DNA from: a virus
Length of the DNA: 32,827 nt
Reading direction: 5' to 3' (one strand)
Virus genome (UHGV): UHGV-1342882
Part shown: piece after piece, positions 1-32,827 of the stretch
Position numbering within the stretch: the first letter of the stretch is position 1
How the letters are laid out: every line of letters begins with the position of its first letter
Notes under the pieces: model-generated
Databases searched by the model: none
What the model saw: the letters and a program-made list of their open reading frames with translations, nothing else
What the model was told of the DNA's origin: nothing
Made by a program: the position numbers and the translations under genes

Positions 1-773
1 GCCGCTGGGAGTACAACGTCCAGGAAGGGAAAGAAGATGACGTTGGCAACATCGTACACAAGTACGAGCCGATTCCGGTGCAAAATGTTGAGCCGACGCT
101 GGGTATCGGCGCGCCAACCGACAAAGTGTTTATGATCGAAGAAGCCCAGCGTCCGGGCGAGTATATGACCGCGTTTGAAGATGAGCACGGCACTTACATC
201 ATGAACTCGAAAGATCTGCGCGCCATCGCCCATGTAGAACGCCTGACCAAAATGGGCGTGCATTCGCTGAAAATCGAAGGTCGTACCAAATCTTTCTACT
301 ATTGTGCACGCACCGCACAGGTTTACCGCAAAGCTATCGATGACGCCGCTGCGGGAAAACCGTTCGATACCAGCCTGCTGGAAACTCTGGAAGGTCTGGC
401 GCATCGTGGCTATACCGAAGGTTTCCTGCGTCGTCATACTCACGACGATTATCAGAACTACGAATACGGTTATTCAGTTTCTGACCGCCAGCAGTTTGTT
501 GGTGAGTTTACCGGTGAGCGCAAGGGGGACCTCGCGGCGGTAGCGGTGAAAAATAAATTCTCCGTTGGCGACAGCCTTGAGCTGATGACGCCGCAAGGCA
601 ACATTAATTTTACCCTTGAGCACATGGAAAACGCCAAAGGCGAAGCTATGCCGATAGCACCAGGCGATGGTTATACTGTGTGGCTCCCGGTCCCGCAGGA
701 TCTTGAGCTCAATTACGCGCTGCTGATGCGTAATTTCTCCGGGGAAACCACGCGTAATCCCCACGGTAAGTGA
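1..773 (+). CDS. yegQ: 3' portion of U32-family protein YegQ (RlhA); 5' end lies outside the window
   Basis: Reading frame is open from the window edge through 78..773 (no stop in frame from position 3); translation ends ...RNPHGK; position directly upstream of cyaR matches the E. coli yegQ-cyaR arrangement as I recall it. Confidence 0.7.
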   Translation, partial: RWEYNVQEGKEDDVGNIVHKYEPIPVQNVEPTLGIGAPTDKVFMIEEAQRPGEYMTAFEDEHGTYIMNSKDLRAIAHVERLTKMGVHSLKIEGRTKSFYYCARTAQVYRKAIDDAAAGKPFDTSLLETLEGLAHRGYTEGFLRRHTHDDYQNYEYGYSVSDRQQFVGEFTGERKGDLAAVAVKNKFSVGDSLELMTPQGNINFTLEHMENAKGEAMPIAPGDGYTVWLPVPQDLELNYALLMRNFSGETTRNPHGK

Positions 774-857
774 TTAATTTCGATTATTTTTCCCGGATGG
801 AAAATTCTTAGAAACCGATCACATACAGCTGCATTTATTAAGGTTATCATCCGTTTC

Positions 858-944
858 GCTGAAAAACATAACCCATAAAATGCTAGCTGTACCAGGAACC
901 ACCTCCTTAGCCTGTGTAATCTCCCTTACACGGGCTTATTTTTT
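858..944 (+). ncRNA. cyaR: CyaR (RyeE) Hfq-dependent sRNA; its 3' terminator hairpin overlaps the phage att core
   Basis: Sequence gctgaaaaacataacccataaaatgctagctgtaccaggaaccacctccttagcctgtgtaatctcccttacacgggcttatttttt matches my memory of CyaR; hairpin ctgtgtaa/ttacacgg followed by T-tract. Ends are approximate and not computed. Confidence 0.55.
918..944. repeat. attL core; 27 bp identical to the reverse complement of the P2 att core (aatctcccttacacgggcttatttttt)
   Basis: 923..944 is repeated exactly at 32631..32652; recalled P2 core AAAAAATAAGCCCGTGTAAGGGAGATT. Confidence 0.8.
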
Positions 945-1012
945 GCCTGTAATCTACTGAAATAAATGGATTTATTTCTTACAATGTCCACACATTGACC
1001 ACATCAAACAAA

Positions 1013-1039
1013 CCCCGTCCACAAGGCGGGGTTTTCTTC
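1013..1039 (+). terminator. Rho-independent terminator (hairpin ccccgtc/ggcgggg followed by ttttcttc), likely insulating the prophage from host read-through
   Basis: 7-bp stem with 5-nt loop and T-tract, read directly from sequence. Confidence 0.5.
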
Positions 1040-1109
1040 AAAGGCAAACACGCTAATACTTGAAAGTTATCGCAACCTAAAAGGTTCATACTGCTATGGA
1101 GTTGGAAGC

Positions 1110-2075
1110 ATGAAGCTATACATCATCGGGAATGGGTTTGATCTGCATCACGAACTTGACACGAGCTATTTCTCATTTGGGGATTATCTTCGGAAGAAAG
1201 ATCGAGACATTTACGATCACTTGGTTGAGTTTATGGGATTTACTGACTTACCCCCTTCTCTTTCCGCAGTTGATAAGTCAAAACATTCTCTTTGGTCTGA
1301 TTTCGAAAACAGCTTAGCGGGTCTGGATACAGAGTCGGTGCTCGAAGAGTTTAGCTATCTTTTACCCCAAATTAGCAGCCCCGATTTTCGTGACAGGGAC
1401 TGGAACTCATTATCCATTGAAATGGAACGTATACTAGAAAATTTAACCGAGGGACTTTTAACACAATTCAAGTCATTTATATTGCAGGTTAACTACCCCG
1501 AACTTAATTTAAAAAAAAGATTGCGTATCGATTCTGATTCTATCTTTATCAGTTTTAATTACACTGACACTCTTCAGAAATATTATAGTATTGATGATAG
1601 ACAAATTTTATATATTCATGGGAAAGCATCATCAGATCAACAGTTGATTTTAGGTCATGGTATTGACCCTATCAACTTTGAAGAAAAGGAAGCAGTCCCG
1701 CCCGAAAATGCAACCGATGAAGAACTTGAAGAGTGGCGTCAGTGGATGGCTGATAATTACGATCACTCTTATGAAATGGGAAAGCAGACTATTAATAAAT
1801 ACTTCACTTCTTCTTTTAAGAATACTGAAAAAGTCATTGCTGACAGCGCTAAATTTTTTAAAAATCTCAGTAACGTAGACGAAATCATCATCATCGGCCA
1901 TTCGTTATCATCTGTAGATGTTCCCTACTTTTCTTTTATACATAGCATTGTTAGTAAAAATACGGAATGGATAGCCACCTATTATCAGGAAACTGAGCGT
2001 GAAGCACATCATACAACATTATGTGAGATTGGCATTAAATCTCCCAAACTGATTTCAGTAAGTAAACTTCTATAA
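1110..2075 (+). CDS. AbiH-like abortive infection protein (phage defense cargo)
   Basis: N-terminus MKLYIIGNGFDLHHELDTSYFSFGDYL matches the AbiH family signature as I recall it; AT-rich island; GGAG 8 nt upstream of ATG; lies between attL and the last tail gene. Confidence 0.6.
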   Translation: MKLYIIGNGFDLHHELDTSYFSFGDYLRKKDRDIYDHLVEFMGFTDLPPSLSAVDKSKHSLWSDFENSLAGLDTESVLEEFSYLLPQISSPDFRDRDWNSLSIEMERILENLTEGLLTQFKSFILQVNYPELNLKKRLRIDSDSIFISFNYTDTLQKYYSIDDRQILYIHGKASSDQQLILGHGIDPINFEEKEAVPPENATDEELEEWRQWMADNYDHSYEMGKQTINKYFTSSFKNTEKVIADSAKFFKNLSNVDEIIIIGHSLSSVDVPYFSFIHSIVSKNTEWIATYYQETEREAHHTTLCEIGIKSPKLISVSKLL

Positions 2076-2657
2076 ATAGAACAAAATATCACCCAGAGGG
2101 CGGGGGTTTTTATACGTTCCCTCCCCCTTAGCTAGAGATCCTTTTATCAAAACTTCGTGCATCATTTTGCAAAACCCAAATAAAAGCAAACTAGCCGCCA
2201 GCCCGCGCCGCACAAGGCTTCACAATATCCGCCCCCGAAAACCATCGGATACAACCGAATCATTTTGATCGTCACGGAAACTAAAACGATCCTTTTAAAA
2301 ACATCATGTTATCCAGTCGGTTAGCGACTGGCGACGCGGTGACTTTTGCAAAGTGCTGCAAATCTTTGCGCAGAGTGCAAACGCCCGCAGGATGCAAAAG
2401 CCCAGCAGCGGCGCAGGCTGGCGGGGTGCTTTGCACAAAATTTCTTTTGCAAAATTTTTATGATCCAAACTGCGCAGGCGGGTGCGGTGTAGCGCCGTTT
2501 CCGTCTTGGATCCGCTTCCGTCTGCCTGCTGTCGCTTACGCTGTGGGCCGCTGTTGAACAAACGAAAGAAAGGCCGCACGGTGGCGACCTTTAATATTTG
2601 CGCCTGCTGTGGCGCGTTCTGTGGTGTCTGGTGAGGTGTGCGGTAATGCCGTTTTTG

Positions 2658-4382
2658 TCAGGCTATCAGGGGACCGTATTTGCTTTTCAATGTACCGGTT
2701 TTAGTGGCCGTTGCGCTGAACTGCGCAGCCTGCCCGCTGGCCCCTGTGTTGGGGTGAGTATGTGACGCGGCAGTCTCTGCCAGTTCCCTCACCACGTCCA
2801 GGGTGTCGGTGAGTAGTGTCAGGACGTTAATCTCTTCGCTTCCCAGTTTTACCACCGGGGCAATCAGCTGTTGCGCCTGGGCCACACTTCGGCGGATACC
2901 GCTGATTTTCTCAGTCAGTGCGCCGCTGACGTTTGACGTGACATTCCCTTTCACGTCGTCTGTAACATCGCCCGCGACGTCCCGTTTTGCGTTCCGGCCA
3001 ACACTGACGGAATTGTCCTTGCTGCAGGTTACTGTCAGGTTGCCGGATGTGCCGATACTGTAATCACCCTCGCTGATATGGACCACCGCCCCGGCCAGAA
3101 GAGTGGCCGTGCCAAGCACGGTTGTTTTATCCGTTGCCTGGACCGTAGTTTCACGGACAACCACTTTGCGGATCTCTTCGTCGGTGGTGACTTCGCGCAT
3201 CATGGAGTTTTCGCGGATTGTCTGGTCCGTCTGGCGTTCCCAGTCTCCGGCAACCGTCACGCGCTGCGATACACCATCGCGCTGTTGCTGCAACTGCTCG
3301 CCGGGTTTAACCGCTGGCAGGTTATGACCCTCCGCCATAATCTGGCGCACGAAGGGCTTATCCTGCCGCCCCTCAGTGAACCCGATTTCAACCAGCGTGC
3401 CAGGGGGCGGAAACTGGAACATTCCCGACTCGCTGCCCGCCATTGGTACAGGTAGCGGAACGGCAGAATAAACCGGCGTATTTGCGGCTGGCTTGCCGTA
3501 TTCGTCAAGCAGCTGGAGATCCACGGCATAGCGCGGGCGGAATGGATCGGCAATATTACCCCCTGAAACATCCTCGCTTGGCGCTTCCACCCTGGCGAAT
3601 TTTGGAAGATGCAGGCCGCTTGCCAGCTCCGGGAATGCGTTTTCAATCTGCCGCTGAATGGGTGATTTTTGCAATGGCTGGCCGTTGGCTTTGTTGCGTG
3701 GCTGCCAGGTGATTGTCATGTCGTCGTTATTTAGCCGGACCTGGTTTAACCGCTGGCCGTTCACCTCAGCACCCGGGCGCAGGCTCTGAATCATCGGCAC
3801 AACCATTGAATTGCCGCCCGCCGATGCCTGGCTAAATTCGTGCGGGATCTCTACTGGTTTACCCGCAAAAAGACTGTGCTCAGCAGCACCGACGAAGACA
3901 TCCCCGTCCGGCAGCTGATACCAAAGATAATCCGTCACTGAAAATGCTCGGCCCAGACTGGCAAAAAGCTGGTAGCCCGTGCCGCTGTGCGTAAAGTGGG
4001 GGATCGGTTTATCTGCATAAGCAGCGCCGACCGGCGTTGTGACGGTCAGCCCGCTTTGCTCACTTATCCAGTCAGTAATCTGGCGCAACGTTGGATGCTG
4101 GAAAGAACACGGCCACAATTTATCAAAGATGCCGACCAGCTCACGCACGAACAACCGGCATGTTCCATTATCAGCAGGCTGTGACCGTTCGACGTATCCG
4201 GTAAACCAGCGCAGGACCAGACCATCATAACCAACATCGATACGCACCATTTTGCCGGTGTAATCTGTCTCTGTCCCCGCCGTAATAACCCCCCGACCGC
4301 ACGCGTTCAGCTCCAGCACGATATTGCAGTCAATCAGATGGACCGGATCAGAGGAAAGGTACAGGCGTTTAATTGGTTTCAT
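2658..4382 (-). CDS. Putative baseplate hub / central spike protein (gpD/gpV- or VgrG-like); terminal gene of the tail operon
   Basis: 574 aa; C-terminal half has short repetitive beta-strand-like segments (VTCSKDNSVSVG, VAGDVTDDVKGNVTSNVSG) and an HTHPNTG motif near the C-terminus; position at distal end of late operon. Weak, position-based call. Confidence 0.35.
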   Translation of the reverse strand: MKPIKRLYLSSDPVHLIDCNIVLELNACGRGVITAGTETDYTGKMVRIDVGYDGLVLRWFTGYVERSQPADNGTCRLFVRELVGIFDKLWPCSFQHPTLRQITDWISEQSGLTVTTPVGAAYADKPIPHFTHSGTGYQLFASLGRAFSVTDYLWYQLPDGDVFVGAAEHSLFAGKPVEIPHEFSQASAGGNSMVVPMIQSLRPGAEVNGQRLNQVRLNNDDMTITWQPRNKANGQPLQKSPIQRQIENAFPELASGLHLPKFARVEAPSEDVSGGNIADPFRPRYAVDLQLLDEYGKPAANTPVYSAVPLPVPMAGSESGMFQFPPPGTLVEIGFTEGRQDKPFVRQIMAEGHNLPAVKPGEQLQQQRDGVSQRVTVAGDWERQTDQTIRENSMMREVTTDEEIRKVVVRETTVQATDKTTVLGTATLLAGAVVHISEGDYSIGTSGNLTVTCSKDNSVSVGRNAKRDVAGDVTDDVKGNVTSNVSGALTEKISGIRRSVAQAQQLIAPVVKLGSEEINVLTLLTDTLDVVRELAETAASHTHPNTGASGQAAQFSATATKTGTLKSKYGPLIA

Positions 4383-4389
4383 CGTTTAA

Positions 4390-4932
4390 TTACCCCAGCG
4401 CATCGTTGACCGGCTTTAAGACCTTTTCTTCAAACCAGCTCATTTTGTCGGCTGGTTCATCAGCACCGGCAGCCGGACCCGCGCCCTTTGCCCCTGTTTG
4501 CCTGGTGGTGGCCGTCGCGTTGCCTTTTCTGGCCTGTCGTTTTTCCGGGACGCTGCCTTTTTCACGCAGGGTGAAACTTACCTGCCAGGCAAGGCGATCC
4601 TCCTGCGGTACGGCATCAATCTGACCGGTGAACGTGGCTTCACGAAGGTTGATAGCCGTTGCCGTCGCATTGGCAACACGGTACTTTTTCAGTGCTCCGC
4701 TGGCTTCGGTTGCGGATGCCAGCTGAAAAAGCCGCTGTAAAACGGCTTCATCGTCGAATGTCACCAGACCCGACACGCGCAGCTCTTTGGCCTTGATACC
4801 CTGTTCAGCATTGGCCGTGCTCGATGTCTGGCCCGACTGGTCCTTCTCCTGAAACTGCATGGAAGGTGAAACCAGCATGTTCTGCATGGCGATCCCTTCA
4901 CCATCAAGCGCGAGTAATGCGGTCTGGCTCAT
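4390..4932 (-). CDS. Hypothetical tail/baseplate-associated protein
   Basis: 180-aa ORF within the tail operon, co-oriented and tightly packed; no family recognised. Confidence 0.4.
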   Translation of the reverse strand: MSQTALLALDGEGIAMQNMLVSPSMQFQEKDQSGQTSSTANAEQGIKAKELRVSGLVTFDDEAVLQRLFQLASATEASGALKKYRVANATATAINLREATFTGQIDAVPQEDRLAWQVSFTLREKGSVPEKRQARKGNATATTRQTGAKGAGPAAGADEPADKMSWFEEKVLKPVNDALG

Positions 4933-5674
4933 GTAGCATCCTCCCTAAGTCAGATAACGAATCCCCGATAAACATCATCGCGGCGGTATGCACTGCCGTT
5001 GTTTGCGGGATGCCTTTCAGCAATTCAGCGGCAGCAACGGCATAACTCCCGCTGTAACTGAATGAAAAAATATTCGCACTGGCGGCTTTCAGGTCGTCCA
5101 GTCCCTGGCTGAGTGAGGACAGCAAACCGGCCCGTTCCTGAATAAATCCCGTCACCTGGTTTTTTAGATCTGTTGTGGTGGTACTGACTGCGGCGGCCAG
5201 CTGCGCGGCGGCAACACGCCGGGCATTCAGCGCCAGCCGGTTGGTTGAGACTGATAACGGCGCACTGGCTGGCAATACATCGGCTTTAACCGGCAACTGC
5301 ATTTTTACCGTGCTGAGTTCTGCGGCGGCTGCCGCCATGCGGCTTACCTGCGTAAAAACGGGGGCAGGAAATACGGTGGACAGTTTATTCAGCCCCTGCA
5401 TAAATGCGTCGTGGGTATTCTCCGCTACCATCATGACGATAACATCGCCGCTACCGCCACCGGATAACAGCTTTTTAGCAAGATATCCCATCGCATTGGC
5501 CGGACTAAGATAAGCGCCTGAATCCGTGGACTGCCCCAGCCCATACACCCACGGATGGGCCGGAATGATTGAACAGGATAATGCCGACATATCATCGGCA
5601 ATCCTTATAATTGAATCACGCCACATCGGCAGGTTGCTCCGGCCAGACAATATCTGTCGCTGAGTCGGTATCAA
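4904..5674 (-). CDS. Hypothetical tail-associated protein (start uncertain; alternative starts near 5626 or 5590)
   Basis: 256-aa ORF, Ala/Ser-rich; longest-ORF start overlaps the tail fibre assembly gene by 59 nt, so the true start is probably internal. Confidence 0.4.
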   Translation of the reverse strand: MIPTQRQILSGRSNLPMWRDSIIRIADDMSALSCSIIPAHPWVYGLGQSTDSGAYLSPANAMGYLAKKLLSGGGSGDVIVMMVAENTHDAFMQGLNKLSTVFPAPVFTQVSRMAAAAAELSTVKMQLPVKADVLPASAPLSVSTNRLALNARRVAAAQLAAAVSTTTTDLKNQVTGFIQERAGLLSSLSQGLDDLKAASANIFSFSYSGSYAVAAAELLKGIPQTTAVHTAAMMFIGDSLSDLGRMLHEPDRITRA

Positions 5675-6053
5675 TGCGCATCAGCGATACCCTGTATTCA
5701 CGCCAGGCAGTAAAAAGCGCTTTTTCTGCGTCCGTCGCTTTACCCAGATCAACGGCATCCTGCAAAGGTGCCAGGATATTGCTGGCCGCAGCCATCAGGG
5801 CAGATTTTTGCGTCTCAGCCCTTACGATTGATTCTTCTTCAGAAAGCGGTAGGGGGTCAGAAAGGACCGGCTGACCATATTCATTTGGGATGATGATACG
5901 CCCTGAACTCTTATCAATCAGATACTGATACCAGCGCTCAGAAATCAACAAGGCGTCAGCAGGCCAGCCCAGTTCCGATTTTTCATAATCTGGCTTCAAC
6001 GAAAGGAAGAAAAATCCATTCATGGAAGCACTGTAATAATATTGCTCATCCAT
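5616..6053 (-). CDS. Tail fibre assembly protein (Tfa / gpG-like chaperone)
   Basis: 145 aa directly downstream of the tail fibre gene; N-terminus MDEQYYYSASMNGFF is typical of enterobacterial phage Tfa proteins as I recall. Confidence 0.7.
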   Translation of the reverse strand: MDEQYYYSASMNGFFFLSLKPDYEKSELGWPADALLISERWYQYLIDKSSGRIIIPNEYGQPVLSDPLPLSEEESIVRAETQKSALMAAASNILAPLQDAVDLGKATDAEKALFTAWREYRVSLMRIDTDSATDIVWPEQPADVA

Positions 6054-6056
6054 TTT

Positions 6057-7979
6057 TTAATATCCCGTTGCCAGCCAGAACAAAGGAAAGCCCTGGTTTG
6101 CGTTAAGCCTTGCCGTCGTATTGGAATATTGCGACACCGAACATTCGAGCGTCCCGGCCACATTCGAGGTAAAAGGCGTGACCTGAATATTCCGGCACGC
6201 ATTCGGGAATGCGATCGGGAACGTAATATTTTGATAACCGGACGTCTGGTTCGTGTAACCCCACTGACGGATCCTTCCTGTTGTTCCGTCGCGCTCCCAG
6301 CCGTTTTGCCCCAGGCTGGCCGTATTCTTCAGGTTATAGCGTGCGTCGCTCTCGGCTTTTGTATACGACCCAATCGACCCCGCCGAAATGGTGATGTTTG
6401 CTGTACCGTTAAATGCCACGCCGTTGATGGTGCGGGCGGTTTGCAATTGTGACGCTGAAACCGCATTACCATTTGACGCAAGAGCGCCAATCTCTGCCGG
6501 GGTGGGCTTGTTCGCCACATCATAGGCTTTTGTCCATGCAGACCAGGTGCCACCATAAAGCGTTCGGGCATAACTGCGGGAATTGTTGTACACGCGATAA
6601 ATTTGCGTGATTCCGGCATGCTTAAGGACTTCAAGAGAACCCGCGATCGCCTCCGGGTAATTCGTCCCGGTTTGCGCCTGCGCGTTCGCGGGCTGGTAAT
6701 AAAGCCCTGGCGTGGTGTAGTTGTTCAGATTTGCTGCATTACCAATCCCTTCGGCCAACCGAAAAATATCAGACGGGAAAAGATCGATATTACTCGATAG
6801 CGCTCGACCGTTAACCGTTCGTGTTGAGGGCACGCGACTATTAGCATTATCGTTAGCCGCCTTAACTGCTTTCGGCGTCGCGGCGACGGCTTCCGACTCG
6901 CTGTCGGTGGCGCTGCTCAGTTGAATAATCCCTTTCTGCGCTGTCGTAGCGTCCTGCGCGGTGTATTTACCTTTCGCCAGGTCATAGGTTGCCTTAACCG
7001 CTTTCGGCGTTGCCGCTACTTCTTCAGAATCGCTATCCGTGGCGCTGCTTAATTGCGTGAATCCCTTTGCGGTTGTGGTGGCGTCCGGGTGGTTGCGTGA
7101 TTGTTCGTGTTTTTTCAGCGCATCACTGGCCTGTTGCTCGTTCAGCGTACCTTTTGGACGAAGATCGGTAATGACGCCGTTTGCGTCGATACTCGCAAGG
7201 GCAAACACGAAATGTTGCTCACCATTCTGCACGTAATCTTTAAGGTCGGCGGCAACCGTGATTTTGCTTTGTACCGCCCAAATGCTCGTAAGCGTTCCCA
7301 TCCACGCCACATCCAGCCAGACCTTAACCGGCTTTGTTGACACGGTAATATTCTGGTTTGCGGCCAACACTGAACGCAGACCGGCAAGGTATCCAGTACC
7401 TTTAGTGACAAAATACTGGGTGCCTGTTTTCGCGACCAGATAACCCGCATCAAAGAACGACGCCGCACCATACAGATCGATATTTTCGCGGCGCTGGCGT
7501 TCATCCATTGCCGCCAGACGGGCAGTAAAATCAATCTGCCATGTCTCTGCCGGGGTGGTAATTTCCGTTGCTTCCCTGGCTCCGCTGTATTCCATCAGCA
7601 TGGAACGGACCAGAACGTTTCCCTGCTGGCCGTTCGCATTTTTGATTTTACGCTGGGTCGGGGCATGAATAATCATCGCCAGTGTACCGGTGGCTTTATT
7701 TGCCAGACCGATCCAGTTGAAATCAAAATCACCCACATCTGCCCCCATCGTGACGGAATAAACGACAGAGTTTTCATTCACAACACCGGATTTACTCACC
7801 ACCTGACGATAAACAATTTTATCCGCTGCGGGTGCTGTCTCGGTATTATCAATCGGCTTATCAGCATCCAGCCCCGGAATATACGCGAAAATAAATTCAT
7901 CCAGCGTGACGGGCTGATTATTAATAGCCTGCTGGGCTTTCCACTCTGTAAATGCTTTTGTAATAACAGCCTGTGACAT
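6057..7979 (-). CDS. Tail fibre protein
   Basis: 640 aa; contains the collar segment HEQSRNHPDATTTAKGFTQLSSATDSDSEEVAATPKAVKATYDLAKGKYTAQDATTAQKG that closely resembles the P2 gpH segment I recall; internal tandem duplication of the QLSSATDS..VAATPKAVKA motif. Confidence 0.8.
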   Translation of the reverse strand: MSQAVITKAFTEWKAQQAINNQPVTLDEFIFAYIPGLDADKPIDNTETAPAADKIVYRQVVSKSGVVNENSVVYSVTMGADVGDFDFNWIGLANKATGTLAMIIHAPTQRKIKNANGQQGNVLVRSMLMEYSGAREATEITTPAETWQIDFTARLAAMDERQRRENIDLYGAASFFDAGYLVAKTGTQYFVTKGTGYLAGLRSVLAANQNITVSTKPVKVWLDVAWMGTLTSIWAVQSKITVAADLKDYVQNGEQHFVFALASIDANGVITDLRPKGTLNEQQASDALKKHEQSRNHPDATTTAKGFTQLSSATDSDSEEVAATPKAVKATYDLAKGKYTAQDATTAQKGIIQLSSATDSESEAVAATPKAVKAANDNANSRVPSTRTVNGRALSSNIDLFPSDIFRLAEGIGNAANLNNYTTPGLYYQPANAQAQTGTNYPEAIAGSLEVLKHAGITQIYRVYNNSRSYARTLYGGTWSAWTKAYDVANKPTPAEIGALASNGNAVSASQLQTARTINGVAFNGTANITISAGSIGSYTKAESDARYNLKNTASLGQNGWERDGTTGRIRQWGYTNQTSGYQNITFPIAFPNACRNIQVTPFTSNVAGTLECSVSQYSNTTARLNANQGFPLFWLATGY

Positions 7980-7990
7980 AGGTTTTTCCT

Positions 7991-8590
7991 CTACTTCAAA
8001 CTTGCGCTGTATGTTATTTGGGGCTGGTTATTCACATCACTCAGGGTGGCATAACAGCAAATATATTCCCCCTGATACCAGCCAATATTGATATTCAGTG
8101 GCAGGGATGTGATCACTTCAAACTGGTAACGGCGGCATGTACGCCCATATTTACGGATAATTTCCAGCAGGAGATCGCCATTTTCCGCAATCTGACTATT
8201 TGTCACCCGAACGACAATCACATCCCAGTCGAGTCCGTCCTGCCGTTCCAGTAATTCAACATAACCAATCCCCAGTCGCTCAAAAATGGCAATAAAGCCC
8301 GCCACCTCTCCGGCCTGCTGCGCATTGATAAATGCGTAGCTCACCCGTTTGCGGAAGATGTCGAGCGGCTCCCCCTTAAACCGATCGATATCGCGTTCCC
8401 AGGCAATCAGGTTTAACAGCGGTTCGGGGCAGACCAGCGGGTCAAACTGCTTTAACGGCCAGGAGATCCACCCGTACACCTGCGACCAGAACTTCACGCA
8501 GGCCCGCAGCAGCCTGGCGGGGTCGCCTTTGTTCAGCCACGACGGCAATTTCAGACCGGCAAGCAACTTTGAAAACTCAGTCATTCTCAA
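7991..8590 (-). CDS. Baseplate/tail protein (gpI-like, DUF2313-type)
   Basis: 199 aa immediately downstream of the baseplate J-like gene and upstream of the tail fibre; call is mainly positional. Confidence 0.5.
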   Translation of the reverse strand: MRMTEFSKLLAGLKLPSWLNKGDPARLLRACVKFWSQVYGWISWPLKQFDPLVCPEPLLNLIAWERDIDRFKGEPLDIFRKRVSYAFINAQQAGEVAGFIAIFERLGIGYVELLERQDGLDWDVIVVRVTNSQIAENGDLLLEIIRKYGRTCRRYQFEVITSLPLNINIGWYQGEYICCYATLSDVNNQPQITYSASLK

Positions 8591-9761
8591 TCTCCACCGT
8601 TAACCCTGACAGGCGCGGGACCGACAGTTCGCTGACAATATCCGTCAGTGAAAAATGCAGTGAATCGACAACCGGAAAAGCCTTGTGGATCTCGCGGCCC
8701 AGATTCGAAAAGGAATAGCGCGAATAGGGCTGCGTCTTCTTAACGTCGTAATTGGCGTTCTCGCGAAACGCGCAACGAATCAGGTCGGTAATACCTGTTT
8801 TTAACGCGCTCAGGTCTTCCGCTTCCATGTTTTCCACGCTTTTGACGTATACCGTTACCGCCAGGGTGTGGCTGGTTTCCGGCATGGCATAACACTGCAA
8901 ATCATCACCGTGTCCGTGGTGGCCCTGGGTATTCACATAGTCGTTAACCGCATCAATAAAGGGTTGTGATATTTCGCCACTGTCCAGCAACAGGTAAGCA
9001 TTTGCCGTACCCGGTCCCCGTGGGGCATCGTGCAAAAAGTAAATGCGATCAACGCTCAGGCCCAGCACGCTGGCAATCATGCTGCGGTAAATAGCGTCAG
9101 AGTGATAATTCCCCACCAGATTAAACTGGTTGCGGGTACGGTCGCGCAGCTCGTCGTCGCTTTCCTCGTTGGCTCCCGGCGAAATCAGCCATTCGTCCTC
9201 ATTGACCGCGCTGGCAATCCCGGCCACCGCAACGGGTAAAATCCGGTAATAGCCTGGCGCAAGGTTATAGCCGCTGCCGGTGCCGGTCGCCGTGACGGTA
9301 ACCAGCCCGCTTTCAACCCCGGCAGGCAGCGTCACGTCTTCATTCACCGCCAGCACGTAAACCACGCCGTTAATGCGCTCGGTTTGCACCAGTGTTCCGG
9401 CAGGCACGACGACCACATCCGCCGCGTTCAGCTTGTAGAACCGCAGCACGCCAGCGGCAGCGCTGGCCGGTTTAGGCACGATATGAACCGCCCAGGCCAG
9501 CAGGCGCAGCATGGGACCGGTGGCCGTCGCAACAAACATATTGCGTAGAACCACATCGATCATCGCCGCCCGCAGCCATAACACCGGCGTGGTGACAATC
9601 TTCGAAATCAGCCGCCAGAAAGGCGACATCCTCGACGTGTTTGTGACGAACCCTTCCGCCTGCACGGTGGCTTTAAACGCTGCCTTAATTTCGGCCTCTG
9701 TCGCAGGCATCCCGCTGTCATTCAGTACCTTTTCAAAATCAACGTCGGGTTTCTCAGTCAT
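8577..9761 (-). CDS. Baseplate J-like protein (gpJ / Mu gp47 family)
   Basis: 394 aa; size and position between wedge protein and gpI-like gene; resembles baseplate J family by recall. Confidence 0.65.
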   Translation of the reverse strand: MTEKPDVDFEKVLNDSGMPATEAEIKAAFKATVQAEGFVTNTSRMSPFWRLISKIVTTPVLWLRAAMIDVVLRNMFVATATGPMLRLLAWAVHIVPKPASAAAGVLRFYKLNAADVVVVPAGTLVQTERINGVVYVLAVNEDVTLPAGVESGLVTVTATGTGSGYNLAPGYYRILPVAVAGIASAVNEDEWLISPGANEESDDELRDRTRNQFNLVGNYHSDAIYRSMIASVLGLSVDRIYFLHDAPRGPGTANAYLLLDSGEISQPFIDAVNDYVNTQGHHGHGDDLQCYAMPETSHTLAVTVYVKSVENMEAEDLSALKTGITDLIRCAFRENANYDVKKTQPYSRYSFSNLGREIHKAFPVVDSLHFSLTDIVSELSVPRLSGLTVEIEND

Positions 9762-10089
9762 AGTTAACCTCTGTACTGACAGGGCCGAAATCGTAGGTTT
9801 CCGCCGTGATATACAACCTCGAAAGGGTTTCTTCGGTGATCACTATGGTTCCTGGGACCAGACGTTCGTCGCTTTCCACCAGTAAGGACAGTTGCGTCAG
9901 CACGTCACCGCGCATTGTCGGGCTGCGTTCACCGATCAGGCGGGTGGTGATACCGCTTTCCAGAATGCTGTGAATAATGTCCTGGGTGATGCTGTCGCGG
10001 TTATCGCAACGGCGCGGCTCGTTGCCGCTATCCAGCGTGAAATCGCCGTCAGTGATCAAAAGGTCGATGTATAACGGTTCGGTACTCAT
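9754..10089 (-). CDS. Baseplate wedge protein (gpW/gp25-like)
   Basis: 111 aa; segment SITQDIIHSILESGITTRLIGERSPTMRGDVL follows the same pattern as the P2 gpW segment I recall (ISQSIGDILRTPVGSRVMRRDYGSLL). Confidence 0.45.
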   Translation of the reverse strand: MSTEPLYIDLLITDGDFTLDSGNEPRRCDNRDSITQDIIHSILESGITTRLIGERSPTMRGDVLTQLSLLVESDERLVPGTIVITEETLSRLYITAETYDFGPVSTEVNYD

Positions 10090-12194
10090 CCTGCGTTAAG
10101 CTCCTGCCATTCAGCCAGCTGGGCCGGGGTGATTCCATTGGGGGCGTTGATGTAGGTATCGCCCCACGTTTTACGGTTATCAACAGCGGTTTTGCTGTCG
10201 CTTTTAACCTGACTCATCAGGCCGCCGCGTGGGATGCCTGCATTAATTCGGTTCCCCGTCAGCACGGACGGGCTGTTCAGCTTCGATGAACCTGCAGCAC
10301 TGTCAGGAATGACCGCATTTGCCGGAACGGCAGCCGGTGGCGAAACGGTTTTTAGGTCGATGTTTACGCCGGGGATCTTGTTTAACTTCTCAACAATCCA
10401 GTTATAGGTAGACGCAAAGGTATTTTTGAGGACGTCAAAAAGTTTGCTGAATACCCCGCCGATGGTTTGTGCGAACCCTTCAAAGGTGGCAAGCGGGGAA
10501 AGACCGGCAAAGAAATCAACCACCACGGCCCAGCCGTCTGTGATGGACTGCCAGACCTGCGCAAACACCTGGCCTACCTGTTCAGCGACCGACATCACCC
10601 AGGCAAAAGCCGACGTATCCATGATTGCTGCTGCCAGTTCTTCCCAGTGGGTGATGACGTACCAGACCCCCACGGCCAGAAGTGCCAGCCCGGCAACGAT
10701 CAGGGTGATCGGACTCATCAGGAGTTGCATTGCCGCCCCGGCAAACATGGTCGCCGCACCGTAAACCCGCATGGCAATGGCTCCGGCCTTTAACGCGATA
10801 TTCCATGCAGCAAGCGCGATGCGGCAGACGCCCGTCCACAGCGCCAGTAATTTTGACTGGATCCACAATGCAGCCAGACCGATGCGCGTCGTCAGCAGGG
10901 ACGGACGCAACAGGTTGAGCGTCCATAACAGGAGTTTCCATGCCCCGCCCAGCACTTTTGCAATTGCGGCCAGCCCTGTCATGGTGAAGCCAAAGACCCC
11001 CATCACGATATTGACCGCCGCCCCGGCCAGCCCGAAGGACAACACGCCCAGGGTGATGTAACCCAGCCAGCGGGCAATATTCGGGAACATATCCAGCCAG
11101 CGGGCAAATTTTGCCCCCACGTCGGCAATACGGTTCATCAGCGGCGACAGAATAGGGATCAGCGTGTTACCAATCGCCACGCGAATGGCAAAGAATGTCG
11201 CTTTGATACGTTTCCACGGCTCAGCCATTCGTTCGGCCATTTCCTGGGCGCGTTTCATCCCGTCATTTCGGCCCAGCTCGGTGATGCTGCGATTTAATTT
11301 ATCCTGCTGACCGTACAGCTTTTTGATAACGTCAGCACCACCACCGAACGCGGAATCCAGCGCCTGTTGTGCCTTGACGTTCCCTTCAATGCTCTGCCCG
11401 TATTTGTTCTGGAGTTTTTGCAGAATGTCGCCCATCGGCAGCATTTTTCCGGTGGCATCGACAAAGCTCATACCCAGCTTTTCAGCGGCAGCCGGGGCGC
11501 TGCGTAAAAACTGCTCGTAGATCCCGCTGGCCTCAGTACCCAGCGTGCGCGAAAGCGTACCCAGGACGGCGAACTGTTCATCCAGGCTAACGCCAAAGTC
11601 AGCACCGGCGCTTTTCGTCCCCTCGATAAGCTCCTGCATGGTCTGCATTTTCACGCCGAAGTTTTGCACCATGTACGCCGTTTTCCCTGCCAGCTCTTCG
11701 GCAAAACGCACATGGCCCAGACTGGACAACTCCGCGTTGAAGCGTGACGCCATCGCGCCGATGTATTCTCCTGCCTCTTCGCCGCTGGCCTTGACGCCTG
11801 CCGCCAGGGTATTGGCCGCGATGGTGACGCGGGGCAGGTCCAGATCGGACAGACCCGCCATTGCGCCTTTCATCGCGTAGCTTGACCGGACCACATCAAC
11901 GGCCCCTTTGCCGTAGCGCATACTGAATCGCATGGCTTCGCCGGACAGACGCTTCAACGCGTCCTCTGCCACGCCTTTGGAACCTACTTCTGCAAGTGCG
12001 GCGTTCATCTCATACGCCGGCCCCACCACGCCCGCGATGGACTGTGCCACGCCCCAGACAGCCGCCGCACCGATCCCGATTTTTGTAAAAGACGCCTGCG
12101 ATTTTTCGGCAAAGCCGGACAGCGAAGACTGGGCCGTCTTTAATGGCCGCGTCAGCTTATCGATCAGGCTCAGGGTAAAATCCAGGTGGCTCAT
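10086..12194 (-). CDS. Tail tape measure protein
   Basis: 702 aa, Ala/Gly-rich with hydrophobic membrane-like segments in the C-terminal half; directly downstream of the frameshifted chaperone pair. Confidence 0.75.
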   Translation of the reverse strand: MSHLDFTLSLIDKLTRPLKTAQSSLSGFAEKSQASFTKIGIGAAAVWGVAQSIAGVVGPAYEMNAALAEVGSKGVAEDALKRLSGEAMRFSMRYGKGAVDVVRSSYAMKGAMAGLSDLDLPRVTIAANTLAAGVKASGEEAGEYIGAMASRFNAELSSLGHVRFAEELAGKTAYMVQNFGVKMQTMQELIEGTKSAGADFGVSLDEQFAVLGTLSRTLGTEASGIYEQFLRSAPAAAEKLGMSFVDATGKMLPMGDILQKLQNKYGQSIEGNVKAQQALDSAFGGGADVIKKLYGQQDKLNRSITELGRNDGMKRAQEMAERMAEPWKRIKATFFAIRVAIGNTLIPILSPLMNRIADVGAKFARWLDMFPNIARWLGYITLGVLSFGLAGAAVNIVMGVFGFTMTGLAAIAKVLGGAWKLLLWTLNLLRPSLLTTRIGLAALWIQSKLLALWTGVCRIALAAWNIALKAGAIAMRVYGAATMFAGAAMQLLMSPITLIVAGLALLAVGVWYVITHWEELAAAIMDTSAFAWVMSVAEQVGQVFAQVWQSITDGWAVVVDFFAGLSPLATFEGFAQTIGGVFSKLFDVLKNTFASTYNWIVEKLNKIPGVNIDLKTVSPPAAVPANAVIPDSAAGSSKLNSPSVLTGNRINAGIPRGGLMSQVKSDSKTAVDNRKTWGDTYINAPNGITPAQLAEWQELNAG

Positions 12195-12195
12195 A

Positions 12196-12653
12196 TCAGT
12201 TTCCGTTAAATGCGATTGCTATCCCTTCCGCCGTCTTACTGGCGCGGGTCTGGGCGAAATATTCATCCAGCCACAGGGCGCGGGCGATGCTTTCTTCGTC
12301 GTCGGCTTCGTGCGGGAGGTAGTAGCGGCGCAGGGCAAGGTATTGCTCAAGCGCATTTGTGCGAATGGCCGCTACCCGCGCCATCAGTTTTTTACTTCGA
12401 TCTCAAGTTTGGGGGAGTAAATCTCGTTAACTTTCTCGACGATCTGCATTTCGCAACCCGGATAATCTTCCATCAGCTTGTTAAGCGCCTCTTTACACTC
12501 GGCATCAACAATGCGGCCCAGATACGTCACCATAGGGGCAACCTTATTGGTCATGGTCATTTCGTTAAGCAGGTTGTTAAACGCGGTTTTATTCGGCTCA
12601 AAGCTCAGATTTACGCCCGCCACGGTCATGGCGATTTTTTTCGATTTGCTCAT
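12196..12653 (-). CDS. Tail assembly chaperone fusion product (gpE+E'-like) made by programmed -1 ribosomal frameshift at 12387..12393
   Basis: Slippery heptamer A AAA AAC (mRNA sense) at 12387..12393; the -1 frame continues as ...KKLMARVAAIRTN... which is the 62-aa ORF 12196..12384. Confidence 0.55.
12384..12653 (-). CDS. Tail assembly chaperone (gpE-like)
   Basis: 89-aa ORF immediately upstream of the tape measure gene, ending ...IEVKN with an A AAA AAC slippery heptamer at its 3' end. Confidence 0.6.
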   Translation of the reverse strand: MSKSKKIAMTVAGVNLSFEPNKTAFNNLLNEMTMTNKVAPMVTYLGRIVDAECKEALNKLMEDYPGCEMQIVEKVNEIYSPKLEIEVKN

Positions 12654-12946
12654 TGTGCTAATTCCTTACGTTGTCGAATGATGCCCACCAGGGCGTTATG
12701 TCGGGCGGCGCAGTCGGTATACATCAGCCGGTAGGCTTTCAGCGCCGCGTCAAAGTCATTTCCGGTCGGTCCGGCCAGACGTGGCAGCGTGACCGGGCAA
12801 AGTGTCAGCTGGTTTTCCTGATAATTTTCGTTCGGCTTGATCTGCACTTTCGTTGAACAACCGGACGTAATCATCAGAAGCGCAAACGTTGCTAAAAACC
12901 GGCTTAATGGTTTCCGTGCGGATAACCCGTTCCGTGTGAATTTCAT
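12650..12946 (-). CDS. Outer-membrane spanin (Rz1/LysC-like lipoprotein); starts inside the Rz gene in another frame and extends past its stop
   Basis: Signal peptide with lipobox-like ITSGC followed by a short mature region; overlap architecture like P2 lysB/lysC. True start may be internal. Confidence 0.5.
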   Translation of the reverse strand: MKFTRNGLSARKPLSRFLATFALLMITSGCSTKVQIKPNENYQENQLTLCPVTLPRLAGPTGNDFDAALKAYRLMYTDCAARHNALVGIIRQRKELAQ

Positions 12947-13139
12947 TGGCCCTCAGCTCCGCGAGTTTTGCTTCCAGCGCTTCACCAGACTGCTGCGTCA
13001 CCTCAACAACAATCTGGCGCGTTTGTTCTGCCGCTTCACTGGCAGCGAGTTTCAGCTTTGCGTCGTGCCAGTCATGCGCCTGCCAGCCCGCTGACATCGC
13101 AGCGACCAGAATCAGCAAAAGACCCAGCAAATTGCGCAT
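12756..13139 (-). CDS. Inner-membrane spanin (Rz/LysB-like)
   Basis: 127 aa with N-terminal hydrophobic segment (LLGLLLILVAAM) and coiled-coil-like charged remainder; directly downstream of the endolysin. Confidence 0.6.
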   Translation of the reverse strand: MRNLLGLLLILVAAMSAGWQAHDWHDAKLKLAASEAAEQTRQIVVEVTQQSGEALEAKLAELRANEIHTERVIRTETIKPVFSNVCASDDYVRLFNESADQAERKLSGKPADTLPGHAATSGRTDRK

Positions 13140-13477
13140 CAGCGAACCCCGTTATGCTCAAGACTGAAATGGTTGCCGTCCGGCTTACTGAAACGTCCAC
13201 CCCACGATCCGCCGATAGATTCCCAGTATTCGCCCAGGGGGCGGTATGCGGCGCTGTCGGTCTGGTATTCGCCGTTAATAAACAGGTTAAAATCCACCGC
13301 GAGGCGCTGGGTATGCAGGCTGTTAGCAATGCCACTCCCTTTTTTTGCGTTAAGCGCGGCCTGTTCCGGCGTGCGGTACGCTTCGCCAAACGTCAGGCGA
13401 TAGCCCTTTTCTTCGGCAAAATGAATCAGGTTGGCGATCATCACCGTGAAAAGTTGCTGTTTTTCACTCAGTTTCAT
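13139..13477 (-). CDS. Endolysin, M15-family peptidoglycan peptidase
   Basis: 112 aa with His...Asp...His metal-site pattern (SLHTQRLAVDFNLF ... GNHFSLEH) typical of M15 peptidases; sits between holin and spanins. Confidence 0.7.
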   Translation of the reverse strand: MKLSEKQQLFTVMIANLIHFAEEKGYRLTFGEAYRTPEQAALNAKKGSGIANSLHTQRLAVDFNLFINGEYQTDSAAYRPLGEYWESIGGSWGGRFSKPDGNHFSLEHNGVR

Positions 13478-13775
13478 TGCGCTTGCTCCCCCATCGCTTG
13501 ATATACATATCCAGGCAGCGCTTTAACCCGGCCTCAATAAACGCACTTCCCAGAATGCCTAGGGCGCAGGCCAGCCCAATGACGACCAGTTCCGGCATAT
13601 CGGGGAATTTCAGCAGCGGGATTGCGGCCAGTGGTGCGACCGCAGATCCCAGAATCATCCGCCCGACCAGCAGACGGGTTGTGATTCGCTCATTGCTGAC
13701 CATCAGTTGCCCCAGGCCGATCACGGCCCCGATAAGCAACAGCTTTTCAAGCAGTGACGTTTCTCCGTTCATCAT
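13464..13775 (-). CDS. Holin
   Basis: 103 aa with about three hydrophobic transmembrane segments and a charged C-terminus (KRWGSKRNETE); immediately upstream of the endolysin. Confidence 0.6.
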   Translation of the reverse strand: MMNGETSLLEKLLLIGAVIGLGQLMVSNERITTRLLVGRMILGSAVAPLAAIPLLKFPDMPELVVIGLACALGILGSAFIEAGLKRCLDMYIKRWGSKRNETE

Positions 13776-13779
13776 CGTG

Positions 13780-14235
13780 TCAGCCTTTCAGATCGCGAGT
13801 GTCACGGGCTGACAGGTACGGAACGCCGTCAATCGCGACAAAGTCCGGGCTTGTCACCATGAATTTAATTTTCTTCGTGGTTTTGCTGGCCTCGTTGGGG
13901 TTGATGTTGACGATGTCGGACAGCGTCGGAACGCAGCCAAACACCTCGATTTTTTCTTCGTCGTCCCCGGCGTTGGCGTAGAACAAAAAGTCCTTTGCCG
14001 GAATGGCTCGCCAGGAACCTGCGGCACGGGCAACGGCGGTAAACTTTTTAAAGTTCTGGGAATCGACTTCGACTTCCACATCCGCCGAAACTGACCCTTT
14101 CGTGTGGCCGTTCGGGATGCCACGCGACTGCGCAACGGCGCTGTTGTCCGTAATGGTGACGGTGGCGTTTTCGACGTGAATCATGATGCTGTCGTAGTTC
14201 ACATCGAACGATCCGCCGCTAATACGTTCAGTCAT
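13780..14235 (-). CDS. Tail tube protein
   Basis: 151-aa ORF directly downstream of the sheath gene; size and position typical of contractile-tail tube proteins. Confidence 0.55.
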   Translation of the reverse strand: MTERISGGSFDVNYDSIMIHVENATVTITDNSAVAQSRGIPNGHTKGSVSADVEVEVDSQNFKKFTAVARAAGSWRAIPAKDFLFYANAGDDEEKIEVFGCVPTLSDIVNINPNEASKTTKKIKFMVTSPDFVAIDGVPYLSARDTRDLKG

Positions 14236-14238
14236 TGA

Positions 14239-15381
14239 TTAGCTCTCCAGTGAGGTGTCCAGTTCGATGCTGACGCTGATTTCTTTCGCGCTCTCATACG
14301 GTCGAACCACAAGGTAAATCTGTACCGCTTCGCTACTGGTCCAGGTGATGGTGATGTCACCGTCCTTTGGTGGCTTCACTTCGCCCGGAAATTCGACGCC
14401 ATTGATCTGGGTTGAAATCGCCATTTCACGCAGCGGCTTGCCGAAATAGGTTTCATGCGCGGCAATGCTGCCCGGTGTGCTGTTCAGCGAACGATCGGCA
14501 ATTTTGGGGATAGCACGCAGACGGACGCGGCGGGATGCTTTATCAACCACGCGCACGTTTTCAATGACCTGATAATCGCCGCCTTCAACGTCCAGGGTGC
14601 GACCGTCAGCCCAGTAGATGCCGTCATAGTCGTGATACCACATCGGCACGCTGTAGCGGTTCGCCTGCAGGGACTGCAACACGGACAGATCAATTTCGGC
14701 TCCCGTCCCGTCAACCGGCAGTGTGTCACGCCCCAGCGCGGTGACTGCGCCAGTTGCAACGCGGGCGGGGCTGTCTGCCACCGTCACCGAACGGTTACAC
14801 AAGCGACCGGCCAGGACGCCGGGTTCATTGCCCCACAGACGCGGGACCAGTTGCACACCCGGTGACGCAATACCGTCCTGGAGTTGTGCCAGGCGCGTCA
14901 CATAATCGGCCCATGCTTCGCCCTGTTTTGGCCCGCCTATCGCAAGGCCAAACCAGATAAATCGCCCATAATTAGCCTGCAAGGTGATACGCATTTCCAT
15001 TGCGCGGTTGATGGTTGCCACTTCGTCGGTATCAAATACCAGGAAAACCCCTTCCACGGATGCCACGCTCTGGGCCATCTTGACCGCGTTCATCCAGTCT
15101 TCGTCTGGTTTATAGCCCTCGGCTTCCTTGTCTGGCTCTGCCAGCACATGCACGTAAGCAAACCAGTTCTGACCGGCGTTATTGGCCGCTGCGGCCACCA
15201 TATTTTTTAACGGGCTGTCTTTGTCGCCCAGGGCTTTATCCAGATCGCTGTCGGTATTCAGCGACTGGGTTTTCCCGATGTTAGTGTCGCCGTAACCCAC
15301 AAAGAGGATGACGCGCTCGACGTCGTTCGTTGTGCCGTTGAAGCGGTTTTTCTGACTGACGTTGACATTCGGCCAGGTCAT
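14239..15381 (-). CDS. Tail sheath protein (non-P2 type, DUF2586-like)
   Basis: 380-aa ORF upstream of the tube gene; does not resemble the P2 FI sequence I recall; resembles Mu-type sheath-like proteins. Confidence 0.55.
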   Translation of the reverse strand: MTWPNVNVSQKNRFNGTTNDVERVILFVGYGDTNIGKTQSLNTDSDLDKALGDKDSPLKNMVAAAANNAGQNWFAYVHVLAEPDKEAEGYKPDEDWMNAVKMAQSVASVEGVFLVFDTDEVATINRAMEMRITLQANYGRFIWFGLAIGGPKQGEAWADYVTRLAQLQDGIASPGVQLVPRLWGNEPGVLAGRLCNRSVTVADSPARVATGAVTALGRDTLPVDGTGAEIDLSVLQSLQANRYSVPMWYHDYDGIYWADGRTLDVEGGDYQVIENVRVVDKASRRVRLRAIPKIADRSLNSTPGSIAAHETYFGKPLREMAISTQINGVEFPGEVKPPKDGDITITWTSSEAVQIYLVVRPYESAKEISVSIELDTSLES

Positions 15382-15383
15382 TT

Positions 15384-16079
15384 TTACCCCCTGATTTGCT
15401 GCGCGTTGATGTCCCAGCCGAAGCCGATTGCCTGCATTTGCCGCGCAATAATTTGGTTAAACTCATCGTCGCTCACCCCCAGAAAAACGCGCCCCGGAAT
15501 ATCAATGGTCCATGCGCGTTTTGAGGGTGTGCCTTTCAGTTTTCGAATCAGTAATCCCGCCTGGGCCATGCTCATGGTTTCCATGATTTGCCTGCTGGAC
15601 GGCTTAACCCAGCGCTTGCCCTTGCGGGTTTTGTAGCCCAGCGCCCGCAGACGCTTGGCCTGTCGCGGTAGCGCGGGTTTGTCGGCCTGCGGCTTGCGCG
15701 GGGCGTTACTGGCTTTCATCTGGATCCGTGCGCCGTCCTGCTGGGCCGCACCGACCAGACCCGCCGCAATGGGCTTCGTCCCGTTCCGGTAGTTCCCGCC
15801 CTTGAGGTAAATTCTTACCCCCTGAATCTCCGGCATTTCACGCACGGCCAGCAGTTTGGGCAGCCCTTTTAGCATCTTCCCTTTGCCACGCTTACGCGGC
15901 TCCCACGGCGTACCGTCCGGGGCCGCCTGCTGGCGCTGGTGACGCTTTGCCGCTGCAACAATGCCCAGCTTTGCAATACGCCATAAAAGGCGCTGGCGCT
16001 TACGCGGGGGAAGGTCAGCTTTTGCCAGCGTTTCCCGCATCTGCTTTAGCTGTTGCTGGTTCAGCTCCCCACGGATCAC
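15384..16079 (-). CDS. Virion morphogenesis / tail completion protein (gpS-like)
   Basis: 231 aa, basic, with an internally repeated segment (KGLPKLLAVREMPEIQGVRIYLKG / KGTPSKRAWTIDIPGRVFLGVSD); position between head and tail genes. Confidence 0.5.
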   Translation of the reverse strand: MIRGELNQQQLKQMRETLAKADLPPRKRQRLLWRIAKLGIVAAAKRHQRQQAAPDGTPWEPRKRGKGKMLKGLPKLLAVREMPEIQGVRIYLKGGNYRNGTKPIAAGLVGAAQQDGARIQMKASNAPRKPQADKPALPRQAKRLRALGYKTRKGKRWVKPSSRQIMETMSMAQAGLLIRKLKGTPSKRAWTIDIPGRVFLGVSDDEFNQIIARQMQAIGFGWDINAQQIRG

Positions 16080-16552
16080 GACGCGTCACCACGCTGGACA
16101 ATAAATTCCAGTTGCGACGCCTCCCAGATTTCGGGGTTTACGATGTCCCATTTCTTACCCTTGAAGGGGATCGGCCCTTTTTCCACTTCGCGCAGGACCA
16201 GCGGATCAACCAGCGGGACAACCACATCCAGAATGCATGACCCTTCGTCGTCGAACTCCGGGTCCACGGTGGGATCGGCTAACTTCAGCTCGTCGCGCAG
16301 CTCGTTGGCGAATTCATCCACCCAGGCCAGCACCAGGGCATAAATCAGCCCCGGCGAATATTTGCGGTAGGGGAAGTCATCCCACGACAAACGGGCGGTA
16401 TAAGTCAGCACCCCGATCCGGCGCTGGTTGTTCCCCAGCGCTTTGGCGTTGCGTACCAGCTCGCAATCCTCCATTGAACTGGAAAACATCTGCATGGCAT
16501 CAGGCGGCAGATTTGCCGTAATAAACGCCGTCAGGCTTTCAAGCTGGCTCAT
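16076..16552 (-). CDS. Tail completion protein (gpR-like)
   Basis: 158 aa; shares a VLAW motif and similar size with the P2 gpR sequence I recall; position after the head completion gene. Confidence 0.45.
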   Translation of the reverse strand: MSQLESLTAFITANLPPDAMQMFSSSMEDCELVRNAKALGNNQRRIGVLTYTARLSWDDFPYRKYSPGLIYALVLAWVDEFANELRDELKLADPTVDPEFDDEGSCILDVVVPLVDPLVLREVEKGPIPFKGKKWDIVNPEIWEASQLEFIVQRGDAS

Positions 16553-17082
16553 ATCAAATGCACCCCAACGCGTGGTTGTCGCAGCATGTTTCGCATCACG
16601 TTGGCCGCCTCGGCCAGCAGGCTGGCGCGGGTGTCCTGGCTTTCCTGCCCCGGATGCGATTCACGCCGCCCGATGGTGGCGAACTCCCCCAGTAAATCGG
16701 CCTTTGCGCGGGCGTAGACCGCTTTTTTGTACTGGGCTGTTAACTGGGTTTCGTCGCCCATCTTTGCACCCGGTACATCTGCGGCCCGCTCGCAGGCTTT
16801 CGCGTTCCAGTACGTCACCACGTCGGCCAGCGCGTCGTTTACCTCCGCAATAGCGGCCAGCAGGGCCACGCCTGCGGTTTCTGGCGGCAGATCAGCGGGC
16901 AGCGTGCGCACCTTCTGAAACTCGGCCAGATCGAGATCGGGCCAGAACATCACGCCGTTGGTGATCGCTGTTGGCGTCACCGTCACTGGCTTGCCGCTGA
17001 TACTGAAACTTGGGCCACTCATTGGCGTACCTCGGTTTTGCAATAGAAACGGGCTAACGGGTTCCACGGCCAACAACCGCAT
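16549..17082 (-). CDS. Head completion/stabilisation protein (gpL-like); alternative start at 17022
   Basis: Follows capsid and small terminase genes in P2 order O-N-M-L; GGAGG-like RBS upstream of both candidate starts. Confidence 0.55.
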   Translation of the reverse strand: MRLLAVEPVSPFLLQNRGTPMSGPSFSISGKPVTVTPTAITNGVMFWPDLDLAEFQKVRTLPADLPPETAGVALLAAIAEVNDALADVVTYWNAKACERAADVPGAKMGDETQLTAQYKKAVYARAKADLLGEFATIGRRESHPGQESQDTRASLLAEAANVMRNMLRQPRVGVHLI

Positions 17083-17124
17083 GGTTGATGCCTCCCCCGC
17101 GCCCGTCCCGGCTAGCGGGAGTCT

Positions 17125-17826
17125 TTAAAGCTGGGTCAGGCCGTTAATCCGGGCACGGATTTTTTCGCGCATGGTCTTAACTCCGGCGTTTTTGTTGTAC
17201 GCCGCCGCCTGGGCCAAAAGGGCGTCGGCCTGCTCCAGCGTGTTCACATCATCCACGGCAGTGACTCGCGGCTGCCCCTTCTCGTCGCGCAGCAGGTAAA
17301 GACCGGCGAACTTGAACCACTTCGCGTTAATGTCTTCGTGCAAACGCCACTTTTCGCGGATGTTTTCAAAGGTGCGGCTGAAATAGGGCTCGATGCTGTG
17401 ACCGGCTTCCGCCTGCATGATCGCCCACTCCAGCACCGTGTCGGCCACAAAGGCAGGCAGGTTGCTATTGAAGTTTTCCGGCGTGGCCTGGCTCTCACTG
17501 ATAGCCACATCAGCCCAGTCCAGCGCCTTGCCCATTTCCCCCGTATCGAACAGCCAGATCACGCAGTAAACCAGGGCCGGATTGGCAAAGCGGGCATCAC
17601 CGGAAAGGTATGCTTCAACGGTTGGCATCCAGCGCGGCAAAAGAACATCGCGCTTCATGTCCATACGGTCAGCGCGTGTCAGATTGCGAAGCCGTTCAAC
17701 ATCCTTTTCCAGTTCCAGCATTTGAATGTGAAAGCTGACCGGCGATGCCGTCAGGGCTTCGCACTTATCCAGCGCCTTTGCGGCTTTAATGCGTGCTCGG
17801 TGTCGCTGACACGGGGTCATAGCCAT
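17125..17826 (-). CDS. Terminase small (endonuclease) subunit, gpM-like
   Basis: 233 aa directly downstream of the capsid gene, as in the P2 O-N-M-L operon. Confidence 0.7.
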   Translation of the reverse strand: MAMTPCQRHRARIKAAKALDKCEALTASPVSFHIQMLELEKDVERLRNLTRADRMDMKRDVLLPRWMPTVEAYLSGDARFANPALVYCVIWLFDTGEMGKALDWADVAISESQATPENFNSNLPAFVADTVLEWAIMQAEAGHSIEPYFSRTFENIREKWRLHEDINAKWFKFAGLYLLRDEKGQPRVTAVDDVNTLEQADALLAQAAAYNKNAGVKTMREKIRARINGLTQL

Positions 17827-17828
17827 TT

Positions 17829-18851
17829 TTACGCGCCCCCTCCCGGTGCAACTTCGCCGGTCGCAAGGGTGATTTTGTCGAATGCCGCATACAGCTCGTC
17901 ATGCTCGACGCCGTAACCTTCCATGCGCAGATAGTTGTTCTCGAAGCGCTTGCGGTCGTCGTTCCATTCCGCTTTACGCTTACGTGTACCCTGCTGGGTG
18001 TAGATATGCAGGTTGTCCAGCGTGGTGACGATAAGGCGACCCTCCGGCATAAACGGCGGGGTGTACACGGTACGGCCAGCAATCTGGCGGCCAATAAGCT
18101 GCGCGGCAACTTTCTCAGTCGGGCGATCAATCTTATTCATCATTGTGGTGGCGTCGTTGCCGATAAGGTCAGCGGAAGCCAGCACGACCAGGCGTGGGTC
18201 ATTGCGGAATGGCTCATAAATGCAGGTGTGCACAAGGTCCGTGACTGCCGCGTCCAGCCCAATAAAGTCAGCCCCTGACGCACCGATAGTGACGGCATCA
18301 GAAATAATCTGCTCAGATGAACGGTCTTTAACGATTTTGTGCCAGCCGATGTTGACGTCTTCGCCGTTCGGGTTAGCTTCCGGGTCGGTGTCTTCTGCAA
18401 CACTCGTACCGTTGAACGCCACGCGTAACATGTCCAGCGCGAAAGATTCGTTGCTGAATGCCTGAATACGCTGGAAAAACTCCTCTTCGCTGCCCGCGTT
18501 CGCCCAGACAACCAGCAGGGAGTAAGGCAGATACGAACCAGAATCCGTTTCTACCAGCTTGTACTCGTTACCGGACACACCCAGGGCGCGAGAGAAACGA
18601 CCGTCTTTTTTACGTCCGGTATAAATACCCGGTTTACCGGTGCTGACCACCTGGCCGGTGATCTGGTCCACATCCAGCACGTTAGGCAGCAGACGCAGGA
18701 ACTCAGAACTTTGCAGCAGGGCATTGCGCAGCTGGGTTTCTTTCGGATTGGTCAGCGAGAAGTAGCGCGACGTGTCCACCTGGCCGTTAGCTTTCGCCAG
18801 GCCTGCGGCAAACTTACGCAGCATCTGCTCTGCTTTTGGGGTTAATTGCAT
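17829..18851 (-). CDS. N: Major capsid protein, P2 gpN family
   Basis: 340 aa; segments NESFALDMLRVAFNGTS and LIVTTLDNLHIY align with the P2 gpN segments I recall (SLDFIMAGFNGVK, MLITKLENLSIY). Confidence 0.85.
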   Translation of the reverse strand: MQLTPKAEQMLRKFAAGLAKANGQVDTSRYFSLTNPKETQLRNALLQSSEFLRLLPNVLDVDQITGQVVSTGKPGIYTGRKKDGRFSRALGVSGNEYKLVETDSGSYLPYSLLVVWANAGSEEEFFQRIQAFSNESFALDMLRVAFNGTSVAEDTDPEANPNGEDVNIGWHKIVKDRSSEQIISDAVTIGASGADFIGLDAAVTDLVHTCIYEPFRNDPRLVVLASADLIGNDATTMMNKIDRPTEKVAAQLIGRQIAGRTVYTPPFMPEGRLIVTTLDNLHIYTQQGTRKRKAEWNDDRKRFENNYLRMEGYGVEHDELYAAFDKITLATGEVAPGGGA

Positions 18852-18879
18852 AATCTTTTATTCCTGAAAAGAATGGCTG

Positions 18880-19941
18880 TTAAACAAACTCAAACGGTTC
18901 TTTGCTTCCGCCTGGCGCACTGCCAGGGCGGCGCGTATTGCCGTTTTCCATCGCTGACAACTTGGTCAGGACGGTAGTCAGCTGCGTGGTAAGGTTGTCC
19001 ATCTGGTTGCCAGCTGGCTGGCGACGGGCGGAAAAGTCACGGCGACGGCTGGCGCGTGGGCGCTTCGCTGGCGTCACATTGAATGACTTCATGACTTTTG
19101 CCAGGTTGGCTTTGGCGGCGCTGAATTCTTCCGCTTTGACTTCGTCTTCCGGGTTTTCGATAACGTCCTGCGCCAGCTCGGCCACCTCGTCGGCAGCATC
19201 AGCGATCTGGGCGGCAACATCTGCCACCACATCAGCGGCCTGTTCCGGGGTATCAACCGTGTCAGCATCACCCGTTGCGGCGTCTTTACCGCTTTTAAGC
19301 AGATCCAGCATTTGCTGAATGAGCGCTTTTAATTCTTCCATTTTTTCTCCGTCGCCCTCGGTGGGCTTATCAGTGTTTGGCTCTGGCGTTGGCGTAAAAT
19401 CTTTACTGGCCGAAAATAAACGCGACCAGAAAGAATCTTTTTTATCCGGTTTACTTGTCTGTAATTTTCCTAAGCTGAATGTTTCCAGACTCCCGCGCTC
19501 GGCGTCTTTTTCTTCACCGGCTAAAACAAATTTAAGTTTTTCCGTTCCCAGACTTGCCGGAATATCCGTCACAGCCAGCCCGAAAAGATATTCACGACCA
19601 CTGCCTGCAAAATCAGTGACAAATTCGGCTGACGTAAATAACTTTTGCCCCATACGGTTGGCATCAATTAAAAATTGATTCGGGATTAACTGGGCATATA
19701 ACTTCGTGACGTCACCTTCCGTTTCCACTTTCAGCGCGTCCACTTCACCCAGGTTGCAGGTAAATTCACGCTCGCCGATATCGTATTGCGGGTGGTGCGG
19801 CCAAATCATGGCGGTGTAGGTTTTGCGGGTGTAGGTTTCTGCCGCATCAATCAACCATTGCGGTTCAATGGTGCGACCGTCCACAGCCTGTCCAGATGTG
19901 GCAATACATAGCCAATCCGTGCGGTAATGAGATTGCGGCAT
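18880..19941 (-). CDS. Capsid scaffolding protein, gpO-like
   Basis: 353 aa, acidic Ala/Asp/Glu-rich middle region; first gene of the leftward late operon, divergent from the terminase gene as in P2. Confidence 0.7.
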   Translation of the reverse strand: MPQSHYRTDWLCIATSGQAVDGRTIEPQWLIDAAETYTRKTYTAMIWPHHPQYDIGEREFTCNLGEVDALKVETEGDVTKLYAQLIPNQFLIDANRMGQKLFTSAEFVTDFAGSGREYLFGLAVTDIPASLGTEKLKFVLAGEEKDAERGSLETFSLGKLQTSKPDKKDSFWSRLFSASKDFTPTPEPNTDKPTEGDGEKMEELKALIQQMLDLLKSGKDAATGDADTVDTPEQAADVVADVAAQIADAADEVAELAQDVIENPEDEVKAEEFSAAKANLAKVMKSFNVTPAKRPRASRRRDFSARRQPAGNQMDNLTTQLTTVLTKLSAMENGNTRRPGSAPGGSKEPFEFV

Positions 19942-20118
19942 AGCTGACCTTTAATAATGAATTTAAATAACAATAATTCGTTTGTGGTGGTTAGTATTGC
20001 GAATTGATTAAAACAGCGCGACCGCTTTATTTCTTATGTATTCGGTTATAACTGGATAGCCACTTTATACCGATATTTAATTATAAATTCTGCAAAATAA
20101 TCCCGCCATAATAGCCGC
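19942..20118. promoter_or_regulatory. AT-rich divergent late promoter region between scaffold (O) and large terminase (P) genes
   Basis: 177-bp AT-rich intergenic region between divergently transcribed operons; I did not find a clear P2-type TGT-N12-ACA Ogr site by eye. Confidence 0.4.
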
Positions 20119-21930
20119 ATGGCTAAATATTCCGATGAATTAAAAGAAGCGGTCCGCACGCTTTATATAAAAAGCTGGACGCCGAAAGATATTGCGCAGG
20201 AACTGAATATTCCACCGCGTACAATTTACCACTGGGCTGACGTCGGGAAGTGGGCATCACTGCTGCCTGTTGAATCGGTGGAAAATGTCATCGCCCGCCG
20301 TATCGACCAGCTCTCCCGCCGCGAGAAAAAAACGGCGCTGGAACTGGAAGAACTGCGCGATCTGATTGCTCACCATGTGAAACTCATGGCGCAGCGCAAC
20401 AAGCACGCCGAAAAGCTGGCAGAAATTCAGGCCCAGAAAGCGGCTTATGATGGTGAAGGGTACTGCCTCAGCAGCGCAGGCGGGGAACCAAGGGAAAGAA
20501 AGCGCCGGTATAAGAAAAACGACGTTTCCGGTATTACAGCGGAAATGCTCGACACCTGGGCGCGGGAACATCTCTTCGAGTACCAGCTGCACTGCCGCGA
20601 ACATAAAGGCGAAGACTGGCGCTTCATTCTGAAAAGCCGCCAGGTGGGTATGACCTATTATTTCGCCTGGGAAGCATTTGAAGACGCCGTCATTACCGGT
20701 GATAACCAGGTCTTTTTCTCTGCAAGCCGATCCCAGTCGGAAATCTTCCGCGAATACATCGTCCAGATCGCCCAGAACCATTTCGGCGTGACGCTGACGG
20801 GTAAAAATATCCGCCTCAGTAACGGCGCAATACTGCGCTTTTTGTCCACGAACGCCAGCACCGCACAGGGCTTTAACGGCCACCTGTATGGCGATGAGGT
20901 TTTCTGGATCCCGAAATTCACGCGCCTGCATGAAGTTGCCAGTGCAATGGCAACGCATAACAAATACCGCACGACCTACTTTTCGACGCCCAGCGCGAAA
21001 ACGCACCAGGCTTACCCGGTCTGGACTGGCGAAGCCTGGCGCGGTGACGACCCGAAACGCAAAGGTGTGGCGTTCCCGACAGAAAGCGAAATGCGCCAGG
21101 GCATTCTCTGCCCGGACCAGATCTGGCGCTACATCATCACGATGGAAGACGCTATCGAAGGTGGCCTCGGTGCGCTTGTCGATATTGAACGGCTTCGCAA
21201 CAAATACAGCCCGACCGCGTTCGCCATGCTCTACATGTGCCAGTTTGTTGACAGTAAAGACGCGGTTTTCAAGTTCTCCGCGCTTGTTGGCTGTGAAGTG
21301 GACCGGGCCACATGGGGCGACTTTGATCTGACTGCTGCGCGGCCCTTCGGCAATCGCGAAGTATGGGCAGGTTTTGACCCGTCGCGCTCCGGCGACAACT
21401 CAACATTTGTGTTAATCGCGCCCCCTATAGAGGACGGCGAGCGCTTCCGCGTGCTGGCCGTCTGGCAATGGCAGGGTTTTAACTTCAGCTGGCAGGCCGA
21501 CCAGATAAAGCAGCTTATGCGCCGCTTTAACATCACTTACATCGGGATCGATACAACCGGCATAGGTAAAGGCGTTTATGACCTGGTCAGCAAATTTGCG
21601 CCACGCGAAGCCACACCCATTCTTTACAGCGTCGAAAGCAAAAACCGCCTGGTGATGAAGATGATCGACGTTGTCGAGCGTAAGCGCATCGAATGGGCAA
21701 AAGACGCCGTAGACGAAACGAACAAGGAGCGCGTCGAAATTCCGGCCAGCTTTATGGCTATCCGGCGCACGACAACCAACAGCGGCAACGCGCTGACGTT
21801 TGTTGCCGAACGTTCAGACGCGACCGGCCATGCAGATGTTTTCTTCGCTATCTCGCACGCCGTAATTAACGAACCTATCGATCACGAATATGACCGCCCA
21901 TCGGGCTGGTACTTTGGGAAAGCAGCATGA
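20119..21930 (+). CDS. Terminase large (ATPase) subunit, gpP-like
   Basis: 603 aa; divergent from gpO and followed by the portal gene with ATGA overlap, as in P2. Confidence 0.8.
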   Translation: MAKYSDELKEAVRTLYIKSWTPKDIAQELNIPPRTIYHWADVGKWASLLPVESVENVIARRIDQLSRREKKTALELEELRDLIAHHVKLMAQRNKHAEKLAEIQAQKAAYDGEGYCLSSAGGEPRERKRRYKKNDVSGITAEMLDTWAREHLFEYQLHCREHKGEDWRFILKSRQVGMTYYFAWEAFEDAVITGDNQVFFSASRSQSEIFREYIVQIAQNHFGVTLTGKNIRLSNGAILRFLSTNASTAQGFNGHLYGDEVFWIPKFTRLHEVASAMATHNKYRTTYFSTPSAKTHQAYPVWTGEAWRGDDPKRKGVAFPTESEMRQGILCPDQIWRYIITMEDAIEGGLGALVDIERLRNKYSPTAFAMLYMCQFVDSKDAVFKFSALVGCEVDRATWGDFDLTAARPFGNREVWAGFDPSRSGDNSTFVLIAPPIEDGERFRVLAVWQWQGFNFSWQADQIKQLMRRFNITYIGIDTTGIGKGVYDLVSKFAPREATPILYSVESKNRLVMKMIDVVERKRIEWAKDAVDETNKERVEIPASFMAIRRTTTNSGNALTFVAERSDATGHADVFFAISHAVINEPIDHEYDRPSGWYFGKAA

Positions 21931-22988
21931 CAAAGAAACAGCGTAAAAATAAAAAATTCAGGTCCATGACCGGCAGCAAGGTTGAAACCTTCACGCCAGG
22001 GCGCGGAAGCGTGATCACATTTGGCGAACCCGAACCCATCCTGACGACCGGCACGGATTATCACAATATCTGGTATGACAATGAATATGACCACTGGCGA
22101 CTCCCGATTGATCGCCTGGCGCTGGCCCAGTTGCCGAACCTTAACGGCCAGCATGGTGGGGTGCTGTATGCGCGGCGCAATATGGTGGCCGGTGGCTATA
22201 TTGGCGGCGGCCTGACACCTGACCAGGTCGAACAGGCTGTCTTTGATTACCTGCTGTTTGGTGACGTCGCTATCCTGAAAATTCGTAACGTATTCGGGGA
22301 AGTGATCGACCTGCTGCCGCTGCCGTCGTTGTATCTGCGCTGCCGGAAAGACGGCTCGTTTGCCGTTCTGCAGGAAGGGCCAGCGCTTATCTATGACCCG
22401 GAAGACATCGTTTTCTTTAAAATGTACGACCCGCGCCAGCAGGTATATGGCCTGCCTGACTATATCGGCGGCATCCATTCGGTGTTACTCAACAGTGAGG
22501 CAACCATCTTCCGGCGCCGTTACTACAATAACGGGGCGCATATGGGCTTTATTCTCTATACCAGCGATCCGAATCTGACGCTGGAAATGGAAAACGAAAT
22601 CAAAGAGAAGATCGCCCAGTCCAAAGGGCTGGGTAACTTCCGCAATATGTTTATCAACATCCCGAAGGGCGACCCGGAAGGGGTTAAAATCATGCCTGTG
22701 GGCGAAGTCAGCGCAAAGGATGAATTTGCCAACATCAAAGGGATCACCGCGCAGGATATCTTTACCGCTCACCGTTTCCCCGCAGGGCTGGCAGGTATCA
22801 TCCCGACCAATGGCGCGGTAATGGGCAACCCTGAAACCGCCCGCACAACCTATCGCAAGGATGAAGTTATCCCGTTGCAGCGCAAGCTAATGAACGGCGT
22901 CAACAATGACCCGGAGATCCCCCCACATTTGCACCTGCATTTTGATGTAGATATCCCGGCAATCACCACCGAAAAGGGCGAAAAATGA
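21927..22988 (+). CDS. Portal protein, gpQ-like
   Basis: 353 aa, translationally coupled to the terminase gene; size and position match P2 gpQ. Confidence 0.8.
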   Translation: MTKKQRKNKKFRSMTGSKVETFTPGRGSVITFGEPEPILTTGTDYHNIWYDNEYDHWRLPIDRLALAQLPNLNGQHGGVLYARRNMVAGGYIGGGLTPDQVEQAVFDYLLFGDVAILKIRNVFGEVIDLLPLPSLYLRCRKDGSFAVLQEGPALIYDPEDIVFFKMYDPRQQVYGLPDYIGGIHSVLLNSEATIFRRRYYNNGAHMGFILYTSDPNLTLEMENEIKEKIAQSKGLGNFRNMFINIPKGDPEGVKIMPVGEVSAKDEFANIKGITAQDIFTAHRFPAGLAGIIPTNGAVMGNPETARTTYRKDEVIPLQRKLMNGVNNDPEIPPHLHLHFDVDIPAITTEKGEK

Positions 22989-23302
22989 GCGCAGTTAAGT
23001 TAAAATCATCCCCATTGTTAGCAATGGCGTGCGGGATGGTGAACATGCGAGTTTTTAAAATTAAATGTCCTGAATGCGGCTCACCGGCCATCATTCGTAA
23101 ATCTGACTGGAAAGACAAAAAACTGGCTGATTTATACTGCGCCTGCACGGAAGTTGAATGCGGCCACACCTTTGTTTTTAACGCCCAGTTTTCACATACC
23201 CTAAGCCCCAGCGGACTGACCGGCAACAAGCTGGTTAAATTTCTAATTGATCGACTCAAGCCGGAAGAACGCCAGATAGCATTGGAATTACTTCAACAAT
23301 AA
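22985..23302 (+). CDS. Ogr/Delta-family zinc-finger late transcription activator (probable start at 23045, MRVFKIKCPEC)
   Basis: Cys pattern CPEC ... CACTEVEC resembles the Ogr C-x2-C ... C-x4-C zinc finger; small basic protein. Confidence 0.55.
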   Translation: MSAVKLKSSPLLAMACGMVNMRVFKIKCPECGSPAIIRKSDWKDKKLADLYCACTEVECGHTFVFNAQFSHTLSPSGLTGNKLVKFLIDRLKPEERQIALELLQQ

Positions 23303-23329
23303 ATACTCCGCCTTTAAGGCGGAGTATTT
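23301..23329. terminator. Bidirectional terminator between convergent ogr-like and HEPN genes
   Basis: Perfect 12-bp inverted repeat aaatactccgcc / ggcggagtattt with 5-nt loop, T-rich on both sides. Confidence 0.7.
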
Positions 23330-23332
23330 ATT

Positions 23333-23953
23333 TTAGGCTTGCTGTTTATATAAATAACTTTCTTGCGTTAAAAACAAGTCAATTTCTTCTAACATGATAT
23401 CAATTGCTGCTTTCACTGCATCGATGTATAACTCAATATTTTCCTGAGTTGGTAAAATCGAGTTTTCTCCATGTGCAATACAGTTTCTCACTTGAACAAG
23501 ACGATCTAGAGTAACAGTTACGTCACTAAATCTTTCAAAATCAAAAGCAAACATTTGACATAGTTCTTTCAATACACCACTATGCAAATTCGATTTAGTT
23601 TCAATTTTTGTCTTAAATTTAACGGTTTTTTTTAATAACTCATTAAATTTATCAGTGAACTCACATCGTTGTTCAAATGATTGCTTCCCACTTAAACTTC
23701 TATATGTGTCACCTAATCCAACTACAACTAATCTAGTAGGTATTTGTAATGGGGTTAGTTCTAATTTATTTAAATGCTTTAAAAGCATTTTTAATGAACT
23801 AACTACAAAACCCTCCCAGTTTGCATAAATCATCGGTACACACATCCGCCCCCATAAAACAGGGTCTACTTGATGGGGGTTGACTCTAAATTTAGCAAAC
23901 TCCCCATCTCGCCAGGAGTTTGTTTCATAAATTTCAGCCACTAAACTATGCAC
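23333..23953 (-). CDS. HEPN-domain protein (MAE_28990/MAE_18760-like), predicted RNase effector of a two-gene defense candidate
   Basis: 206 aa; C-terminal Rx4H HEPN motif in VQVRNCIAHGE; AT-rich; start overlaps the upstream DUF262 gene by 8 nt. Confidence 0.55.
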   Translation of the reverse strand: MHSLVAEIYETNSWRDGEFAKFRVNPHQVDPVLWGRMCVPMIYANWEGFVVSSLKMLLKHLNKLELTPLQIPTRLVVVGLGDTYRSLSGKQSFEQRCEFTDKFNELLKKTVKFKTKIETKSNLHSGVLKELCQMFAFDFERFSDVTVTLDRLVQVRNCIAHGENSILPTQENIELYIDAVKAAIDIMLEEIDLFLTQESYLYKQQA

Positions 23954-24995
23954 TTTTGAAAATCTCTAAAGCTCGATCCATCCGATTACGAGTACGTGCA
24001 GTTGAGAATGTGAGCACGCTAATACTTTGATATTTTTCGTCAGTAAGCAATGTATTTATAGCTTCTGTAATTTTTTGCTCATTACCAATGACAGTATCGA
24101 ATACTTTTGGCAAAGCGTATGATATAGAATCAAAAAGATGTAAGGCAAAAGGTCCATTAGGTCTAAATAACTCCTTGCCGCCATGAGATATTAAGAAATC
24201 AATTAACTCAACAAATGATTTTTTTTCACAATCTAAATCAAAAGCAATGTCACCTTTCGACACGGAGCGCATGAAGTCTGAAAGGAAATTAGGAACAGTA
24301 GTATTAAAATCACCATCAAAATGTTTAAAAGCAAAATAGCGAAGCACTAACTCCTCTAAAAACATTTCTTCTTTTTTAGCTGCTGAAGGGTTAATCAACT
24401 CAATGAAATTTGGCATAACTGCAATTTCACGCAATATTTTATTTAAATCAACAGGGTATGATCTAAAAATACAGTTTCTTATCTCTTGATCAGATAACGG
24501 GCTAGCCCCTGTATTCAGTCGATTAAATAGTTCATACCTAATATCTTCGTTACTATCCCAGCGAACAATCTCAACTCTACAAACTGCTCTTTTAATGGTT
24601 GTTTTTAATCTGATTGGAAGAGCATCAATAGTTATATTTTCTAACTCGGCAACCATTTCTCCTTTGCATAGTTTCAGGTTGTTTTTTTCTGGGAGATTAG
24701 TAAGAACACCAAAAAATGAAAAAATTGTTGATATACGCTGTAAGCCATCAACAACCTCCCATTTTCCCTTATCATCTTCTGCTACAAAAATCGGGGGGAT
24801 CGGTATTCCCAATAAAACAGACTCAATAAATCTTGTTTGTTGAAAATTAGACCAACGAAATGCCCTTTGATATTCAGGAGTGATGAATAAATCTCCGTCT
24901 TCAAACATATTCATCAATTCACCAAAAGACATATCTAAACGATCGGCCTTTAATGAATTTCTTTTCTTAGTAATAACTTCTTCTATATCAACCAT
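23946..24995 (-). CDS. DUF262 (ParB-like / GmrSD N-terminal domain) protein, predicted sensor/NTPase of a two-gene defense candidate
   Basis: 349 aa; signature PEYQRAFRW ... FIESVLLGIPIPPIFV ... VVDGLQRISTI (DGQQR-type motif); no DUF1524/HNH signature seen in the C-terminal half; GGAG RBS 5 nt upstream; AT-rich. Confidence 0.8.
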   Translation of the reverse strand: MVDIEEVITKKRNSLKADRLDMSFGELMNMFEDGDLFITPEYQRAFRWSNFQQTRFIESVLLGIPIPPIFVAEDDKGKWEVVDGLQRISTIFSFFGVLTNLPEKNNLKLCKGEMVAELENITIDALPIRLKTTIKRAVCRVEIVRWDSNEDIRYELFNRLNTGASPLSDQEIRNCIFRSYPVDLNKILREIAVMPNFIELINPSAAKKEEMFLEELVLRYFAFKHFDGDFNTTVPNFLSDFMRSVSKGDIAFDLDCEKKSFVELIDFLISHGGKELFRPNGPFALHLFDSISYALPKVFDTVIGNEQKITEAINTLLTDEKYQSISVLTFSTARTRNRMDRALEIFKSA

Positions 24996-25050
24996 TATTG
25001 CTCCATCAAAATCTAGCTTACCTGAAAGATAATCGGTGGTAGGTGAAATA

Positions 25051-25087
25051 CCATAGCATTATTACAGTTTCTATCTAGCAGAAACAA
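25051..25087 (-). promoter_or_regulatory. Candidate sigma70 promoter of the DUF262-HEPN operon (-35 TTGTTT at 25082..25087, 17-nt spacer, -10 TAATAA at 25059..25064)
   Basis: Hexamers and spacing read directly from the reverse-complemented sequence; not experimentally supported. Confidence 0.35.
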
Positions 25088-25217
25088 TACCTTTTGAGGC
25101 ATATTGAACATAGCATTCCTTTCAAGTGGCTAAATTGACTACCGGGCTCTTTGCCGCCCGCACCCGCAGAATCACGCCAACCGACGCAACCAGTTGCGAC
25201 GGCCAGCGCGATTGCAT

Positions 25218-27851
25218 TCATTCTTTTGGGAGACGACCTTCCACACCCGCCAGCATTTTTTGATACTCCCCGACCGGATCAAAGCGCAGGCGCGTGGCAT
25301 CAATGCCGTGGTTATCCCGCAGGCGTTCCCATAATTTATTTATCGTCCGTGCATCATCGGGTAATTGACGTGTTATCAACTGGCCGTCAGCGCTGGCCTG
25401 ATAAACTTTGCCGTCTATCTCCAGACGGCTCCCCATTAACAGCGAAACGGCCTGAATCTCTGAAATCTCAACCGAATACAACGTCGCATCAGCCAGCAGG
25501 CTGGCAATCGCAGGGGCAAGAGCCGCCCGTCTGGCTTTTTCAGCCTCCGATCTGGCCTCGGTTTTTTCCACGGCAGAACGCCAGGCGACATCTAATTCGC
25601 TGCTTGGCTCATAAGGTGATCCGCTTTGCTGCCTTTTGAATGGTGTTTCACGTAGTCGCCGCATCAATTTGCGCCGCGTTGGCTGGTCCATATTTTCAAA
25701 ATCGACGATTTCCTCTTCTGATTCTTCTGTAATACCCTCCACACCAAGCGAAAAATCGGTGATTTTTTCGTCTTCCGTAGAGTTATTGACAGAACTCCAA
25801 GCGCCGCCGGTTGGCGACGGCAAAAGGTCAACCCCCAAACCGGGGCCGTTTCTGGCCCCGGTGGCGGCTTTGGATTTGGCGCGGATTTTCCATTTAACCA
25901 GACGGGTGCTAATACGGGAGGCATCACCCAGACGCGGCGACCAGACCCCGAAAACCTTTTCGGGGATCTCACAATAAGCATTCATTTCATCAGCTGGCTG
26001 ATAGGCCAGACGGACGACATAGTTTTCACGCGGGATCAAAACACCCCCCTGGCGGATGATGTAGGTAGCAAAGCACCCGACATCGGCAGCGGCGCAAACC
26101 GCATCCATTGCAGGATCCACAAGCAACGGCGCACCGCGCTTGAAGGTATTGTCAATTTTCTGGCGGGTCGTGATCTGATTGCTCAGTTTGCGCAGCTCGC
26201 GGTAAACCGATATGGGCGGCTGTCCGATGGGCTGAAACTGGCGGATGCGGTGAAGTGACGCCCAGGCCATTGCATATTTGGCTGTTTCATTCAGCGGCTT
26301 GCCGCTTTCGTCGTCCAGTTCACCGGCCAGCGCGTGGCCGTCGATATTCTTCGAAATGTATTTCGCGATATACGCCGTTGCTGACCCTTTCCGTGGGTCC
26401 ATTTTTTTTGACTTGAAACGAGCACCGGTATTGCGGCCCAGCTCGTCGCGGTCTTCCGCAATGAAGTAGGCGCGAAGGATCGCAACCGTAGCTTTAACTT
26501 GCTCTTGTGGCATAAATAGCAATGCGTGCCAGTGTGGTGTCCCATCATGATGCGGCTCAGCGACGCGGAAGCCGTAAGGGCGCAAATCTTCGCGTTTCAG
26601 TTTGGCGGTTGCCCGGTTCCATACTCGGCATAAATAGCGCTGCGCCTGGGCGACGGTGGAATGATTCCATTTGGCGTTATGGTGGCCGGACGCAATATTA
26701 CTGTGATATTTCGACGGGCAAGTGATGGTCAGGAAGATGCCAACATCGCCGCGACTTTGGGCGACAAGCTCAACCCCAGCCATTCGGGCCATAAGCTCAT
26801 GGCGACGAATAGCCGGGTTAGACGTGGATTTATTAATCATTTCCTCAAGCGACGAAACGTTGCCGTATTCGTCTACCAGTTCATGACTTTTGAAAAAATC
26901 CCGGTTTTTACGGCGCTGTTCCTGCCACTCGATCAGGCTGGAAACGCTAACGTAGGCGTGCGCTTTTTTATTTACCGCGCCAACAGCACGCAGCTGGTTC
27001 TCGCGCCAGTCACAACGCAAGCGCCAGATTTTACGCCCCCACCAGTCAGGCGAAGCCATACGCAAAATGGCCGTGCATATGCGCTCGCGTTCCCACGGCG
27101 CATACCATGCAGGCGGTACAATGCGAAGCGCCAGCATTTCGCGGCCCAGGTGGTAATAAAGCCAGTCCAATTCTTCGACGTTCATGTCTGAAACATTCCG
27201 TCCCAGGGCTTCGCATTCCGTCCCCAGCATTTCAGCCATGCGGCTGGCGATCTCATTAGCGGCGCTCAGTGCTTCCCGCTTTGTGAAATCAGCCAGACGT
27301 TGCCAGCGCCCGAACCAGTACGCAGCCAGTTCGCCGGTGATATCAGGCGAAACACCTTGCCTTGTGCGTACAACATCAAGACGCAGCAATGATTTTTTCA
27401 CGGTCCCCATAAGAAAATCATTGGTGTGTCTGGTTTCACGGTTGACCCGTAACCACTCAATTTTTTTACGCCAGACTTCACGAATGAAGAACGGCTCTGA
27501 TAATAAACGCGCTTCGACACCCTCCGGCGTATTGACCCAGGCTGCCGTCGTAGCTTTAGCGGCTTCCATTTCCTGCCGGATTATATTTTGATGGGCGGCC
27601 AGTAGCAGGCCGCACGGTTCGTGCCTGTCCAGCGCCTGGATAAGCGCGTTACGGTCCCGAACCTCGTCGGGGTTGTAACCGGCGCGTTTGAAGATGTGAT
27701 CGATGTGTTTTTTTACGGCTGGATGATGTACCACCGCCCCTGCAAGCGGGGCGATTTTTTTCGGTTCGTAGGTGTACAGGCCAATAGCTGGGCGCGGCGC
27801 GTTCCAGGGCCATGCAAAAGCGGTGTCAGACATTGGATGCCCCGCTATCAC
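25218..27851 (-). CDS. Replication initiation protein, P2 gpA family (rolling-circle nickase); possible start at MSDTAF (27833)
   Basis: 877 aa; contains TAYIAKYISKN with paired Tyr residues characteristic of gpA-type initiators; located in the early operon downstream of cox. Confidence 0.8.
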   Translation of the reverse strand: MIAGHPMSDTAFAWPWNAPRPAIGLYTYEPKKIAPLAGAVVHHPAVKKHIDHIFKRAGYNPDEVRDRNALIQALDRHEPCGLLLAAHQNIIRQEMEAAKATTAAWVNTPEGVEARLLSEPFFIREVWRKKIEWLRVNRETRHTNDFLMGTVKKSLLRLDVVRTRQGVSPDITGELAAYWFGRWQRLADFTKREALSAANEIASRMAEMLGTECEALGRNVSDMNVEELDWLYYHLGREMLALRIVPPAWYAPWERERICTAILRMASPDWWGRKIWRLRCDWRENQLRAVGAVNKKAHAYVSVSSLIEWQEQRRKNRDFFKSHELVDEYGNVSSLEEMINKSTSNPAIRRHELMARMAGVELVAQSRGDVGIFLTITCPSKYHSNIASGHHNAKWNHSTVAQAQRYLCRVWNRATAKLKREDLRPYGFRVAEPHHDGTPHWHALLFMPQEQVKATVAILRAYFIAEDRDELGRNTGARFKSKKMDPRKGSATAYIAKYISKNIDGHALAGELDDESGKPLNETAKYAMAWASLHRIRQFQPIGQPPISVYRELRKLSNQITTRQKIDNTFKRGAPLLVDPAMDAVCAAADVGCFATYIIRQGGVLIPRENYVVRLAYQPADEMNAYCEIPEKVFGVWSPRLGDASRISTRLVKWKIRAKSKAATGARNGPGLGVDLLPSPTGGAWSSVNNSTEDEKITDFSLGVEGITEESEEEIVDFENMDQPTRRKLMRRLRETPFKRQQSGSPYEPSSELDVAWRSAVEKTEARSEAEKARRAALAPAIASLLADATLYSVEISEIQAVSLLMGSRLEIDGKVYQASADGQLITRQLPDDARTINKLWERLRDNHGIDATRLRFDPVGEYQKMLAGVEGRLPKE

Positions 27852-28047
27852 CCTCCCGCTGGGAATGCTTTTCGATTAGCGGGTCGAGTAACACATTGAA
27901 AGAAATCAACAGCGTGTTTGCGGCTTCACTTCCGGCGAGAACACCCGCCAACGTTGCGTGTGCAAGGGCCAGTGTTTTGGCTTCGTTAAGCGCAGCCAGT
28001 GCGCCGCGCTGGTATTCCGAAAGACCGTTATTAATTTTGCTAGCCAT
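27826..28047 (-). CDS. Hypothetical early-operon protein
   Basis: 73-aa ORF, ATGA-coupled to the upstream dam gene and overlapping the start of A. Confidence 0.4.
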   Translation of the reverse strand: MASKINNGLSEYQRGALAALNEAKTLALAHATLAGVLAGSEAANTLLISFNVLLDPLIEKHSQREGDSGASNV

Positions 28048-29012
28048 CAGAAGAGCACCTCGTCAGCCGCTCCACCCCACACGGAATAACCAGCACAAGG
28101 GCCGCAGTCAGGACAGCACCCACCACCGGCACGGCGACAAGTCGCGCAGACTTTGAGGACGCCGATCACTTCACTGGCGGCCCCTCTGGTAATGGCGTTC
28201 GCGCTGACAGAACGGTTAACGATAATTTCCTGGAAGTTGAAAGAGCGATAAATCTCGCGGGTGGCTGGGGTGTCGCTATTAGACAGGATCACCGGCGAAC
28301 CAGTAAGGCGGTTAATATCCAGCTGAGCGGCAGCTAACTGGCGATGCTCTTTAATCCCAAACGGGGCGGTGTGGTATTGGGTGAAATTAGCGGTTTCGCT
28401 TGTTGGCAGGTATGGCGGATCGCAATAGATAACCGCGTCACTACCAATCATGATTTTTAACGTGCTCTGGAAATCGCAGCACACGAAAATAGCTTTCGTG
28501 TCGTTAGCTTTTTCAGAGAATAAACGGATTTGTTCTTCCGGGAAGTAAGGCGGGGTTTTGTGACGCCCAAAGGGAACGTTATATCCACCCTGTTGGTTGT
28601 AGCGTACTACGCCGTTATATCCGTGACGGTTCAGGTAAAGAAATTGTGCTGCACGAAGAATCTTGCCCGCGTCCGGCCCATCTTCAAACACACTGCGCAA
28701 TGACAGTAGGTCACGGGCGCGGGCGTTGAAATCATCGCGGATCCACTTATAGCCGTCTTTATCGCCGTACACTTTAAACAGTGGGCGAGCAGCGTCGATC
28801 ACCGCATCAGGCCAGCGGGTTATCTGGCGATACAGGTTAATTAAATCTGGGTTGATATCACCCAGGATATAACGGCGATATTCAGTATTGAGGAAAACAG
28901 AAGCACCGCCGACAAACGGTTCCACCAGGCAATCGGCTTTCGGCAGAATCGGCAGCAAATCAGGCATAACGCGGCCTTTACCACCGGGCCATTTAACGAG
29001 AGATCGAATCAT
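28047..29012 (-). CDS. dam: DNA adenine methyltransferase (Dam-type N6-adenine MTase) with Cys-rich C-terminal tail
   Basis: Motifs VKWPGGKGRVMPDLLPILP, FVGGASVFLN and catalytic CDPPYLP; C-terminus VCATCRRAGGGCCPDCGPCAGYS. Confidence 0.85.
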   Translation of the reverse strand: MIRSLVKWPGGKGRVMPDLLPILPKADCLVEPFVGGASVFLNTEYRRYILGDINPDLINLYRQITRWPDAVIDAARPLFKVYGDKDGYKWIRDDFNARARDLLSLRSVFEDGPDAGKILRAAQFLYLNRHGYNGVVRYNQQGGYNVPFGRHKTPPYFPEEQIRLFSEKANDTKAIFVCCDFQSTLKIMIGSDAVIYCDPPYLPTSETANFTQYHTAPFGIKEHRQLAAAQLDINRLTGSPVILSNSDTPATREIYRSFNFQEIIVNRSVSANAITRGAASEVIGVLKVCATCRRAGGGCCPDCGPCAGYSVWGGAADEVLF

Positions 29013-29082
29013 TTTTACTTTCTCCAGGGTGCAAGAAGCCCGACGCGTTAGCGCCTGTTTCTTTTTTGTGGGTAGTTAGTTG

Positions 29083-29478
29083 TTAATTTACTGCGTTATC
29101 TGCCGCGGGTGGTTTGTCTCGTATCGCCTGAATTTCGGCGCGTGGTGCGGCGTAGTCCTCAAATTCCCACGGCATTGATGCTGCAAATTCGGAAAGGCGT
29201 TTAATGCCCATCAAAAGGCACGTTTGCTCCTTTTCGGTTAGATTTTCGTAAGTACAACCCAGCTGTTTGGCGGTCAGCTTCGGCATTCCGACTATGTATC
29301 TGGACGCATCGTTTGCCAGGATGAAAATCACCTTTTTGCAGGCATGATCCAGGCGGTTAAAACGGGTTGCAGTGTCATTCACGCGTGAGGCGTTCAAACT
29401 TGCTTGCAGCCGCGCCCGTTGCTCTAAGAACTGGCGGCGACCTGGCTGTTGTTCTGTCTTATCCATCAACATAACCAC
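29083..29478 (-). CDS. Hypothetical early-operon protein
   Basis: 131-aa ORF co-oriented with the early operon; no family recognised. Confidence 0.4.
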   Translation of the reverse strand: MVMLMDKTEQQPGRRQFLEQRARLQASLNASRVNDTATRFNRLDHACKKVIFILANDASRYIVGMPKLTAKQLGCTYENLTEKEQTCLLMGIKRLSEFAASMPWEFEDYAAPRAEIQAIRDKPPAADNAVN

Positions 29479-29487
29479 CTCCCCGAA

Positions 29488-29781
29488 CTACGCAAAGATG
29501 CCCATTAAGCGGGAAAACCAGCGGCGCTTATTACGCGGGCGCGACATGAACGGTACACGGCAGTTTTTAACAAATTGAACATCTACCGCTTTCGGCTGGA
29601 AGAACCTCCCGTCCGGGGTTTCAATCCAGCCACGTTGATGCTGACGGTGGGTGATCTGCTGGCCGTGCGTGAGCAGACTGGCGAGTGAAGGGCATTGTGT
29701 TAATTCCATGTTGATCTCCGTCATATTGAAAAGATGCCGGGATACGACCCCACGCCCGGCGCGTGTTTCCTGTGATAACAT
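29488..29781 (-). CDS. Hypothetical early-operon protein (start may be internal)
   Basis: 97-aa basic ORF; no family recognised. Confidence 0.3.
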   Translation of the reverse strand: MLSQETRAGRGVVSRHLFNMTEINMELTQCPSLASLLTHGQQITHRQHQRGWIETPDGRFFQPKAVDVQFVKNCRVPFMSRPRNKRRWFSRLMGIFA

Positions 29782-29847
29782 CGCTATGCCTGTGTAACTT
29801 TGAGCGGTGAATCAGGCATAACAATCACCAACACAGAAGGAGTTGTA

Positions 29848-30327
29848 ATGAAATTCAATGTATTTTTTAAAAAAGACCACGGATCACACTGGGTGCTTTC
29901 CGATGGTGCCCCCCTCTTTGAAAGTCCACTATTTGAAACAAGACCTAAAGCCATTGATGACCTTGAGAAATTTGTAGGCCTTATGGAATCGCCAATCTTT
30001 ATTAAGGCTGGTGACGATATTAATTCTGGCGATACAGAAAACTGTCCATCTGTAGTTATTTCTTTAAAACAGCATGAATCGCTATGGGGCTGGGAATTAT
30101 TTATCTCAAAAAATGGACAACTGTCTAAAGTTACCGAAAGTTCAGGAAATGGCTTTGACTCATTAGAATTAGCAAAGCAAAATGCCCAGTTTTTCCTTAA
30201 TGCCATTATCGACGCTCCTATTCTGGATCAAGCCGATGTCGCTATCCCCGGCATGCACTTCTCAAAATCTTTCGAGGAAACGCACCACATTGGTGACACT
30301 CACCCATCTAGTAAATGGTTCAAATAA
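29848..30327 (+). CDS. YegP-like (DUF1508) tandem-repeat protein; inverted moron inside the early operon
   Basis: Start MKFNVFF preceded by AAGGAG; two repeats resembling the YegP pattern (F..K.NG ... S ... A ..), e.g. WELFISKNGQLSKVTESSGNGFDSLELAKQNAQFFLNAI; AT-rich; opposite strand to neighbours. Confidence 0.45.
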   Translation: MKFNVFFKKDHGSHWVLSDGAPLFESPLFETRPKAIDDLEKFVGLMESPIFIKAGDDINSGDTENCPSVVISLKQHESLWGWELFISKNGQLSKVTESSGNGFDSLELAKQNAQFFLNAIIDAPILDQADVAIPGMHFSKSFEETHHIGDTHPSSKWFK

Positions 30328-30331
30328 TCCA

Positions 30332-30688
30332 TCACTGTGGCGTTATCGTTTTTCTTGTGCGAGGTGGTACATCTCGCACTGTTTCTTCATCAACAATCAA
30401 CTCATAAACTCTGATGCTGTTATCACCTTTTGATACGTCATCAAATACCTGAAAAAGAAAACTCATGAATTGCTCATAAGTGACGCTGGGTTCAACATAC
30501 CCACCAGTAACCTCAATTAATGGTGTTAGTCCTGAATTATCTGCTAACGAAACGCAGTCCAACTTATCCAAACGGAAAAAGTAATTACCGCAAGGTGTTC
30601 TTTTATCCTTAATCCGTATAAACACATTTGATAACGCTGTATGACTATCTGAGAGTTTAAAGATTTTTGCCGTGTCCATTTTATTCAA
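30332..30688 (-). CDS. Hypothetical protein immediately downstream of cox (AT-rich cargo ORF)
   Basis: 118-aa ORF in an AT-rich segment; no family recognised. Confidence 0.4.
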   Translation of the reverse strand: MNKMDTAKIFKLSDSHTALSNVFIRIKDKRTPCGNYFFRLDKLDCVSLADNSGLTPLIEVTGGYVEPSVTYEQFMSFLFQVFDDVSKGDNSIRVYELIVDEETVRDVPPRTRKTITPQ

Positions 30689-30701
30689 CCCTGTAAGTTG
30701 C

Positions 30702-30977
30702 TTATGATGGATTGCCCAGACCCAACCACATTAACCACCCTTCCCTAATTTCCTTCGGGCGGCTCTCATACGCCATTTTCATGCCGTTGTTCCAGGCTGG
30801 AAGATAGACCCAGTACTCACCTGCCCGCCCGGAAGTTGATTGCGGATCGGTCATTTCAACTACAGGTAGCTTTCCTTTTTCAATCATCCCCTTCACCGCT
30901 GCCGGTGTTTTACCAATGAGTTTTGCGAACTCCTGATATGGGACGGCATCTGTGCTTAACGCGATCTGTTTAACCAT
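30702..30977 (-). CDS. cox: Cox (excisionase / Pc repressor)
   Basis: 91 aa; near-identical over most of its length to the P2 Cox sequence I recall (…DAVPYQEFAKLIGK…GKLPVVEMTDPQSTSGRAGEYWVYLPAWNNG…ESRPKEIREGWLMWLGLG). Confidence 0.9.
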   Translation of the reverse strand: MVKQIALSTDAVPYQEFAKLIGKTPAAVKGMIEKGKLPVVEMTDPQSTSGRAGEYWVYLPAWNNGMKMAYESRPKEIREGWLMWLGLGNPS

Positions 30978-31093
30978 TTAAGGCCCTCACAAGTTTAAGA
31001 ATCGTCACCAATGGCTTATAGTTGCTTTTGATGTTCATTTCTAAACATCAAACAGTCTACATCTAAATCAAATAGTATTGAGATCTAAACACC
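30978..31093. promoter_or_regulatory. Immunity switch region (divergent Pe/Pc promoters) with direct repeats TCTAAAcATCAAA (31040..31052), TCTAAAtCAAA (31062..31072) and TCTAAAcacc (31084..31093)
   Basis: Intergenic region between divergent cox and C genes; direct repeats read from sequence. P2 C repressor is known to bind direct repeats. Confidence 0.5.
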
Positions 31094-31393
31094 ATGTCAA
31101 ACGCCTTAAACGAGAAAATTGTACTCATCAGAAAGTCTGAGTATCTCAGCAGACAGCAACTTGCTGATTTAACAGGCATTCCCTATGGCACTTTAAGTTA
31201 TTACGAAAGTGGTCGTTCTACACCGCCCACGGACGTAATGATGAGGATTTTGCAAATGCCCCAGTTCAGCAAATACACGTTGTGGTTTATGACCGATCAG
31301 GTTGCTCCCGAAGCCGGTCAGATAGCACCGGCCCTCGCACACTTTGGGCAAGATGTAACAACATCGCAGCACTCAGACCAAAAGATTGGTTAA
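31094..31393 (+). CDS. C: Immunity repressor C
   Basis: 99 aa; very similar to the P2 C sequence I recall (MSN…EKIVL…RKSEYLSRQQLADLTG…PYGTLSYYESGRSTPPTDVMM…). Confidence 0.9.
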   Translation: MSNALNEKIVLIRKSEYLSRQQLADLTGIPYGTLSYYESGRSTPPTDVMMRILQMPQFSKYTLWFMTDQVAPEAGQIAPALAHFGQDVTTSQHSDQKIG

Positions 31394-31538
31394 CCATTCA
31401 CCAGGCGCATCTTTATTACAAAATTTGTTTACTTGTTGCCAAATACAACAAGCACAACAATTTTGTGAAATCTAAGCGCAAGGGAAAATTAACAGCAGCA
31501 AAGAAAACTCAACCTAGCACCATTCATTTGGGGGTCTT

Positions 31539-32546
31539 ATGACAATTAAGAAACTCGATGATGGTCGTTATGAAGTGGATATCAGACCTGCAGGGCGCAA
31601 CGGAAAGCGCATCCGCAGGAAATTTGACAAGAAAAGTGAGGCTGTAGCTTTTGAGAAACACACTCAATACAACCATCACGATAAAGAATGGCTAGCTAAA
31701 CCGACAGATAAGCGGCATCTGTCTGAATTAACAAAAGTCTGGTGGGATCTGAAAGGCAAGCATGAAGAACACGGAAAATCCAATTTGGGTAAGATTGAAA
31801 TCTTTACCCGGATCACTGATGACCCTTGCGCGTTCCAGATAACCAAAGCGCTTATTAGCCAGTACAGCATGACTCGCAGAGGGCAAGGCATAAAACCGGC
31901 CAGTATTAACCGCGACCTTACCTGCCTGAGTGGTATGTTTACTGCGCTAATTGATGCGGAACTGTTTTTTGGCGAACACCCTTTCAGAGGGATGAAAAAG
32001 CTCAAGGAGCAGAAACCAGAAACAGGCTATCTGACGCAGGAAGAAATAACATTGTTACTTGCCAATCTTGACGGGGACAACAAGAAAATCGCGATCCTCT
32101 GTTTAAGTACCGGCGCTCGATGGGGTGAAGCCGCGAAACTGAAAGCTGAGAACGTAATACAGAATCGGGTGACGTTCGTTAAAACAAAGACGAACAAACC
32201 GCGCACAGTCCCTATCTCTGAGGAAGTTGCTGTAATGATTGCGGGTAAAGGTTATCTGTTCCCTGATGCCTCATATCCGAAGTTCAGGCGAACAATGAAA
32301 GATGTAAAACCAGATCTACCGGACGGGCAAGCAACTCACGCATTGCGTCACAGTTTTGCTACCCACTTTATGATTAACGGCGGGAGTATCATCACCCTGC
32401 AGAGAATACTGGGACATTCACGCATAGAGCAGACAATGGTCTATGCGCACTTTGCCCCGGAGTATCTTCAGGATGCTGTTTCACTCAATCCGCTACGTGG
32501 TGGCGTTGACTCCATGAGTGTCCACACTGTGTCCACAGTAGGGTAG
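31539..32546 (+). CDS. int: Tyrosine integrase, P2 Int family
   Basis: 335 aa; strong similarity to the P2 Int sequence I recall (…IKKLDDGRYEVDIRP…GRNGKRIRRKFDKKSEAVAFEK…HALRHSFATHFMINGGSIITLQRILGH…RIEQTMVYAHFAPEYLQDA); adjacent to attR. Confidence 0.9.
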   Translation: MTIKKLDDGRYEVDIRPAGRNGKRIRRKFDKKSEAVAFEKHTQYNHHDKEWLAKPTDKRHLSELTKVWWDLKGKHEEHGKSNLGKIEIFTRITDDPCAFQITKALISQYSMTRRGQGIKPASINRDLTCLSGMFTALIDAELFFGEHPFRGMKKLKEQKPETGYLTQEEITLLLANLDGDNKKIAILCLSTGARWGEAAKLKAENVIQNRVTFVKTKTNKPRTVPISEEVAVMIAGKGYLFPDASYPKFRRTMKDVKPDLPDGQATHALRHSFATHFMINGGSIITLQRILGHSRIEQTMVYAHFAPEYLQDAVSLNPLRGGVDSMSVHTVSTVG

Positions 32547-32554
32547 TTTATTAT

Positions 32555-32607
32555 GGCTTTCAGTGGTCTTGCGTGCCGCGCAAACCCGCATTGCACCGCT
32601 GAAAGCC
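32555..32607 (+). other. Imperfect 12-bp inverted repeat (ggctttcagtgg / ccgctgaaagcc) just downstream of int; possible terminator or att arm element
   Basis: Read from sequence; 11 of 12 positions complementary, about 29-nt spacer; no clear T-tract. Confidence 0.3.
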
Positions 32608-32630
32608 CATGTTACCTACCCTGAAAAACG

Positions 32631-32652
32631 CCCTTACACGGGCTTATTTTTT
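32631..32652. repeat. attR core; exact 22-bp direct repeat of 923..944 (cccttacacgggcttatttttt)
   Basis: Exact repeat; left flank (aaaacg) differs from the attL flank (taatct), consistent with a phage-derived arm on the int side. Confidence 0.8.
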
Positions 32653-32827
32653 ATGCATAAGCCCTATCCCTGGTCACCGTCTTCCATTGACCACATCGAT
32701 AGAATCTCCCTTCATAGCACGATGCCTTTCACGTAACGGCATCGTGCTCGCACAGGTTCCGGCTAAGCACAACCAGAACGCGCATGTTTGACGCTTACCA
32801 AAAAATATTCTCACTCTCCACATTTGA

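Follow-up and report, generated by a model that had tools for sequence, protein, structure and literature searches.

HP1-like viruses carry their capsid genes in the P2 order and tail genes without similarity to those of P2 (PMC2771037), and reports of this difference between HP1 and P2 tails date from 2009 and 2023 (PMC2771037; PMC10612066). Irrigatiovirus is listed in the HP1 group (PMC10612066, Table 2). The Irrigatiovirus phage SI7 and its relatives are plaque isolates described without imaging, with the morphotype given as 'unclassified' (PMC6783827). Moreover, a P2-type cassette on an HP1-type chassis is already known: PhiECO4, from E. coli E22, has a P2-type regulatory region and the P2 att site together with HP1-cluster late genes (Nilsson et al. 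2011; PMC3448106).

Here we analysed a stretch of viral DNA of 32,827 nucleotides (the window), which holds an element of 31.7 kb. Our results suggest, with a probability of about 0.9, that this is a prophage of the HP1 subgroup of the P2 family, located at cyaR, with a P2-type int/immunity cassette, the ancestral HP1 tail and two defence slots. It appears to be an intact E. coli prophage of a kind already described. An earlier note on the window had proposed a mosaic, in which P2-type lysogeny, replication and head genes were joined to a non-P2, Mu-like contractile tail.

Table 1. Features of the prophage and its flanks (positions in the window)
Feature	Position	Strand	Evidence
cyaR (CyaR/RyeE sRNA), host gene; 3' end is the attachment site	856-941	+	Rfam RF00112, 100.7 bits, full length
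attR core	918-944		27-bp direct repeat, P2 attP core
Pair of P2-type Int arm-site octamers, TGTCCACA and TGACCACA	985-1003	-	TGTGGWCA match near attR core
AbiH-family abortive-infection gene	1110-2075	+	Pfam AbiH 7.9e-62; PADLOC AbiH 1.3e-29; GC 0.38
Predicted cos	2478-2492		GCGGGTGCGGTGTAG, identical to 15-nt repeat at both ESSI-2 genome-record ends
HP1 orf35-like baseplate protein, probable hub/spike	2658-4382	-	41% HP1 orf35, full length
HP1 ORF34-family baseplate protein	4390-4932	-	Pfam PF25759 HP1_ORF34 7.5e-54
HP1 orf33-like, conserved position	4904-5674	-	28% HP1 orf33; phrog_1677 7.8e-78
Tail fibre assembly protein	5616-6053	-	Pfam Caudo_TAP; 42% P2 G, 39% Mu U
Tail fibre	6057-7979	-	Pfam Phage_tail_fib, Phage_fiber_2
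I-like baseplate wedge	7991-8590	-	Pfam Tail_P2_I (weak); 50% HP1 orf30
J-like baseplate wedge	8577-9761	-	Pfam Baseplate_J; 49% HP1 orf29
DUF2590 baseplate wedge protein	9754-10089	-	Pfam DUF2590; 64% HP1 orf28
Tape measure	10086-12194	-	Pfam PhageMin_Tail; 32% HP1 orf27; hhalign 99% to P2 T profile
Predicted -1 frameshift extension of chaperone	12196-12384	-	Pfam DUF6890
Tail assembly chaperone	12384-12653	-	Pfam Phage_TAC_10
Rz-like spanin	12756-13139	-	phrog_1152 spanin
M15 endolysin	13139-13477	-	Pfam Peptidase_M15_4
Holin	13464-13775	-	Pfam Phage_holin_3_2
HP1-type tail tube	13780-14235	-	Pfam Phage_HP1_Orf24 2.2e-51; 52% HP1 orf24
HP1-type tail sheath (putative)	14239-15381	-	Pfam DUF2586 1.6e-132; phrog_907 'tail sheath'; 52% HP1 orf23
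S-like neck	15384-16079	-	Pfam Phage_tail_S; hhalign 96% to P2 S
R-like neck	16076-16552	-	Pfam P2_Phage_GpR; hhalign 68% to P2 R
L head completion	16549-17082	-	Pfam Phage_GPL; hhalign 99% to P2 L
Head/packaging block: M, N, O (-); P, Q (+)	17125-22988		Pfam Phage_term_smal, Phage_cap_P2, Phage_GPO, Terminase_6N/6C/5, Phage_portal
Ogr/Delta-type zinc-finger late activator	22985-23302	+	Pfam Ogr_Delta 2.4e-17; 53% K139 homologue, same position
RiboL-PSP HEPN protein	23333-23953	-	Pfam HEPN PF18735 6.6e-21
DUF262/GmrSD_N protein	23946-24995	-	PADLOC NsnA 1.6e-66, PD-T4-2_A 1.3e-47; Pfam GmrSD_N
Replication initiator, gpA family	25218-27851	-	Pfam Phage_GPA 3.4e-106; 93% SI7, 35-38% P2/186 A
Early-operon accessory genes, including four unknown ORFs	27826-30688	-	Pfam
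Dam methylase	28047-29012	-	Pfam MethyltransfD12 2.1e-57
Fil-like	29488-29781	-	Pfam Phage_186_Fil 8.9e-12
cox	30702-30977	-	80% identical to P2 Cox
Pe/Pc region with C operators	about 31061-31090		Promoter/operator comparison with P2
C repressor	31094-31393	+	84% identical to P2 C
P2-type integrase	31539-32546	+	87% P2 Int, 98.5% HYM1 prophage Int, 51% SI7 Int
attL core	32626-32652		Second copy of 27-bp repeat

Integration site and immunity cassette

The element is bounded by two 27-bp direct copies of the P2 att core, identical at 25 of 27 positions, whose outer edges (918 and 32652) are exactly the limits that had been given for it. A 28-nt probe spanning the P2 attP core aligned at 917-944 with 1 mismatch, and positions 918-1037 are 79.5% identical to P2 24263-24382. 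The CyaR match of the Rfam search overlaps attR, the insertion point being the 3' end of cyaR beside yegQ (trhP), which is the locI of P2. The counterpart locus of E. coli K-12 reads trhP(yegQ)-cyaR-cryptic prophage PR-X, and PR-X is a P2 remnant. Using the Int arm-site consensus taken from PMC3448106, five TGTGGWCA matches were found in the window, four of which adjoin the att cores: the pair near attR and the octamers at 32519 and 32530 on the attL side.

All the features of the P2-type integration/immunity module were present: a short C, the att core, TGTGGACA arm repeats and the operators. The Pe -35 and O1 (GTTTAGAT) are the same as in P2; the Pe -10 (TACTAT vs TAGTAT in P2) and O2 (ATTTAGAT) are each one base off, and the operators are direct repeats 22 bp apart, as in P2. 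Residues 1-50 of C equal those of P2 at 45 of 50 positions. The earlier note had called A, Q, P, O, N, M and L, as well as int, C and cox, P2-like in sequence. Strong likeness is limited to Int, C and Cox, with amino acid identities of 87, 84 and 80% to P2 (51, 46 and 43% to SI7); the other seven reach no more than 23-41% to P2. The HYM1 prophage, which has the canonical P2 architecture and occupies the same locus, encodes Int, C and Cox proteins 98.5, 89 and 85% identical to those of the element, and its similarity begins abruptly at 30721.

These alignments indicate that the genuine mosaic joint is the 2-kb attP-int-C-cox cassette, which is of P2 type and is common to canonical P2-architecture prophages at the cyaR locus, as in HYM1. 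A recombination joint does exist, as had been proposed, but not between head and tail. As judged from its sequence, the cassette gives an HP1-type chassis the integration site of P2 and probably also its immunity specificity. Note that C identity within the known immunity groups is at least 95% (PMC3448106), so with a C at 84% an immunity identical to that of P2 is not assured.

Head, tail and packaging genes

The order int, C, cox, then A, then, after cargo and ogr, Q and P / O, N, M and L is present as previously described; its head part is that of the P2 family, with the Pfam families, including Phage_GPL, in order. The head block is 96-99% identical to SI7, 33-52% to HP1/K139 and 23-41% to P2, and every head gene is nearer to HP1, K139, phiO18P and ESSI-2 (33-61%) than to P2.

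The sheath, tube and baseplate proteins had been reported to be unlike those of P2, and indeed tblastn gave no match in P2, 186 or phiCTX for the sheath, tube, tape measure and baseplate proteins, the wedge genes at 7991-10089 included, so the tail module differs in type from that of P2. The HP1-specific Pfam families DUF2586, Phage_HP1_Orf24, HP1_ORF34 and DUF2590 are present, and the tail proteins are 27-64% identical to, and collinear with, those of HP1, K139, phiO18P and ESSI-2. The succession of sheath, tube, chaperone, tape measure, baseplate and fibre was seen as described; however, it is not Mu-like but corresponds gene for gene to HP1, K139 and ESSI-2, running R, S, sheath, tube, lysis, chaperone, tape measure and orf28-35 as in HP1. 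The order is exactly HP1-type and not Mu-type because of three features that had been overlooked: the lysis cassette (12756-13775) between tube and chaperone, in the position it has in HP1, K139 and ESSI-2, a trio of baseplate genes that follows the fibre genes, and ogr beside Q.

We consider it very improbable that the element is a recent recombinant between a P2 lysogeny/replication/head module and the tail of a non-P2, Mu-like myovirus. The lack of tblastn matches for the tail proteins in P2, 186 and phiCTX and the resemblance of the sheath-to-fibre order to Mu would fit such an origin, as would the J-like protein, which in shallow profiles is nearer to Mu gp47 (94-95%) than to P2 J (5-13%). 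But the head genes are themselves of the HP1 group, in Mu no lysis cassette follows the tube and the three baseplate genes downstream of the fibre are lacking, the Mu proteins that match the window are fragments of fibre and assembly proteins only, and the tape measure, like R, S and L, matches P2 profiles. Moreover, head and tail similarity drop together across SI7, ESSI-2, HP1, phiO18P and K139. In a per-protein table against six reference phages, head and tail scored 1.97 and 1.96 bits per residue with SI7, 1.02 and 1.12 with ESSI-2, 0.69 and 0.67 with HP1, 0.42 and 0.01 with P2, and 0 and 0 with Mu. Since head and tail diverge in step, there is no head/tail junction in this lineage, and the proposed P2 head on a Mu-like tail gives way to a head and a tail that both belong to the HP1 subgroup. 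By this comparison the 'foreign tail' is the normal tail of that subgroup and not a new mosaic, a P2-family head with a non-P2 tail being ancestral to the HP1 subgroup as a whole.

Whether this architecture arose when the tail module was replaced in ancient times, at the base of the subgroup, is evenly balanced; such an event, which would make the genome a mosaic at very great time depth only, would be background to, and compatible with, the HP1-subgroup reading. The P2 head is still detectable by the scores above and the P2 tail is not, the HP1 and P2 groups part much deeper in trees of the sheath and of gpJ than in that of the portal, and one clade has been proposed to have gained a much older tail-module paralogue (PMC10612066). 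Quicker evolution of the tail genes is, however, an alternative, the methods used give neither dating nor polarity, and profile comparison by hhalign ties the sheath, tube and hub to neither P2 nor Mu, its links to the P2 tail and neck being R, S, L and T, with a weak one for I.

The product of 14239-15381 can be assigned as a putative sheath from its family annotation, its synteny and, weakly, its fold: its AF2 model is poor (pLDDT 47), and the top five PDB matches of this pLDDT-47 model are contractile or injection-system sheaths (8q1i, 8fop, 9qgp, 6rao; E 4e-6 to 4e-4, TM 0.25-0.39). HHpred has been reported to align HP1-group with P2 sheaths (PMC10612066). A -1 frameshift is predicted for the chaperone, which has a slippery A_AAA_AAC two codons ahead of its stop and a -1 frame open into DUF6890. 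The orf35-like protein is 63% identical to that of ESSI-2 and matches phrog_2258 'baseplate protein' (5.5e-275) and, weakly, a gp5 C-terminal repeat. The fibre's N-terminal half is 85% identical to SI7, and a stretch of about 100 aa is 72% identical to P2 H and 69% to 186 K; on this pattern, the fibre and assembly gene pair (5616-7979) is a mosaic host-range cassette.

The predicted cos, which resembles the phiO18P cos, lies in the interval that separates attR from the final tail gene, a position that fits the HP1 group because there cos adjoins attP (PMC2771037). The terminal 15-mer of ESSI-2 has its single occurrence in the window at this site, and no P2 cos-like sequence was found in the window.

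Defence cargo

The AbiH gene is low-GC cargo between the predicted cos and attR. It is also found in RM13322 (96% amino acid identity), other E. coli relatives align across its span, and it is absent from SI7 by genome comparison. The second cargo, the DUF262 and HEPN genes (GC 0.34-0.37), fills the slot between A and ogr, as it does in an IMG/VR locus (L026), and in 9 of 9 distant genomes the two genes are neighbours. PD-T4-2 is made up of DUF262 and PF18735 HEPN domains (PMC10952713), and the adjacent pair that defines this two-gene system is found here. However, the HEPN protein gave no match to the PADLOC PD-T4-2_B model and the DUF262 protein scores higher with NsnA than with PD-T4-2_A, and the pair may be regarded as a PD-T4-2 relative by architecture only.

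A survey of the A-ogr slot in relatives revealed at least nine cargo types; the A-to-portal defence hotspot of P2 is kept and filled with different cargo. The earlier note's view of preserved hotspots with other cargo thus stands for this site. It does not for the Z/fun hotspot, which cannot be kept since the HP1-type gene order has no G/FI junction, its location in P2. As had been stated, no homologues of P2 old, tin and Z/fun are present in the window.

Proposed workings and comparison with known systems

By homology with P2 and HP1, the short C repressor, acting on two GTTTAGAT-type operators, would hold the early promoter off, and Cox would flip the switch and direct excision. A gpA-type nickase would initiate rolling-circle replication. 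The Ogr-type zinc-finger protein, encoded beside the portal gene and directly downstream of Q, would activate the late genes; a P2-type Ogr binding motif (TGT-N12-ACA) was not found in the O/P intergenic region. Terminase (P and M) would cleave the predicted cos, beside attP as in the HP1 group, the virion would combine a P2-family capsid with an HP1-type contractile tail, and the P2-type integrase would insert the prophage at the 3' end of cyaR.

It is unlikely that the element is defective or cryptic and no longer forms phage, perhaps after domestication as a tailocin or for the sake of its defence genes. The SOS response does not induce P2-type switches, a search of the prophage gave no homologue of tum, cI or cII, and two defence loci are carried. 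Yet the genes of the viable phage SI7 from terminase to the last baseplate gene are all full length at 88-100% identity, bar the swapped fibre tip, with no frameshifts; int, cox and A are intact, as are the two att cores, the arm sites and the predicted cos; and, with head genes present, the element is not a tailocin.

Beyond the intact HP1-subgroup prophage that we favour, a further and rather doubtful proposal is that of a natural hybrid with consequences for satellites, in which HP1-type virion and late genes stand under a P2-type switch. Given this switch, the operators and the att site, the lysogen might be cross-immune with P2; it might also engage in cross-talk with P4-like satellites, which read the Cox and Ogr signals of P2, and its capsid would perhaps be refractory to P4 remodelling. 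If this were true, the hybrid would be a natural tool to separate the P2 functions that satellites need.

The comparisons place the element in the Peduoviridae, HP1 subgroup, as an apparently complete temperate myovirus prophage, and the confirmed matches are far beyond chance (E-values down to 0). The P2 subgroup (Peduovirus, Eganvirus etc.) was rejected: the tail genes do not form the two blocks of P2 (V W J I H G, followed by FI FII E T U D), and X and the lysis genes do not follow L as in P2. Close homology and synteny with P2 throughout were not seen, only 14 of 42 P2 proteins matching the window and the tail order being different; by tblastn, P2 X, V, W, J, I, FI, FII, E, T, U, D, B, ogr, old, tin and fun have no homologue in the window. 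Shared with P2 are the att core, arm sites, Int, C, Cox, Pe with its operators, locI integration and the A-to-portal hotspot and, at family level, A, the portal, terminase and capsid as well as L, R, S and T. In contrast to P2, the tail is a single block, and ogr and the predicted cos are placed elsewhere. Mu-like phages (Muvirus) were also rejected: the window proteins have no Mu match except short fibre and assembly stretches, and at profile level the J-like protein alone matches Mu (gp47).

HP1 and K139 share the late-gene order from Q to orf35, lysis genes between tube and chaperone, cos (predicted here) beside attP, and an ogr-like gene beside Q, annotated in K139 and in HP1 an unannotated tblastn match; 21 of 41 HP1 proteins match the window (23-64% identity). 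They differ in their CI/CII (186-type) switch and att sites, and the early regions are unrelated. Gene order is identical in phiO18P. The Cronobacter phage ESSI-2 (Seongnamvirus) has the same architecture, late proteins of 35-86% identity and an identical 15-nt terminal (cos) sequence, but a 186-type CI/CII/Apl switch and an empty A-ogr slot.

The Salmonella phages SI7, SW3 and SW5 (Peduoviridae, Irrigatiovirus; NC_049460) have the same gene order and align with about 77% of the prophage at about 95% nucleotide identity (95.4% over 82% of 918-25000), with, for SI7, structural, lysis, A, Dam and ogr proteins 88-100% identical. SI7, whose host is Salmonella, differs in the int/immunity cassette, the fibre tip and the assembly protein, carries a methyltransferase in its A-ogr slot and lacks AbiH. 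The ICTV genus criterion is about 70% nucleotide similarity over the genome. The blastn segments against SI7 (about 24.3 kb of 31.7 kb at 94-95.5%) give about 73%, which makes the prophage a borderline congener of SI7 (Irrigatiovirus) and, given the cassette and cargo differences, would leave the relationship below species level.

Finally, annotated prophages with 96% nucleotide identity (RM13322 type) occur in 18-21 complete E. coli genomes. RM13322 shares 96% nucleotide identity over the chassis, an identical Int, the same locus and the same AbiH; it differs at 30900-31300 of the window (54-76% identical), in C (77%) and in the operators. Its hotspot is occupied by a 925-aa unknown protein, and it contains an IS3 insertion. 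We infer that PhiECO4 is of this RM13322 type.

Head, tail and gene order

Our results place both the head and the tail genes of this prophage within the HP1 subgroup of the Peduoviridae. The earlier note had proposed P2-type lysogeny, replication and head genes combined with a non-P2 contractile tail in Mu-like gene order; what it observed was largely correct, but its interpretation misplaced the mosaic joint. Every window protein was searched by tblastn against SI7, ESSI-2, HP1, phiO18P, K139, P2, 186, phiCTX and Mu, with reciprocal searches from P2 and HP1. The sheath, tube and baseplate proteins are indeed unlike those of P2: fibre and assembly fragments apart, the tail proteins had no match in P2, 186, phiCTX or Mu. 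Their identity to HP1-group proteins is 27-64%, with the same gene order, and the head proteins share 23-41% identity with P2 versus 33-61% with the HP1 group. Thus, the head genes are not particularly P2-like. A relationship to Mu was rejected, since the search with all window proteins returned only fragments of the fibre and assembly proteins and the tail order is that of the HP1 group.

In support of this, the summed bits per residue for head and tail, respectively, were 1.97 and 1.96 for SI7, 1.02 and 1.12 for ESSI-2, 0.69 and 0.67 for HP1, 0.78 and 0.66 for phiO18P, 0.76 and 0.57 for K139, 0.42 and 0.01 for P2, 0.43 and 0.01 for 186, 0.41 and 0.01 for phiCTX, and 0 and 0 for Mu. Since both values fall together from SI7 through the other HP1-group phages, head and tail have travelled jointly within the HP1 subgroup; the joint is the attP-int-C-cox cassette and not the head/tail boundary. 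In the reciprocal searches, 14 of 42 P2 proteins matched the window versus 21 of 41 from HP1. Note that P2 old, tin and fun had no match, in agreement with the reported absence of old, tin and Z/fun.

Local hhalign comparisons, with 5-sequence profiles and then up to 80 sequences, linked L (99% probability), S (96%), R (68-76%) and the tape measure (to T, 99%) with P2. The I-like protein was weakly linked to P2 I, and the J-like protein matched Mu gp47 at 94-95%, better than P2 J. These profiles are shallow (Neff about 2; the P2-side IMG/VR loci are all at least 94% identical), and finding nothing above 4% probability for the sheath, tube, DUF2590 and orf33-35 against P2 or Mu is a sensitivity-limited result, not proof of non-homology. 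HHpred is reported to connect the sheath, tube, gpU and spike proteins of the HP1 group with their P2 counterparts, at identities near 13% (PMC10612066). The sheath structure model was poor (pLDDT 47, from an alignment of 27 homologues that are 76-99% identical); its best PDB matches in Foldseek are contractile sheaths, which lends weak support to such a fold for the DUF2586 protein. A PDB sequence search with the sheath and orf35 found no solved relative.

Gene content was taken from Pfam, PHROGs and PADLOC scans. Read from attL, the order is int, C, cox, unknown early genes with a Fil-like protein and a Dam methylase, gpA, the low-GC DUF262+HEPN pair, an Ogr/Delta zinc-finger gene, Q and P. 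The opposite strand continues with O, N, M and L, the R-like and S-like genes, the sheath gene (DUF2586) and the tube gene (Phage_HP1_Orf24). Next come the holin, M15 endolysin and spanin genes, the chaperone gene, whose -1 frame holds DUF6890, and the genes for the tape measure, DUF2590, J-like and I-like proteins, then those for the fibre, its assembly protein and homologues of HP1 orf33, orf34 (Pfam HP1_ORF34) and orf35. A non-coding stretch of 580 bp and the AbiH gene lead to attR. The ogr-like gene lies 3' of Q as in K139, phiO18P and ESSI-2, and lysis genes between tube and chaperone are an HP1-group trait.

Two codons ahead of the chaperone stop there is a slippery heptamer, and reading in the -1 frame remains open into the DUF6890 ORF. 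A chaperone-DUF6890 fusion by -1 frameshift, analogous to P2 E/E+E', is thus predicted. Both termini of the Cronobacter phage ESSI-2 record carry the 15-nt GCGGGTGCGGTGTAG, which occurs once in the window, between the last tail gene and attR. It resembles the phiO18P cos and sits in the 580-bp non-coding region, which is conserved with SI7; this is the likely cohesive-end site, and no P2-like cos is present in the window. The fibre is mosaic, with an SI7-like N-terminal half (85%) and a stretch of about 100 aa resembling P2 H (72% identity) and 186 K (69%); the identity of its assembly protein is 51% to that of SI7 and close to 40% to both P2 G and Mu U. Judged from these similarities, the region looks like a host-range cassette exchange. 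The P2 Ogr motif TGT-N12-ACA was not found between the divergent O and P genes, and its counts across the window were at chance. A promoter and terminator scan of 19800-25400 gave nothing above shuffles, and no sigma-70-like promoter stood out in the O/P interval.

Features of the window and their positions
Feature	Position	Remark
cyaR	856-941	100.7 bits (Rfam)
27-bp repeat, attR copy	918-944	outer edge is the prophage end
27-bp repeat, attL copy	32626-32652	outer edge is the prophage end
Similarity to the P arm of P2	918-1037	79.5% (DNA)
AbiH-family abortive-infection gene	1110-2075	GC 0.38
Likely cohesive-end site	2478-2492	GCGGGTGCGGTGTAG
Fibre and assembly genes	5616-7979
Slippery heptamer, chaperone	12384-12400	minus strand; A_AAA_AAC
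O/P intergenic region	19942-20118	divergent genes
DUF262+HEPN pair	23333-24995	low GC
Alignment to P2 24355-26267	30715-32653	73.6% (DNA)
Divergence from RM13322	30900-31300	cox 5' end, operators, C N-terminus

Integration site and immunity cassette

The prophage edges given in the earlier note, 918 and 32652, proved to be the outer edges of a 27-bp direct att repeat. Both copies match the P2 attP core (1 and 2 mismatches to a 28-nt probe spanning it) and are flanked by P2-type Int arm octamers. The 3' end of yegQ/trhP and then the sRNA gene cyaR lie 5' of 918, and the Rfam match places the att core at the 3' end of this sRNA. As cyaR ends inside the attR core (the two together span 856-944), the CyaR 3' end and terminator are supplied in the lysogen by the prophage-borne core. 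E. coli K-12 carries a P2 remnant at the same spot, the cryptic prophage PR-X (ogrK, yegZ), and the window flanks align to K-12 on either side of it. Thus, the core match and the flank alignment place a 31.7-kb prophage in the P2 locI site.

Compared with P2, the window's Int, C and Cox show 87%, 84% and 80% identity, versus 51%, 46% and 43% with SI7. At 95% identity or more, the cassette was found in only 21 E. coli genomes. In the same cyaR/yegR-side locus, E. coli HYM1 (NZ_CP141765; locus L012, 1-21800) has a prophage of canonical P2 architecture (X, lysozyme, lysB/C, R, S, V, W, J and others), with Int, C and Cox 98.5%, 89% and 85% identical to the window's. The similarity starts sharply at 30721, and all other genes are as distant as those of P2. 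The A-to-portal slot of the HYM1 prophage holds a DUF3696 protein and a hypothetical protein.

The related prophage of E. coli RM13322, which has the same HP1-type structural chassis, diverges from the window only in one interval of the cassette (54-76% identity), with flanks at 96-100%. The first 50 C residues equal P2 at 45 positions in the window versus 30 in RM13322, and this pattern suggests an immunity swap within one chassis. The Pe -35 hexamer and operator O1 (GTTTAGAT) are unchanged from P2, one base is changed in the -10 hexamer and one in O2 (ATTTAGAT), and the O1-O2 spacing is 22 bp as in P2. No tum, cI or cII was found in the window. With P2-like Int, C, Cox, operators and arm sites and without those three genes, the chassis carries a P2-type cassette, which probably confers P2-like immunity and a non-SOS switch; cross-immunity with P2 is possible on the same sequence grounds.

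Cargo slots

The earlier note had proposed that the hotspots are kept and filled with other cargo. This held for the A-to-portal slot, which carries the DUF262+HEPN pair, but not for the Z/fun position of P2, which has no equivalent in the window's gene order. The A-to-portal slot is the gpA-gpQ hotspot of P2-like phages, which had already been described, in 2022 and 2026 (PMC9122126; PMC13586616). Among Irrigatiovirus-like IMG/VR loci, the interval between gpA and ogr is 130-404 bp long when empty and can exceed 2 kb, and our survey of relatives revealed at least 9 cargo types: a methyltransferase, a KAP NTPase (PDC-S20), an AAA_13 protein (PDC-S06), an SMC-like ATPase, an ApeA-like HEPN protein, a MazF-like toxin, three distinct unknown proteins (two from IMG/VR loci, one of 925 aa from RM13322), and the window's own pair, present again in one IMG/VR locus (L026) at 99% and 97% identity. 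Large, low-GC hotspot proteins of 925 aa (RM13322; locus L002, 35775-38552), 608 aa (locus L041, 2186-4012) and 344 aa (locus L043, 1013-2047) had no Pfam or PADLOC match and are candidate uncharacterised defence genes.

The window's pair joins DUF262/GmrSD_N with a RiboL-PSP HEPN protein in a PD-T4-2-like architecture. Both genes are adjacent in 9/9 distant bacterial genomes (51-85% identity), and the pair had no megablast match in 5,426 complete E. coli genomes and none in phage records. The AbiH gene lies between the predicted cos and attR; it is 96% identical (aa) in RM13322, other E. coli relatives align across its span, and SI7 is without it. Its position may represent a further cargo slot that only this architecture has.

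Relatives and known systems

Across 82% of positions 918-25000, the identity to the Salmonella phage isolates SI7, SW3 and SW5 is 95.4%; these phages were originally reported as a new cluster that encodes C and Cox and whose morphotype was left unclassified (PMC6783827); SI7 is now classified in the Peduoviridae, genus Irrigatiovirus. A 96%-identical prophage occupies the same locus in 18 of the 5,426 E. coli genomes, RM13322 among them. The HP1-type sheath was found in 76 phage records, all of the HP1 group, and in 528 IMG/VR stretches and 1,533 protein clusters.

The window thus offers a clean, well-delimited case of an attP-int-C-cox cassette that moves between chassis of the P2 and HP1 types at a single chromosomal site, and adds one uncommon cargo, DUF262+HEPN, and a testable prediction of P2 cross-immunity. 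Its importance for discovery is little: this is an ordinary prophage, apparently intact, of a kind already described. HP1-like viruses have six capsid genes in P2 order (Lavigne et al. 2009, PMC2771037), and Irrigatiovirus has been assigned to the HP1 group in a study which proposes that a divergent tail module was acquired long ago (PMC10612066); the HP1/P2 tail dichotomy was already in print in 2009 and 2023, and the genus already defined. P2-type regulatory regions on HP1-type chassis in E. coli prophages have been known since 2011: PhiECO4 combines a P2-type regulatory region and the P2 attachment site with HP1-cluster late genes, and Nilsson et al. (2011, PMC3448106) inferred that the regulatory and structural regions had recombined. 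Together with the HP1-group literature, PhiECO4 makes the architecture of the window one that was already known.

Follow-up and report, generated by a model that had tools for sequence, protein, structure and literature searches.

Integration at the 3' end of RNA genes has been described for several temperate phages, including phage 186 in tRNA-Ile, Fels-2 and SopE-phi in ssrA, and Salmonella prophages at ryeB/sdsR (PMC3448106, PMC3603311, PMC3333887). For the E. coli small RNA gene cyaR (ryeE), the passage on this gene in Bobay et al. (PMC3603311) describes ryeE as [quoted passage not shown], and Table 2 of the E. coli W genome paper (PMC3032704) gives "cyaR RNA" as the insertion site of P2-type elements, with Wphi2 (P2) in W, ogr-D' in K-12 and P2*B in B as its occupants. 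In the RefSeq annotation of K-12, a "cryptic prophage PR-X", a P2 remnant, begins at 2167183, a position 18 nt inside cyaR, and includes ogrK and the pseudogene yegZ; by our own comparison, the left end of PR-X has all 27 bp of the core and the right end a truncated one. The GenBank record of P2 itself (AF063097, features 24293-24496) annotates Int arm, Cox, core, IHF and Int arm sites together with a terminator, and the annotated 27-bp attP core, AATCTCCCTTACACGGGCTTATTTTTT, is identical to the end of cyaR. The use of cyaR as a P2-family attachment site in E. coli is already documented, and the finding reported here is correct but ordinary; going by the passage quoted above, citations of the gene as a phage target go back to 2001, and the case carries little weight as a discovery. 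Its practical value lies in annotation, namely base-level prophage borders and an intact CyaR in the lysogen. Additionally, it documents a mosaic member of the Peduoviridae with an Irrigatiovirus-like body, a P2-type int/att module directed to cyaR, and defence-type cargo.

The DNA analysed is a stretch of 32,827 nt (UHGV virus genome UHGV-1342882), hereafter the window. Its left end carries the following host features:

1..773, + strand: 3' part of host yegQ/trhP, the same as yegQ/trhP in the annotations of E. coli E2865 and K-12, with the stop codon ending at 773
808..850, + strand: cyaR promoter region, read from the sequence and the same as in K-12, with CRP-like half-sites TTAGA-N6-TCACA (808-823) and a -10 hexamer TATCAT (845-850)
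858..944, + strand: cyaR (ryeE) small RNA gene, intact, by Rfam match and comparison with K-12
909..944, + strand: CyaR intrinsic terminator, by fold and terminator scan, with an 11-bp stem (909-919/926-936), a 6-nt loop (920-925) and a U-tract (937-944)

Stretch 858-944 is cyaR, complete and unaltered in sequence. Window positions 856-941 on the + strand matched the Rfam family CyaR_RyeE (RF00112), the sole Rfam family detected in the window, at 100.7 bits (gathering score 47, E 3.2e-19, model positions 1-85 of 85), and 858-944 was identical at 87 of 87 positions to the K-12 ncRNA gene cyaR (b4438, NC_000913 2167114-2167200). The first-pass annotation, made from the letters alone, had recognised this sequence as CyaR directly downstream of yegQ, and had proposed an alignment with a cyaR reference as a check; the alignment bears out the identity, and the order yegQ/trhP followed by cyaR is the one annotated in both E2865 and K-12. 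The 300 nt 5' of cyaR, including the end of yegQ/trhP, are also the same as in K-12 and E2865. The promoter region at 808-850 we take to be CRP-dependent, an assignment that comes from published knowledge of CyaR.

The CyaR terminator hairpin folds at -15.9 kcal/mol (z -6.4), the terminator scan calls the same hairpin, and the U-tail at 937-944, UAUUUUUU, which is the Hfq-binding 3' end, follows it directly, as is expected of a Rho-independent terminator. This terminator overlaps one of two copies of a direct repeat that bound the phage DNA. The features concerned, none of which was assigned a strand except where given, are:

918..944: left att core of 27 bp, from the repeat search and the comparison with P2; the 27 bp are the annotated P2 attP core, and the 22 bp at 923-944 are the prophage's own core
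945..32630: prophage body, Peduoviridae, Irrigatiovirus-like, by nucleotide, PHROG and Pfam matches
32626..32652: right att core, AAACGCCCTTACACGGGCTTATTTTTT, from the repeat search; the 22 bp at 32631-32652 equal the left copy, and the same variant is found elsewhere
32653..32827: host flank toward yegR (- strand, stop-codon end at 32811), contiguous with the core in empty sites

The 22-bp sequence CCCTTACACGGGCTTATTTTTT occurs exactly twice in the window, at 923-944 and at 32631-32652, and none of 100 shuffles of the window yielded a match even when up to 3 mismatches were permitted. With 5 bp added on the left, the copies still match at 25 of 27 positions (918-944, AATCTCCC…, against 32626-32652, AAACGCCC…). 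Since the hairpin occupies 909-936 and the U-tract 937-944, the repeat spans the last 3 loop bases, the whole 3' half-stem and the U-tract of the CyaR terminator. The right-hand copy has a different 5' flank (AAACG, preceded by phage DNA, against AATCT on the left) and forms a 4-bp GCCC/GGGC stem only, without the 5' half-stem of the CyaR terminator; no terminator was called by the scan at this copy. Both observations on which the earlier reading rested, that the left core coincides with the terminator hairpin and T-tract and that the right-end copy carries only the 3' part behind another flank, are thus confirmed at the level of single bases.

To represent the empty site, window positions 501-944 were joined to 32653-32827, and the resulting 619-nt sequence was searched against 5426 complete E. 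coli genomes. It was 100% identical to the unbroken yegQ-cyaR-yegR interval of many strains, and the site was contiguous in 4573 of the genomes (80% or more of the joined query at a single location). In the empty site of E2865, the right flank begins at the base immediately 3' of the core. Because the joined flanks match empty sites, the window holds a base-exact insertion of 31,708 bp with a 22-bp duplication flanking it, and the prophage borders are 945-32652 or, equivalently, 923-32630. The core is present in the related empty sites, as the earlier reading required of an uninfected locus. A P2-type int is joined to yegR in the same manner in 805 of the 5426 genomes (~15%), so occupied cyaR sites are common; the left junction with an AbiH gene is common to 19 complete E. 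coli genomes. Within the window, no tRNA or tmRNA was found that could serve as another target.

The integrase end of the prophage and the phage arm at the left junction contain the genes and sites that a P2-type integration system would use:

30702..30977, - strand: cox-like excisionase/repressor gene (phrog_272, E 7e-45)
31094..31393, + strand: C-type immunity repressor gene (phrog_147, E 3e-40)
31539..32546, + strand: P2-type tyrosine integrase gene, 335 aa (Pfam Int_N and Phage_integrase; phrog_1)
32519..32537, unstranded: two direct Int arm-type repeats TGTCCACA (32519-32526 and 32530-32537), the P' arm in GenBank P2 naming, overlapping the int 3' end and aligning with the P2 Int P' arm site 24470-24496
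32547..32625, unstranded: putative counterpart of the P2 Cox-binding stretch between arm site and core, from alignment with P2 feature 24399-24472
945..1035, unstranded: phage arm at the left junction, the P arm in GenBank P2 naming, collinear with the protein_bind features of P2 AF063097
958-976, unstranded: candidate IHF-like site in the P arm, in a region well conserved with P2
985-992 and 995-1004, unstranded: predicted Int arm-type sites TGTCCACA and TTGACCACAT in the P arm, aligned with P2
1010-1035, - strand: stem-loop terminator in the P arm, from a terminator-like scan hit

The integrase is 86.6% identical in amino acid sequence to P2 Int over 334 of 335 residues, and P2 was its top match among 50,697 phage records. 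An attP was deduced by placing the core between the phage DNA that precedes it at the right junction and the phage DNA that follows it at the left junction, and it contains …CTGAAAAACGCCCTTACACGGGCTTATTTTTTGCCTGTAATC… at the predicted junction. Aligned with the P2 attP region, it is ~76% identical in nucleotide sequence over 340 bp, with the sites in the same order; the Cox-box region aligns with that of P2 but is divergent. The motif TGTCCACA has only 3 copies in the window, every one of them in the two arms, and these arm repeats fit the published P2-type arm consensus tgTGGaCa (PMC3448106). A search of IMG/VR for the predicted 30-mer attP junction returned 0 matches, and the 27-mer core variant returned 7 matches there, all of them right junctions in prophage form with host flank and none a free attP; since the viral collection holds no free-phage form with this exact core variant, the attP described here is deduced and not observed. 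The integrase and the layout collinear with P2 agree with the earlier assignment of the element to the P2 family. The same holds for its statement that the locus is a known P2 attachment region, given the P2 core at 918-944, PR-X in K-12, the listing in PMC3032704 and the quoted passage of PMC3603311.

Taken together, we consider it close to certain (probability about 0.95) that a temperate Peduoviridae phage integrated here by Int-mediated site-specific recombination between its attP core and an attB made of the 3' end of host cyaR. The proposed course of events is as follows. A heterobivalent tyrosine integrase would bind the core together with the arm-type repeats of the TGTCCACA family on both arms, assisted in integration by IHF at a site on one arm, and a Cox-type directionality factor would reverse the reaction in excision. 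Strand exchange within the 22-bp identity would leave a complete, unaltered cyaR at the left junction, and the displaced partial copy, lacking the 5' half-stem, would stay at the right junction beside int. The core segment CCCTTACACGGG is a candidate for the stretch that holds the Int cleavage sites; the crossover probably lay in or near TTACAC, between CCC and GGG, which are probably the two Int core half-sites. The left junction retains the host bases at 920 (T) and 922 (T), and the right junction retains the phage bases A and G. Because the left junction holds the host bases at 920 and 922, the exchange would have taken place to the right of 922, and because it would thus lie inside the 22-bp identity, phage DNA can make up no more than 22 nt of cyaR. 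The exact crossover point is not readable from identical sequence, and hence neither is the number of phage-derived nucleotides among the last 22. The claim in the first-pass annotation that the prophage supplies the 3' end of cyaR therefore stands in part: up to 22 nt are possibly phage-derived and phage DNA abuts the last T, but the origin of these nucleotides is not readable, their bases being those of the host. Overall, the observation is confirmed and its interpretation is supported with these qualifications. We would like to note that, instead of arising by a fresh integration, the lysogenic locus may have reached this strain by descent or through homologous recombination.

The body of the prophage encodes a terminase, portal, scaffold, P2-family capsid, sheath, tape measure, baseplate, tail fibre and holin/endolysin, as well as a replication endonuclease, a Dam methylase, Ogr/Delta, Cox, C and Int. 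Each of the capsid-module proteins Q, P, M, O and N has a PHROG match, the module has P2-like order and orientation (divergent Q-P and O-N-M), and the tail is of the contractile type. The nearest phages of the body are the Salmonella phages SW5, SW3 and SI7 (classified as Peduoviridae; Irrigatiovirus), at 94-96% nucleotide identity. Megablast of the body against P2 gave no match, which places it outside the species Peduovirus P2. By sequence comparison, the phage is not P2 proper: a P2-type lysogeny module is joined to a Peduoviridae body of the Irrigatiovirus-like type.

Several genes outside these modules were also noted. An AbiH-family abortive-infection gene (PF14253, 210 bits; PADLOC AbiH) at 1110-2075 on the + strand adjoins the left att arm in an AT-rich region (GC 0.40). 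The ~580 bp that follow up to the baseplate gene (2076-2657) contain no convincing ORF; a 91-aa ORF at 2304-2579 had no PHROG match. Two further cargo genes with a GC of 0.34 lie at 23333-24995 on the - strand; they occupy the position of the P2 old/tin hotspot, with the portal/Ogr genes on one side and the replication gene on the other. One encodes a GmrSD_N-domain protein (PADLOC NsnA / PD-T4-2_A-like, E 1.6e-66) and the other a HEPN protein (RiboL-PSP-HEPN), and the pair is likely an anti-phage system.

Three other readings of the locus were weighed against site-specific integration by a phage with a working system. The one that survives best, although we still think it unlikely, is that the element is a fixed defective prophage like PR-X of K-12, its att repeats being fossils. 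Decayed elements are frequent at the cyaR locus, K-12 having kept only ogrK and yegZ, and a related lysogen, E. coli 2011C-4251, has an annotated IS3 family transposase in place of the C/cox switch region; in the window, however, full-length open frames are present for int, C, cox, the replication endonuclease, terminase, portal and capsid as well as for the tail and lysis genes, both cores are intact with Int arm-type repeats on both arms, and the body is ~96% identical to phages isolated as virions. We therefore prefer to see the window as carrying a prophage that is presumably still able to excise. Strain 2011C-4251 (NZ_CP027388; 345-1558 of our locus L005) holds the closest relative of the prophage in a complete genome, and there the IS3 lies between the replication genes and the int end; that copy is probably defective.

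Far less probable is the reading in which integration alters CyaR, leaving it truncated, extended or differently terminated, with a changed regulon in the lysogen. The promoter, seed region, terminator and U-tail of CyaR, including the 11-bp stem and the 8-nt U-tract, are all the same as in K-12 and in empty sites, and the RNA sequence is unchanged in the lysogen; only the DNA past the final T differs, from ATGCATAAGCC in the empty site to GCCTGTAATCT in the lysogen. This difference is one of two points in favour of an effect. The other is that abiH is the next gene on the same strand, 165 nt downstream of cyaR, and therefore any read-through from cyaR would enter phage DNA. Nevertheless, the CyaR hairpin is a strong one, a second stem-loop (1010-1035) precedes abiH, and the frequency of occupied sites given above also speaks against a disturbed CyaR. 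When the region was searched for an abiH promoter or for read-through from cyaR, one promoter-like match was found (957-985), which is no excess over the mean of 1.2 in shuffles. We infer that CyaR expression is unaffected by integration, in keeping with the intact CyaR that strand exchange within the core would leave. Lastly, that the 22-bp repeat is a coincidence, the island having come by transposition or illegitimate recombination with cyaR merely nearby, has next to no probability: beyond the shortness of the repeat nothing speaks for it, and it is refuted already by the junction that is base-exact against the empty site, besides the absence of shuffle matches, the identity of the repeat with the annotated P2 attP core, the Int arm-type sites to either side of the core, spaced as expected, and the same type of junction in hundreds of genomes.

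The host flank of the empty site has features of its own. The segment 17-47 nt past the core, CTGGTCACCGTCTTCCATTGACCACATCGA, is followed by AATCTCCCTT, a 10-nt sequence that is the start of the P2 core; the stretch concerned is window 32670-32712 (1962-2004 of our locus L001 in E2865). Compared with the P2 annotated arm-type Int-binding site, the 30-nt segment CTGGTCACCGTCTTCCATTGACCACATCGA scored 38, against 15.0 +/- 2.3 for shuffles, of which 0 of 2000 reached that score. A tentative reading, which we hold to be possible but would not favour, is that the "empty" cyaR attB of E. coli is itself the fossil junction of an earlier P2-type prophage. If so, an ancient P2-type phage would have left an arm behind, the cyaR 3' end and its flank would be partly phage-built, and the site used by present phages would owe its shape to an earlier one; this could also explain why the core of laboratory P2 matches cyaR at 27 of 27 positions, against 22 for the prophage lineage sampled here. 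YegR was considered as ancient phage cargo, as it gave a full-length match to phrog_21109 (E 1e-71), but every phage record found to encode it is prophage-derived and runs from int and the core into the host flank with yegR, and a Pfam search of YegR found nothing. The fossil idea is not strengthened by these matches, because they represent host flank in prophage-derived records.

Variants of the core were also surveyed in other genomes. The phage-side core start AAACG was found in 4 other lysogens and in 7 IMG/VR prophage contigs, which is to say in all those sampled; the int-yegR junctions of the 4 lysogens are 85-95% identical in nucleotide sequence to that of the window, and the sample leans to relatives of this int. 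The host-like AATCT, giving 27 of 27 matches with attB, is present in the free-phage genomes of laboratory P2 (our locus L004, 521-547) and 9W. The CyaR terminator loop, AATCTCCCTT, does not vary among ~43 other Enterobacterales species save for a 1-nt deletion in one (L081), and the stem co-varies. The exact 27-bp P2 core occurs in cyaR of Enterobacter hormaechei and of two Kluyvera genomes. In Citrobacter sp. Awk 4 (L111, - strand, ~4908-5110), cyaR has the terminator variant TTACGCAGGCGTATTTTTTT, and directly past it lie a P2-type IHF-like site, the arm motifs TGTCCACA…TGACCACAT and a terminator. Because this Citrobacter cyaR variant precedes P2-type arm motifs, P2-type elements target cyaR outside E. 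coli as well, with a matching core.

Among described systems, P2, with its remnant PR-X at cyaR in K-12, is the closest to this prophage in its manner of integration. Prophage and P2 have the same host target, the last 27 bp of cyaR being the P2 attP core, and they share one order of elements: the int 3' end with arm repeats, the (in the prophage putative) Cox region, the core, the (likewise putative) IHF region, arm repeats and a terminator. They are also alike in the integrase (86.6% amino acid identity) and in having Cox-type and C-type regulators. The prophage differs from P2 at 2 of 27 positions of the phage-side core (AAACG against AATCT), and its identity with attB is therefore 22 bp and not 27; the attP region as a whole is only ~76% identical. 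We looked for ogr next to attP, where P2 has it, and found the AbiH gene there instead; the gene for the Ogr/Delta zinc-finger late activator (22985-23302, + strand) adjoins the portal gene. The virion genes, moreover, come from another genus than those of P2.

With SW5, SW3 and SI7 (Irrigatiovirus) the relationship is reversed. Most of the structural, lysis and replication genes are ~94-96% identical in nucleotide sequence and stand in the same order, but the int/att module shows only a distant resemblance (~76% in an 89-nt stretch of int, core and arms being unmatched), and the core motif ACACGGGC was absent from SI7 when both strands were searched. Since the body is Irrigatiovirus-like and the int region of SI7 is distant and without the core, the prophage is a mosaic, retargeted to cyaR by exchange of this module. 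These phages also differ in cargo, AbiH and the GmrSD_N/HEPN pair being carried by the prophage.

Finally, the locus can be set beside phages that integrate into the 3' ends of tRNA, tmRNA and other small RNA genes. There, too, the 3' end of a small structured RNA gene is duplicated in the attP, so that integration reconstitutes the gene, and the target includes a hairpin. In tRNA-type targets the structure concerned is a tRNA-like fold, whereas here it is the terminator of an Hfq-dependent small RNA, and the shared segment is 22 bp long as against the 50-110 nt of the tRNA-Met-integrating prophages PhiESP and PhiKPN (PMC3448106).

Follow-up and report, generated by a model that had tools for sequence, protein, structure and literature searches.

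An intact, stand-alone AbiH gene, encoding a protein with a predicted SIR2-type fold, lies on a moron-like cassette beside the left attachment site of an apparently intact prophage, and we consider it reasonably probable that this gene serves the lysogen as a single-gene defense system that uses NAD+. The window, by which we mean the whole 32,827-nucleotide stretch that we analyzed (UHGV virus genome UHGV-1342882), holds the prophage together with part of its host flank (Table 1). The AbiH copy described here is an ordinary, previously annotated kind of defense gene, a 96%-identical Escherichia coli copy being labeled AbiH family protein in RefSeq, and it adds one more prophage-borne copy to a catalogued single-gene defense family. 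The locus also allows a clean natural comparison between a defined prophage slot with its AbiH cassette and the same slot when empty. The 1-kb cassette, being native to E. coli and easy to clone, would lend itself to studies of NAD+ depletion, the trigger of the response, and prophage self-immunity.

Table 1. Features of the window, in order of position
Feature	Coordinates	Strand	Basis or remark
yegQ, 3' part (host flank, outside the element)	78..773	+	Homologous loci annotated yegQ; Peptidase_U32 domains
CyaR sRNA gene	856..941	+	Rfam RF00112, 100.7 bits, E 3.2e-19
attL core CCCTTACACGGGCTTATTTTTT	923..944		Direct repeat family D9, 918-944 vs 32626-32652
P2-type att arm	945..1035		Ends in bidirectional terminator hairpin (~1012-1035); terminator-like site 1027-1012
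AbiH cassette ("moron"), ~1.07 kb	1036..2111	+	Missing from otherwise collinear prophages L010, L014
Shine-Dalgarno-like GGAG	1098..1101	+	Read from sequence; 8 nt 5' of the AbiH ATG
AbiH-family, SIR2-fold (predicted) protein gene	1110..2075	+	ATG-initiated ORF, 321 aa
Conserved motifs of the 321-aa protein	G7-N8-G9-F10-D11; F149-N150-Y-T152; H170-G; G182-H183; G263-H264-S265; D270		Residue numbers
Terminator-like repeat AACAAAATATCACCCAGAGGGCGGGGGTTTTT	2085..2111	+	Cassette right end; aligns to resident terminator AACAAACCCCGTCCACAAGGCGGGGTTTT
Noncoding block, ~360 bp, between cargo slot and tail operon	2268..2630		Conservation over 21 loci
Tail-operon terminator	2569-2592	-	Inside the conserved block
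Last tail gene, baseplate/hub-like, 574 aa	2658..4382	-	phrog_2258, E 5.5e-275; 97% identical to SI7 gp24
Second cargo, gpA-portal (old/tin-equivalent) hotspot	23333..24995	-	Pfam; GC 0.33-0.40
RiboL-PSP HEPN protein	23333-23953	-	Pfam
DUF262/GmrSD_N protein	23946-24995	-	PADLOC NsnA 1.6e-66, PD-T4-2_A 1.3e-47
P2-type tyrosine integrase	31539..32546	+	86.6% identical to P2 Int over 334 aa; 52% to SI7 Int
attR core CCCTTACACGGGCTTATTTTTT	32631..32652		Direct repeat D9

The gene and its family

The earlier note on this DNA had described a 321-aa, AT-rich ORF, on the strand opposite to the tail operon and inserted between attL and the last tail gene, and both the ORF list and the base composition agree: the ORF is convergent with the tail genes, and GC is 0.34 to 0.42 over positions 1001 to 2000 versus ~0.52 to 0.60 in the adjoining tail region. 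The translated product begins MKLYIIGNGFDLHH, which that note had taken as the signature of the AbiH family. Profile searches uphold the membership: Pfam AbiH (PF14253) matches residues 3 to 291 over the full profile (1-260/260) with 210.1 bits (E 7.9e-62; curated cutoff, 30.9 bits), and the PADLOC AbiH model PDLC02345 matches at E 1.3e-29, while an NCBIfam search with the 321-aa protein returned no match. These scores place the family signal well past the level expected by chance. What does not hold is the use of GNGFD alone to define the family, which is defined by the full-length profile match. Among 48 relatives of 27 to 38% identity, GNGFD is at least 90% conserved, and N150, T152, H170, G182, H183, G263, and D270 are invariant.

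A stand-alone, single-gene architecture fits both this locus and the family at large. The cassette contains one credible ORF; neighboring genes vary from context to context, with no fixed partner. A homologue search gave 1327 matches, with PF14253 present in 120 of 120 among the matches listed, and the family comprises 2860 representative clusters, the majority of them stand-alone proteins of ~290 to 340 aa; most of the best 150 representatives are 290 to 345 aa long with one matched stretch. The prototype of the family is abiH of Lactococcus lactis S94. Our protein is like the family in its full-length profile match, its stand-alone length of ~320 aa, its motifs, and its carriage on a mobile element, but whereas the prototype resides on a lactococcal chromosome or ICE, this copy resides in an intact Peduoviridae prophage of a Gram-negative host. 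Phage resistance with an abortive-infection phenotype is known only from distant homologues, namely, the L. lactis gene (Prevots 1996, cited in PMC13064643) and a Vibrio gene.

Identity to the experimentally tested members of the family is low. The AbiH of Vibrio sp. 10N.286.45.F3, which is described as a one-gene SIR2-like system, protects by 5.7 orders of magnitude and is inhibited by the phage proteins Tlaloc and Enki (10.1101/2024.06.14.598830); it aligns with the 321-aa protein over its full length at 26% identity (E 1e-23). The two proteins are collinear and share GNGFD, FNYTxTLQ, IHGKA, GHG, and IGHSxxxxDxPYF, although the Vibrio protein is ~30 aa shorter and has the helical insert of residues 185 to 235 only in part. 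A second Vibrio AbiH type, a putative defense protein, is much closer, at 50% identity.

The prophage that carries the gene

Because the att core occurs at both 923-944 and 32631-32652, the AbiH ORF lies inside an att-bounded element, beside attL. A terminator-like hairpin spans positions 909 to 936, and the 3' terminator of CyaR overlaps the att core. The att arm is ~77% identical to intergenic DNA beside the integrase genes of P2 and other Peduovirus genomes (its counterpart in P22H4 spans 22731-22820, with int at 22937-23944) and is collinear with the empty-site loci L010 and L014. Similarity of the P2 type is restricted to this arm and to Int. A megablast of positions 945 to 25900 returned only the Irrigatiovirus phages SI7, SW3, and SW5 (95% over 82% of the query). 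The earlier designation of the phage as P2-like is therefore correct at the level of the family, Peduoviridae, and incorrect at the level of the P2 genus, since a backbone ~95% identical to Salmonella phage SI7 is joined to an integrase/att module that alone is P2-type. The element is apparently an intact mosaic Peduoviridae prophage that combines an Irrigatiovirus/SI7 backbone with P2-type int/att; its integration site is the 3' end of cyaR, next to yegQ.

The position of AbiH, within ~170 bp of the att core, and its persistence with very little phage DNA at three loci (L057-L059) could suggest that the gene belongs to a bacterial chromosomal island beside cyaR instead of being prophage cargo. 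We find this reading scarcely credible. The gene lies between the two att cores, ~90 bp of P2-type phage DNA separates it from the nearer one, and in a survey of 5,426 complete E. coli genomes AbiH occurred only alongside the Irrigatiovirus baseplate gene, in the same 19 records. Strains without this prophage, moreover, match no more of the query than its first ~12%, which covers the cyaR flank and att-proximal DNA. Carried as prophage cargo, AbiH outlasts prophage decay: the gene is kept intact in a 5.6-kb remnant that has lost nearly all of its phage genes.

A moron-like cassette and the slot that it occupies

Under the concept of Hendrix and Juhala, a moron is an independently transcribed gene, of deviant GC content and with its own terminator, lying between two phage genes. 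The AbiH cassette is like a moron in its discrete insertion, its deviant GC (0.34 to 0.42 versus ~0.55), its 3' terminator-like sequence, and its orientation opposite to the flanking operon; it differs in that we found no recognizable promoter of its own, a scan of the cassette upstream of the AbiH gene having yielded no sigma-70-like promoter. Read-through into AbiH from cyaR or from a promoter-like site at 957-985 is disfavored because two terminators intervene.

Junction alignments define the insertion. Window positions 700-1035 and 2101-2715 join directly in L010 and L014, and the cassette is inserted directly beyond the terminator at the end of the att arm; comparison of positions 945 to 2162 with Salmonella phage SI7 revealed no similarity. 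On its right side the cassette closes with a repeat that duplicates the resident terminator imperfectly, and a terminator-like site is also present there on the minus strand (2102-2090). Since L010 and L014 share the att arm and the yegQ/cyaR site but are without AbiH, they rule out the arrival of AbiH together with the P2-type int/att module.

The att repeats and these empty-site relatives support the earlier proposal that foreign cargo lies inside the prophage beside att. The accompanying placement of AbiH at a Z/fun-type hotspot, however, does not survive. G and FI are the P2 gene names that go with Z/fun; the backbone here has its sheath and tube genes (14239-15381 and 13780-14235) far from the fiber-assembly gene (5616-6053), and AbiH lies past the last tail gene, beside attL. 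Z/fun of P2, by contrast, lies among tail-related genes and not at att (iLund4u preprint, 10.1101/2024.10.15.618418). The same preprint describes a third, less classical and later described hotspot of P2-like phages, between a tail protein and CI, and it is to this hotspot, spanning att/int, that the AbiH slot corresponds.

The loci related through the baseplate gene display varying cargo in the interval from the last tail gene to att/int/CI, with conserved anchors on either side. The slot is empty in L010, L014, L006, L007, L022, L039, and L028; it holds AbiH in 5 loci, a 169-aa zinc-ribbon protein in another 5, a PD-T4-10_B homologue in L033, an acetyltransferase in L037, and a BRCT protein in L042 and L044. 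In Irrigatiovirus-type Peduoviridae, the slot at the tail end beside att is thus a real cargo hotspot and holds at least two recognized defense genes. Like the hotspots of P2-like phages (PMC9122126, 10.1101/2024.10.15.618418, and PMC13586616), it is small, has a high turnover, bears defense genes, and sits between conserved anchors. It differs in its Irrigatiovirus backbone, whose order of tail genes is unlike that of P2, and the AbiH cargo is on the tail side of att and not between int and att.

A second defense-type load in the same prophage had also been predicted, and the DUF262 and HEPN genes supply it. They lie between the portal/Ogr-like genes and gpA, the classical old/tin position, and a comparison of positions 23275 to 25142 with phage SI7 showed no similarity. 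AbiH itself is not at old/tin (between replication gene A and portal gene Q). The reading that both classical hotspots carry a load is consequently wrong: old/tin is occupied, but the AbiH slot is not Z/fun, which belongs among the tail genes.

A SIR2-like fold and a candidate active site

The AF2 model of the 321-aa protein (pLDDT 87.2, pTM 0.80) has a SIR2-type Rossmann fold, and its top structural matches are the defense NADases KomC, SIR2-HerA, ThsA, and AVAST5. The entire protein is predicted to be one SIR2-like (SIRim-type) Rossmann domain plus helical inserts, so that it would be without a fused or partner sensor. In the model, strand 145-148, FNYTD, helix 154-159, strand 166-168, and IHG, followed later by strand 258-262 and GHS, mirror the strand-TQNID-helix-strand-LHG and GSSL layout of Sir2Tm, the sequence of which we verified. 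This order of motifs, as opposed to a residue-level superposition, points to N150 and H170 as the candidate catalytic Asn and His.

Sequence comparisons gave little comparable signal. The SIR2 Pfam families PF02146 and PF13289 had no match to the protein at E <= 1, SIR2_2 was matched by 1 of 49 AbiH relatives (E 2e-4), and neither phmmer nor a profile search found anything relevant among PDB sequences. An hhalign comparison of the AbiH alignment with Sir2Tm was insignificant (probability 0.23) and aligned only the GHSLS/GSSLV motif, and the link to SIR2 accordingly rests on structure, not sequence. Significant sequence-profile similarity to the SIRim NADases (ThsA/Thoeris, DSR2, SIR2-HerA/Nezha, KomC, Avs5/AVAST5, and human FAM118B) was likewise not found. 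Unlike these systems, the AbiH described here is without a SLOG, STAND, HerA, or DSR2 C-terminal domain, whether fused or as a partner. It is among the few SIR2-type defense proteins without a sensor domain, and its mechanism has so far only been proposed.

Depletion of NAD has been put forward for AbiH in reviews but demonstrated for no AbiH (PMC13064643). The protein might instead defend without bulk depletion of NAD+, by ADP-ribosylating or deacylating one particular target, of phage or host, or by making a signaling nucleotide and so blocking infection. We regard this as unlikely: all of the top structural matches named above are defense NADases, a published phylogeny assigns AbiH to the immune SIRim branch and not with the deacetylases (10.1101/2024.09.18.613514), and the AbiH sequence shows no sign of the zinc-binding Cys4 module usual in deacylases.

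Proposed role in the lysogen

By analogy with its characterized relatives, the most likely role of AbiH is to shield the lysogen against other phages. We propose that in the lysogen it would act as a single-gene anti-phage system. Infection by another phage would activate the protein, which would then consume NAD+, or use NAD+ otherwise through the N150/H170 site; the infection would be aborted and the infected cell lost. Abortion at the expense of the cell would in turn safeguard both the prophage and the population of lysogens.

The gene could, however, be a hitchhiking or nondefensive accessory, either silent or serving the phage cycle or host physiology, with a misleading name. The cassette has no recognizable promoter inside it, and dN/dS is ~0.36, a looser constraint than the 0.10 to 0.12 of the adjoining structural gene. 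In a tblastn search with AbiH, none of the isolated phages in 50,697 phage records was matched, the BFVD structural search produced one weak viral match, and two other occupants of the slot, the zinc-ribbon/TM protein and the hexapeptide acetyltransferase, are not obviously defensive. Against this stands the condition of the gene: it is under purifying selection, and in every copy examined (85 to 100% identity), even in the heavily deleted remnant, the ORF is intact. Every family-invariant residue is present in the 321-aa protein. More distant homologues, furthermore, lie in defense-type neighborhoods, one of them from Klebsiella (57% identical) in a different mobile island with HNH/McrA-type nuclease genes around it, and a homologue is experimentally protective. 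A nondefensive role is, in our estimation, improbable, and we retain defense as the preferred reading.

A conserved noncoding block beside the slot

Between the slot and the tail operon lies a block whose column conservation across the 21 loci (0.81 to 0.97) exceeds that of the adjoining tail gene. A 91-aa ORF (2304-2579, minus strand), an 83-aa ORF (2306-2557, plus strand), and the equivalent of SI7 gp25 were each considered as coding readings and rejected because substitutions have no codon periodicity and there is no PHROG match. A structured RNA is likewise unsupported by RNAalifold on the baseplate (minus) strand (covariation term, +0.87), which found no covariation in the block except at the terminator hairpin, and an Rfam search of the block gave sub-threshold noise only.

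It is conceivable, though very doubtful, that the terminator, which is duplicated in occupied slots, and this block, one on either side of the slot, together form a dedicated module for cargo exchange and expression control in Irrigatiovirus-like phages, with a domain-minimal AbiH that senses phage directly by oligomerization. The terminator repeat would then be a substrate for recombination, while the block would work as a switch, dependent on methylation or on a host factor, over whichever defense gene is inserted (AbiH, PD-T4-10, or others). Conserved GATC sites, four in all, and recurring copies of TTTGCA lie within the block.

Identity and setting of the gene

The open reading frame of 321 aa on the + strand at 1110..2075, which begins with ATG (a GGAG lies 8 nt 5' of it) and has the N-terminus MKLYIIGNGFDLHH, encodes a protein of the AbiH family. 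The Pfam AbiH profile (PF14253) matches it over its full length (residues 3 to 291 on profile positions 1 to 260 of 260) at 210 bits against a threshold of 30.9 bits (E = 7.9e-62), and the PADLOC AbiH model matches it at E = 1.3e-29, so the family call that the earlier note had made from the sequence alone was correct, as was its placement of the ORF. Its PHROGs match is phrog_19951, a family without annotation, and an NCBIfam search returned no match. A word-indexed search found 1327 homologues, with PF14253 present in 120 of 120 among the matches listed, and when 1.84 billion representatives were scanned exhaustively with HMMER, 2860 clusters matched at E <= 1e-3, the majority being stand-alone proteins of ~290 to 340 aa. 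The architecture is that of a single domain encoded by a single gene. Copies in Escherichia coli with 96% identity are already named "bacteriophage abortive infection AbiH family protein" in RefSeq; this is an ordinary, already annotated kind of defense gene, in a plausible place.

The GC content is 0.34 to 0.42 across 1001-2000, against ~0.52 to 0.60 in the adjoining tail region. After the neighboring baseplate gene, genes for tail-fiber assembly, fiber, baseplate wedge, and tape measure continue on its strand; the tail operon therefore runs on the - strand and ends with the baseplate gene, and AbiH is convergent with it and beyond its last gene. The repeated att core delimits a prophage of ~31.7 kb, with AbiH directly inside attL. 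Composition, strands, and att repeat all agree with the earlier description of an AT-rich ORF opposed to the tail operon and lying between attL and the last tail gene. The yegQ-cyaR site is one that we take to be the classical P2 attachment region, occupied in K-12 by the ogrK remnant.

Coordinates of features in the window and of the regions that differ from Salmonella phage SI7
Feature	Position	Strand	Remarks
yegQ 3' end	78..773		Flank on the other side of AbiH
CyaR sRNA gene	856-941		Rfam, 100.7 bits
att core CCCTTACACGGGCTTATTTTTT	923-944; 32631-32652		Second copy just past the integrase gene
Region differing from SI7	945-2162		att arm and AbiH; SI7 has a 69-aa ORF, gp26, instead
Baseplate protein gene	2658..4382	-	574 aa; phrog_2258, E = 5.5e-275; neighbor of AbiH
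Region differing from SI7	5763-6990		Tail-fiber tip and its chaperone
Region differing from SI7	23275-25142		Second cargo
Second cargo	23333-24995	-	Low GC; 349-aa GmrSD_N/DUF262 protein overlapping 206-aa RiboL-PSP HEPN protein
Region differing from SI7	29695-32652		Immunity and integration genes
Integrase gene	31539..32546

A discrete cassette in a variable slot

L010 and L014, two IMG/VR prophages of this type that share the yegQ site, are collinear with 700-1035 and 2101-2715 and have nothing between, the empty site reading ...AAACAAACCCCGTCCACAAAACGGGGTTTTTT|AATACTTTCCCCTCCCCC... in the junction alignment, which places the inserted unit at ~1036-2111 (~1.07 kb). The cassette starts directly past the resident terminator GGCGGGGTTTT (1025-1035) and ends in an imperfect second copy of it, AACAAAATATCACCCAGAGGGCGGGGGTTTTT, at ~2085-2111. 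This resembles the anatomy of a moron: one gene, a terminator-like end, and a deviant GC content. A promoter scan detected no sigma-70-like promoter inside the cassette.

We surveyed the sequence downstream of the baseplate gene in 47 loci found through the baseplate protein. The contents varied from locus to locus, so that for this lineage of phages the slot is a true hotspot, and the AbiH cassette sits in it inside an apparently intact prophage. Among 5,426 complete E. coli genomes, the Irrigatiovirus baseplate gene occurs in only 19 and AbiH in the same 19 records; the slot content is thus invariant in that set.

Contents of the slot downstream of the baseplate gene in related loci
Content	Loci	Remarks
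AbiH	L009, L012, L017-L019
Empty	L010, L014; L006, L007; L022, L039; L028	yegQ; copA; fieF; gapA sites, respectively
169-aa zinc-ribbon/TM protein, phrog_13160	L005, L013, L026, L036, L049	~510-1020 nt past the baseplate stop
PD-T4-10_B homologue	L033, 8414-9121	PADLOC E = 1.5e-31; cut by contig end
Hexapeptide acetyltransferase, phrog_2154	L037
328-aa BRCT-domain protein, phrog_36782, and 100-aa partner	L042, L044
Small lipoprotein or membrane proteins	L004, L046

The carrier prophage

The carrier had been described as P2-like, but it does not belong to the genus of P2: the only megablast matches to 945-25900, which covered 82% of that query at ~95% identity, were to three Irrigatiovirus phages of Salmonella (Peduoviridae), SI7, SW3, and SW5. 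By blastn against the whole SI7 genome, 2163-5762, 6991-23274, 25143-27843, and 28098-29694 are collinear with it. The prophage looks intact, since it has a full-length counterpart of every structural, lysis, and replication protein of SI7. The immunity and integration module, however, is only 52% (Int), 46% (CI-like), and 43% (Cox-like) identical to that of SI7, whereas Int shares 86.6% identity with that of P2, and the 90 bp by attL (949-1037) are ~77% identical to unannotated DNA beside the integrase genes of P2 and other Peduovirus genomes. The element is therefore a mosaic in which a P2-type int/att module is joined to an Irrigatiovirus backbone.

At 5763-6990, the C-terminal half of the fiber and most of the fiber-assembly chaperone lack nucleotide similarity to SI7, and at the protein level only fiber residues 1 to 325 (85%) and the last 70 residues of the chaperone (51%) align, which is the common pattern of a host-range cassette exchange. 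The window lacks equivalents of two of the three annotated SI7 DNA methyltransferases (gp34 and gp37) and of two small SI7 genes, gp33 and gp36 (27844-28097 and 23275-25142, versus SI7 24564-25761 and 28484-29558), the sole methyltransferase kept being gp32-like (~28149-29012). A subthreshold Rfam match to the isrJ sRNA at 971-1035 (+) (23 bits against a gathering score of 37 bits; E = 0.18), which lies in the P2-type att arm and ends at the terminator, is probably noise.

Comparison with known hotspots

In P2, the hotspots regarded as classical are old/tin, from gpA to portal, and Z/fun, among tail-related genes, and iLund4u reported a third, from tail protein to CI (10.1101/2024.10.15.618418); a 2026 NAR survey includes int-att among the minor hotspots (PMC13586616). 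AbiH lies from tail end to att, in the interval corresponding to the third hotspot, rather than among tail-related genes, and the Z/fun-type label of the earlier note does not apply. The second cargo, flanked by portal and Ogr-like genes (21927-22988 and 22985-23302) and by gpA (25218-27851), occupies the classical gpA-portal position equivalent to old/tin, where SI7 has the hypothetical gene gp36 and the DNA methyltransferase gp37; its GmrSD_N/DUF262 protein matches PADLOC NsnA (1.6e-66) and PD-T4-2_A (1.3e-47). The prophage thus does carry two loads, as the note had proposed, but only the second is at a classical position, so its hotspot assignment was partly wrong. In the supplement of Rousset et al. 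there is only a cluster labeled "SIR2_2/AbiH", with a canonical GAGAS N-terminus (PMC9122126), a protein type different from ours.

Predicted fold and candidate active site

An AlphaFold2 model built from a 50-sequence alignment was confident (pLDDT 87.2, pTM 0.80) and shows a predicted SIR2 fold. In it, strand 2-6 leads into GNGFD; strand 145-148 into FNYTD, helix 154-159, strand 166-168, and IHG; and strand 258-262 into GHS, matching the order of the sirtuin motifs GAGxS, TQNID-helix-LHG, and GSSL in Sir2Tm (PDB 1yc5_A, identity confirmed). Across 48 relatives at 27 to 38% identity, W62, E66, F149, N150, T152, H170, G182, H183, K237, G263, D270, and Y273 are invariant and G7-N8-G9-F10-D11 at least 90% conserved. 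Given the motif order, N150 and H170 are the probable catalytic pair.

Sequence-level tests of the link to SIR2 fail or nearly fail: the Pfam search gave no match to SIR2 families, SIR2_2 was matched by 1 of 49 relatives (at 2e-4), hhalign against Sir2Tm gave a probability of 0.23, and PDB sequence searches were empty. Published accounts agree with this structural assignment, describing AbiH as resembling sirtuins, with the mechanism unknown and NAD depletion proposed (PMC13064643); as a one-gene SIR2-like system, of which a Vibrio member, inhibited by Tlaloc and Enki (both phage proteins), protected by 5.7 orders of magnitude (10.1101/2024.06.14.598830); and as part of the immune "SIRim" branch alongside ThsA, DSR2, and FAM118A/B (10.1101/2024.09.18.613514). 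Taking the Vibrio sequences from the preprint supplement, we found the validated protein 26% identical to ours over the full length (E = 1e-23), with all motifs common to both; a second Vibrio type is 50% identical. AbiH would be expressed in the lysogen and activated by an infecting phage, whereupon NAD+ would be consumed through the N150/H170 site and the infection would end abortively.

Selection, persistence, and distribution

AbiH is intact in all copies examined (85 to 100% identity), and its dN/dS of 0.33 to 0.39, against 0.10 to 0.12 in the adjoining baseplate gene (Nei-Gojobori), indicates purifying but relatively relaxed constraint. The two closest alleles, those of the window and of L012, are separated by 6 nonsynonymous changes and no synonymous one, a trend opposite to that of other pairs in numbers too small for significance (roughly p = 0.2 under neutrality).

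In three loci (L057-L059), a prophage of the same type has decayed to a ~5.6-kb remnant between yegQ and yegS (L057:1-5622), which keeps attL, AbiH, the conserved block, a portal fragment, the Ogr/Delta-like gene, a gene for a 570-aa protein, the int 3' end, and attR. The AbiH of this remnant is intact (85% identical), and neither the Pfam annotation precomputed for the contig nor PHROGs gave a match for the 570-aa protein. Both cargo positions are retained while phage genes are gone.

In Klebsiella, a homologue with 57% identity is flanked by HNH and McrA-like nuclease genes within an island of the CP4-57 type. No AbiH was detectable in 50,697 sequenced phage records, and BFVD held one weak structural match.

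A conserved noncoding block beside the slot

The block at 2268-2630, which separates the cargo slot from the tail operon, is better conserved than the adjoining baseplate gene: in 21 loci drawn from several genera, conservation per 30-nt bin is 81 to 97%, and the core at ~2418-2535 is nearly invariant. Its substitutions showed no codon periodicity, no covariation appeared outside the terminator hairpin of the tail operon (2569-2592, - strand), and an Rfam search of the block gave no match. It holds four conserved GATC sites and 6 to 7 TTTGCA(A/C) motifs. In L022, an empty-slot locus at the fieF site, the terminator hairpin (equivalent of 2569-2600) is tandemly duplicated or rearranged, and the block measures 383 nt versus 341 nt.

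Follow-up and report, generated by a model that had tools for sequence, protein, structure and literature searches.

Among the closest described systems is PD-T4-2 of E. coli ECOR65, listed as "DUF262, HEPN" by Vassallo et al. 2022 (PMC9519451, Tables S1-S3). It was recovered by phage-resistance selection and validated against T4 both from a plasmid and through deletion in native ECOR65: the deletion strain is viable, and T4 plaquing is restored (PMC9519451). Subunit PD-T4-2A is RCO39066.1, while PD-T4-2B is an unannotated ORF in QOYX01000002:338334-339873, for which HHpred reports PF18735 (97.8%) and PF18737 (96.9%) (PMC9519451, Table S3). An operon type made of a DUF262/ParB gene and a HEPN gene is already listed in the 2013 HEPN survey (Anantharaman et al.). 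A literature search found no published mechanism for PD-T4-2-type systems.

Other systems share components with this architecture. In Menshen (NsnABC; Millman 2022; Zhang lab 2025, PMC12065111), NsnA is a proposed DNA sensor, and the same study groups NsnA, PD-T4-2 and Dazbog by a ParB-DUF262 domain joined to a helical domain which binds DNA, their RNase effectors being polymorphic (PMC12065111). In BrxU and SspE, the attached nuclease is regulated by DUF262 in an NTP-dependent manner (PMC10952713). PD-lambda-5 (Vassallo 2022), a validated defence system with ParB-like and HEPN modules, is listed as "ParB/HEPN, methyltransferase".

The locus described here is a pair of genes, A and B, carried as a moron by a P2-like (Irrigatiovirus-like) prophage, UHGV virus genome UHGV-1342882; the stretch of DNA analyzed, 32,827 nt in length, is referred to as the window. 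The features of the locus and of its surroundings are reported in Table 1.

Table 1. Features of the two-gene cassette and of the flanking prophage region (window coordinates).
Feature	Position	Strand	Description	Basis or further detail
Large terminase	20119-21930		beyond portal	PF03237/PF17289
Portal	21927-22988		next beyond ogr-like gene	PF04860 1.1e-13
Ogr/Delta-like zinc-finger late activator	22985-23302	+	right hotspot border	PF04606 Ogr_Delta 2.4e-17
Cargo segment	23275..25142	-	1,868 bp, AT-rich	blastn vs SI7; GC 0.33-0.34
Bidirectional intrinsic terminator	23298..23332	.	common to gene B and the convergent ogr-like gene	17-nt perfect inverted arms
Gene B (gene 2)	23333-23953	-	GTG start, 206 aa	all-helical HEPN protein, RiboL-PSP / MAE_28990 clade
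Gene A (gene 1)	23946-24995	-	ATG start, 349 aa	DUF262/ParB-Srx-like NTPase domain (~ residues 27-177) and helical C-terminal domain
Putative sigma-70 promoter	25058..25087	-	-35 TTGTTT (25087-25082), 18-nt spacer	TGn extended -10 AATAAT (25063-25058)
P2-type replication gene A	25218-27851	-	left hotspot border	PF05840 Phage_GPA 3.4e-106; ~94% identical to SI7 homolog

The pair spans 1,663 bp and represents the whole coding content of the cargo segment, where no further ORF, and no methylase, is present. The two genes overlap by 8 nt (GTGCATAG); the same overlap is found in 8 of 12 related loci, with 11-14 nt in the other 4. Since gene B starts within the 3' end of gene A, the arrangement would imply translational coupling of B to A. 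The preliminary description of this DNA, made from the letters alone, had reported two overlapping minus-strand genes of these sizes, richer in AT than their flanks and with a ribosome binding site of their own: coordinates and overlap are reproduced, GC content is 33.7% for the two genes and, once the cargo segment is set aside, 52.8% for the window, and a GGAG motif is located 5 nt 5' of the gene A ATG. The peptides pointed out at that stage (PEYQRAFRW, FIESVLLGIPIPP, VVDGLQRISTI and VQVRNCIAHGE) are each found in the translations.

Upstream of gene A, a consensus promoter scan reported no site at the 9/12 threshold; the element indicated in Table 1 escapes it because its match to the consensus is only 8/12. 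In an alignment of 5' flanks, TTGTTT-N18-(TGn)AATAAT is kept in five otherwise unrelated contexts (the window, L012, L002, L015/16/18 and L023), which suggests a promoter role for this putative element: the plausible -35/-10 proposed earlier is thus backed by conservation across contexts, rather than by consensus strength. At the other end, the folded hairpin has a stem of 15 bp capped by a loop of 3 nt (dG -24.6 kcal/mol, z = -6.7 relative to shuffled sequences), and none of 200 shuffled sequences folds as well. It is bordered by an A-run and a T-run, and can therefore serve both gene B and the convergent ogr-like gene. A perfect, bidirectional terminator had been anticipated; the stem, then given as 12 bp, is longer, with arms of 17 nt and 15 bp in the folded form. 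An Rfam scan of the cargo gave sub-threshold matches only, located on this hairpin, and no tRNA was found in the window.

The nearest phage backbone, by blastn of the window, is that of Salmonella phage SI7 (~95% identity). Homology breaks off at window position 23274 and restarts at 25143 (SI7 29559 and 28483, respectively); in the same slot SI7 carries a small ORF and an orphan DNA methyltransferase (gp36/gp37 in the annotation), replaced here by the cassette. A Dam-type methylase is encoded elsewhere in the prophage, outside the cargo. At the tin/old position (hotspot #1) of P2-like prophages, the cargo expected between replication gene A and portal consists of variable, AT-rich genes, and the hotspot between replication endonuclease and portal has been described by Vassallo et al. 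2022 (PMC9519451). The hotspot location proposed in the preliminary description, between replication gene A and ogr/portal, is borne out by the Pfam assignment of the flanking genes and by the cargo swap relative to SI7.

Protein A features a single Pfam match, PF03235 GmrSD_N (2.2e-27, residues 27-177), and all three NTPase motifs typical of DUF262 (QR, DGQQR-like and FxxxN) are present; its catalytic motifs are invariant across sets of 29 and 50 sequences. No Pfam match to a DUF1524/PF07510/HNH domain was obtained in either protein. In PADLOC the best match is NsnA (1.6e-66, 223 bits, residues 13-348 against profile positions 42-381 of 385), followed by PD-T4-2_A (1.3e-47, 161 bits, residues 25-347 against 41-362 of 363). 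The AF2 model has an overall pLDDT of 70 and is poor in the DUF262 domain (~50), a moderate result explained by the shallow diversity of the input alignment; in it the C-terminal half is all-helical, and a helical domain after DUF262 is found also in BrxU, SspE and NsnA. A sequence search against solved structures returned only a marginal DUF262 match (9jfl, 1.5e-4). Protein A is a GmrSD-family DUF262 protein, which keeps the NTP-binding and hydrolysis motifs and has no recognizable nuclease domain; a sensor or regulator role is predicted.

Protein B matches two related HEPN families, PF18735 HEPN_RiboL-PSP (6.6e-21) and PF18737 MAE_28990 (2e-18), and a four-helix up-down HEPN fold is confidently predicted for it, with HepT-type toxins among the structural matches. 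Its R156-N-C-I-A-H161 motif (RNxxAH, Rx4H) is invariant in two sets, of 25 and of 50 sequences; among 150 representatives obtained by clustering at 50%, conservation of the HEPN motif is 90% or more. Protein B is a predicted RNase effector, whose Rx4H catalytic motif is intact. Searched by sequence against solved structures, it gave only a non-significant match (E = 0.19, ribosomal protein uL23), and NCBIfam contains no useful family for either protein. The identification of a DUF262 protein devoid of DUF1524/HNH signature and of a HEPN protein of about 200 aa, both suggested by the preliminary description together with profile searches as a check, is in agreement with these results.

Both ORFs are real genes under purifying selection: dN/dS is 0.03-0.18 for both, where dS is measurable, and values well below 1 rule out a pseudogene or chance ORFs. 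The pair is kept in 12 out of 12 loci at 51-99% identity, in all 5 of the distant viral loci that were checked (33-42%), and in all of 4 genome contexts; it had been proposed to look for conservation as a unit, and the two genes occur together at every complete related locus examined, down to 33% identity. Identities of A and B correlate (r = 0.97), indicating co-divergence. Homologs number in the thousands for gene A and in the hundreds for gene B, and across diverse Gammaproteobacteria the subfamily maintains an identity of ~70% for A and ~60% for B.

In Escherichia, ~45 contigs carry the exact proteins; in Salmonella, a near-identical version is present on more than 1,000 contigs. Related pairs are located in defence-like or mobile surroundings, namely P2 hotspots, an ICE-like island that also carries RES/HNH/Fic genes, and an integrase island adjoining a type II R-M system; some relatives adjoin DNA methylase or R-M genes, and a further divergent pair occupies the same hotspot in coliphage P2_4B2. 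A homologous pair in Xanthomonas has housekeeping neighbours, with no mobile or defence genes nearby. The cassette is self-contained and horizontally mobile, and its own terminator and putative promoter travel along into other mobile elements. In 5,426 complete E. coli genomes no match was obtained by megablast or blastn, the family being absent there at the DNA level, and a phage nucleotide search with the locus produced matches limited to the flanking 58 nt. Searching 50,697 phage records by tblastn with the HEPN protein found nothing, although HEPN partners are revealed there by Pfam.

PD-T4-2 shares several features with the locus. Both consist of two adjacent, co-oriented genes of enterobacterial origin, DUF262 first and HEPN second; in both, subunit A contains PF03235 without DUF1524, the PADLOC PD-T4-2_A model being matched nearly full length, and subunit B belongs to PF18735 and PF18737, the homology of the B subunits being suggested by these shared Pfam families. 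The two differ in size, with a 1,540 bp pair in PD-T4-2, and gene B is longer here: 206 aa, while the HHpred alignments of PD-T4-2B stop at residue 163. They also differ in the response to PADLOC, which had been proposed as a check: protein A is recognized by PD-T4-2_A, with a higher score on NsnA, whereas protein B has no match to PD-T4-2_B at E <= 1. The latter model also misses 150 of 150 diverse relatives and 5 distant partners, and therefore appears to be narrow, so that automated defence tools would probably leave the locus uncalled. When PD-T4-2-like sequences were sought by viral-contig scans, by an exhaustive HEPN profile search and by PADLOC on 150 + 10 proteins, no PD-T4-2_B match was obtained; among the retrieved loci no close PD-T4-2A ortholog is present, the best scoring 161 bits.

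The locus is thus a divergent, unannotated relative of PD-T4-2, neither a new kind of system nor an exact match. The pairing had not been recognized as a named system; the implication that it is unnamed or new does not hold, given the architecture of PD-T4-2 and the operon type of the 2013 survey. Of the split GmrSD-like arrangement also proposed, with the HEPN RNase acting in trans, the reading as a candidate anti-phage operon stands, while its novelty does not.

Comparison with the remaining systems defines the position of the locus further. GmrSD, BrxU and SspE share the DUF262 motifs of protein A, but each consists of one polypeptide, whose C-terminal part is a DUF1524 His-Me DNA nuclease; this domain is missing here, where a separate HEPN gene is found instead. 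Protein A shows the architecture of Menshen NsnA (ParB-DUF262 followed by a helical C-terminal domain), and a predicted sensor role coupled to an RNase-type effector logic is also shared; Menshen, however, includes the NsnB ABC ATPase (with a DUF3696 tail), for which there is no match here, the neighbours being replication gene A and ogr, and NsnC (an inactive PIN N-domain with a C-terminal effector), in place of which a stand-alone HEPN protein is encoded directly downstream. ParB-associated RiboL-PSP/MAE_28990 HEPN operons (Anantharaman et al. 2013, Table 1) are exactly of the type found here, a HEPN gene next to a ParB-superfamily gene, in a description which is computational and generic. 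PD-lambda-5 combines similar modules, but has a methyltransferase gene, and its PADLOC models match neither window protein at E <= 1. Further candidates were rejected as relatives: V. cholerae WonAB is composed of an ABC ATPase and a PD-(D/E)xK nuclease, V. cholerae GrwAB contains DUF1524, and HEC-05/06 are full GmrSD-like proteins.

All considered, the locus is best interpreted as a self-contained, mobile, two-gene anti-phage cassette of PD-T4-2 type, located in a P2-like prophage hotspot (probability about 0.7). As a likely mechanism, an NTP-dependent DNA sensor would license an HEPN RNase. Translational coupling would produce A and B in fixed proportion, and the two proteins may interact, as suggested by gene overlap and co-divergence, in a complex which would keep the RNase inactive. 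Protein A would then sense a feature of the invading phage DNA, modified or replicating T-even-like DNA being plausible because of the target range of PD-T4-2; HEPN dimers, freed or assembled, would cleave RNA (tRNA, mRNA or rRNA), halting translation and phage growth.

The same two genes might form a toxin-antitoxin or addiction module, where HEPN is a constitutively active RNase toxin and DUF262 its protein antitoxin, mainly stabilizing the prophage or island, with any defence a by-product of the antitoxin being lost upon host shut-off. HEPN proteins are the toxins of HEPN-MNT and related pairs, HepT-type toxins are among the structural matches of protein B, the operon is tight and overlapping with the upstream partner first, the cassette is found on many mobile elements, and an analogous reading is proposed by Anantharaman 2013 for MAE_18760 HEPN + ParA pairs. 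Protein A, however, is large (349 aa) and its NTPase motifs are invariant, which is more in keeping with an enzyme or sensor than with a simple sequestering antitoxin, and PD-T4-2 came from a phage-resistance selection, its native deletion being viable with T4 plaquing restored: addiction as the main role is therefore considered unlikely. Even less probable is an effector role for protein A, as in type IV-like restriction, with modified phage DNA as the substrate of its ParB-type DNase or nickase activity, leaving to HEPN a regulatory function or a minor second activity. DNA cleavage in BrxU, SspE and GmrSD resides in DUF1524, absent here, DUF262 is described as an NTPase/sensor (PMC10952713), and the invariant catalytic Arg and His of HEPN argue for an active RNase; such a reading is very improbable.

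The NsnA match raises a different issue, namely whether the locus is a reduced Menshen, an offshoot of that system rather than a PD-T4-2 ortholog, in which the sensor has lost NsnB and NsnC and signals directly to HEPN. NsnA is the best PADLOC match not only for protein A (223 vs 161 bits), but for every distant relative tested, and NsnA and PD-T4-2 are placed together, with Dazbog, among ParB-DUF262-based systems (PMC12065111). The higher score may only mean a broader model, though; no ORF resembling NsnB or NsnC is present in the cargo or beside more than 20 related loci, protein B is a single-domain HEPN with no NsnC match in PADLOC, and PMC12065111 treats PD-T4-2 as a separate DUF262-centred system. 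This derivation seems quite unlikely; it is a question of classification more than of mechanism. Somewhat more room may be left for the locus to represent a distinct lineage, where the coupling of a DUF262 sensor of NsnA type with a full-length RiboL-PSP HEPN RNase arose independently: it would form an evolutionary link between Menshen and PD-T4-2, have a trigger and a phage range of its own, and be invisible to current defence-finder models. This is a tentative view, regarded as doubtful; if it were true, the high conservation of the subfamily would make it a good model for a DUF262 NTPase switching on an effector on a separate polypeptide.

Read as a PD-T4-2-type cassette, the locus does not overturn current understanding. 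It adds a further case of cargo exchange at the hotspot between P2 replication gene A and portal, where SI7 carries its orphan methyltransferase. A widespread, strongly conserved DUF262+HEPN subfamily probably escapes current automated defence annotation, and widening the PADLOC PD-T4-2_B model would raise the counts of PD-T4-2-type systems. Compact and well delimited, and provided with overlapping genes, a terminator and a putative promoter of its own, the cassette is a convenient object for studying the control exerted in trans by a DUF262 NTPase over an RNase.

The two minus-strand ORFs of the preliminary description, coding for proteins of 349 and 206 aa, were recovered exactly as claimed, at verified coordinates (see the table). 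They have 8 nt in common, GTGCATAG, and translational coupling is implied by this overlap. GC content is 33.7% in the two cassette genes vs 52.8% in the window outside the cargo segment, in line with the reported AT-richness relative to the phage core; the ribosome binding site, also anticipated, is a GGAG located 5 nt upstream of the gene A start codon.

For the suggested -35/-10, a consensus promoter scan found no promoter 5' of gene A; when cassette 5' flanks from 5 unrelated genomic contexts are aligned, however, the element TTGTTT-N18-TGnAATAAT is kept among dissimilar surrounding sequences. Downstream, two 17-nt arms in perfect inverted repeat form a hairpin, whose stem is 15 bp rather than the claimed 12 bp and whose loop is 3 nt (dG -24.6 kcal/mol, z = -6.7; 0 of 200 shuffles fold equally well). 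Since the 3' end of the convergent ogr-like gene falls within this hairpin, it can terminate transcription in both directions, as had been proposed.

Features of the cassette and of its flanks, in window coordinates
Feature	Position	Strand	Remarks
Gene A (gene 1, DUF262)	23946-24995	minus	ATG start, 349 aa
Gene B (gene 2, HEPN)	23333-23953	minus	GTG start, 206 aa
Putative promoter element	25087-25082 + 25063-25058	minus	conservation of 5' flanks
Inverted repeat (hairpin)	23298-23332		directly past gene B stop codon
Phage_GPA (replication gene A)	25218-27851	minus	flank
Ogr/Delta zinc-finger gene	22985-23302	plus	flank; beyond it, upstream, the portal and large terminase genes

As its backbone the cassette has a P2-like prophage (Peduoviridae, Irrigatiovirus-like), which shares ~95% identity with Salmonella phages SI7, SW5 and SW3. 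Homology to SI7 ends at 23274 and restarts at 25143; the equivalent slot of SI7 (28484-29558) has no DUF262+HEPN pair but two other genes: gp36, which is a small hypothetical ORF, and gp37, which codes for an orphan DNA methyltransferase. Cargo exchange between the window and SI7 is clean, with sharp boundaries. The two flanking genes confirm the location originally assigned to the cassette, matching the replication endonuclease-portal hotspot, which holds tin, old and several newly found systems (Vassallo et al., PMC9519451). Two more segments, 5763-6990 and 29695-32342, lack SI7 homology: one takes the position of the SI7 tail-fibre and tail-fibre-assembly genes, the other reaches up to a different integrase (31539-32546), and both are typical P2-like phage mosaic regions. 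A D12-class (Dam-type) N6-adenine DNA methyltransferase, encoded in the prophage early region (28047-29012, minus strand; PF02086, 2.1e-57), might be relevant to self/non-self discrimination by a DNA-sensing cargo. A second defence-type gene, of the AbiH family (321 aa; 1110-2075, plus strand; PF14253, 7.9e-62), is found at or just beyond the other prophage end. It lies in a further AT-rich patch, where GC is 0.34-0.42; on one side is a fragment of a host-like peptidase U32 gene (78-773), and on the other SI7 homology starts (2163).

The domain-level reading of the pair, a DUF262 protein lacking DUF1524 plus a HEPN protein, is borne out. GmrSD_N/DUF262, at 2.2e-27 over residues 27-177, is the single Pfam domain of protein 1, in which the Pfam search found nothing similar to DUF1524 or HNH. 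The three DUF262 motifs, Y42-Q43-R44, D83-G84-x-Q86-R87 and F157...N161, do not vary in an alignment of 29 members of the family, nor in one of 50: the protein is an intact NTPase-type DUF262, followed by a helical domain as in BrxU, SspE and the Menshen subunit NsnA. In protein 2 the HEPN catalytic motif is intact and the predicted fold is HEPN. Both exact sequences can be found in public databases, the first under the name 'DUF262 domain-containing protein [Escherichia]' and the second under 'Uncharacterised protein [E. coli]'. Public records of the HEPN gene differ in their start (202 aa, 170 aa, partial 148 aa). Because residues 7-36 are strongly conserved across the family, the 206-aa GTG start overlapping gene A is most likely right; the 170-aa and 202-aa versions most likely have start codons placed too far downstream, and many database entries are most likely N-terminally truncated.

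The DUF262 + HEPN pair is a unit. Retrieval with protein 1 gave 12 loci (51-99% identity), one Bacteroidota genome included; each has a protein 2 relative directly downstream, with a start/stop overlap of 8 nt in 8 loci and 11-14 nt in the other 4. Of more distant viral loci, at 33-42% identity, 5 were tested, and all 5 likewise have an overlapping RiboL-PSP/MAE_28990 HEPN gene, 188-222 aa long. Identity to the window counterpart is correlated between A and B (r = 0.97), and dN/dS is 0.03-0.18 where dS is unsaturated. Adjacency of the two genes is obligatory in these loci, and they co-diverge.

Genomic settings are diverse. In Salmonella enterica contigs an ICE-like island, bounded by an integrase and holding TraI_2, ArdC, RES, HNH McrA-like and Fic genes, carries an 88%-identical pair (genes around 8663-11663 of one contig). 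The pair immediately follows a 237-aa Phage_GPA fragment, which suggests capture from a P2-like hotspot along with part of replication gene A. The Vibrio cassette is in an integrase island adjoining a MvaI/BcnI-type R-M system, while in Xanthomonas it stands alone amid housekeeping genes. In a P2-like prophage of Rouxiella badensis (CP049603.1, 7378-10973; 84% identity) it occupies another slot, between ogr and integrase, and is therefore not tied to the replication gene A-portal hotspot. A strongly divergent pair, DUF262 (381 aa) and MAE_28990 HEPN (239 aa), is located in the same hotspot as in the window in coliphage P2_4B2 (Peduovirus P24B2, LR595873.1, 140-3041), beside the replication gene and a DNA-cytosine (Dcm) methyltransferase; the 2013 survey of HEPN proteins (Anantharaman et al.) had noted this very 'ParB + HEPN + methylase' arrangement. 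Complete E. coli RefSeq genomes gave 0 matches to cassette DNA.

The pairing, initially not recognised as a named system, already corresponds to PD-T4-2, listed as 'DUF262, HEPN' (PMC9519451, Table S1), as judged from descriptions, Pfam families and the defence-system profile models of PADLOC. By HHpred, the PD-T4-2 A protein matches PF03235, and the unannotated B protein PF18735 (97.8%) and PF18737 (96.9%) (PMC9519451, Table S3). PD-T4-2 gives MG1655 protection against T4, and T4 regains plaquing on ECOR65 when the system is deleted there (PMC9519451). Like Menshen and Dazbog, it has been listed in reviews as a DUF262 system without DUF1524 (PMC10952713), and is placed among several ParB-DUF262-centred systems in the Menshen study (PMC12065111). 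The window pair, whose operon is 123 bp longer, is probably not PD-T4-2 itself; the higher NsnA score of protein 1 and the lack of cassette DNA in complete E. coli genomes also set it apart. The PADLOC PD-T4-2_B model does not match protein 2, and also detects 0 of 150 diverse relatives and 0 of 5 distant partners; it therefore appears narrow.

A PD-T4-2-type defence cassette is the favoured reading of the pair as a whole, with a probability of about 0.7. Over nearly its full length, protein 1 scores higher with NsnA (1.6e-66) than with PD-T4-2_A (1.3e-47), and a reduced Menshen lineage is a competing explanation; membership in Menshen was rejected, as neither NsnB nor NsnC is present. GmrSD membership likewise fails for the absence of DUF1524. 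As further, less likely readings, protein A might itself act as a DNase, or the pair could have a toxin-antitoxin or addiction role.

For a defence cassette of the PD-T4-2 type, a mechanism may be derived from DUF262 in BrxU and SspE, where it is an NTP-driven switch over an attached nuclease (PMC10952713), and from HEPN RNases kept inactive until triggered, such as DARNA. Protein A would detect some feature of phage DNA; its NTP binding and hydrolysis would release or assemble active HEPN dimers, which would cut RNA and halt translation. This specific sequence of events is given about even odds. Within a family that is known and validated but mechanistically unexplored, the window pair is a divergent member, and one that currently goes unannotated.
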